Part shown: positions 1-40,811 of the stretch, one piece after another
Layout of the letters: the number at the start of each line of letters is the position of its first letter
Position numbering within the stretch: position 1 is the stretch's first letter
From: a virus
Taxonomy: Duplodnaviria; Caudoviricetes
DNA length: 40,811 bases
Virus record (IMG/VR): IMGVR_UViG_3300024518_004288
Location: 1 to 40,811 of that record
Direction: 5' to 3' (one strand)
The notes under the pieces: model-generated
What the model saw: only the letters and a program-made list of their open reading frames with translations
What the model was told of the DNA's origin: nothing
Databases searched by the model: none
Translations under genes and position numbers: made by a program

Positions 1-1699
1 CGTTATAACTCTCTGTAACATTAGATACTAATCCACCAAACACATGCATTCCGGCGTTCCTAAGCATACTGCTTGATCGCATGTCCTTATAATGCTGTTC
101 GGATAGATCTATTTCATCTAGACCAAACTGCTTCATTTCTTCTCTTACTATAGCGCTATTAACCTCTTCGTCATCTGCAAACAATTTCACAAACTTGTTA
201 TTGTTAAGCAGTGAATTTAATGGGCCGATTAATTCGCCAGGCTTCCTAGTCTTGCTCCTTATATACATGTGGATGCCGTCCATAGGCTGAACTATAGACT
301 TACCCAAATAGTGCGATCTGAGCTGGCGGCGAGCATATATCACATCATCATTCTTATTGTCAGCCTTAATAGATCTATTCATCGACTCAACTTTAGCAAC
401 ATATAAGTCCAGAAGATTAAAGATTCTTGTTACCAGCCTGTCTTCTTCTACACCTAGACGCTCTTCTACTGGGAGCTGCCCTAGAACAATGCGAAAGTTA
501 TCTTTATTGAATGGCTCCGGTATGGTTGCCACAGATCCAGTAACTTTGTTAGACGCTATAGATGTTGGGTTAATTTCGAAAATTATTTCTGTAGCATCGG
601 ATGTTGTTAGTGGCGCGGCATTCTGCCCAAGCCCAAAATTATTAGCTATCTTGTTTTTTCGCAACTTCTTTAGCTCATTATCCTTCTCCCGCACTTCTTC
701 AAGTATAGCAGCTGGCCCCCTGTTGGCACCGCCTATCAATCCATCTATACTACCAATACCATTAAATAGATCATCAAACTTCTTTGTTATACTTGCCTGT
801 TCCCGGGTTGCAGCACTAAGAGACGTTTCAACATCATCAGTAGATATTTTAGTAAGATTATAAGGATCCTGAACTGTGAATGATACACTTCCCTCATCAC
901 CCTCAATGCCTAGCGACGAATTCATATCACTCACCAGTGTTAACTCAATAACCCCGCTACCTCTTCCGACATTTACTACATCAGCATCATCACCATCAAC
1001 AACCCAGTTAGTTTGTGTTGCGTGACTAGTTTTTCTAACCATATCGGCTACTTGTTGCATACTTTCTAACATATCCTCTAGATCTGAAATGTCGCTCTTC
1101 AGTCCATTAATCTCAAGTTGTTTTAGTACAGAGGCATCTCCACTCAATGTCTTTAGCTCTGTCTCAGCAACATCTATAGAATTTCTATTAAACTCTCTAA
1201 GTATTTCCCTGGTTTGATCGACTGGTAAGGCATCAAACTCAGAATCTTCTGACACCAATCTTGATAGCTTGGTCAAAGCTTCGTATGCTGCTAGCTGCGA
1301 GCATTTCTTCTCAAATAATATCTTTGTGGCCCTTAGGTATAGCTTCTCGCCACTATCCATAAATCTAGTATCATTTTCGGCCCGCAGCGACCAAAATGCT
1401 CTTTTCTTAATATATACAGTAAGATGCGGTTCCTGAGTAGTAATGCGCCTAGTTTGGATATCGTCAACATTGTCAACGGTTGATCCCAAGAATGCTGTAC
1501 CGGGAACATTGGAGAACCCAGAGTCTACAAATACATTTTCCTTTTGTGGCCGAGGAATTCCGCCTGGCTTTCCAGATAGCCTGTTAAAGTTATCTGTTAT
1601 GCCTTCTTTTATTCTACTAAACTCCTGTGTCATCTTAGTAGAAAAGCTCTCTGCATGATTTTCTCTTACCCCAGCATCACTGCCAAAAATAACTGCCAT
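1..1699 (-). CDS. Putative baseplate hub-like structural protein, 3'-truncated by the window edge (at least 566 aa)
   Basis: Missing from the ORF track because it has no stop in the window. Translated by hand: ATG at 1699 with AGGA upstream, open to position 2 (MAVIFGSDAGVRENHAESF...GSVSFTVQDPY...IVQPMDGIHMYI...HVFGGLVSNVTESYN). The position after the tape measure and tube-initiator-like genes fits a hub; function is inferred from synteny. Confidence 0.6.
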   Translation of the reverse strand, partial: MAVIFGSDAGVRENHAESFSTKMTQEFSRIKEGITDNFNRLSGKPGGIPRPQKENVFVDSGFSNVPGTAFLGSTVDNVDDIQTRRITTQEPHLTVYIKKRAFWSLRAENDTRFMDSGEKLYLRATKILFEKKCSQLAAYEALTKLSRLVSEDSEFDALPVDQTREILREFNRNSIDVAETELKTLSGDASVLKQLEINGLKSDISDLEDMLESMQQVADMVRKTSHATQTNWVVDGDDADVVNVGRGSGVIELTLVSDMNSSLGIEGDEGSVSFTVQDPYNLTKISTDDVETSLSAATREQASITKKFDDLFNGIGSIDGLIGGANRGPAAILEEVREKDNELKKLRKNKIANNFGLGQNAAPLTTSDATEIIFEINPTSIASNKVTGSVATIPEPFNKDNFRIVLGQLPVEERLGVEEDRLVTRIFNLLDLYVAKVESMNRSIKADNKNDDVIYARRQLRSHYLGKSIVQPMDGIHMYIRSKTRKPGELIGPLNSLLNNNKFVKLFADDEEVNSAIVREEMKQFGLDEIDLSEQHYKDMRSSSMLRNAGMHVFGGLVSNVTESYN

Positions 1700-1709
1700 T
1701 TTTAAATCC

Positions 1710-2648
1710 TTATATTAGTAATCCACTTCGTATACTAGAACTTGAAATTGCCCCTGAGGCATCCACACCGGCCTGCGATAATAACGAGCTTCCACCAAAT
1801 GTGTACGGAGCATTCTCCGGGTGGAATTGCTGCGGAGCTTGTTGCTGTAGCCCAATAGCACTTCGTATTGCATTGCCCGTAGCATTCAACAATTGTCCAC
1901 TCAAATCATCAGCAAGAGGCTCACGATGCCACGGCATAAAGTTATCACGCTTTCCTCTAATCTCAGTTGCAGTAAATGATATATTGTAATCAAATAACCC
2001 TAGCTTATTAATACTTTCGTTCATAGTGAATGCCTTGAAATATCCTCGGTACTGAACCCCTTGATAAAACAACATCACGCTTAAAGCCAATGACGCTAGC
2101 GACGGACGTAGAATAAAATTTCTTCGTCGTATAGCTTTTGATATTCTCTCGATTGCATTACCAGCCTCACTACTTTCAAGCTGGGCAGTTTCATCATGTA
2201 ATTCCTGTAATTGTGTAGCAGCAACTAGCTCAAACGTTCTGTTCTCTGCTCTATAAATATCTCGCAGCACATTAATTCCGGCAACCCCAGCAGAACCAGT
2301 AGTCCCTCTTAAAGTAAGCTCTGTCAAATTATCACCCCAGTACTGTACTACAAATCCGCCCTTAGTACGAGTAGCCTCTATCTGTTTAGATTCATTAACA
2401 GAAAACTCTTCTGGATTTATATACATTTGTACATTGGTCCCATTTGGTAATCGCCACGTCATAACCTGTCTATTACGATTAGATATCCCATTGGCCATAC
2501 GTACATTTGGACCAGATGATAAAGCGCTCAGTGCATCACCAACAGCTCCAGCTTGTTCTACTGCAAGTGCGTGTGGCCCCTTTATATTATCGCCTGCCGC
2601 TGATGCCGATGCCGCAGCGCCTGCCATACCTGTTCTGAAGTTAGACAT
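1710..2648 (-). CDS. Putative tail tube initiator / baseplate protein (312 aa)
   Basis: GAGGAG RBS. Segments VQMYINPEEFSVNESKQIEATRTKGGFVVQYWG, LTLRGTTG and YRGYFKAFTMNES...FDYNISF resemble tube-fold baseplate proteins that follow tape measure genes in myoviruses. Confidence 0.65.
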   Translation of the reverse strand: MSNFRTGMAGAAASASAAGDNIKGPHALAVEQAGAVGDALSALSSGPNVRMANGISNRNRQVMTWRLPNGTNVQMYINPEEFSVNESKQIEATRTKGGFVVQYWGDNLTELTLRGTTGSAGVAGINVLRDIYRAENRTFELVAATQLQELHDETAQLESSEAGNAIERISKAIRRRNFILRPSLASLALSVMLFYQGVQYRGYFKAFTMNESINKLGLFDYNISFTATEIRGKRDNFMPWHREPLADDLSGQLLNATGNAIRSAIGLQQQAPQQFHPENAPYTFGGSSLLSQAGVDASGAISSSSIRSGLLI

Positions 2649-2663
2649 ATATACTCCTCGCTA

Positions 2664-5165
2664 TTAGCGTTCAAGTCCTGTTACATTCTTCTCGTGTTTA
2701 ATTTCGCCCTTAATCTTTTTTGACATTGCCTCTTTATCTATCGTAATCTTTACAGACTCTTCTCCCCCGATGACATTTATCTTTACATCTAAATCAACAG
2801 GACCGAAGTCCACACTCAATTTTCTCTTTTCTTCCACAGCTACTACCTTGTTCACTGGAGCCTGTGGAAACTGATCTGGCGCTGGCAACTTAGGACCTAC
2901 ACCTGGCTGATCGGAGAACCTGCCTCTATTGATTGCCGGTAGAAGATCACGCTGTTCAGGCTCTTTTTCTTTTAGCGAGGCCGTCACTTCGTTAAACTTT
3001 TTAATAAGCTCTTGAACTTGTTCGTCCGATATTCCACCAGACCTCATATCTCTAACAGCTACACTGGTACGTTGAAATTGCTGGCCCAATGAAGATGTAG
3101 GCCTGTCATCTGTACCACGAGCAGCAGGTGTTGGCTCACGAGGTTCTTTAGACCTATCTATATCACGAACAGTAGGCGTTGTATCACGGGGCTCTTTAGA
3201 TCCTATTGAGGCATCAATAGCTTTGCCCAGTGCGCCGGAAACTGTTCCAACCATATCCGCCATAACCCTTGGTGGAAGTTTACCAGCAGCCATCTGATTT
3301 CGCTCTTTCTTGGTAACGTCCCCAACACCCTCAATATACATTTCGCCAGCCTTCTTGGCAGCTATAGCATTGTCGCGCATAGACTTTCGCAACTCGGTCA
3401 TCTCTAGCGCAAGATTGGCATTTTTTACATTTCGCTGGGCACCAACTAGTCGCTCGACTGCCTGCTTGCGCTTGGGATCATCTGGCGCCATAGCATCCAA
3501 TCTAGACCTAGCATTCCTTGCACTAATATTTGCCCCTGATACTCTATCCTCGGCATCCTTTATATCTCCGGCTCTAAACTTTCCACGCTGATTAACAACA
3601 TCAAACTGCTTACTAGCGCCTCCAATGGCTCTGTCAACACCAAGCCCCTCAGCAAGGCTATTCACAGAGCTAACAATATCTTCACCAGAACTAAGTACCT
3701 GCGACTCCACTCTCACCTGAGCCTTCACCATTAGATCTGTTGTCTGTTCTTGTACAGCCTCGCCTGATCCCATAAGCTCATTAAACTTTTCTTTTGCATC
3801 CTGAGTGCCCTTCATGCCGCCTTCATCAATAGACTTTAAAACATGCATCATTTGTGTTGCTTCTTGCTGACTAACCCCGGCTGTTTGCATAAGTAGCTTT
3901 CTCTGAAGAACAAATTGCATCTCTAGACCAGGATCAGCTATAGCTTCTTCTCGTGTTATTATTCCCCCACCACCACCAAACTGCTTTAATGTGCTGGTGA
4001 AGCTTTCCATTATTTTTTCCATTCCCTCTGGGCCACCCTCTAGTGCGGCCTCCATCTCAAGCCCCGCGCCCAGTGCACCTTTTCCTGATACACCTGGTGT
4101 CTGCATACCCATGAATGCTCGTGTTGATAAATCCATGCCGCCTAACCCGCCCACAAATTTCTTGACCAGATCCGGCGCAAATTTTCCTTTTCCAATAGCA
4201 CTCAAGCTTTCGGAAAACGTATTGAAAATAGGAGTAACAGCATTAACTGAGCCTCCCCACAGCTTAATAGATTGAGTTGCTTCCATTACCGTTTCTGCTG
4301 TTTTTTGAAAGCTAAAGCCTGACCCCTCAGCCGCTGAGCGTATATGACCAAGGTTAAGCACAGCTTCATCCGCATTATCGTTAAATTCCATTACAGCTGT
4401 ATTTATTAGGCCGGCAACAGCACCTGGGTCAGTCCCTGTAGCTGCACCAACTAAAATAGCAGCATTGACTGCGTTAATAGATGTCTTTAACTTTACATGC
4501 GCCGACTCTAGATTCGACAGATTCATAAACTGTTCAGACGACCCAAGAGACTCCTTCATGGCATCTTGAACTTTATATACCTCATCTGACAGTGTATTCG
4601 TGGTACGAGTTGTTTCAGTCATACTTTTACTAAATGCATTGACGCCCTTATTAGCATCTTTAAAAGTAGCACCTAGGTTAATTCCAAGCTGTAATGCCTG
4701 TCGCCTTGCGGCTAACAACGGTTTCTGCAAATTCTCTATTACGTTACTAAACTCACCTACTCCCTTCTTTACAGCAAATGCAGCCATAACAGGGCCGCCA
4801 GATCCAAGAAGATTCTTTAAATCCTTATATACGACTCCAGTCGCATCGGCTGCGCCCTTGCTAGATTTACCCAGATTGGTCATACTGGCGCTAGCTCTTG
4901 AGGTCGCTTGATCAATATTACCCTCAACATTAAGTTTTATATTAGAGTTTTTCTTAAGCTCGCCACTCGCTTTACTAAAGGCACCCATAGTCGAATTAAG
5001 CTGGCTGGCCATATCAGAGCTACCAATAATAGCTGTGAACTTGGCTCCGCCGGCTACAGCATCATCAAGATTTTTAGCCAGAGTTTCGGCACCGCTAGCA
5101 GCAGCATTTATATTGTTAATCGCCTCGTCGTCTATTATGGGGCCAGTATCTGTCGCGTCAGCCAT
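2664..5165 (-). CDS. Tail tape measure protein (833 aa)
   Basis: Ala/Gly/Ser-rich, predicted alpha-helical, and immediately downstream of the sheath, tube and frameshifted chaperone genes. Confidence 0.75.
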   Translation of the reverse strand: MADATDTGPIIDDEAINNINAAASGAETLAKNLDDAVAGGAKFTAIIGSSDMASQLNSTMGAFSKASGELKKNSNIKLNVEGNIDQATSRASASMTNLGKSSKGAADATGVVYKDLKNLLGSGGPVMAAFAVKKGVGEFSNVIENLQKPLLAARRQALQLGINLGATFKDANKGVNAFSKSMTETTRTTNTLSDEVYKVQDAMKESLGSSEQFMNLSNLESAHVKLKTSINAVNAAILVGAATGTDPGAVAGLINTAVMEFNDNADEAVLNLGHIRSAAEGSGFSFQKTAETVMEATQSIKLWGGSVNAVTPIFNTFSESLSAIGKGKFAPDLVKKFVGGLGGMDLSTRAFMGMQTPGVSGKGALGAGLEMEAALEGGPEGMEKIMESFTSTLKQFGGGGGIITREEAIADPGLEMQFVLQRKLLMQTAGVSQQEATQMMHVLKSIDEGGMKGTQDAKEKFNELMGSGEAVQEQTTDLMVKAQVRVESQVLSSGEDIVSSVNSLAEGLGVDRAIGGASKQFDVVNQRGKFRAGDIKDAEDRVSGANISARNARSRLDAMAPDDPKRKQAVERLVGAQRNVKNANLALEMTELRKSMRDNAIAAKKAGEMYIEGVGDVTKKERNQMAAGKLPPRVMADMVGTVSGALGKAIDASIGSKEPRDTTPTVRDIDRSKEPREPTPAARGTDDRPTSSLGQQFQRTSVAVRDMRSGGISDEQVQELIKKFNEVTASLKEKEPEQRDLLPAINRGRFSDQPGVGPKLPAPDQFPQAPVNKVVAVEEKRKLSVDFGPVDLDVKINVIGGEESVKITIDKEAMSKKIKGEIKHEKNVTGLER

Positions 5166-5169
5166 TCAT

Positions 5170-5592
5170 TTACTCCAAATTTACATCCATCCAGTCTTTA
5201 TATGTTGTGCTGCTTTCGCCACCATCTTGTAAACCCTTCATTACAGATTTAGGACTAGCCGCGTGCATTTTTCCATCACCGCGCTTCATGTCCTTTGGGA
5301 ACTCACGCCCAAAGATATGCTTCATACCTTGTCCAAATTCCTTATCGGACACCTTGACTGAATCATCTCTGGCGCCCCTAATTCTTTGAACTGCCTCAGG
5401 ATTAGAGAAACTAGCCAGGTACTCAGTCATATCTCGTCTTTTAGAGTACCCCTCTTCCTCGTCTTTTATGAAATTGTGGAGATACCAATGCCACTGCCCC
5501 AGATTTATGCGGCTAAACATTTCGTGGTCTACGGGCACATTCCACACTTTACAAAGTTTCCAGCGGAGCCGATGCCAGGGCTCCTCTACGAT
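5170..5592 (-). CDS. Tail assembly chaperone C-terminal (T) part, read by -1 frameshift from the upstream gene (fusion about 342 aa)
   Basis: The -1 frame relative to 5586..6197 is open from the A AAA AAA site: IVEEPWHRLRWKLCKVWNVPVDHEMF...; the ORF-track start at 5547 is an internal GTG. Confidence 0.8.
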   Translation of the reverse strand: MVEEPWHRLRWKLCKVWNVPVDHEMFSRINLGQWHWYLHNFIKDEEEGYSKRRDMTEYLASFSNPEAVQRIRGARDDSVKVSDKEFGQGMKHIFGREFPKDMKRGDGKMHAASPKSVMKGLQDGGESSTTYKDWMDVNLE

Positions 5593-5598
5593 TTTTTT
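5565..5598 (-). promoter_or_regulatory. Programmed -1 ribosomal frameshift signal (slippery heptamer plus 3' hairpin)
   Basis: Minus strand reads ATA AAA AAA TCG TAG. Heptamer A_AAA_AAA at 5598-5592, 7-nt spacer TCGTAGA, then stem GGAGCC-CTGGCATC-GGCTCC at 5584-5565. Confidence 0.8.
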
Positions 5599-6197
5599 AT
5601 TTCGTCGCCATCTTCTAGTAGTGTATTACTATCCTCTACTAGTTGCTCGTACTCGTCATGTAATTTAGATACTATCGCCAACTGAATGTTGTCAACAATG
5701 GACATTCTACGATGATAATCACTTTCGAACTCACCATCTATATGTATTTCATTTATATCTACATCGTCAACTGATCTCAACGCATTAGCTAGAGTTAAAA
5801 TTCTTATGGTAAACAAATCTGCTGCGTCGCCAAAACTATACATCATTTTTACAACTTGGCTGTGCTCTCGATGAGTCATAGTACTCAACTCGAATTTGTG
5901 CCCCATTATTTCAACTTCTTTTGTTGCCCGTCCCATAAAAATGAGATTTTCCAAAGTTCTGCTTTTGTCCACAGGCTTACCCTCTGGGATTGGAAATTGT
6001 GCAGAGTTATCAGAATACTGTGGCACAGGTGACTTCGGCTTCTCAAATTGACTAAGGTGATCGTCTAGATCGTCATGCATAGGCATTTCGTCTACTCGCT
6101 CCTCGGTGGGGTCATCTACTATATATGTTTTTGGCGCAGCAATAGGTGCCGCCGGATCTCTACTTTTACGCATCGATGGATGTGTTATCTTAACCAT
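5586..6197 (-). CDS. Tail assembly chaperone (lambda gpG analogue, 203 aa)
   Basis: Lies between tube and tape measure genes, is acidic, ends in ...DEIKKS at a slippery site, and has an AGGAGG RBS. Confidence 0.75.
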   Translation of the reverse strand: MVKITHPSMRKSRDPAAPIAAPKTYIVDDPTEERVDEMPMHDDLDDHLSQFEKPKSPVPQYSDNSAQFPIPEGKPVDKSRTLENLIFMGRATKEVEIMGHKFELSTMTHREHSQVVKMMYSFGDAADLFTIRILTLANALRSVDDVDINEIHIDGEFESDYHRRMSIVDNIQLAIVSKLHDEYEQLVEDSNTLLEDGDEIKKS

Positions 6198-6242
6198 AAC
6201 TTTCCTCCTGTATTTTAACGGATGTGTGATGAAGCATACACC

Positions 6243-6266
6243 TGCCCGACTACCTTAAATCGGGCA
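6243..6266. other. Intergenic stem-loop between the tube and chaperone genes
   Basis: TGCCCGA (6243-6249) pairs with TCGGGCA (6260-6266) around a 10-nt loop. There is no U-tract, so it is not a canonical intrinsic terminator. Confidence 0.4.
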
Positions 6267-6335
6267 CATGAATGTTCGTATTTATTTGGGTAAATAGTGA
6301 TTGGTGGGAACTTACTCATTTGGATTCTTTACTGT

Positions 6336-7004
6336 TTAGGCCTCGGTGCGTTCAAAGAATGAATTAACCAAACCAGAGGCATCAAGAGAACCAAGACGCT
6401 TGCCGGAGTTAACTTGTCTTTCAACTCCTCCACCATCAGTTGAAGCTTGTAGCCCACGTATACCACCACTATTCGGGATATCTTCTTCAGCAGCAGGACC
6501 AGTGAGGAATGCAGTTTCTGCCCAAATACTAGCAGTTTCAGTAATAACATAGTTATCTGCTCGATATGGTGTCTCATAGTTGGTAAACCAACAATTCTTA
6601 TAGGTCATTGCCACTATGCCCTCAGGGCCAGTTGAAATATCTACGTTTTCACCAGTAAAGCTGATATCCATAATTTCAATATCAAATGGAATACGCTGTG
6701 CGCCGATGAATCTGAACCCTCTGGAGAATGCCTCCGTAAGGCGTAGCTGATCGAACACAACTCGCTCTGCTCTCAGATCATACGTTGTAGCTTGGTTAGG
6801 AACAATTTCAATGATACCATCAGTTCCAACCTCCTTGATACGCTCCAGGTTACGAGTTTGCGAGACCGTTAAGCCTTGCAACGCGCCGACCGGATTGTTA
6901 CCAACCTTAATAATAATCTGAGTTGATAGCGTTGAGTTGGTACGACTAGCACCATCAGAATTATCCAACTGAGATTGAGTATTTGGAGTTTGTGTGAGTG
7001 TCAT
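6336..7004 (-). CDS. Tail tube protein (222 aa)
   Basis: Directly follows the sheath gene. Beta-rich pattern IIIKVGNNPVGALQGLTVSQTRNLERIKEVG...YKNCWFTNY...VITETASIWAE is typical of contractile tail tubes. AGGAG RBS. Confidence 0.8.
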   Translation of the reverse strand: MTLTQTPNTQSQLDNSDGASRTNSTLSTQIIIKVGNNPVGALQGLTVSQTRNLERIKEVGTDGIIEIVPNQATTYDLRAERVVFDQLRLTEAFSRGFRFIGAQRIPFDIEIMDISFTGENVDISTGPEGIVAMTYKNCWFTNYETPYRADNYVITETASIWAETAFLTGPAAEEDIPNSGGIRGLQASTDGGGVERQVNSGKRLGSLDASGLVNSFFERTEA

Positions 7005-7048
7005 ATTAGTTTATCTCCTAATTAAATTATCTTACAATCTAGATGTGT

Positions 7049-9622
7049 TTAGAAAACTCCTACGCTAATGTCAACGAAGATCCAGTTAACCGGGAATGCA
7101 GGCTGAACTTCAACACTTACATTCCATTGTCGTGGTTCAACCGCGTCTCTAGTGACATTTAGGTTTCTGAAGTTTACTAACAATCCTTGAGTTGCCAAAG
7201 CCTGAAGGGCCTTAGTAACAACTGTAGTGATAGATGCAGTTAGAGTAGGATCTTCGGGTATTCCGATAAATCCACGTAGTACATCTCTTAGCACTGTAGC
7301 TGTACGATCACGAATGAACACAACCGAAAGCTCTTCTTCTGCAGCTTGGCCGCCAGAAGTTGTTGTTTTACCCAACAATACCTGTCCGCCACCTACAACC
7401 GGTGTAACAACTGCAACACCAACATTGCCTAGCTCGTTAGCTAGAGATGGAGATAGCAGTCTATCACGTAGGATTGTAAATCCAATTAGAACCTTACGAG
7501 TCAGTGGGATGGCAACGTTTTGCTGTGCGGATAAGAACCCACCAGCAGCTGCAGCCATATAGAATCCATGTAGGAATGTTCTGGTTCCTGAGATTACCCT
7601 AACAATCTGGTCAGGCCACAGGTACAGAACTCTAAATGTTCCACCATAATTGGTTACAACGCTGAAGTCCTGAAGATCCTCAATGTCTCCAGCAAGAAGC
7701 TCATCTGCAGCATCTCCCTGAATTCCTTCAACGACACCGATATCTTCTACGGCCACCAGCTCTCTTCCAGCCAACGCCGCATTAGTAACACCAGTTTGTG
7801 CACCAGTTAACAGCACGCGCTCTCGTTGGTTAGCAGTATTACTCATAAGCTCAACATGAGCCCGTCCAGCTTGCTGAATTGCACTAAACGAACTATCCGG
7901 CAACGGAACAACAATCTGGCAGTTAACCGCCTCTAGTGCCTCGTATGCCGCAGCCCAGTTGCTATCAAAGAAGTCAGCATCCTCAGCATCAATGTAGGTA
8001 GCTCTTATCCCGTCACGAACGCTGATAGTTCCACCTGTTGATAGGTCGGTCGTCAACAGCAATCTAGCCGATGTGTCCGCAGGATCAACAAGCTCCCAAA
8101 CCAGATCAGTAAATGTTCTAGTAAATGGTAGCGTGCCACCCTCAGATGGATTAGTTAGTGTAACTAGTGAGTCATCACCAGTTCCATCACCGACGGTAGA
8201 GATATCATAAGTACCTGCTACATCGCTAGTGTCATTTCCAAACTTATCTCTGTTGAAAACTCTAATCTGCTTAAGAGTATCAGACTCTCCGGTAACCAAG
8301 TTAACCGAAGCAAACGATGCAGAATCAGCGGTAAATACACTGGATCCCGTAGTCGTTGAGCCATCAGTTCCCTCGTCCTCAACCTCGCTAGCCAGAATAA
8401 CCGTATAACTAAATGTATGATTCGGACTATCTATAAAGTTATTATACGGATCAGCTGTAATCACAGCATCAAAGAAGCTAACTTTTGTTGGGAAGATTTG
8501 TGTTTCAGATCCATCAGTGCGGTCTATAATAAGAATGTTAACAGAAGAATCTGTATCCGGGACACCACCATCTAGAGTGTATCTAAATGCCTCTATATCT
8601 GAAGAGGTAATCGGAGCGCCCACTGGAGGGAATCCTTCAGTCGTAGCAGTAAGTAGATCATCACTTGCTATCAAAACCTCACTTGTTCTACGGGGAGTCG
8701 GAGGCTTAGCCTGTACAGCCAGAACACCGAATGAACCATTCTCAAATGCCATAGCAGAGCCCAACGACAATGTATTAGCCGCCGTCGGTTGGCCATGCTT
8801 AGCAAATAGTGCGTTTGAGTCAATGAAGAACTCTGGATCATTAAGATCGATTGCCGCAATATATCGGGCCTCTAGAACATCTCCTCGAACCAAAACTCCA
8901 CTGTCTACACGAATTGTATATCTATCTCCACGATCAAATGGAGTCACTCCCTCAGTAATGGCCATTCTTAAAATACCATTATCTCGAATTGTGCCATCAC
9001 TTAAAAATACAACGGGAGCGCCGTATGCATCAACAGGCTGACCTGACTCAGAACCAGTAGCTGTAAAAACAGCATTCTCTGGAAGTGGGTCGCCGTACGC
9101 ATCACGAATTACACTGGTAACTCTTAGCGTCCATGTTTCTGTGGGAGCGTTTGCATCGATTAACTCTAGTGATGCAATTGTGCCATCACCAACATTGCTT
9201 GACCCAGGTACGAAAAACGTTCCACCTTGATCTACCAGGTGCGCGCGCTGAAGCTCTACTCTACCCGTTGCGGGTTCTAGTCTAAATCCATACTTGCTAT
9301 CAAATACGTTTGTATCAATGGTCGCCTCTACTCCAGTAAGAGGAACGCCGTTCTTCAGTATAGCGGTTCTTTGTGCAGTAAGACTGATACTTGCTAGCTG
9401 AAAGTGTCGGCCATCTGGAGCATTAGATGCCTGGAAATCAGGATTAACGCCATCAGCGCCGCTACCTTCTGCCTCCAAAACAACTGTCTCTTCGGCTTGA
9501 CCTAAGCCTACGATTGCTAGAATGCGCAATCCGCCTGGGATCGCAATGGATCGGCGGATAGTTCTAACTCGTGAAAATACGCCGGGTTGTACAAAGCCGC
9601 TCAGGCCTGGAATATTTGCCAT
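7049..9622 (-). CDS. Contractile tail sheath protein (857 aa) with inserted domains
   Basis: N-terminal PGVFSR motif. Sheath-type C-terminus (EELSVVFIRDRTATVLRDVLRGFIG...WNVSVEVQPAFPVNWIFVDISV). Sits upstream of the tube gene. Confidence 0.85.
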   Translation of the reverse strand: MANIPGLSGFVQPGVFSRVRTIRRSIAIPGGLRILAIVGLGQAEETVVLEAEGSGADGVNPDFQASNAPDGRHFQLASISLTAQRTAILKNGVPLTGVEATIDTNVFDSKYGFRLEPATGRVELQRAHLVDQGGTFFVPGSSNVGDGTIASLELIDANAPTETWTLRVTSVIRDAYGDPLPENAVFTATGSESGQPVDAYGAPVVFLSDGTIRDNGILRMAITEGVTPFDRGDRYTIRVDSGVLVRGDVLEARYIAAIDLNDPEFFIDSNALFAKHGQPTAANTLSLGSAMAFENGSFGVLAVQAKPPTPRRTSEVLIASDDLLTATTEGFPPVGAPITSSDIEAFRYTLDGGVPDTDSSVNILIIDRTDGSETQIFPTKVSFFDAVITADPYNNFIDSPNHTFSYTVILASEVEDEGTDGSTTTGSSVFTADSASFASVNLVTGESDTLKQIRVFNRDKFGNDTSDVAGTYDISTVGDGTGDDSLVTLTNPSEGGTLPFTRTFTDLVWELVDPADTSARLLLTTDLSTGGTISVRDGIRATYIDAEDADFFDSNWAAAYEALEAVNCQIVVPLPDSSFSAIQQAGRAHVELMSNTANQRERVLLTGAQTGVTNAALAGRELVAVEDIGVVEGIQGDAADELLAGDIEDLQDFSVVTNYGGTFRVLYLWPDQIVRVISGTRTFLHGFYMAAAAGGFLSAQQNVAIPLTRKVLIGFTILRDRLLSPSLANELGNVGVAVVTPVVGGGQVLLGKTTTSGGQAAEEELSVVFIRDRTATVLRDVLRGFIGIPEDPTLTASITTVVTKALQALATQGLLVNFRNLNVTRDAVEPRQWNVSVEVQPAFPVNWIFVDISVGVF

Positions 9623-9732
9623 TTTTAAATGCTCCTATTAACTTTTAGTTTATCTTGCGCACTTACTTTAAATTCCCCGGTCTAAAAAACGTCAATTACT
9701 ATGCATACTTCCGTCAATAATACACGATTTTG

Positions 9733-9772
9733 GGTATACTTCTGTCTACATCTAATGTGGTAATATTAATAG
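9733..9772 (-). promoter_or_regulatory. Candidate phage late promoter element upstream of the sheath gene
   Basis: CTATTAATATT-N21-AGTATACC on the minus strand; the same bipartite arrangement recurs at 36096-36135. Confidence 0.5.
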
Positions 9773-9774
9773 AT

Positions 9775-10551
9775 TTACAATAAATCTGCCGTAGTGATCT
9801 CCTCGTTTATAGTTAGGCCATCAGCTATAGAACCACCGATAGTTCTAAATGTTAAACATACTCCAATCCGCTCGCAGACATCGTTTATTGGTATTCTAAC
9901 CTTCCACTCACTTCTTGTATCTATATTAATAGAGATCATATAAAGGAAGTCATTTGAGTACTTCTCTTCGGTCTCGCCCCCAGTAGACAGTACCTTTATA
10001 TGGAGTCCGGCACGCTCTAGCTCCCGACGACGAGTTCCCATAAGGGTTACTTTTATAATATCAGCAATTTCCTCGCGATCCATTTCATTCTCAGCTATAA
10101 CCTTGACCTCAAAAGTCTGATCCCATGCTCCAGCCAAAGTGTGATATGCTGGAGTGGTAATGACCGTCTGGTTTCCATAGCCGTCTATCAATAATTCACG
10201 CCTATTAATAACCGACAATAAGTTCTGATTAAAGGCTATGGGAACATACCTGCTGCCAGTGCTCTTAACTATAATAGACGGATTGAATTTTATGTCATAT
10301 CTAAACGTACTGCCTATGAAAACTCTAGTGGTACTGGTATCATCTAGACCCGCTTCCGGATCAAGACCTAAGTGAGACGGTGTTTTGGGAAATCCAAAAA
10401 CATCCTGCACGTATTTGTACTGACGATCCTGGGCAAAAATATCCCTTAGCATATCTATTAGGATATTCTTTCCATGCACAACTCCAGTCTGCTGAACTAC
10501 ATTTTCCAGACTGAATATATCAGATACAACTCTATGTGAACCTATTGGCAT
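9775..10551 (-). CDS. Putative tail terminator / tail completion protein (258 aa)
   Basis: Immediately upstream of the sheath gene. Pattern FNPSIIVKSTG...FEVKVIAENEMDREEIADII...LYMISINIDTRSEW resembles tail-completion folds. Call is synteny-based. Confidence 0.55.
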   Translation of the reverse strand: MPIGSHRVVSDIFSLENVVQQTGVVHGKNILIDMLRDIFAQDRQYKYVQDVFGFPKTPSHLGLDPEAGLDDTSTTRVFIGSTFRYDIKFNPSIIVKSTGSRYVPIAFNQNLLSVINRRELLIDGYGNQTVITTPAYHTLAGAWDQTFEVKVIAENEMDREEIADIIKVTLMGTRRRELERAGLHIKVLSTGGETEEKYSNDFLYMISINIDTRSEWKVRIPINDVCERIGVCLTFRTIGGSIADGLTINEEITTADLL

Positions 10552-11159
10552 TAAACCACCTCAACGAATTTTTGTCCTTCCTCTAGTGAATCCGGAACCT
10601 CGAAATTTTTATTAACCGGTACTAACTTGGTTCCGTCGTATTCTCCCTCATACAGAGCTACATATTTTCCAGGTGCCAGCTGACTCATCCAATGACCAGC
10701 TCTATTTGTTTTCGTCTCCTTAACTATCTTATCAGTCGAATCGAAAATCTTAACCGACAGCCCGGATAGAGGAAGTTCGCCATCCCCAGAATCTACTAGC
10801 ATTTTACCCTTACACATAATAGTTTTCGGTACAGCTCTATTCTTATGTGATGCTGCAGCCGGCCCGCCCATTTTGCTAGCGTCGGTCTGCTCAAATTTAA
10901 ACTGCATGGGTCTCTTGTTTTCTATCTTAGCCCTAGCTTTTTTTATCTCTTCCTCTGCGCTTACAACAGCTCTAGGCTTGGGGGCTATCGCTGTGGACCA
11001 ATCAGCTAACGGTGTACCAGCAGCTTTCGTAGCCATCTCAGCTATCCGAGCTGTGTTGGCTATGCGCTTTATGTTTTGATCCATAACTTTCATCTGCGCC
11101 TCTAGGGCATTCACTTTTCTTAATATCTCTTCTAACATTTCTAAACCTGAACCTGTCAT
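10551..11159 (-). CDS. Hypothetical protein with N-terminal coiled coil and C-terminal prealbumin/Cna-B-like beta domain (202 aa)
   Basis: C-terminal PLSGLSVKIFDSTDKIVKETKTNRAGHWMSQLAPGKY matches the Cna-B / carboxypeptidase-regulatory-like pattern. AGGAG RBS. Confidence 0.55.
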   Translation of the reverse strand: MTGSGLEMLEEILRKVNALEAQMKVMDQNIKRIANTARIAEMATKAAGTPLADWSTAIAPKPRAVVSAEEEIKKARAKIENKRPMQFKFEQTDASKMGGPAAASHKNRAVPKTIMCKGKMLVDSGDGELPLSGLSVKIFDSTDKIVKETKTNRAGHWMSQLAPGKYVALYEGEYDGTKLVPVNKNFEVPDSLEEGQKFVEVV

Positions 11160-11170
11160 ATCTTTCTCCT

Positions 11171-14100
11171 TTAATATGTAAAGTTTACAGTAATCCCATG
11201 TATATTTATATTCGTTGGTCCACCAATAGGGGGTTCAACCTCGGCATGCGTTAGGCGCACATAGTACGAATTTTCTTTATAGTTAATTATCTCTGCAAGC
11301 AGCGGCGCAGCGGGAAACGGCTCTGGGATTCTAGTAGTGCCGCCGGGGGTGTTATTTCCATACTCTCCAGTCGGCAATGTTACGATTCCAGTAAGCGGCG
11401 TAGTGGTAATTGGAATGTTTACACTCTTTTTAAATAGGCGCGCTTCAATCTCCGCATCACCCAAAATCGTATTACCCTGCACATTAACAGAATTCAGCTT
11501 AGCCCCATTTGGTAACCCATTTATTGGGAAATATAAAATCCTTGTGCCGCTGAAAGATTCGCGGTTAATCTCCCAATAATCATTTGTACTTTTCATAACC
11601 CAGTGAGATATACCTGCATATCCATCACTAGCAAGATGGGTTTCAAATCCAGAAACACCGGATGAAGCAGGCAGACTTATAGAGTCAGTTAGACCAACAT
11701 TAAATCCTAAAATATTACTGTTAGTAACAGTCAATGATGGCGTCTGCCCAACTGCATTTCCGTCAGCGTCGCCATCAGGAAAACGATTGCCAGCTACAAA
11801 ACAAGTGCTAACAGTGCTGCCGCCAGAGCTAACATCTGCCAAAATTATAGATCCACTAAGTATACTGGTCGCATGGACATTGTTATTAACGATTGTAAGA
11901 TCTGATACTGTAGTGCTGTTGGAGAAAATTGCAACGCTGACTTCGCCGCCAACTGAATTCCCGCTAATCAATGTTCTAGAAACAGCATTCAGCTGAATGC
12001 CCGCGGCAAGTTGATCCGGCGAGGTTTGCTTTGATACATTGTAGAGTTTATTATTAGCCACCACATGATCGTTTCCATACAGATCAATCATCTTGGATAT
12101 CTTGTCAGTCGATACAGTGTTATCAGTTATTCTGACGCGATCAGACGCTGAGCTGATATTGCTTATTCCAATTGAGCTGGTAGCGAACCGCATGTCAGAA
12201 ATCGTATTGCCTTGTATATCTACGTCACTCACCTGGACATAAATCCCATAAAGCTCGAAAGCATATGTAGCTATGGTCTCAGCGCTCAAATGATTATCAG
12301 ATATCTTTGTTCTAGCGCCGGTCCACCTAATTCCTATTTCACCAGGGCCAACCAAAGTGTTACCAGATATGGTAGACCATGGTGCAACACCTCGTATGTA
12401 ATGCGCCTCAGTACCCAGGCTTCTCAAAACATTGTTGGTTATGTTTACCCGGCCTGAAGAGTTAGAGAATTCAATACCACGGAGGACATCGCCATTTTTC
12501 AACACATTTCCGTCGATCTTAGCTGCCGTAACACGATCTCCAAAGGATATCATAGCTGTGCCAGTTCTACTAGCGCCAGAAACTCCACACCTAAATACAG
12601 AATTATTAGTAATTTCGGCGTCAGTTATGTCATCAAAATACATTCCGAATACATTATTGTCGTCTAATTTTACACCAGTAATGTAGTTTCCGGTAACAAA
12701 TAGGTTGCCGACTTTGTTTCCTGTTCCACTGGGAGATAGCTCACTGGCCACACGAATTCCATTGGATACTGTATTTTCGGCCTCATGGACAACACTATTG
12801 GTGTCTACTCTTAGAACACTTATACTCTCTCGAACGTCAACTGAAATGCCTCTAATATCTGTGGGCTGAACAACGCTTGGAATCTTTATTACGTTGTTGG
12901 TTATTCGAACCGTGTCTACAGATCTAGTTAGCGTGCTTACTTTGATACCCTCGGACAATCCACCAGTACCACTAAGATTTGTTATAGTGTTATTATGTAT
13001 AAGCAAATCCTCTGATCCACTAAGACTTACAACCCCAGAGAACACATTATCTATTAAGTTGTTGATGACCCTGATATTACTAGACGCATTGCTAGTGATC
13101 TCTACAGCGATATCATTACTGTTTGAAGATATAGTGTCGCCAAACTTAAACATGCAGCTATCTACGGTTACATTTGATCCAGCTATACTAACTAGTGGTG
13201 CACCTAGAGAAACCACAGAGCTTTCTATCGCTACATTCTCTAACACATTACTGCCACTTAGAGTAATAAAACTGCCACCCAGTGCGTTGGTATTTAGTAT
13301 TCTATGCTTACCTTCGCCGCCAAGTGGAGAGTACCCTCGTATAGAAACACCCTCTGGGACTGTCATACGCTCTTGAGGGGACACTGTATTAAGTATTCTG
13401 ATCGTTAAGCGCTCGTTGTCCGGATACCTCTCAGCATACAGCAGGGCGCCTTCCAAACTCCTAAAGTTACCAACTACATTGTTGCTCTCATCAACTATAA
13501 GCTCTACCTTATCATCTATATTGTTGATGAACAGCCTTAGATCAGTAACAGTGCCAAGCCCGCCATTTACAATTTGAATCTGATACAGCGGCAAAACTTT
13601 ACCGAACGCGGCGGAGGCATTATATCCATCAACCAGAAACTCTCCCAAATCGTCACTAAATATCTGAATCGATCCAAATTCATTTATACCTATAATCCTA
13701 GTTGCATTATTTAGTATACTGCCTTCTTCGTCGTGAGATGGTACTGTTACCTTTTGCGTCTCAACCGGAATCCTAACACCATTAACATAGGCAACTCCGC
13801 CTTGTAGTGGCAGTGCTTCCATGTTTAGAGTAGTATCGAAAAACGGTATGTCCAGTACGTCGAACCCTCTGGCAACCCCATTAGATCTCAAGTCCTTTAC
13901 CGGAGTCTGACTAAACACCTCTATAAAGCTATCATTAACTTCGTCAGAACTTAGACTTCCGAACTGCCGATTGTCTATTAAACTAGTAATCGAAAGTGTT
14001 CCGTTGAAATGTGCAGTACACAACTTCATTGCTTCATCTGCGACCAATGATTCATTTACGGTTACAACCTCAATGCCACCTGGTATAATCCCCGGTATCA

Positions 14101-16294
14101 CGCGAACAGTAAGAAACTCTATATTATTTGAGTGGAACAACTTAAACGTGCCCTTAAAATTCTCATGTATGGTCGCCGTAGTACCAGATACCGTATCGTC
14201 TATTATATTAAATGTAGCAAGATTGCCATCTAGTCCGACAACCAGCGTTACGTCACCTACTGGGAAATTACTAGAAACGTTGATCAACTCGATAGCTGAT
14301 CCAAGATTTGTACCGTACTGTAACTTTTGATGCAGTAGCGTTTGACCAGCAGAGTCTATAAGCACCTGCACCAGGCCCTGTTCTATCTCAGTGCTTTCCA
14401 GAACATCTAGTGAGATATTTGCATCTGTGAAACTAACATTAAACGTGGTTCCTGTGGATGGAGCATTGATAGTCTCAGCGCTAAACAGAGATACAGTCGT
14501 AGAGTTAGCAGAAAATAAAGTATAGCTTCCGTTAGTTGCTAAAGTCGGATGGCCTGTTACATGCATTACCGACCCAGGTCCAACACCGAATCGAAGCGGG
14601 TTTAGTGCCCGATTAGTAGTATTGTCGTAAACTATGAAGGTAGAAGTTGCCGCATCGATTCTTCCATACCCATCGACAGCAGTTCTTACAGAATTTAGAG
14701 ATCTACCATTTACTGTGTAGATGTTATTGGCGTTCCCTACTATAGTGCTACCAACAACATTTGCTCCGTATGCATCAAGGCCCAAGGGAAAGTTACCAGT
14801 GTATCCGTCTATAACCTCAAGCGTGAAATTCGCTCCAGTTAGGTTATGTGCGATGGCTAGCTCATTGCCAACTCTGTATGCAGTAATAGGGAAGTTATGC
14901 CCCAAATCAGGATCGGATACAAATGCATTAATCCTTTCCGCAACTGACTGAGAGTTCACCGGAGCCGCCTGATTAGTTTGTAAGCGTTCCAAGTGTAATG
15001 ATGGTATTATGAGATCTCTCGTAAGACCACTACCGACCCCGGCACGAATTGCTACCTCATATCCGTCTTCGTTGAAAACCGTTCCGTTAAATCCTAAGCT
15101 TACAACGCGAGCAGCATTAGGCGGAAGAATAGAAATGGTATCGACTATGGTTTCATTATTACGAGCAGCACATGCTAAGGGTGCCAGTTCGCTAGAAACA
15201 GACGCTGGCTTATATATATTAACAGATACTCCATCGCCAGCGGCGCGGCTCTCTACAAATGTATGAAATATAGCAAGCTCATCAACAGCTAGAACGGGCA
15301 AGTCGCCAAGAGTGTTCGCCGATACTATAGGGCCAAACGCTCTTATCTGATATGTTCCAGCATCTTGTATTCCAGTCTGACTAACTATTTGAAGTACATC
15401 GCCTGCAGCTACGTCTAAGCTGGAGAATGAAGTTACACCAGGTATCTTTATAATGCTAGTTGCCTCGGTGTAAGTAACTGCGCTAGTTGGGCCTAATAGT
15501 TGCCGCCTAGAGTTAAACAGGGTTCCTGAATTAATATTCTTTAATATGCCATTGGAGTGAAATTCATCGATGTGGGTGATACCCAGCGCACCTTGACTCG
15601 CATCTACACTATCTAGTGCAGCCTGTACCGTTGTTACCGTTTGATCTATTGTGGTAAAGTTGGTAGTATTTACCGATAGTTCTGCAGCTATGTGTTTAAC
15701 TGCAGAAGGCAAATTCAAATTAATATGAGGGGTTATACTTGATCCATTTCCGGATAACAGTCTAGATCCTATTTCATTTATAGCGTCGCCAACTGTTGTG
15801 GCTTCCATACCAGCGACACCAGTGGTACTACCAACATTTATTTTTATGTGATAGCCATCATGAAAATTAGCCTGGCCTAAAATATGTAGATTAAGTGAAG
15901 CCGTACTACTAGAGACACCAGAAGAAATGCCATCGAAATCTGTTCGCAGAGATTGTATAAGCGCAAACAGCGAGTTAGTCGTGTGATCCAAAGCCAACTT
16001 TACTTCTTGTACGCCAGCATTAATCCCAACTTGAGTATCTGTTATTGGCAAAGTAATCAGCCCTATTCCGGTAAGAGCGTCCCTCTTGATTAAGCCGTTG
16101 GCATCTATTGATACATTTACACGATCCGCTAGACTTGCCTTGTTACCCTGAACACTTAAACCAACAGTGCTCTGAATCGCGAATATAGCATCGCGTATGG
16201 AGTTTATTGCATCTCCGCTTATTTCAGAAACATTTTGGTCAACTCGTGGTATTTCTAAGTCTGAGTCTAATGCATCAGGATAAACTGTCGTCAT
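11171..16294 (-). CDS. Large virion appendage / tailspike-like protein with C-terminal right-handed beta-helix (1707 aa)
   Basis: N-terminus shared with the 1024-aa and 880-aa neighbours (YPDALD...INSIRDAIFAIQSTVG). Repeated (I/V)x(N/G)NxI turns over roughly aa 1000-1530. Confidence 0.7.
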   Translation of the reverse strand: MTTVYPDALDSDLEIPRVDQNVSEISGDAINSIRDAIFAIQSTVGLSVQGNKASLADRVNVSIDANGLIKRDALTGIGLITLPITDTQVGINAGVQEVKLALDHTTNSLFALIQSLRTDFDGISSGVSSSTASLNLHILGQANFHDGYHIKINVGSTTGVAGMEATTVGDAINEIGSRLLSGNGSSITPHINLNLPSAVKHIAAELSVNTTNFTTIDQTVTTVQAALDSVDASQGALGITHIDEFHSNGILKNINSGTLFNSRRQLLGPTSAVTYTEATSIIKIPGVTSFSSLDVAAGDVLQIVSQTGIQDAGTYQIRAFGPIVSANTLGDLPVLAVDELAIFHTFVESRAAGDGVSVNIYKPASVSSELAPLACAARNNETIVDTISILPPNAARVVSLGFNGTVFNEDGYEVAIRAGVGSGLTRDLIIPSLHLERLQTNQAAPVNSQSVAERINAFVSDPDLGHNFPITAYRVGNELAIAHNLTGANFTLEVIDGYTGNFPLGLDAYGANVVGSTIVGNANNIYTVNGRSLNSVRTAVDGYGRIDAATSTFIVYDNTTNRALNPLRFGVGPGSVMHVTGHPTLATNGSYTLFSANSTTVSLFSAETINAPSTGTTFNVSFTDANISLDVLESTEIEQGLVQVLIDSAGQTLLHQKLQYGTNLGSAIELINVSSNFPVGDVTLVVGLDGNLATFNIIDDTVSGTTATIHENFKGTFKLFHSNNIEFLTVRVIPGIIPGGIEVVTVNESLVADEAMKLCTAHFNGTLSITSLIDNRQFGSLSSDEVNDSFIEVFSQTPVKDLRSNGVARGFDVLDIPFFDTTLNMEALPLQGGVAYVNGVRIPVETQKVTVPSHDEEGSILNNATRIIGINEFGSIQIFSDDLGEFLVDGYNASAAFGKVLPLYQIQIVNGGLGTVTDLRLFINNIDDKVELIVDESNNVVGNFRSLEGALLYAERYPDNERLTIRILNTVSPQERMTVPEGVSIRGYSPLGGEGKHRILNTNALGGSFITLSGSNVLENVAIESSVVSLGAPLVSIAGSNVTVDSCMFKFGDTISSNSNDIAVEITSNASSNIRVINNLIDNVFSGVVSLSGSEDLLIHNNTITNLSGTGGLSEGIKVSTLTRSVDTVRITNNVIKIPSVVQPTDIRGISVDVRESISVLRVDTNSVVHEAENTVSNGIRVASELSPSGTGNKVGNLFVTGNYITGVKLDDNNVFGMYFDDITDAEITNNSVFRCGVSGASRTGTAMISFGDRVTAAKIDGNVLKNGDVLRGIEFSNSSGRVNITNNVLRSLGTEAHYIRGVAPWSTISGNTLVGPGEIGIRWTGARTKISDNHLSAETIATYAFELYGIYVQVSDVDIQGNTISDMRFATSSIGISNISSASDRVRITDNTVSTDKISKMIDLYGNDHVVANNKLYNVSKQTSPDQLAAGIQLNAVSRTLISGNSVGGEVSVAIFSNSTTVSDLTIVNNNVHATSILSGSIILADVSSGGSTVSTCFVAGNRFPDGDADGNAVGQTPSLTVTNSNILGFNVGLTDSISLPASSGVSGFETHLASDGYAGISHWVMKSTNDYWEINRESFSGTRILYFPINGLPNGAKLNSVNVQGNTILGDAEIEARLFKKSVNIPITTTPLTGIVTLPTGEYGNNTPGGTTRIPEPFPAAPLLAEIINYKENSYYVRLTHAEVEPPIGGPTNINIHGITVNFTY

Positions 16295-16306
16295 TTTTTA
16301 CACCTA

Positions 16307-19300
16307 TTAAAGTACTTCGCCAATACTGGCAGCTAGTGGTGTACTCGTACCATCTAGCTCTGATATATTTCCTGCTATTGAATAACTTGACGTAACAACT
16401 CTTATATGGTTGAATCTAATGGTTGGCTCTTTATCTGATCCTGTCCCACCATCTATAAAAGTTGAGTTTAAAATTCTTACTCGTGGAGCAAAGTCAAACA
16501 TAACATTGTCAGCTAAGCCCAGCTCCGTTATTGGTATTGACGCAACATGCCGCTCTGTAACCGAATCAGATGGCAGCACGCCAGTGTTTATTGTTTTTAC
16601 TCGGGCATACTCGTCAGCCACAGTTATAGTGCTTATACCTGTTTCAACTACGACGCCAAGCTCTATGTGAGATGCTCCACTTACTCCGAATGGTCCACCC
16701 GATAATCCAGTAAAAACGAATTCGGCAAAAATATTAATGTGTGTCATACCAACCGCTTTAAATATTGATGTCTTGATTGTGTCAGGATCACTAAATTCAA
16801 ATCTTCGAGTTGTTATTGTCGGACTTAGTCCCGCAGAGAATCCACGAGCCGACAGTGTAGAGTTGTCTCCAGTAACACCAGCAGATATATAAGTGAACCC
16901 ATTGTTGTCACCAGGCTCTATTCCAGCGATATATCCGTCTCCAGATCCAGATGCTGATGCCTCGGTGAATCCCCACAAGCTTCCGGCAACCGAATTTTGC
17001 ACTTGGTCAATTCTATTGCTAAGCGAAGCTTCTGCGTTAACTAGACGCTTATCTATATTGCCAACTATCAGGCGGCGATCTAAAAAGTATCCATCGATCT
17101 CTGTGCCATTGGTTTCAAATTCAGCTATGATAGCAACCCCGCGATCATCTCCATATCCATCACCAGCAGTTAAGTCGGCGAAGGCAAACCCAGCATCGAA
17201 CTCACTTTTTACTATGTAGTTGCCATCTCGATCTAACAAAACCAATCTGCTAGCTGCACCAAACTCATCAACGGTAACATCCTTGGTCTCTACTTTGACC
17301 AATCTACCATCTACTAGCGCGTCTCCACCTCGTACCCTAAATGATAACTGATCAGAGGAAACTATCTCGAAACCACGGATAACACCATTGTTCCTGGTTC
17401 CGCTCATAACATCTTCTAGCGCAACCTGGTCCAACTTGTCCTCTGACTTGTTGTCTACCATAGCGCCTTGTAAGCGGCTGTCTGTAGAGAATTTCAAAGT
17501 AGCTAAGCCGAAGTTACCAGAATAATGCACAGATCCCACATGGAGCCTGTCGTCGGTCCCAGCAAACGTAGATACATCCATTGACTTTCTTCCAGATGTA
17601 GGAACACCGGTTACTTCAAACAGCGCATCATTTATGTTGTCTGGAGCAAATACCCGAAGCTGTCCTTGAAATCCAGTAGGTATTGTGGTCTGAACTCCGC
17701 CCTCATTGTTTTCGAACAACTGTATTACACTGGAATCAATAATCTGCCAGTCCAAACTAGTTGTGGGGAAGTCCTTAGATACTTCACGTAAAGTAACTCC
17801 ACTAAGAGGCCCATACGATACACGGAGAGATTTTGTTACAGTTCCGTAGCCATCTCCTCCGTCCTCAACGAATATATCAAACACCTCTCCGCTAGCACTG
17901 TTTTCAAAGTTAACAGAGTTCGCGGGAATCTCTAAATCGAATTCACCATTTTGAATATCGGAACTTAGAACTATGGACTGGCTATTTGGAAACGCCAATA
18001 TGTAATGTGTTCCGTTATCGGTAGGAGTTGTACTGTGATTGGTTACGTTGACTATAATTCTTCCCTCGTTTCCAATAGAAATGCCGAGAGTAGAAAGATC
18101 ACCTAGCCCTAGAGCTAATGTGTTTAGTGGCCTTGTAGTATGATTGTGATGAACCTTTACTAATGATTTCAAATCAGGAATACGCTTGCCGCCGACATAC
18201 CCGGCGTGCGTTGTTCCGGACCATTCGAAAACAGTTGATGTAACTGACCCGAATCCCAGAGTAGTTGCCGCTGAAAACTGAACATCGTCTTTTATTTGAA
18301 CAGTGAACTCTTTGCCCGGGATATTGTGAGCTATTACGAGCCGGCCACCAACGTTGTAGGCAGAGATAGGATAGTGGTCATCACAACCTTGTGCTTTAGT
18401 ATTTATCGCATCAACGACATCATCTAGGTTGTCTGTTGGAATAATAGCAGACAAAGTCACATCAAGTGCCGTGCGGCCTATTCCGCCAGCCTCTATTCTT
18501 AATACGTTGCTAACACCAACTTCCAGCGCACGAATATCTAAATCTACGCTGGTTACTCGGGCAACATTAGGTCGCATTACTTGATAAATATTTGTCGCCT
18601 TAGATGTTTCTGTTTGAAAAATAGATCCAGCTAATACAGTTTCTTTGAGATTCCCCTGTATACCCTGCTCGCCGCGAGTGTTAACGGAGACTCCATTAAC
18701 ATGTAAATTATCCTGATGAATCTCCAATGATGCTAGACCAATGTTATCTAACTCAACCAGTGCGCCCTGAACATCAATGGCAGATATGTTTTGGAACTCA
18801 TCATTAACCGAAATCCCTGTCGCAGCGTGTGCACCAGTCTCTGAGTTTTGATGAGCAGTAAATGCATTGTTTACTACGTTAAGAGCGGTCTCTACATCGT
18901 CACTACTGCGTATACCGACAGTGAGATCTATATCGTATCCATCGTGTCTATCAGCTATACCATTAAAGTGATTTATACTTCTGGCAGAATTAGCATTGAA
19001 ACTGGTTCTAAATGATTCTAAGTCAGCAGCATTGGTAGTTATCCTGTTGTTGAGAAAGGATGTACCAAAGTCAAGATCTAGTTTAACCTCTTGTATAGCA
19101 GCGCCGTCGCCGATTTGAGAGTCACTTATTGGTAAGGCGATCAGCCCTTTTGTAATCAAGGCTGAGGTTTTTATAGTCCCATCTGCATCGATTACACTAT
19201 TAACACGAGTAACTAACGACGCAGTATTGCCTTGAGGATTAACCCCTATAGCATTTTCTATGGAGAATATGGCGTCACGCAAAGAGTTAATTGCGTCACC

Positions 19301-19381
19301 GCCAACCTCAGATATATTATCATCTACTCGGGGAAGCTCAACGTCTGAGTCGATTTCGCCGGGATAAGAAGATCTGCCCAT
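16307..19381 (-). CDS. Large virion structural protein, paralogue of the 1707-aa protein lacking the beta-helix (1024 aa)
   Basis: Collinear similarity with 11171..16294: PRVDDNISEVGGDAINSLRDAIF, HDGY, PNVARVTS vs PNAARVVS, YPISAYNVGGRLVIAHN vs FPITAYRVGNELAIAHN, NGVIRGF vs NGVARGF. Confidence 0.7.
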   Translation of the reverse strand: MGRSSYPGEIDSDVELPRVDDNISEVGGDAINSLRDAIFSIENAIGVNPQGNTASLVTRVNSVIDADGTIKTSALITKGLIALPISDSQIGDGAAIQEVKLDLDFGTSFLNNRITTNAADLESFRTSFNANSARSINHFNGIADRHDGYDIDLTVGIRSSDDVETALNVVNNAFTAHQNSETGAHAATGISVNDEFQNISAIDVQGALVELDNIGLASLEIHQDNLHVNGVSVNTRGEQGIQGNLKETVLAGSIFQTETSKATNIYQVMRPNVARVTSVDLDIRALEVGVSNVLRIEAGGIGRTALDVTLSAIIPTDNLDDVVDAINTKAQGCDDHYPISAYNVGGRLVIAHNIPGKEFTVQIKDDVQFSAATTLGFGSVTSTVFEWSGTTHAGYVGGKRIPDLKSLVKVHHNHTTRPLNTLALGLGDLSTLGISIGNEGRIIVNVTNHSTTPTDNGTHYILAFPNSQSIVLSSDIQNGEFDLEIPANSVNFENSASGEVFDIFVEDGGDGYGTVTKSLRVSYGPLSGVTLREVSKDFPTTSLDWQIIDSSVIQLFENNEGGVQTTIPTGFQGQLRVFAPDNINDALFEVTGVPTSGRKSMDVSTFAGTDDRLHVGSVHYSGNFGLATLKFSTDSRLQGAMVDNKSEDKLDQVALEDVMSGTRNNGVIRGFEIVSSDQLSFRVRGGDALVDGRLVKVETKDVTVDEFGAASRLVLLDRDGNYIVKSEFDAGFAFADLTAGDGYGDDRGVAIIAEFETNGTEIDGYFLDRRLIVGNIDKRLVNAEASLSNRIDQVQNSVAGSLWGFTEASASGSGDGYIAGIEPGDNNGFTYISAGVTGDNSTLSARGFSAGLSPTITTRRFEFSDPDTIKTSIFKAVGMTHINIFAEFVFTGLSGGPFGVSGASHIELGVVVETGISTITVADEYARVKTINTGVLPSDSVTERHVASIPITELGLADNVMFDFAPRVRILNSTFIDGGTGSDKEPTIRFNHIRVVTSSYSIAGNISELDGTSTPLAASIGEVL

Positions 19382-19389
19382 TTATGCCC

Positions 19390-20388
19390 TCAATTATTAA
19401 GGTAAAATATTAAGCCCACATTAACCATGTAAGCTTGGAAGAAGCTAGCAAAAGGCGTACCTATTGATACTTCTACTCCTAAATTAAGCTCTGTATCGAA
19501 AATTGTTGGGTTGTACGCTATTCCAATGTGCTGCGCTATTTTCTCTGGATTCTCAAAATCTAGAGATGTATGACTATTAATGCCTAATCCATTCCAGGAA
19601 AAGAACTCTAGCCCTAATCCTAACGTTGTATTACCACCATCAGGAAAGGCAGTTACAGCGGCAACGGCAATTCCGCGTAGCCTAAATAAGTCTGTCCAGT
19701 TCCATTCTGGATCTATAGTTGGGGGATTGTGATACTGGAAGTCAGACTCTATGATATCTGCCTTAGCATCTGGAATTGGCTCGTACGAACCGTCTTCAGA
19801 TTGGAAAACTTCTCTTAGAACCAATCGCCGTGTTTGCAGAGATCCGTCTTCTTGCTCGTATACTTCGCCATATATCTTGAACAGCTGCTCGCTTTCGAAT
19901 GTCTCATTGCCCGGCTCAAATATATTCGGGTCGCGCAGCCTAAATCTCTTCAGGGTGTCTTCCCAATTATAACTTATAATACAATGATTAATGTCCTGGC
20001 AATCTGCATCACTTGAAACAATGGTCACTGTAGACTCTCCACTTACCTTTTGCTTAAGGCTAGCAATGGTGCGGTCCTTACTTTTAATTTTCAGATTGTG
20101 CTCTTTCTTAAATGCCTCAAACTCGTCATCCTTTTCTTCCAATTGCTGTTTAGACAATTCTTTTTGAGATACCAGTTTGGATTTAAGAACGCCCAGTTCG
20201 TGATTAGCCTCTTGTAGCTCTTGCTCTTTAGCTGTCAGTTGCCCATCTAATTGTCTCTTATACGTCTCCAATTTTTTATCATGCTCAGACTGGTCACATC
20301 CCCTAACTTGTATAAACGCAAAAACAATTGCCGCTATAATGGCTAAAAGAAAAATCTTACTATCTAGAATCTTAAATATATACTTCAT
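19390..20388 (-). CDS. Membrane-anchored coiled-coil protein, spanin-like (332 aa)
   Basis: N-terminal hydrophobic helix IFLLAIIAAIVFAFIQV followed by RGC, a charged coiled coil at about aa 35-115, and C-terminal amphipathic beta-strands ending VNVGLIFYLNN. Confidence 0.5.
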   Translation of the reverse strand: MKYIFKILDSKIFLLAIIAAIVFAFIQVRGCDQSEHDKKLETYKRQLDGQLTAKEQELQEANHELGVLKSKLVSQKELSKQQLEEKDDEFEAFKKEHNLKIKSKDRTIASLKQKVSGESTVTIVSSDADCQDINHCIISYNWEDTLKRFRLRDPNIFEPGNETFESEQLFKIYGEVYEQEDGSLQTRRLVLREVFQSEDGSYEPIPDAKADIIESDFQYHNPPTIDPEWNWTDLFRLRGIAVAAVTAFPDGGNTTLGLGLEFFSWNGLGINSHTSLDFENPEKIAQHIGIAYNPTIFDTELNLGVEVSIGTPFASFFQAYMVNVGLIFYLNN

Positions 20389-20398
20389 ACCTTACTCC

Positions 20399-23300
20399 TT
20401 ATTGGTTACCACCGACAACGCCAGGCGCACTAATCGTATCCGCTGTTAGATTATCACCCCATCCAATAGCCTTGGTATCATCAAATGTAAATCCGGAATA
20501 GCTACTAAATGTATTAAGAGCAACCGTTGGGTGCTGAGAGCTAGTTGGTGGAGAAGGTATACTCGAGCCAGCATCCATGGTAAGAGTACCTTGCATAGAA
20601 TTACCAATTATAACTACACCTGGAAAGCTAGTGGCTGTTGAACTGAATTCCACGCCCGCACTACCAGTATTATTTGAAAATACAATAGTATTGAATCCAT
20701 GATTAACTGCAACCGCCGTACCAAATATCACTGCGCCATTAAAATTATTTCCAGTGAATGAAGCTCGCAAAAATTCTGCACTACCGGCTGCACTAGCTGT
20801 TGTAAATGAGACAGCCCCAGCAGCACTATTCCCAGAGAAAACTACGTTAGTAAGCGCCCGGATGAAGGGACTTCCCGGCTCGCTAACTGTAAGAGCAGTA
20901 AGACTATTTCCTGTGAAGGCAACATCATCCCATCCATCAGTACTAATGGTCCCGAAAAATTCATTACCAGAAATAGTTGTGTCAGCCACCTGGCCAGTAG
21001 TGCAGTCAAATGTACTCTCGAAGGAGTTTCCAGTAATAGTAGTAAGAGACACTGTGGCGGTATCGTTCGCATTGCTTCCAAGTGTGACAGCACCCAAAAC
21101 CGAGTTGTCTGAGATAACGCATGAATCTACTTTACCGAGAGTCACCGCAGACATAAGATGGTTGCCAGATATAGAGCACGCCGAAAGCCGCCCATACATT
21201 ATCAAATTGGTCCCCACGCGGTTGCCCGATATAGCTGAATCAGTAAATGTTTCGACATCGCCATCCCTAGATCCATTGCCGATGGTAATACCAATTCTAA
21301 ACTGGTTATTAGATATAATAGTATCATCCAAAGCTAGCCCTGATGCACCGCTCAAGCTAGACGCTATCGTCATCGCGGTTGAGCACACATTATCTGATAC
21401 TACAGAGCTTCTCATAACGTTGCCAGTTGTAGAGGTATGTGTTATGGTAACTCCCGCATTAAATACATTATGGCTAATGACAGAATCTAACACGGTCGCC
21501 TGACTGGCGGTATTTGCTGATGATATGGTGGTGGCACCATTTACAATATTTCCGCTCACAACAGATCTATACATTGCGTGCTTGGTCGCTGCAACGGAGC
21601 TATCGATATCTAAAGTACTAGAAATAGAGTTGTCTGAAAATGTGGAATGTCGCAGCGCCGCATCATTTGCAGCAGAGTCACCAGAAAAATCTATATCACA
21701 CACCTGAAAGGAGTTACCAGATATAGAAGTAAAGAAGAAAATATAGGCTGCTGTTAAGCTAGATGTAAATGCAGATGCGCCAGCCACAGTGTTATCATCT
21801 ATTGAGCACTCACTAAAGCGCGTGCTAGATGATATAGCACCAAGATAGTTATTACTAAGATTAAGATTATCGTGCAGGCCTGACCCCGTTGTAGAAAATG
21901 TACTACTTACATTATTGTCAACAAACGTTGTCCTAGTTGACGATGCTGGGAAGGTAACGGAAACCAGAATGTTCCCACTTATATTTACATTATCTGTTGT
22001 ATTACTTATTATTAGGGATCCCACGACAGAGTTACCAATAAAAGCAGTAGTACTTACTGATGATCCAGATAGTGTAAGCCCGCCTGTCGCGGAGCCAAAC
22101 CTATTTGAAGAAATAGTAGACGCTGCTATATCGCCACTAAATGTAGCCGACGGAGTAGCAGCACTAAACATAACATTTCCAGACACGCTGCACCTGGTAA
22201 CAGTGCCAGTTACAGTTACCGTTCCGTCTAAACTATTGTCTGAGATCACTGAATCGGTCAAAGCATCAAGGTCTGTAGTCGATTGCACTGCATTTCCAGA
22301 AATAACACTATCAGCAAGATCTGTAAAATTCATAGCGCCATCAACCTGATTCCCCGTTACATCGAAATTAACCCCGGTGCTTGATCCGGTGTAGGTTAGG
22401 CCAGTAAGTCGATTAGATGATATAGCTAGATTGGCGACTAACGTATTGCCGCTTATCGTTAACGTGCCAGTCAAAACATTATTCGATATAGAGCTATTAA
22501 AAAACGTAGGAGAGGATGCAGTAAGTCCAGCTGTTGATCTATTACCAGTGATAACAATATTACTAGCACTTGTTGCAGAAATTGTTGCCAGAGCACCCAA
22601 AACATTACTACCAAATATTAAGCCGTCTATAGAAGTTCCAGACAGAGTCGGGCCTCCAATAAATATATTATTACTAATATTACAATCAGATACTGTTATA
22701 GACGAAGCAAAAGAAACTATTGTATTACCAAGTATAGATGAATCTGCTATCGCGGCACTTAATACCAAGGCACCCTGAACAACATTATCATTGAACGTTC
22801 CACCAGACGCCATTCCACCAGCTAATGTTATTGTGCTTGCGCCAGTGCCCAACGTATTATCATTACACGCCGATGATAGTAATTGACCAAGTGTAACAGT
22901 TCCGCCGATTACATTACCACTGACATTGCATAGCGACAGCGCTCCACGCATAGTAATGCCGGCCATCGTATTATTGCCTATTGTGGATCCTAGGTATGAA
23001 GAGAGGGTATCTGATCTTCCAACCGGCCCTATCGTATTTGCGCCCGTAAACCTATTTCCACTTATTGTGGAATTAAGAATTATTGATCCAGCTGCAGATG
23101 TATTTAGCCCTGTACCCCACACTGATAAACCTGTAACAGAGTTATCAGAAATGGTTGACTCGCTAATTAAATCTGCACCAGTTGCTCCTCCGGAGGAATT
23201 ATTCATATTAAACGTTCCACCAAATTTATTTCCTGACACAGTGCTATCGAGTAGCGCAAATGTTCCTCCAGCCAATGTGACATTAATTGCCGTGTTATCA

Positions 23301-26300
23301 ATGATAGTATTATCAGACATTACAGAGTTATTAAAAACTATATCTGTTGAACTAAAATCAACAGCGCCGCCAAAAACATTATTGGAAATTGATGAGTTTA
23401 GTATTGTGGTAGAGCTTGACACAGATGTCGTTACTGAGAAATCTCCAGTAAAGTGGCAGCCTGTTATATTGGAAGATACGAGGCCAGTTGAGGTCTCTGG
23501 AATTGAAATTGTAGTTGAAACTATTTCACAATTTGAAATAGATGAGCTGACAAGTGCCCCAATAGTTACCACAGCACTCGTATTCTCTAGGTGGCAATTG
23601 CTAATGGTCGAAGATGTAAGGTCGGAAAATATTATGTCGGCGCTGGCACCAATTTCTATATTGTTTCCATCAAATACCGTATCGGTCATTGCTCCAAAAT
23701 TGCAATCCAAGGTTGCCGACGTAGATGAAAACAAGTTATTTGATATAACAGAATCAGCTATAGCTCCGGTTATATCAACTGGAGCAATGACGTTGCTCCC
23801 GACCATAGAGTTCCCACCAACGTTGCTTCTAGTAAGAGCCACTAGGGCAAGATATTCAGCTGTGTTACCAGATATCGTTGAGTCCGTAACTGTTCCGCCA
23901 ACAGTTACGAACTTCGTGACATTATTATTTATATTTGATAGTGTAACAGCTCCGGATATAGCTATGCCGCCGGTGGTCGAGAAGGTGAGATTATTATCTA
24001 TGCTGCTTCTGGTCGATAGACTAGTAATAGAAATCGAGCTAAGAGTGTTTCCAGTGAATTTAGCGTTAGTTAGTGTAGTAGCCGTCAGTACACCCATCCT
24101 ATTTCCGCTAAGAGCAGACGTAGTCCATGCCGTGCTAGAAAGATTTCCACTGAGGGTATTATTAGAAAAAGTTGACCCAATAAAAGAAGTAAAGACAACC
24201 GAATTACTACTATCAGAAAATCCCCCAAGTATAGTATTCGATGTAAATGTAGAATTAGTTATTGTAGAATTAAATACTACATACCCGTCAACAGCGTTAT
24301 CAGTAAAAGTAACATTCTCAAAATCAGAATCGAATGTCCACCCGAACTCGTATACATTGTTGCCATTAATAGTCGCTTGAGCTATATCGCCAGTAAACCA
24401 TCCAGACGACATTAGGTTATCAGAGCACACTAGGTTTTCTTGCGTGGCACTCAACCTAAGTGTATCGTATACGCTGTTGTTGCTTATCTGAGAGTTTGTG
24501 CTGCTAACCCCAACGAATGTCAGTGGGCCGTCTACTACATTGTCGCAAATAGTAACTCGGTTTGCATCACTGGCTGCCCCTAGAACATAACTGGTGGAGT
24601 CATCATATATGCTTATTCGACTACCAGCAGCGTATAACTTATTACCGCAAACAGACAAACCAGAAATATCATACACTCTAGTCGTAGAAGTTGGATTTGG
24701 CGTAAACAGAACACCGATTATGCCGGCATCTTCAAAAACATTGTTATCTATCTGCACATCTTGCAGAATGAGAGCTGAGGCAGATGTATTCACGCTCGGT
24801 TGAATTATGATATACCCATCATCTCCACGAATACTATTTCCATTAATAACTATATTGGACAAAATAGTATCAGCCGCCAATGCAGCATTTGGGCTGTCCA
24901 GCAGGGATATATAGGATAGCCTGTTATTAGAGATGTTTATATTGCTAGCATCTACTGGATCAACGAATAGGCCGCGGCCTGCTGTTATAAAGGTGTTGTT
25001 CGTAAATCTAACACCCTCTTGCACAGATATCTGCTGAGTATTTCTTATTCTAACATTACCTGCGAATGAGTTACTATCAATAACTACATTTTCCAAAGTA
25101 GTAAGTACAGGGCTTCCGCCTGACAGTATAGTATCTCCGAACACCATAGCTTCTTGTAGGAATGAATCTCCAACAAGGTTATTGGTTATACGTAGATTCG
25201 AGTAAGTAAGACTACCAACAGAGCTTTCTGTTTCAGACGCAAACACTATGGCGAGATCTACTATGTTGTCGCTAATCTTTATGTTGTGCAAGCGGTGAGC
25301 GCCAGAAGACGACAACGAATTAGACAATACCAGTTCATCATGAATTTTGTTATTAGATATATCAAGATTTAGTGCAGTAAGGTCGCCAGTGCTGCCGTTG
25401 ATAGAAAATCTAGTTACACCAGAGCACTCGTTTTGTGAAAAGCTAAAGTCGGCAACTCGGCCTAATAACTCAAACATATTTGTTTGGTTGGTAGAGAATC
25501 TACTGCTAGACACATATCCATCCAAAGATACATCCGACATTAGGTTCTCAGAAATCGTACTGTTGCGAACACCTCCTGCGCCGGCAGTAAATGGCCCAAG
25601 CGTGTTATTTGTAGCGGTTGACTCTCTTAGTCCATATACATTGAAGCTTTGGAAATCTTTATTGTTCGACATATATAACCGATCAACCACGGTTCCTGTG
25701 TTGATATCAATGTCAGCCTGGCCAGACACATAGCTATCTGCTATGTCCATTCCATTGATTTTATCTATCACTTCTCCAACAAAATCAATAGCGGCAGACT
25801 CGCCGATGAAGCTATTTCCAATAATTTTGAAATTGTCCAGGGTTACATTTCCGCTCGATGAGATTTCATCCAGGTAAGTTACCCGTGCCGAAGTTGAGAA
25901 TGGTCTAAACACATTGTCCTTTATCGTAACGTTTCTATATACATTGTCAGAGCTTGCTGAATTCAGTGGACGAATACCTATAGCTGGCTCTAGATTGGAA
26001 GTCCAGAAATGATTGTCCTCGATAGTAATATTATCTAAGTGCTCTTTTGCACTAGTTGCGCCGATCTCTACAGACGCCCTAGATGAACCAAAGTCAGCTC
26101 GGCCAAATATACTTACACCCTTTATGGATGAGTTATCGCCTTGCATTCTAAACGCCGGAGCTGTTCCTGGTTTTGTAATAGAGGCATTATGACTGAGGCC
26201 CAAAATATTAACATTGGCTGGAACGTTAACAGTGCTTACGTAGTTGTAATTACCTTCTTTTAAGAATACCGTTCCACCAGAAGGGGCTAATGAATCAATG

Positions 26301-27157
26301 GCCCGCTGCATAACTGTACTAGTTGGTCCATAGAAATTACCATAGCTATCGTATCCATCACCAACTATTGCTAGGCCTACTTCATCGCCGTCCAATAGAG
26401 ACGGACCAGTATAACGATAGAACGTTGCAAACAGAACAAGCCTACCTGTAGCACTACTTACTGTATTTCCATTTATATCGCCGTATACATTATTCGGGTT
26501 GAACACGCCCGTTGTACCATTAAGCGGAGCGCCCGACAATCTAACTATACCGTTGGCATAGTCTACAGTCCATCTAGCGTCAGAGCCAACACCATTAACA
26601 GCAGTTGGATCCGCCGTAACAGGTATGGGGCCATATGAGTCGTAGGCATCTAACGTGCCTCCATCATCAATGGCTGGGAATAAGGCTAGCTCAAACCCGC
26701 GTGTATTAGGATCATTGTCGTCAGCATTTGTTCTGTTGGGGGATAGATCAGGTGGGACCAGGTGCCTAATTCGCACGGCCTCAATATCAACTGGATCGTC
26801 AGATACTGGTGCAAAGCGAACGGCTACGAATGTTTGAATTGAATTTGGGCCGGAAGTACCAGACGTAATAAGCGGATGCAATCGCACACGAATACTTCTA
26901 GTTGCTACAGCAAATGTGTTGCCAAAGAACGCATCGCCCTCATAACCATCAATGTCATACCCATCACCGTAATCAGGTGAGGCGAAAGAAGTGTCAGCCG
27001 TAGGAGTCTCGCTCCAAAAATCTCTACGCAAAAGAATTTCAGAGTTACCAAATGGCTCCTCTATTGCCGAATTTCCAGACCCCAGAGTATTAGCTTTACG
27101 CAACTCATGTTTATCTGACTCTGCAATTTTCTCTTTTTCTAGATTTGTAGTTGGCAT
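20399..27157 (-). CDS. Giant parallel beta-helix virion protein (tailspike/fibre-like, 2252 aa)
   Basis: Beta-helix cap AIDSLAPSGGTVFLKEGNYNY...VPANVNILG, followed by about 1900 aa of Ser/Thr/Asn-rich S-x-(I/V/F)-S-x-N turns. Confidence 0.75.
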   Translation of the reverse strand: MPTTNLEKEKIAESDKHELRKANTLGSGNSAIEEPFGNSEILLRRDFWSETPTADTSFASPDYGDGYDIDGYEGDAFFGNTFAVATRSIRVRLHPLITSGTSGPNSIQTFVAVRFAPVSDDPVDIEAVRIRHLVPPDLSPNRTNADDNDPNTRGFELALFPAIDDGGTLDAYDSYGPIPVTADPTAVNGVGSDARWTVDYANGIVRLSGAPLNGTTGVFNPNNVYGDINGNTVSSATGRLVLFATFYRYTGPSLLDGDEVGLAIVGDGYDSYGNFYGPTSTVMQRAIDSLAPSGGTVFLKEGNYNYVSTVNVPANVNILGLSHNASITKPGTAPAFRMQGDNSSIKGVSIFGRADFGSSRASVEIGATSAKEHLDNITIEDNHFWTSNLEPAIGIRPLNSASSDNVYRNVTIKDNVFRPFSTSARVTYLDEISSSGNVTLDNFKIIGNSFIGESAAIDFVGEVIDKINGMDIADSYVSGQADIDINTGTVVDRLYMSNNKDFQSFNVYGLRESTATNNTLGPFTAGAGGVRNSTISENLMSDVSLDGYVSSSRFSTNQTNMFELLGRVADFSFSQNECSGVTRFSINGSTGDLTALNLDISNNKIHDELVLSNSLSSSGAHRLHNIKISDNIVDLAIVFASETESSVGSLTYSNLRITNNLVGDSFLQEAMVFGDTILSGGSPVLTTLENVVIDSNSFAGNVRIRNTQQISVQEGVRFTNNTFITAGRGLFVDPVDASNINISNNRLSYISLLDSPNAALAADTILSNIVINGNSIRGDDGYIIIQPSVNTSASALILQDVQIDNNVFEDAGIIGVLFTPNPTSTTRVYDISGLSVCGNKLYAAGSRISIYDDSTSYVLGAASDANRVTICDNVVDGPLTFVGVSSTNSQISNNSVYDTLRLSATQENLVCSDNLMSSGWFTGDIAQATINGNNVYEFGWTFDSDFENVTFTDNAVDGYVVFNSTITNSTFTSNTILGGFSDSSNSVVFTSFIGSTFSNNTLSGNLSSTAWTTSALSGNRMGVLTATTLTNAKFTGNTLSSISITSLSTRSSIDNNLTFSTTGGIAISGAVTLSNINNNVTKFVTVGGTVTDSTISGNTAEYLALVALTRSNVGGNSMVGSNVIAPVDITGAIADSVISNNLFSSTSATLDCNFGAMTDTVFDGNNIEIGASADIIFSDLTSSTISNCHLENTSAVVTIGALVSSSISNCEIVSTTISIPETSTGLVSSNITGCHFTGDFSVTTSVSSSTTILNSSISNNVFGGAVDFSSTDIVFNNSVMSDNTIIDNTAINVTLAGGTFALLDSTVSGNKFGGTFNMNNSSGGATGADLISESTISDNSVTGLSVWGTGLNTSAAGSIILNSTISGNRFTGANTIGPVGRSDTLSSYLGSTIGNNTMAGITMRGALSLCNVSGNVIGGTVTLGQLLSSACNDNTLGTGASTITLAGGMASGGTFNDNVVQGALVLSAAIADSSILGNTIVSFASSITVSDCNISNNIFIGGPTLSGTSIDGLIFGSNVLGALATISATSASNIVITGNRSTAGLTASSPTFFNSSISNNVLTGTLTISGNTLVANLAISSNRLTGLTYTGSSTGVNFDVTGNQVDGAMNFTDLADSVISGNAVQSTTDLDALTDSVISDNSLDGTVTVTGTVTRCSVSGNVMFSAATPSATFSGDIAASTISSNRFGSATGGLTLSGSSVSTTAFIGNSVVGSLIISNTTDNVNISGNILVSVTFPASSTRTTFVDNNVSSTFSTTGSGLHDNLNLSNNYLGAISSSTRFSECSIDDNTVAGASAFTSSLTAAYIFFFTSISGNSFQVCDIDFSGDSAANDAALRHSTFSDNSISSTLDIDSSVAATKHAMYRSVVSGNIVNGATTISSANTASQATVLDSVISHNVFNAGVTITHTSTTGNVMRSSVVSDNVCSTAMTIASSLSGASGLALDDTIISNNQFRIGITIGNGSRDGDVETFTDSAISGNRVGTNLIMYGRLSACSISGNHLMSAVTLGKVDSCVISDNSVLGAVTLGSNANDTATVSLTTITGNSFESTFDCTTGQVADTTISGNEFFGTISTDGWDDVAFTGNSLTALTVSEPGSPFIRALTNVVFSGNSAAGAVSFTTASAAGSAEFLRASFTGNNFNGAVIFGTAVAVNHGFNTIVFSNNTGSAGVEFSSTATSFPGVVIIGNSMQGTLTMDAGSSIPSPPTSSQHPTVALNTFSSYSGFTFDDTKAIGWGDNLTADTISAPGVVGGNQ

Positions 27158-27169
27158 TTACCCAATCTC

Positions 27170-29806
27170 CTACGCTAATAGTTGTAGCAGTGTGATTATT
27201 TTCTGACGAGATGTAGATCTTTCTCCCGCGTCTTGACCAAAGTATGTTACTCGAACCGCGATGTTGTTTTCAGTATCGCCGTTATTTCTAGTACCGAACG
27301 TAAATGGAACAGTGAAATCTCCAGCTGAACCAGTAACTGCCCCTGACAGCGCACCATCGCCATCCTCAAAGCTTCCTGTACTGAACAGTCTGCCTATGTC
27401 CAACCATCCGGTGCCCGGCGTTCCACGTCCAGGAATTCTTACTTCAATTTTACCAAAGCGATCACGCTCGGCGGCTCTCTTAAACCTAATATCATCGAAT
27501 GATACCAAAGAGTTTCCACCACTAACGATGCGCAAGCTGCCGCTGCTAACGGCACGGCCTAGGGTAAACAGGCGTCGATATGTTTTGTCACCAGTTACTA
27601 CACTGTAATCTGTGCCAGATAGTTGTGGACCAGGACCGATTCCATTGCCAGTGGTATAATCATCTTGCGGGTAAATTAGACCAGGTGTATTAAACTCATC
27701 TGTAGTAAATCTGCCACCGCACTGCAAGCTTATAGATGCTAGAGCCGCATTGCTAGTAAAGCCAGGTGTAGTGTCCAGATCAGTGGGGCCATCAAAATTA
27801 TGTGTATCGTCTACACGTTGTGACTCGTCTGTAAACCACTCAGCAGTATCAGTAGCTCTGGTCGTACTAAAGCTATTGACTAGCACTCTGGTTATTAAAT
27901 CTGCACCATAGGCATCATACCCGTCGCCCGCACCAAAAGGATCATGCATTGTTGCCGTAACATGTGCGCGAGTACTAAATTGATTTGGAGCTGGATAAAT
28001 TCTGCGATCTTGCGGAGGAGTAAGGGCCGCTACAGCAGCAGCATCAACGGCAAAATAAAACGCTTGATCGGAGTGCCCTGGCAAATTAGCAGAAGAGAAT
28101 TGAGTATACCCGTCGTCTAATAGCTCGTCAACATCTACTTGTGCACCCCAGTACCCGTCGTCTATCCCATTAGGAAAATTAAATACATCGGTATCGAATG
28201 TTAATATGCTCTGCCTAACATATGTGCTATTGAACACATCGTTGTTACTTCGAAGCTCTACATCAAACTTGTGATCTGCAGTAGCACTATCAATGTAATA
28301 CTTAATGCCAGAAATGAATTTTCCAGTTGCCGGATTTATAGTGACCGGGCGCAAGTTTACATGCTCTACCACAGGACGCGTAGCACTATCATCAACAACG
28401 ATATTGGAGATTCTAGTCGGGTGGTGTCCCTCGCTAGACCCGGAAACAGAGTCGTCTATCACACTAAACAAGTCCGTAGTTGCAGGCTGCCCAGTGAAAT
28501 CTGTAACGCCAGCAATATAGTGTAACACGCGATAAGCGCTTACTTCATTGTTAGCTTCTGCCTCAGTTGTATCAGCTGGAGCGGCTAGCTCTCCGCCAAC
28601 TATATCTGGGTTAGATACTGGTATGGCATAGTGGGCCACTTGAAGTCTGCTAAAGTCATTCTCATAATCATCAAATACGTTTTCATTATTCGCATTCTTA
28701 TTCAACAAACTATAGTCTTCTTTTACCGGGAACCTATCGTATAGCAGAATAGTGTCGAAACTAGCTAGTGACGGCGTATAAACCTGTTGTCCTGTAACTC
28801 GTGCAGCCTCTACAAAATTAGTACTCAAATCTAAAACAGCTATTGGAAAAAATGCCGAAGCACCTCTTAATTTTCTTTGTAATACTAGAGTTCCACGATC
28901 AGCTGGGAAAACTGCCCCACTAACCATAAACTGGAACCTACTAGTTCCGCCAACGCTTGATGATGTGCGGGTGATAAACTTTGTTGATTTAAAACCTTCC
29001 GAAGGTAAAGAGAAGAATCCATCCTTGGCATCGAGTGAATATATCGCAAAATCATCGCCTAACCCTGAAATAGCTACAGCAAACGAAGCAGACGTTCTGG
29101 CCACTCTAACGCGCTTGGTAGATGTGCCAGATTGCAACGTCGCAGTATCGCCGGCAGCCAAACTACTAACATCCACTGAGGCACCAAAGGAATCTCCCGG
29201 AGCGCGCCATCTGACTTGCTCTGTACCGACTCCTAGTGTTCCGCCATCAGAAAAGAACTCCAACCTAGCTCCATAGCCATCATCAGTGGTACTGCTAACC
29301 TCAGTTATCTGAATACCAGCTACGGCAGTCGGCTGAGTTCTTTTTAACACATTGGCAGTAGAGCTTACGTTAAATGCGAATTTAGTTCCATATCCGTCGA
29401 ACCAATCAGGGATACCGTCGTTAGGGACATTGGAATTGTCAGCGCCTATAACATCAGGCTGAGGAGGAACCAGAGCACCTAGCTCTTCTAGAATTCCTTC
29501 TACGTCGTCCTCGAAATAGTTATCTGGTGAATCTACAACTGATATGGCACTAGCGTCGTGAGCGTCTGTGGTATCGGCCAGGTGAGCCAATAGGAGTGCT
29601 CTGACGTCGCCTATCTCATCCAACCTGGCTCGGACGGTAGCAAACGTGCCAGAAGGTTGTACGCCCAGCTCGCTCTCGATTTTAACGATGGCGTCACGTA
29701 AACGATTATGGTCCTCAGCGCGTATCTCGTCAACAAGGTTACGCACCAGCGGTAATGTAGCATAGCCATCTAATCTTTCCGGATATACTGAAAATGAAGA
29801 AACCAT
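27170..29806 (-). CDS. Virion structural / appendage protein (about 878 aa)
   Basis: Start moved to ATG 29806 (GAGGA 6 nt upstream). N-terminal YPERLDG...HNRLRDAIVKIESELG is related to the 1707- and 1024-aa proteins. Contains the fibre-type AHDASAISV motif. Confidence 0.7.
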   Translation of the reverse strand: MVSSFSVYPERLDGYATLPLVRNLVDEIRAEDHNRLRDAIVKIESELGVQPSGTFATVRARLDEIGDVRALLLAHLADTTDAHDASAISVVDSPDNYFEDDVEGILEELGALVPPQPDVIGADNSNVPNDGIPDWFDGYGTKFAFNVSSTANVLKRTQPTAVAGIQITEVSSTTDDGYGARLEFFSDGGTLGVGTEQVRWRAPGDSFGASVDVSSLAAGDTATLQSGTSTKRVRVARTSASFAVAISGLGDDFAIYSLDAKDGFFSLPSEGFKSTKFITRTSSSVGGTSRFQFMVSGAVFPADRGTLVLQRKLRGASAFFPIAVLDLSTNFVEAARVTGQQVYTPSLASFDTILLYDRFPVKEDYSLLNKNANNENVFDDYENDFSRLQVAHYAIPVSNPDIVGGELAAPADTTEAEANNEVSAYRVLHYIAGVTDFTGQPATTDLFSVIDDSVSGSSEGHHPTRISNIVVDDSATRPVVEHVNLRPVTINPATGKFISGIKYYIDSATADHKFDVELRSNNDVFNSTYVRQSILTFDTDVFNFPNGIDDGYWGAQVDVDELLDDGYTQFSSANLPGHSDQAFYFAVDAAAVAALTPPQDRRIYPAPNQFSTRAHVTATMHDPFGAGDGYDAYGADLITRVLVNSFSTTRATDTAEWFTDESQRVDDTHNFDGPTDLDTTPGFTSNAALASISLQCGGRFTTDEFNTPGLIYPQDDYTTGNGIGPGPQLSGTDYSVVTGDKTYRRLFTLGRAVSSGSLRIVSGGNSLVSFDDIRFKRAAERDRFGKIEVRIPGRGTPGTGWLDIGRLFSTGSFEDGDGALSGAVTGSAGDFTVPFTFGTRNNGDTENNIAVRVTYFGQDAGERSTSRQKIITLLQLLA

Positions 29807-29842
29807 ACTCAATCCTCGATAACAGAGTTCAATTTATGCTCT

Positions 29843-29853
29843 TTTATTAGTAT
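29843..29853 (-). promoter_or_regulatory. Candidate late-promoter core (ATACTAATAAA)
   Basis: Intergenic; shares the TAYTAATA core with 9762-9772 and 36125-36135 but lacks the AGTATACC box. Confidence 0.35.
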
Positions 29854-29861
29854 ATTCATTC

Positions 29862-31244
29862 TTATATCGTCGCGTCGAATTGATACAAAACATCTGTACG
29901 ATCGTGCCGCCTCATACGAAATTCTTGCTTGCCTGTGTTCCCAAAGAACATCTTGTTGCGGGTAACATCCAATATCTCATAACGAAACTCTTCTATAAAA
30001 TTGCCATTAATATCTTGATCAAACCTTATGATTATATCTCTATCTTTAACAGTTGGGACAGTTATAGTCCACGCTGTAAGCTCAGAAGGATGCCTTAATC
30101 CCTGGTCTCCTACGCTCTCCAAATCATCAGAGTAAGGAGTAACTCTAACCAGTATCATTCCCTGGGTATTAGCGAATCTCTCAGAAATAGACCGCGCGTT
30201 TGTGTATCTATCATATCCTCCAGAAAACCCGGTGCCGAAACAAAATGCGCACCTGGTTCTAGGATTCTCTCTACGCAGCCCTATGCAGCGACAACGCTTT
30301 CCTGACCACTTCCGCCTAAGCAGAACAACCGGCTCTCCGGTCACCTGCAGCATGGAGTCTAATCTAGCCAGATTCCGGTCTTGGAAAAACAATCCACGGC
30401 CTCCATCAAACTCTCCGCCGACATAGCTATTAACACAGTCGCCACTAAACGTAGCTTGTAGGCTCGGTTTATGATATCCCTTGAAATCATACTCGGGGAA
30501 ATCAATATTCTCTGCATCTGCCGCCGAGAAGTCCGGAGTAATCACATCTGTTACGGCAGCTCGGTAGCCGTCGGGATCTACATTGACTTGATTTATTGCA
30601 GTCACATCTCTCGGTGTACCAAGAGACTCGTGCCAAGCAGCAGTTTCATTTAGTATAAGAGTATTGTCGTCCTCTAATCCGTGCCAAAGCTCTACAGAAT
30701 CGCCAATGTCGTGAGAAGCTATAGTCGTTTGGACCGCTCCTCGCTCTGAAGTCGTTACTGTGAAAAAAGTAGAGCCCTTGGACGAGTACTGCATTATCTC
30801 GGAGCCTATCTTTATAAAACCTTTGTTGGGGAAGTCTGAAGTGTCTGGGACTTCAATATCAGTACCATATGCATCTATGCTGCTTTGTAGTAGCTGATCC
30901 CCAGGATATTGGAATACGTCTGTATTTATTTGACCAAGTTCACCGATGTCAAACTCAGCAGGATCAAATTCGGTAGCTCGTATGGCAAAATAATATAGTA
31001 CGCCGGGATCAACATTGATAACAACTCGCTGAGCAGTTGTCACCGCTATTGGCGTCTGATTAAATACACCAACTCTAGAGGTAGAGTAGTATATATTGTA
31101 ATGAACTTGTGTTGTGGTTCCTGCTGGAGCAGCCTCACCCCAAGTCAGGCGCAAGCCCATCCCATTGCCAACGTCTTCAATTAATCGCAGGCCAAGTAAG
31201 TGCACCCAAGTAGGATGTGATCTGCAGGCAGCATCTGTTGGCAT
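29862..31244 (-). CDS. Putative head-closure (neck) protein with N-terminal FN3-like domain (460 aa)
   Basis: N-terminal LRLTW...HYNIYYST...LYYFAIRATE is FN3-like. C-terminal GEPVVLLRR...KRCRC...RCAFCFGTGFSGGY...AWTITVPTVKDRDIIIRF...FRYEI has the zinc-finger-bearing head-completion pattern seen in large myoviruses. Confidence 0.6.
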   Translation of the reverse strand: MPTDAACRSHPTWVHLLGLRLIEDVGNGMGLRLTWGEAAPAGTTTQVHYNIYYSTSRVGVFNQTPIAVTTAQRVVINVDPGVLYYFAIRATEFDPAEFDIGELGQINTDVFQYPGDQLLQSSIDAYGTDIEVPDTSDFPNKGFIKIGSEIMQYSSKGSTFFTVTTSERGAVQTTIASHDIGDSVELWHGLEDDNTLILNETAAWHESLGTPRDVTAINQVNVDPDGYRAAVTDVITPDFSAADAENIDFPEYDFKGYHKPSLQATFSGDCVNSYVGGEFDGGRGLFFQDRNLARLDSMLQVTGEPVVLLRRKWSGKRCRCIGLRRENPRTRCAFCFGTGFSGGYDRYTNARSISERFANTQGMILVRVTPYSDDLESVGDQGLRHPSELTAWTITVPTVKDRDIIIRFDQDINGNFIEEFRYEILDVTRNKMFFGNTGKQEFRMRRHDRTDVLYQFDATI

Positions 31245-31262
31245 TTGTTCACCCGGTTCATA

Positions 31263-31781
31263 TTATTTACCTAATAGCTTTTCCCTATATTTGACCTCGT
31301 CTTTATCCTTAACATCATGATGGTCTAGCAACCCCTCAACATATTCTTCAGCTGAGCCGTCGGATTCTTCTCTGTTTTTGTAGTCGATTTGTGCTTTAAA
31401 GGCCTCTTCCTCGGTAGGGCGATCCAAATATTCTTTGTCCTGCTTCTTATCATCTACATTGCCGGTAGACTGCTGTAGATAATGCATAAGCTCGTGGACC
31501 AAATAATTCGTAGGATCCTCAACGTCACTATCGTCTTTCAACATTTTTTCGTTCAAGTATATCTTTTCGTCTTTGGTTTTTGCAGACACATCTAGTTTAC
31601 AAAATTCAATGTGCACATCGTCAATTTCATCCAACGATACGCCATACTCTTTGAATTTCTCTATTACCTTGGGGTCAGACTTAACCGTGCGACGCATTTC
31701 AGCTACAAACTTGTCGGCGTCAGGCTTTGACCGCTTGCTCAGTTTCGTCAGCTTTAGGTGCCTCTGTGACAGTTTTCTCAT
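31263..31781 (-). CDS. Zincin-like metallopeptidase (172 aa)
   Basis: IYLN...YLVHELMHYLQ (HEXXH) with a downstream Glu in YLDRPTEEEAF. GAGG RBS. Confidence 0.7.
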   Translation of the reverse strand: MRKLSQRHLKLTKLSKRSKPDADKFVAEMRRTVKSDPKVIEKFKEYGVSLDEIDDVHIEFCKLDVSAKTKDEKIYLNEKMLKDDSDVEDPTNYLVHELMHYLQQSTGNVDDKKQDKEYLDRPTEEEAFKAQIDYKNREESDGSAEEYVEGLLDHHDVKDKDEVKYREKLLGK

Positions 31782-31980
31782 TAGATTCCTCAGCCTTATT
31801 AGTTTGCGACGCCAAGTCCATCATCTTGTGCAAGTGATGCCCCTGCTTCAACATAGTGATACGATGCTCTGCTCCCCGGATAGCAGTTTCTAGCCCCAGG
31901 ATTTCCATTTCTATTTCATCCTCTGTTTCCGGGCTCTTATACCCAATATACTCAATCGACACTGTTTCTATCTCACGCAT
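31720..31980 (-). CDS. Hypothetical protein (86 aa)
   Basis: AGGAG RBS and ATG start; fills the gap between neighbours and overlaps the next gene by 62 nt. Confidence 0.6.
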   Translation of the reverse strand: MREIETVSIEYIGYKSPETEDEIEMEILGLETAIRGAEHRITMLKQGHHLHKMMDLASQTNKAEESNEKTVTEAPKADETEQAVKA

Positions 31981-31994
31981 AACTTTCTCCTTGA

Positions 31995-32432
31995 TTATTT
32001 AATTAGTTCAATTATTAAAGCTATTATCCCTGGTAAGGACACAGCTCCCAGTTTTAAAAACCCCAAAGCTTTGTCCTTGGTGTAACTGGCTTCTGTTTTT
32101 TTTTCTGTCTCAAACAACTCCTTAACTTCCTCGAGCTTCTTATATATATTTTTCTCTGCCTCTTCATCGTGGGTCATATGTCCTGATAATTCTTCTATCG
32201 TGTCCTCTAGCGTTTTTTCTATAACAGCTAGGCGGGTCATCACTGATCCTTTGGCACTCTCATCGCTTAATAGGCTACTAACGCTGTCACCTAGGGATTC
32301 CAATTTAGCTTGCAAAGTAGCTAAGGCAGACGCATTATCCTGTATTTCGCCAATGAGGGTTTGCGCCAAAGCGGTAGTTTCAACCAGTGCTTTTGACAAC
32401 TCCTCATTAACATTATTTTTTGAGGGTGGCAT
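31995..32432 (-). CDS. Coiled-coil protein with C-terminal transmembrane helix (holin/XhlA-like architecture, 145 aa)
   Basis: Heptad-rich N-terminus, C-terminal hydrophobic LGAVSLPGIIALIIELIK, GGAG RBS. Confidence 0.5.
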   Translation of the reverse strand: MPPSKNNVNEELSKALVETTALAQTLIGEIQDNASALATLQAKLESLGDSVSSLLSDESAKGSVMTRLAVIEKTLEDTIEELSGHMTHDEEAEKNIYKKLEEVKELFETEKKTEASYTKDKALGFLKLGAVSLPGIIALIIELIK

Positions 32433-32625
32433 CTAATTCTCCGGCAAATTTGATTAGATCTTTGCACTTTTTTCTAGTATTTTTTACGGCCTCTAGGGTG
32501 CCATTTCCCAGAGCGTGATTAAGTTTTCTTATGTATTCGAGAAATCCTCTAACTTCCTCGTGACCCATTTCCTCCAACTCATCCTTAGTGGGCAGTTTGT
32601 CTAGGTCATAAGTAAATTTGCTCAT
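32413..32625 (-). CDS. Hypothetical protein (70 aa)
   Basis: ATG start in a tightly packed same-strand gene run. Confidence 0.55.
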   Translation of the reverse strand: MSKFTYDLDKLPTKDELEEMGHEEVRGFLEYIRKLNHALGNGTLEAVKNTRKKCKDLIKFAGELDATLKK

Positions 32626-32635
32626 TGTGTATCCC

Positions 32636-32866
32636 TTATGCCTGTATGCCTATGATCTGCCAAGCGCCTGACGATGATATGTATAGAGTTGATATAGCGC
32701 CTATCTCAAAACTATGAAAGCCTACCGGTAAAGTAATGTAGTCGAAGCCATCAAGACTTAGGGAGAACGTAACACCCGAGGCGACGCTAACATTGAGATA
32801 GTCTACAGGTCTATCAAAAGTAATAGTGTCATCTGCTGTTCCACCAAAAAATGTATTAGCTGCCAT
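32636..32866 (-). CDS. Small all-beta protein, possible virion decoration protein (76 aa)
   Basis: AGGAG RBS, alternating beta-strand pattern, and a leader motif shared with the sheath gene. Function is inference. Confidence 0.5.
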   Translation of the reverse strand: MAANTFFGGTADDTITFDRPVDYLNVSVASGVTFSLSLDGFDYITLPVGFHSFEIGAISTLYISSSGAWQIIGIQA

Positions 32867-32906
32867 GTTATTCTCCTAGTTAATATTTATCTTGCCATAT
32901 AAGTGT

Positions 32907-33200
32907 CTATACCATCCCTGTATAATATTCTTCCTCTTCACCAGGCCCGGGCGAATATTCATACTGATCATTCTTCATCATCTCTTTCATTAGATAGTGA
33001 TACACAGCTGATTTCATATGTCCATCTCGGTATACCCTAGTTATAGCATCCTGTATTCTACGCAGGTCATCTTCAAGCTGATGAAGTTTCTGTATATTCT
33101 CCGGCAAATCTCCTTCGGCAGCCTTATCAATCTCGTTGGCCAAATCGTATTCGCCTTTTTCATCTAGCGCGTTGGCTATTTTAATTAGATCTTTTAACAT
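32907..33200 (-). CDS. Hypothetical protein with N-terminal LIKIANALDEKGEYDLANEID helical motif (97 aa)
   Basis: AGGAG RBS; acidic C-terminus. Confidence 0.6.
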   Translation of the reverse strand: MLKDLIKIANALDEKGEYDLANEIDKAAEGDLPENIQKLHQLEDDLRRIQDAITRVYRDGHMKSAVYHYLMKEMMKNDQYEYSPGPGEEEEYYTGMV

Positions 33201-33209
33201 TGTATCTCC

Positions 33210-34097
33210 TTAAATAATCTGTCTAGCGCGTAGATGCCGCAATCTTAAGAAATTAGGATTGATTGCTGTAACTCTGAAAGTACCAAGTCCGAGAGGCGTA
33301 GGCTTAAGCGATGTTTTGATATGCTTTAGTTTTTCCTTATAGTCTTGCAGCTGAGTACTATACTGAGTGTTCAACATATCTGACACTTGAGGCGGCTGAT
33401 ACGAAACACCATTATCGGTTATGGAAAACTCTCTACCTTTTTCTATCAAGGCCTGAGCAGCCAACGCCAACAACACGGCACCCTGAGTTATTATATCCAT
33501 AAACAACCCTTGAATCTGTACATCGGCAAAAGTAAATGAAGTAAAGTGAGGATACTGATTGAACTCCGATAAACTATTTACCAGAAAACAAATCAGCTCA
33601 GTGTCACTAAATATAGCACACGGCGTTTCGACCTCGTTGCCCAAAGCATCCTTAACTTTTCTAACCCCATCGTTTTTAACACGTTTTTTCAACACACCCA
33701 TGAGTATGTTTATGCCGGTTATCTCGTCCTTGGTAAAACTAAACGGAACCTCGTCGCCCGGTTGATGGTCAGGTAGTTCAGATACCTCAACAGACCCGGC
33801 CGCTAATACCATAAAAGTAAACGCAGACTGTACCGACTCATTACCTATAACAGCAACCCAACGATCGGTCCAATAACCATCTGGATCGGTTAGTGGAACC
33901 TCGTAAGTAAAACTGTACAGCCCTGGGTCATCTACTAAAGATACACCGACGTTTGTTAATGACTGCTGTACTACTCCGTTGGAATCCGTTATCTCCACTC
34001 GCGGCGTATCATCAGCATTAACAGGGTTACCTGCAGCATCAAGAAAACGAACGAATAGCTCTACGGTCCTTCCACGTATAACTAATCTATTAGCCAA
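33210..34097 (-). CDS. Putative head-tail adaptor (neck) protein with N-terminal Ig-like domain (295 aa)
   Basis: TTG start with GGAGG RBS. N-terminal beta-sandwich (VELFVRFLD...PGLYSFTYEVP...YWTDRW). C-terminal FSDTELICFLVNSLSEFNQYP...FSITDNGVSY is a helical adaptor-like pattern. Confidence 0.55.
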   Translation of the reverse strand: MANRLVIRGRTVELFVRFLDAAGNPVNADDTPRVEITDSNGVVQQSLTNVGVSLVDDPGLYSFTYEVPLTDPDGYWTDRWVAVIGNESVQSAFTFMVLAAGSVEVSELPDHQPGDEVPFSFTKDEITGINILMGVLKKRVKNDGVRKVKDALGNEVETPCAIFSDTELICFLVNSLSEFNQYPHFTSFTFADVQIQGLFMDIITQGAVLLALAAQALIEKGREFSITDNGVSYQPPQVSDMLNTQYSTQLQDYKEKLKHIKTSLKPTPLGLGTFRVTAINPNFLRLRHLRARQII

Positions 34098-34117
34098 TAA
34101 AGTATCCTCCAGATGGA

Positions 34118-35083
34118 TTATTTCTTAGCTGTTTTCTTTACTGGTTTTGCCTTGGTCTTAGTTTGCTTTGGTTCTTTGACCGGCTCCTCTTTAAGCTTCA
34201 TAACTGTTGCACCGTCTTTAGTTCTGGTAGCCACACGGGTATCAAACTCCGTAGGCGCCGAAACTATAACTTGATCGGCATCATAAGCTTCAACCATACT
34301 AGATGGCAAATCAGCTGCACTATCTAACCCTAACTTTTCGGCTACATCGTTAAGCTCTTTAGCTGCTTTAATGCTTCGCTGTCCTGCTACCTTGCCTATG
34401 TTAGTTGTCACCGTGTCGCCTTCCTTAACGAACCCCACAACCGGTGTTGGCGGCTGAGCTTCCTCTGGTTCCTTTTCTGGCGGCTGAACAACCGTAAATG
34501 GCTGTTGAGCACTCGGCATTGATTGATTGGCTAGCTTTCCCATAGGATTAGACGCCGACTTAGCCTGCGTCTCCATGGTAATAACTGACTGATGACTTAG
34601 CGCATCGGGCTTCTTTAATACTGGCTTTAGCTCAGTATCAGATTCTTCCGATGGCAATTCATCTTGTGCAGCTTCTACAACCACTACAGCCCCATCACGC
34701 TTCTGTGAAACGCTTGGACCAAGATCACTAATCCCATAGTCCGCAAATCCGAAGCTACCGTCTTCCTCTAGCTCATCGTTTTGCGTTTCTAACACTACAG
34801 ATGTTTTTGTTTTCTTGGCTAACACTGCCTCTTTGCTTACTTTGAGTTTATTCAAAGCTGGTGCGGTAGGTTTATTTCTCACTACCTTAAGTGCCTTAGA
34901 GGTTAAGCGTCTTAGCAAAGAGCCTCTATCAAGAGACTCCTGAACCTTAACAACAGTTAAGTACGGATTCCACTTAAACACATTAATCGTTTTTCCCGCA
35001 GGAACTTTAACGCCCAATTCGCTTAAGCTTATATCCGAAGTGCCTGGATTTTGAACCCATAGCTCTTCACTTTTAAGTTTCAT
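34118..35083 (-). CDS. Hypothetical protein with low-complexity, Lys-rich C-terminus (321 aa)
   Basis: Long ORF in the operon: folded-looking N-terminal ~70 aa, then a Pro/Glu/Lys-rich region. Confidence 0.6.
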   Translation of the reverse strand: MKLKSEELWVQNPGTSDISLSELGVKVPAGKTINVFKWNPYLTVVKVQESLDRGSLLRRLTSKALKVVRNKPTAPALNKLKVSKEAVLAKKTKTSVVLETQNDELEEDGSFGFADYGISDLGPSVSQKRDGAVVVVEAAQDELPSEESDTELKPVLKKPDALSHQSVITMETQAKSASNPMGKLANQSMPSAQQPFTVVQPPEKEPEEAQPPTPVVGFVKEGDTVTTNIGKVAGQRSIKAAKELNDVAEKLGLDSAADLPSSMVEAYDADQVIVSAPTEFDTRVATRTKDGATVMKLKEEPVKEPKQTKTKAKPVKKTAKK

Positions 35084-35086
35084 AGT

Positions 35087-35323
35087 TTACTCCGCTTCCT
35101 CATCTGGCTCACCGGTCACTATAACGTTTGTAGCCTGTGATCCTCTATGATTCTCACCAAGACCATATGAAACTTTCTGCCCCGGCTTTAAGGTCTTAAA
35201 TCCTTCCATGTCTACATTTGACCAGTGGACAAACAAGTCCCCCGATCCGTCATCTTTAGTTATAAAACCGATGCCCTTTTTAGGATCGAACCAGCAAACT
35301 ATACCTGTTTCTAAATCTGTCAT
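35087..35323 (-). CDS. csp: Cold-shock domain protein (CspA family, 78 aa)
   Basis: GIVCWFDPKKGIGFI (RNP1-like), LFVHWS (RNP2-like), GFKTLKPGQKV. AGGAG RBS. Confidence 0.92.
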   Translation of the reverse strand: MTDLETGIVCWFDPKKGIGFITKDDGSGDLFVHWSNVDMEGFKTLKPGQKVSYGLGENHRGSQATNVIVTGEPDEEAE

Positions 35324-35340
35324 AATTATTTCTCCTTCAA

Positions 35341-36009
35341 TTATGAGTTAGCTCTTTTAATTTTTGCTAACAAATTATCAAGCTTGATGCACACCCTCTT
35401 ACCGTAAAACTTTTCAGGGTTCTTAGTCCCCTTCGATGAATTACAAGATAAGCAAAGTACAACTGCATTATTCAAGCTCAACGGGTGCCCCTTCACTAGA
35501 GGCCTATGGTGATCGATATGTAATCGATCACCTGATTTGCATTTGAAACACTTATTGCCAAATGCCTTTAACGTAATTTTTTCGTGCGCTGCAGTATAAT
35601 TTTCACCACAGGCAACTTCTCGGTCTCTTCTGCGACGGCATTGTTCGCGCACTTTATCCGGATTATCTAATTTCCACTGCCGCGACTTTTCGCGCGCGTC
35701 GTCTGAATTATCTTTGTACCACTCGCTCTTTCTAGTAGCTTCGCGCTCTGGGTTTTGCCTAGCATTCTCTAGTCGTTTCTTATTAGCTTCTTCTCTGTGA
35801 TCAGAGTGATGCTGCGCATTATATTCTCTTGTATAATCTTTATTTTCTGCGCGCCACTTCTCATAATATTCAGGGTTATCTTCCCGATACTTCTTATTAT
35901 CGCCATTTCTACAGACTTTACATCTAGGCTTTCTTCCATCTGGGCTCGACACCTGCTTATGAAACTCCGCCAATTTCTTCGATTTACCACACTTACTACA
36001 TTTTTTCAT
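35341..36009 (-). CDS. HNH homing endonuclease with N-terminal zinc finger (222 aa)
   Basis: Start moved to ATG 36009 (GAGG RBS). KKCSKC...EFHK...DGRKPRCKVC zinc finger; C-terminal CFKC...LHIDHHRPL...NAVVLCLSCNSSKG HNH motif. Confidence 0.88.
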   Translation of the reverse strand: MKKCSKCGKSKKLAEFHKQVSSPDGRKPRCKVCRNGDNKKYREDNPEYYEKWRAENKDYTREYNAQHHSDHREEANKKRLENARQNPEREATRKSEWYKDNSDDAREKSRQWKLDNPDKVREQCRRRRDREVACGENYTAAHEKITLKAFGNKCFKCKSGDRLHIDHHRPLVKGHPLSLNNAVVLCLSCNSSKGTKNPEKFYGKRVCIKLDNLLAKIKRANS

Positions 36010-36095
36010 ATCACTTCCTCTAGGTAAAAAAATATTATCCCCTTTTTCGGGTCGGACTTTTTTGTGTCCGAAAAAGCCACATTTGTGTGCCAAAA

Positions 36096-36135
36096 GGTAT
36101 ACTCCCGCACACACCAATACCTAGAATATTAGTAG
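36096..36135 (-). promoter_or_regulatory. Candidate late promoter element upstream of the HNH gene
   Basis: CTACTAATATT-N21-AGTATACC, matching the element at 9733-9772. Confidence 0.5.
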
Positions 36136-36138
36136 TTT

Positions 36139-36432
36139 CTATTGCTTCGATTTCGCTTCGTCGCTGGAATTATTGGGCTTTTGAGCTGGTGGCAACAGGT
36201 TCTCTTCCTCTGCTGCTAGCTCTAAAATCATGGAAATTGCGCCCTGAGTCTTAAGAAGGAGACTTTCTGCTTGCTCTAACCGCGTCTTTAATGAGGCTAT
36301 ATCGTCTTCCTGCCCGTCTCTCATGTCCTGCAAACTCTTTAATTTTGCTACGTATTTTTCGAGCACTGGGCCTAAATCCCCAGATGCTACCTTTTTATTC
36401 AAATAGTCCACTACATCTTGTTCTGTAATCAT
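36139..36432 (-). CDS. Hypothetical coiled-coil protein (97 aa)
   Basis: ATGA overlap with the upstream gene; heptad pattern. Confidence 0.65.
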   Translation of the reverse strand: MITEQDVVDYLNKKVASGDLGPVLEKYVAKLKSLQDMRDGQEDDIASLKTRLEQAESLLLKTQGAISMILELAAEEENLLPPAQKPNNSSDEAKSKQ

Positions 36433-37082
36433 GCTTTATCCATCCTTTCAATGCTAATTCGGTCGTTCTCTATATATACATATGTAGAACTGTCCATTAA
36501 ACTACCAGCATCATATAACGATCTACCTTTGTGTATTTGATATCCCGGTATATGAGTGTGGCCTATTACGATATTATCTGACAAATATCCGTACTTCTTT
36601 ATTACTTTTATTCTTTTATCAACTATAACGTTCTTATATAAGAACACTTTCCTTCCCCAGGTCTGAAAATCTATACCTGATAGATTATAAAAGAAGGCGT
36701 TTACTTTGGCCAATATCTTCTGATGTGGAGCCATATTCATAAACTTGTAAACCTGATGCCCGTGGATAAACAAAATAGGATTGGGGCTCTTCCTATTATA
36801 CAAATACATGTCCTTAACTTTGGCACCCGGTATTATGGTCTGGTGGCACGATACATTGTCGTGATTTCCTCTAACCCATATCACCGGCTTTTGCTTAGCT
36901 ATGGACCGCAACTTCTTTATTACCGGGCTCTGGGTGAAAAAATCAGCCAGCCAAGTGTCTACAATGTCGCCGTTTAATACCAATCGATCGTATTCTACTG
37001 AGTCTAACAACTTAACTATATCATCTTCATTGTGTAATCTTGGGTCACCTATGTGTATATCAGATAGCACCAATATTCTCAT
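36429..37082 (-). CDS. Calcineurin-like metallophosphoesterase (LpxH-like motif set, 217 aa)
   Basis: All five motifs present: SDIH, NGDIVD, GNHD, HGH, GHTH. Confidence 0.88.
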   Translation of the reverse strand: MRILVLSDIHIGDPRLHNEDDIVKLLDSVEYDRLVLNGDIVDTWLADFFTQSPVIKKLRSIAKQKPVIWVRGNHDNVSCHQTIIPGAKVKDMYLYNRKSPNPILFIHGHQVYKFMNMAPHQKILAKVNAFFYNLSGIDFQTWGRKVFLYKNVIVDKRIKVIKKYGYLSDNIVIGHTHIPGYQIHKGRSLYDAGSLMDSSTYVYIENDRISIERMDKA

Positions 37083-37993
37083 GTTATAATCATTACCCTT
37101 CTGGCTCCTGCTACGGGTGTGTAATTTATTACGATAACACCGTGTTCAGCAACTGAACCGGCAATTCCTGTGCCACCTTTACCGCCACCGCCACCGCCGG
37201 CACCTGCGCCGGCCCCATAGTTACCGCCTGTAGAGCCTGCGCCGCCTTGAGCTTCAGAACCACCACCACCACCGCCACCGCCACCACCACCGGCACCAGT
37301 GGTTGCATCGAATATTGTTCCATTGCCCCCGGCTGTGCCTGCGGTACCGTTCGCTTTATCACCGCCACCACCGCCGCCGCCGCCGGATGTACCACCATCC
37401 GTAGGGCCACCTGCGCCTCCGGCACCGCCTGCGCCGCCGTCCGGATCTGTGCCCACTGAGCCGGCAGTTCCAACAACGCCAACTCCGGTTGTACCACCAG
37501 CACCACCACCGCCGCCGCCTCCGCCGCCACCGTTACGATTTCCACCACCGTTACCACCAGCAGCTCCAGCGCCACCATCAAAATTACCACCAGCACCAGT
37601 GCCGCCCGTGCCGCCGCTGCCAGCATTACCACCTGTAGCGTTTGCAGGATTGCCCTGACCACCGCCGCCACCTATGGCGTTTACTACGGCTGTAGAATCC
37701 CAAAATGTATTAGTGCCGTCTGTAGCGTCACCACCATTAGAACCACCAGCGCTACCACGAACTCCTACTTGAAAAGCAACTGTGCCGGAAGCAGTTTGAT
37801 TGGTGACTCGGCGGTATTCACCACCGCCACCACCACCACCACCACCGCCGCCGTCTTGACCAGCGGTTTCGTCAGAGCCACCGCCGGATCCGCCGCCGGC
37901 GCCGATGCATTCAATAGAATTATTAGCGTCGTTCCAGTCGCCTGGAACTGTCCATGGTGATATATCCACAGATGTTAGGATTATCTGGGTCAT
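37079..37993 (-). CDS. Glycine-rich (polyglycine II) virion / adhesin-like protein (304 aa)
   Basis: WTVP...IECIGAGGG...GGGGEY...GVIVINY frame with long Gly runs, as in phage glycine-rich domain proteins. AGGAG RBS. Confidence 0.7.
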   Translation of the reverse strand: MTQIILTSVDISPWTVPGDWNDANNSIECIGAGGGSGGGSDETAGQDGGGGGGGGGGGEYRRVTNQTASGTVAFQVGVRGSAGGSNGGDATDGTNTFWDSTAVVNAIGGGGGQGNPANATGGNAGSGGTGGTGAGGNFDGGAGAAGGNGGGNRNGGGGGGGGGGAGGTTGVGVVGTAGSVGTDPDGGAGGAGGAGGPTDGGTSGGGGGGGGDKANGTAGTAGGNGTIFDATTGAGGGGGGGGGGGSEAQGGAGSTGGNYGAGAGAGGGGGGKGGTGIAGSVAEHGVIVINYTPVAGARRVMIIT

Positions 37994-38003
37994 GCTTTAC
38001 TCC

Positions 38004-38519
38004 TTAGATAAACTTACGAACATTATCCAGTAAGTCACTGGAAGGCGTATGAGCTAAGTCGCCCACAGCAATCCGCTTTATTTTGTTGCCATTGTTTATT
38101 GCTGACTCCAGTATATCAATATCTTTCTGTATTGCATAGGTAGACGTTGCATCAGGCGCCGGTGAGAAAGTAGCACTCGCTACCTTAGTGGACGAAACAT
38201 AGTCACTAATAGTAACTTCTTGTCCTGCCCCTGTCCCACCAGTAATTAGCACACTCATACCGTTGTAAAAATCATCAGCCTGAGTGTCACCAACGGCCAG
38301 CGTAATACTGGAAGTTGATCCAGCTTGTGCTGTGCCGCTTGCTGCCGTCCTGCCTAAATCAATAGCTATCTGGGTATTGGAACGACTATCCTTGAATACA
38401 TCCCAATCTTGTTTTTGTTCTGACACTTCTAGTAAGGCTCGCCGCAAGCGAAGGCCATTATTGCCAACTTCTTGCGCCCAGTTTAAAAAGGTTTTATCCC
38501 CATCATAAATGCCTGCCAT
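38004..38519 (-). CDS. Putative virion structural protein (171 aa)
   Basis: Internal beta domain SGTAQAGSTSSITL...DDFYNG...ITGGTGAGQ...ISDY, a pattern common in phage structural proteins, flanked by helices. Confidence 0.55.
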   Translation of the reverse strand: MAGIYDGDKTFLNWAQEVGNNGLRLRRALLEVSEQKQDWDVFKDSRSNTQIAIDLGRTAASGTAQAGSTSSITLAVGDTQADDFYNGMSVLITGGTGAGQEVTISDYVSSTKVASATFSPAPDATSTYAIQKDIDILESAINNGNKIKRIAVGDLAHTPSSDLLDNVRKFI

Positions 38520-38523
38520 TTTT

Positions 38524-40811
38524 TTAATCCTCCGTATAGATTATGGTAACCGACATTTCACCGACGGTCCCAGTTTGTGCTGTTGTTTCCAGCCACACGA
38601 ATGAATCAGCTACTATGGTCGCATCATTGAATGACGTTACATCTGATCCTGTGGTTTGACTGGTAGTTGTTGTCCCACCGGTAACGGCTTCAGCACCAGC
38701 AGCTGATCTGTCGGTGCCGTGGCGAATAGTCCAGGATACACTTGGTGTTGAGCCCCTAACTACCGCTCTTATTTCTGTAATAGTAATCGCCGCGTTGGTA
38801 AAGAACATAGATAAATCTTCTGTTGACGTAGGCGACTCTATGGTTATTGACTTGCTTAGGATGGAGCCATAACCATCCAAATCTTTAATTACAGATTGCA
38901 ACGCAGTAGAGTGCTGAGAGTTGTGCTCAGACACCGTTACGTCGCTAGCATATCCATCCAATGCTACTCTAACTGACTGTATGGCTACGCTAATTTGATT
39001 ATGATGCTCGGCTTCTGTTTGATCTAGCCCGGTTATAGCAGTATCATATCCATCCAACTCTTTTATGATAGTTTGTATAGCATCAGCTGTTGAATTCTTA
39101 TTTTGTAAGAAGGTCCCCTCGCTTACACCACTTGATACAGCAGTAGTGTATCCATCCAAGTCCTTACGAATAGTCTGTATAGCTGCAGATAGCTGCGAAT
39201 GATGCTCTGATTCTGTTTGATTGAAACCAGTTATCTGTGTCTGATAACCATCCAGGTCCTTAAGAACAGTCTGTATAGCCGCAGACACCTGTGAATGATG
39301 TTCTGCCTCAGTAACGACTGATGCGAAGTTAGAACCCGAATATCCATCAAGATCCTTTATGATAGTTTGTAAGGCAGTATTAGTTTGGGCGTTATGCTCA
39401 GATACAGTTTGGTCTAAACCAGTAAGGTCAGTTGCCAAAGCATAACCATCCAAATCCTTAACTATGGATTGTATAGCCCCTTCGATACCCGACAAGTCTC
39501 TTTGATCATTATAACCGTCTAACTCTTTTATAATAGCTTGTAGGGCTACATTGGTTTGCGAATTGTGTTCTGATACAGTTTGACCCAGACCGTCTAGTTG
39601 AGACTGATAACCATCCAGGTCTTTAAGAACAGTTTGTATAGCTTGTGAAACCTGAGAGTGGTGCTCTGCCTCTGTGACAACTGAAGCAAAGTTACTACCA
39701 TCGTAACCATCCAAATCCTTCAATATGGATTGGATAGCCGTAGATAACTGGGAATGATGCTCACTTACGGTTTGGTCACTGGCATACCCGTCCAGGTCTT
39801 TTACTATGGACTGTATAGCACCTTCAATACCAGATAGATCCCTTTGATCATTATATCCGTCTAACTCTTTTATGATAGTTTGTATGGCACCTTCAATTCC
39901 CGAAAGGTCACGTTGATCGTTGTAGCCGTCCAAATCTTTAAGAATGGTTTGTATAGCTGTGGATACTTGTGAATGATGTTCAGCCTCAGTTTGAGCGGAA
40001 GCAAAGTTAGCTCCCGAGTAGCCGTCCAAGTCTTTCAGTATAGTTTGTATAGCCGCAGAAATCTGAGAGTGATGCTCAGCTTCAGTTTGTATAGCACCAC
40101 TGAGATCAGTTGTTAAGGCATACCCATCCAAATCTTTCAGAACAGTTTGTATGGCTGATTCAATGCCACTTAAATCGCGTTGGTCATTATAGCCGTCCAG
40201 CTCTTTAATGATAGTTTGAATAGCATCTGCTGTGGAGTTTTTATTCTCTAAGAATGTGGTCTCACTTACACCCGCTTCCGCTGAAGTAATATAGCCATCC
40301 AAATCTTTAAGTATGGTCTGAACAGCGCTGGATATTTGTGAATGATGCTCTGCTTCTGTTTGAGCACTGGCGAAGTTACTGCCACTATATCCATCCAAAT
40401 CTTTTAATATGGTTTGAATAGCCCCGGTGACCTGAGCATTGTGTTCTGCTTCTGTTTGTATAGCTCCGGACACTACGCTGGATAAAGCGTAGCCATCCAA
40501 ATCCTTAACTATGGACTGTATAGCCGTATTAGTCTGAGCGTTATGCTCACTTACAGTTTGATCTAAACCAGTAAGGTCAGTAACCAGCGCGTAGCCATCC
40601 AAGTCCTTAAGGACAGTTTGTATGGCGTCAGCAATCCCGCTTAGATCTTGTTGGTCATTATACCCATCTAGCTCTTTAATGATGGTTTGTATAGCACCTT
40701 CTAATCCAGAAAGGTCACGTTGATCATTATAACCGTCTAACTCTTTTATGATGGCCTGAAGGGCTACGTTAGTTTGCGAGTTATGTTCGCTTACAGTTTG
40801 GTCTAAGCCAG
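38524..40811 (-). CDS. Segmented coiled-coil fibre protein with LDGY-terminated repeats and C-terminal globular head; 5'-truncated (at least 761 aa)
   Basis: The frame stays open to the window end (GLDQTVSEHNSQTNVALQAIIKELDGYNDQRDLSGLEG...), so the ORF-track start at 40602 is an internal TTG. The last ~110 aa are non-repetitive beta (KSITIESPTSTEDLSMFFT...VTIIYTED). Confidence 0.75.
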   Translation of the reverse strand, partial: GLDQTVSEHNSQTNVALQAIIKELDGYNDQRDLSGLEGAIQTIIKELDGYNDQQDLSGIADAIQTVLKDLDGYALVTDLTGLDQTVSEHNAQTNTAIQSIVKDLDGYALSSVVSGAIQTEAEHNAQVTGAIQTILKDLDGYSGSNFASAQTEAEHHSQISSAVQTILKDLDGYITSAEAGVSETTFLENKNSTADAIQTIIKELDGYNDQRDLSGIESAIQTVLKDLDGYALTTDLSGAIQTEAEHHSQISAAIQTILKDLDGYSGANFASAQTEAEHHSQVSTAIQTILKDLDGYNDQRDLSGIEGAIQTIIKELDGYNDQRDLSGIEGAIQSIVKDLDGYASDQTVSEHHSQLSTAIQSILKDLDGYDGSNFASVVTEAEHHSQVSQAIQTVLKDLDGYQSQLDGLGQTVSEHNSQTNVALQAIIKELDGYNDQRDLSGIEGAIQSIVKDLDGYALATDLTGLDQTVSEHNAQTNTALQTIIKDLDGYSGSNFASVVTEAEHHSQVSAAIQTVLKDLDGYQTQITGFNQTESEHHSQLSAAIQTIRKDLDGYTTAVSSGVSEGTFLQNKNSTADAIQTIIKELDGYDTAITGLDQTEAEHHNQISVAIQSVRVALDGYASDVTVSEHNSQHSTALQSVIKDLDGYGSILSKSITIESPTSTEDLSMFFTNAAITITEIRAVVRGSTPSVSWTIRHGTDRSAAGAEAVTGGTTTTSQTTGSDVTSFNDATIVADSFVWLETTAQTGTVGEMSVTIIYTED
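38870..40811 (-). repeat. Coding tandem repeat: 22 units of 23-34 aa ending A(I/L/V)Q(T/S/A)xx(K)(D/E)LDGY
   Basis: Units counted from the translation; DNA copies differ mainly at synonymous positions. Confidence 0.9.

Follow-up and report, generated by a model that had tools for sequence, protein, structure and literature searches.

An Asp-Gly-Tyr motif repeated across the outer virion proteins of huge phages: a candidate sequon for tyrosine O-glycosylation

In an uncultured huge tailed phage (Caudoviricetes; IMG/VR record IMGVR_UViG_3300024518_004288) and its relatives, the exact tripeptide Asp-Gly-Tyr (DGY) occurs 10-25 times as often as expected by chance in predicted outer tail, neck, and fibre proteins. 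The excess of DGY, its shifting positions, and the near-absence of a following Pro suggest that it is likely an undescribed tag for a phage enzyme. There is about an even chance that this tag is a three-residue acceptor for Tyr O-glycosylation begun by a core GT4 glycosyltransferase of these phages, a link drawn from co-occurrence only. The fuller proposal falls slightly short of an even chance, namely that D-[G/A]-Y-[not P] represents the first defined Tyr O-glycosylation sequon, served by one soluble GT4 and swappable sugar cassettes, and that it would create a viral glycocalyx on nearly every outward-facing virion protein. The window analyzed here is the whole 40,811-nucleotide stretch of the record, and its features are listed in Table 1.

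Table 1. Features of the window, with motif counts and the basis of each assignment
Feature	Position	Strand	Motif content and basis
Inner tail set	1..7004	-	Tube, chaperones, tape measure, tube initiator, hub; 0 DGY
Partial hub	1-1699	-	0 DGY; named by position and family only
Tube initiator	1710-2648	-	0 DGY
Probable tape measure	2664-5165	-	0 DGY; named by position and family only
Tube	6336-7004	-	0 DGY
Tail sheath	7049..9622	-	0 DGY, two DAYG (residues 174, 198); PHROG 2839, E 3e-17
Terminator-like protein, 258 aa	9775..10551	-	1 DGY; role predicted from position before sheath
Appendage protein with beta-helix, 1707 aa	11171..16294	-	6 DGY, 1 DAY; Pfam Beta_helix, E 2e-11
Predicted appendage protein, 1024 aa	16307..19381	-	5 DGY
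Predicted beta-helical fibre, 2252 aa	20399..27157	-	6 DGY, 1 DAY, 3 DSY; fold predicted from repeat pattern
Tandem array GDGYDSYG	26339..26362	-	Within 2252-aa fibre span
Tandem array LDAYDSYG	26630..26653	-	Within 2252-aa fibre span
Tandem array DYGDGYDIDGY	26942..26974	-	Within 2252-aa fibre span
Predicted appendage protein, 880 aa	27170..29812	-	6 DGY, 1 DAY
Tandem array GDGYDAYG	27905..27928	-	Within 880-aa protein span
Neck protein, 460 aa	29862..31244	-	1 DGY; AF2 model and Foldseek match to phage 812 neck, E 3e-5
HExxH zincin-like metallopeptidase (zincin), 172 aa	31263..31781	-	0 DGY; Pfam Peptidase_M91, E 7e-6
Predicted head-tail connector, 295 aa	33210..34097	-	1 DGY (D codon 33881); PHROG 17327, E 1e-4
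Coiled-coil repeat fibre, at least 761 aa	38524..40811	-	22 DGY; open at right contig end

Eight structural proteins of the window, including the sheath (7,741 aa in total), contain 26 DGY compared with 1.08 expected (Poisson p ~1e-26), the next most enriched tripeptide in the same proteins having p 1e-8, and 2,000 local 30-residue shuffles of the structural proteins gave a mean of 1.35 and a maximum of 6. All hand counts of the preliminary description were right, and the coordinates it gave for three tandem arrays were exact. Tyr follows DG in 26 of 66 cases and other xG pairs in 4 of 655. Only one clearly paralogous pair was found among the 26 sites (H-DGY, residues 146/147 of two neighbouring giant proteins), with one further pair having 7 of 20 flank residues in common, in agreement with the suggestion that the motif was repeatedly gained in mostly non-homologous contexts. 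The 22 copies in the repeat fibre, nearly all of which sit in K[DE]LDGY at the end of each repeat, had been counted correctly but are tandem duplicates and should be taken as about one event. Among the variants proposed earlier, DAY is enriched in the window (6 vs 0.9 expected), whereas DSY is no real variant by count (0.8 times chance across the clade; 5 vs 6.4 expected in the four neck loci closest to the window) and appears just as a rare swap at established motif sites. The remaining 20 window proteins (4,340 aa) have no DGY with 0.6 expected, so that this absence is not significant by itself; the claimed restriction to outer proteins is supported across the clade.

Several individual sites could be placed in more detail. 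The neck protein has an FnIII-like N-terminus and a stopper-like C-terminus in its AF2 model, and carries DAY124, which varies among DAY, DGY, and DSY in homologs, and DGY225, which is present in 116 of 117 homologs. The positions homologous to the two sheath DAYG sites are DSY and DGY in the relative G013. One member of the family of the 258-aa protein matches gp177 of phage G.

The phages of this clade have genomes of 370-480 kb, in which DGY was enriched at least 5-fold in 74 of 81 related neck loci, and the structural modules of three complete genomes contain 31-39 DGY compared with 3.8-4.7 expected; 57 are found in a single 3,634-aa protein of the closest relative, G004. DGY-bearing loci span 23-57% GC, and retention of the motif over this range suggests unrelated hosts. 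No DGY was detected in the capsid (10 sequences), portal, tube (15 sequences), and hub families. The idea that inner proteins avoid DGY was not supported by 57,960 aa of related sequences (3 vs 7.5 expected), and the non-virion proteins of three phages are not depleted (22 vs 13, 33 vs 13.5, and 18 vs 12 expected). One monophyletic subclade has weak neck-side DGY (9 vs 3.0 expected), its baseplate side being still enriched (7 vs 1.0). Related outgroup phages, including phage G, show no clear enrichment, and Tunturi_5 (6 vs 2.3 expected) was not accepted as a second case because its enrichment is weak. In addition, a gene displaced from the structural module (G013:270471) encodes 8 DGY in 420 aa. 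Database searches for an isolated close relative matched the sheath to Rhodococcus phage E3 only and the neck protein and zincin to no isolated phage; a viral scan with the single neck sequence returned nothing, whereas a scan with the neck alignment did find relatives.

The residue rules of the motif are strict. In the motif columns of 117 neck homologs, the first residue was D in 307 cases (N 1, G 1), the third was Y in 307 (F 3), and the middle one was G in 250, A in 54, S in 3, and T in 1, compared with 364 F to 1,889 Y (~16% F) in other Tyr-rich columns of these homologs; similarly, 46 baseplate-end proteins gave D 150 and N 2, and Y 150 and F 1. DGF, DGW, NGY, EGY, and YGD are near chance across the clade. 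DAY is enriched in two supported clades only (25 vs 4.7 and 41 vs 6.5 expected) and amounts to 35 vs 56 expected in 61 other loci, the neck tree being a quick tree without bootstrap. A search for a flank consensus in 1,044 de-duplicated DGY sites found none. Pro occupies the +1 position in 7 of 1,025 DGY sites (0.7%), compared with 22/457 at other DxY (p 6e-7), 11/88 at DG[FWH] (p 8e-9), 15/374 at DG[ILV] (p 5e-5), and 16/598 at other xGY (p 2e-3), an effect chosen among 280 position-residue cells from partly non-independent sites, with the xGY contrast failing that correction. Sites have also been gained and lost, as DGY occurs in 31 alignment columns of the neck protein and 40 of the baseplate-end protein, which have 1-10 and 2-11 D[GAS]Y sites per sequence, respectively, and no sequence is without one. 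In these respects the motif behaves like an enzyme-read sequon, with strict Asp and Tyr, unconstrained flanks, depletion of Pro at +1, and turnover of sites.

The candidate reader is a soluble GT4 glycosyltransferase, present in all eight near-complete clade genomes and in none of five outgroup phages. Its gene (G004:93740-94945 in the closest relative) lies one to a few genes from the last baseplate gene in 8/8 genomes; the enzyme is known from the relatives, and its expected position in the window's phage is beyond the contig end. The GT4 phylogeny largely tracks the baseplate tree (rho 0.76), with 6 of 27 supported GT4 splits at odds with it. DGY is enriched at every one of the 54 GT4 loci whose baseplate genes are visible; at 20 other loci, which hold distant GT4 paralogs and 0-4 DGY, no baseplate genes can be seen, and these loci are uninformative. 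Because a single clade inherited both the motif and GT4 from its ancestor, their co-occurrence counts as a single event, not many. The enzyme has a PF00534 domain and a GT-B fold (Pfam; model pLDDT 93.8), and sequence and fold searches yielded generic relatives only: the best Foldseek matches are for the most part enzymes of GT4 type (PglA, GlgM, and BshA, for example), and the protein-modifying GtfA (PDB 4pqg) ranked just 23rd with 15% identity, although such a search cannot tell acceptor types apart. The low-DGY genome G014 was rejected as a natural loss of the reader: both GT4 and zincin are retained, enrichment persists on its baseplate side, and it therefore does not discriminate. A GT2 is present in seven of the eight near-complete relatives; a GT4 plus GT2 pair as reader was rejected because G015, which is complete with terminal repeats and has 39 DGY vs 4.7 expected, gave no PF00535 match, although such a search might overlook a highly divergent GT2. 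The closest relative carries a ~55-kb glycan cluster with many GT2/GT4 genes, three NeuB, and CMP-sugar transferases. No ORF among 188 from six glycan clusters is predicted to have two or more membrane segments, and no oligosaccharyltransferase or exporter Pfam match was found among 95 proteins.

A plausible mechanism is that GT4 would act in the cytoplasm of the infected cell and add the first sugar to the Tyr hydroxyl wherever neck, sheath, baseplate, fibre, and capsid-decoration proteins expose a DGY turn, with DAY also accepted in some lineages and Pro at +1 disfavoured. Surface exposure was judged indirectly, from turn or loop positions in one model, that of the neck protein, and from an outward register in a beta-helix. 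The GT2/GT4 and nucleotide-sugar genes that follow GT4, which vary, might then lengthen the glycan and make it more diverse. Many sites would be selected for, in any loop able to accommodate them, and the glycan coat may shield the particle or alter adsorption. Some observations count against GT4 as the reader: non-virion proteins show no DGY depletion of the kind that a promiscuous cytoplasmic enzyme might have caused; the subclade with low neck DGY retains an intact GT4; and the zincin is distributed alike.

It is conceivable, although improbable, that the sequon directs a different covalent mark (phosphate, nucleotide, sulfate, or acyl) or that a host enzyme reads it. Residue strictness and Pro depletion would suit any enzyme gripping a short extended peptide, and many clade core genes have no Pfam match; however, no kinase, sulfotransferase, Fic, or oxidase family was found in the 53 of 73 core families scanned (the other 20 are known structural, mobile, or already annotated genes), and a host enzyme is disfavoured by persistence of the motif over the whole GC range and by a DAY tolerance that tracks the phage lineage. 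That DGY is a place where a small decoration protein, a hair fibre, or a ligand docks non-covalently and so coats the particle appears comparably doubtful. Its occurrence in many copies on outer proteins only and the nearly invariant neck site would fit docking, but three residues without flank consensus offer little binding surface, Phe or Trp seldom substitute, and overlapping DGYD[GAS]Y tandems (68 of the 1,044 contexts) leave little space for two binders. Six small window and G004 proteins were profiled and none was a universal clade-specific structural protein, as the only universal one (202 aa) also matches the DGY-free tail region of phage G. The preliminary description had offered a modifying enzyme or a decoration protein; the former has gained from Asp/Tyr strictness, Pro depletion, and the universal GT4, whereas the latter has become weaker.

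No reader would be needed if DGY were a favoured beta-turn or a calcium-binding loop, as turns often contain the pair DG, and EF-hand-like DxDxDG loops can include DGY. Y227 of the neck model begins the strand after a turn, and the repeat-fibre Tyr, as read from sequence, may occupy a coiled-coil core position. Nevertheless, this is unlikely: NGY, DGF, and DGW stay near chance, homologous tail proteins of phage G have 3 DGY vs 2.2 expected, and at three beta-helix sites, possibly one homologous rung, Tyr stands where other rungs hold T/A/D/N/S. Calcium loops fare no better, with DxDxDGY in just 2 of 1,044 contexts, [DN]x[DN]xDGY in 14, and D at -2 in 75, which is about background. Even less probable is cleavage before Tyr by the zincin with a following Pro as block. 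Thermolysin-type enzymes cut before a residue such as Tyr and are blocked by a following Pro, and the zincin gene lies among the neck genes with an intact HExxH...E site (H96, E97, H100, E124, and E126 invariant in 9/9), being present in 13/13 clade records, including all eight near-complete genomes, and in 0/5 outgroups, the same distribution as GT4. A virion-maturation zincin has been proposed for other jumbo phages (PMC7824862). However, one fibre would be cut at 22 places and the 3,634-aa protein at 57, which would shred them, one site of the 880-aa protein lies within an N-terminal domain common to the 1707-aa and 1024-aa proteins, and tandem sites would be useless for cutting. A core trypsin-like protease (4/5 genomes), which starts with a putative signal peptide, was set aside. 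Finally, an origin of the counts in DNA-level repeats or duplication is practically refuted by the frame test. It could draw on the tandem duplicates of the fibre and on the sparing use of GGT at window sites (2/26), but in the window GAYGGNTAY is found in frame 48 times and elsewhere just twice, its out-of-frame frequency is at chance in six genomes, all synonymous codons are in use, contexts are unrelated, and Gly codons at 682 DGY sites resemble those of other Gly before Tyr or Phe. Selection on protein rather than DNA, as originally suggested, is supported across the clade, and the EF-hand, DNA-motif, and generic-turn readings were rejected on site, codon, and frame counts.

The literature searched contained no description of the DGY motif, no Tyr glycosylation sequon, and no virion-wide modification motif. 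In phages, clusters of glycosyltransferase genes are usually taken as modifiers of host surface polysaccharide or DNA (PMC7824862, section 3.4.10; PMC12801897), and Tyr O-glycosylation by GT4, if true, would give another role to the large, soluble sugar clusters that these huge phages carry. In that case glycan shielding would also reach a large lineage of environmental phages, and glycoengineering would gain a tag of three residues, together with a single soluble enzyme, for Tyr glycosylation in the cytoplasm. Whatever the reader, DGY density marks outer virion proteins in this clade, displaced genes included.

Among known systems, Bacillus phage G (Donellivirus) is the nearest isolated phage by capsid (52% identical) and shares homologous capsid, portal, neck, sheath, tube, chaperone, and wedge proteins, but ~130 kb examined of its 497 kb have no DGY enrichment (5 vs 6.0 expected), and no GT4 or zincin ortholog was found in the whole record. 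GtfA, which modifies Ser/Thr-rich repeats, combines a soluble GT4 fold with a protein acceptor, and the phage GT4 matches it at family level only. Like the N-X-S/T sequon with its +1 Pro rule, DGY shows sequon traits, namely a short ordered motif in unrelated proteins, a Tyr that is almost never replaced, and depletion of Pro at +1, whereas the Asp/Asn at -4 and -2 of EF-hand-like DxDxDG loops is rare at DGY sites. O-glycosylation in Bacteroidota is cellular and extracytoplasmic. Its general motif, (D)(S/T)(A/I/L/V/M/T) (PMC8550257), likewise has three residues with Asp first and occurs in many unrelated proteins, but its acceptor is the middle Ser/Thr, whereas the middle of DGY is Gly/Ala and the invariant hydroxyl belongs to the third-place Tyr. 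The S-layers of Paenibacillus alvei and Thermoanaerobacter carry Tyr O-glycosylation at 2-4 sites with variable surrounding sequence (PMC2943079), resembling the proposed sugar on Tyr at several sites of a surface structure; that system depends on export, on a glycan carried by a lipid, and on a predicted oligosaccharyltransferase, whereas no multi-pass membrane protein was found in the phage clusters. In mycobacteriophage virions, glycans on subunits have been proposed as a shield (Freeman et al. 2023, as cited in PMC12619734), and those phages also encode glycosyltransferases, which are found here in the relatives and not within the contig. The mycobacteriophage glycans are carried by capsid and tail tube subunits at their C-termini, whereas capsid and tube are here without the motif (a comparison of motif location, not of glycans), and dozens of internal tripeptide sites are instead distributed over neck, sheath, baseplate, fibres, and a decoration protein.

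The window, a complete 40.8-kb contig, carries the neck and tail module from a phage with a contractile tail, in which the sheath, tube, tube initiator, a connector, and a beta-helix protein were identified by PHROG and Pfam; for the 460-aa protein, the predicted fold contains an FnIII-like domain and a second one that matches the neck of phage 812. Near-complete relatives span 372–473 kb, and among isolated phages Bacillus phage G has the closest capsid (52%, with the capsid of the related genome G013 as query). A 383-kb contig of the clade (L107) was placed in a genome bin labelled Chitinophagales, which may be mis-binning or a hint at a host.

The counts of Asp-Gly-Tyr (DGY) in the preliminary description were all correct, with 26 occurrences in 7,741 aa versus 1.08 expected, and 2,000 local shuffles reached a maximum of 6. 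The repeat fibre holds 22 further DGY in tandem-duplicated copies, and the remaining 20 window proteins have none (0.6 expected). The claim that selection acts on protein rather than DNA also held, the DGY signal lying in the protein frame; among the proposed variants, DAY is enriched in the window (6 versus 0.9), and clade-wide counts of DSY are close to those expected by chance.

Across relatives, D[GAS]Y was present in all 120 neck homologs listed of 189 found, and DGY reached at least five times expectation at 74 of 81 neck loci (some of them near duplicates) and 2.3–4.4 times at the other seven. The structural modules of three complete genomes contain 31–39 DGY (3.8–4.7 expected), compared with 18–33 (12–13.5 expected) elsewhere in the same genomes, part of which falls in genes resembling displaced structural genes. 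The motif occurs in the sheath, terminator-like, neck, wedge, and baseplate-end families and in seven of nine members of a probable capsid-decoration family, one more having DSY; it is absent from the capsid, portal, head protease, tube, tube initiator, and hub families, and a pooled inner-protein set had 3 versus 7.5 expected, which does not establish avoidance. In outgroups, of which parts of each genome were counted, DGY numbered 2, 3, and 0 in three stretches of phage G (1.8, 2.2, and 2.0 expected), 1 in Rhodococcus phage E3 (1.6), 1 in LR745208 (3.8), 0 in Rctr197k (1.7), and 6 in Tunturi_5 (2.3). One subclade (L039/L040, L063/L067/L068, and L069) shows only 2–4-fold DGY on the neck side, with 100% SH-aLRT for its four representatives in the tree; its baseplate side is still enriched, the decoration protein of one member (G023) lacks DGY, and it is read as a partly 'uncoated' lineage.

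The motif tolerates little change at its Asp and Tyr. Tyr was replaced by Phe in 3 of 310 cases at motif columns, versus ~16% at other Tyr-rich columns, and the motif Asp of the neck family was substituted by Asn once and by Glu never, while the middle residue switches between G and A, and rarely S, at neck residue 124 and sheath residues 174 and 198. Two families have 31 and 40 DGY columns with 62 and 80 parsimony changes, all these numbers being inflated by alignment slippage in loops. After de-duplication, ~1,000 sites in 316 proteins chosen for at least three DGY showed no flank consensus, but Pro follows the motif at +1 in 0.7% of them, versus 2.7–12.5% in five control patterns; after correction for 280 cells, three of these contrasts hold and those with xGY and [NST]G[FW] fail. 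N-glycosylation has a +1 proline rule. DAY is ~5–6-fold enriched in two supported lineages, one of which includes the window, and falls under chance at the 61 other loci. Together, these properties are those that would be expected of an enzyme-cleft site that needs both the hydroxyl of Tyr and the carboxylate of Asp, and DGY is a real, clade-wide motif bearing the marks of an enzyme-read site. Explanations by a generic turn, a calcium loop, or a DNA repeat did not withstand their controls.

Among 73 core families (each in at least four of five complete or near-complete genomes; 53 were scanned with Pfam), two enzymes specific to the clade are encoded at the structural module, a GT4 glycosyltransferase and a 172-aa HExxH zincin. 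GT4, the sole universal glycosyltransferase found in the clade, is one to a few genes from the last baseplate gene in all eight genomes read. It was recovered from 31 of 39 records (8/8 near-complete ones) and from 0/5 outgroup phages; from the gene order of the closest relative, G004, it would be expected ~21 kb past the left end of the contig. Its divergence is no faster than that of the baseplate protein, and the two trees largely agree (rho 0.76), with 18 of 27 supported splits in common and 6 conflicting. In some lineages the GT4 frame is longer (745–789 aa) through fusion with another GT4 domain, and in G005 it is split by an insert that contains LAGLIDADG and is probably an intein. GT2 genes are present in 7/8 near-complete genomes, and the sugar clusters behind GT4 differ in size, with only a few genes in G015 and ~55 kb in G004, and include nonulosonate and deoxysugar enzymes; none of their 188 ORFs encodes a multi-pass membrane protein. 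Such an arrangement, in which the initiating enzyme stays constant and the extension varies, would be expected if the coat were diversified.

Features observed in the window and in related phage sequences
Sequence	Position (nt)	Feature	Details
Window	11171–16294	Giant protein	Opens with similar ~60-aa domain
Window	16307–19381	Giant protein	Opens with similar ~60-aa domain
Window	27170–29812	Giant protein	Opens with similar ~60-aa domain
Window	19390–20388	Protein with a predicted membrane segment	Position and shape resemble a spanin or holin
Window	31995–32432	Protein with a predicted membrane segment	Position and shape resemble a spanin or holin
Window	31263–31781	Zincin	
Window	32636–32866	76-aa protein, probably beta-sandwich	10 hits, patchily spread over the clade; may be a small decoration protein
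Window	37079–37993	304-aa protein, 41% glycine	Adjoins repeat fibre; no DGY, no profile match
G013	310902–313166	GT4-GT4 fusion	Also in G018, G019, G020, G022 (second DAY-tolerant lineage)
G004	~39,000–95,000	~55-kb soluble glycan-biosynthesis cluster (L009–L012)	Three NeuB, several CMP-sugar transferases, GlmS-like enzyme, aminotransferases, pyruvyl transferase, many GT2/GT4
L143	17857–19203	Tubulin/TubZ-like core gene	Directly after glycan cluster
L153	4351–5706	Tubulin/TubZ-like core gene	Directly after glycan cluster

The ~60-aa domain (YP..D..P.V.....E.....N..RDAI..I....G) is also found beyond the module, on many other proteins of the clade, and is probably a common virion-attachment domain. 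Membrane segments were predicted in only two window proteins.

Covalent modification of some kind at DGY is considered rather likely, and there is about an even chance, judged from sequence comparison, that it is Tyr O-glycosylation initiated by the phage GT4. However, the co-occurrence of GT4 and motif is a single evolutionary event, the neck-low subclade retains GT4, and non-virion proteins lack DGY depletion. The GT4 model (pLDDT 93.8) matches general GT4 enzymes and does not indicate the acceptor, and phage glycosyltransferase clusters are interpreted in print as host-surface or DNA modifiers (PMC7824862, including section 3.4.10; PMC12801897). The zincin, encoded among the neck genes of the window and co-distributed with GT4 (13/13 clade records tested, 0/5 outgroup phages), might instead cut DGY sites; GT4 is preferred because cleavage is implausible at 22–57 sites per fibre. 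The zincin is possibly involved in neck or tail maturation. Its IrrE/SprT-like neighbours are weak leads.

No description of DGY on phage virions was found in literature searches by title and abstract start, in which few subscription papers were covered; phage proteomics tables could bear on this. In the excerpts available, the moraphage paper (PMC12619734) concerns smaller phages, has no DGY, and cites virion glycosylation in mycobacteriophages (Freeman et al. 2023), and the phage G paper (PMC12484599) mentions glycosylation for DNA only. Other published systems are Tyr-linked glycans of S-layers, whose sites vary in their surrounding sequence (PMC2943079), flagellin glycosylated in the cytoplasm without a known sequon and some toxins that glycosylate Tyr (PMC12645811), and a Bacteroidota O-glycosylation motif (PMC8550257). 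DGY seems to work like a glycosylation sequon, but it does not match any of the known families tested in the features that define them.
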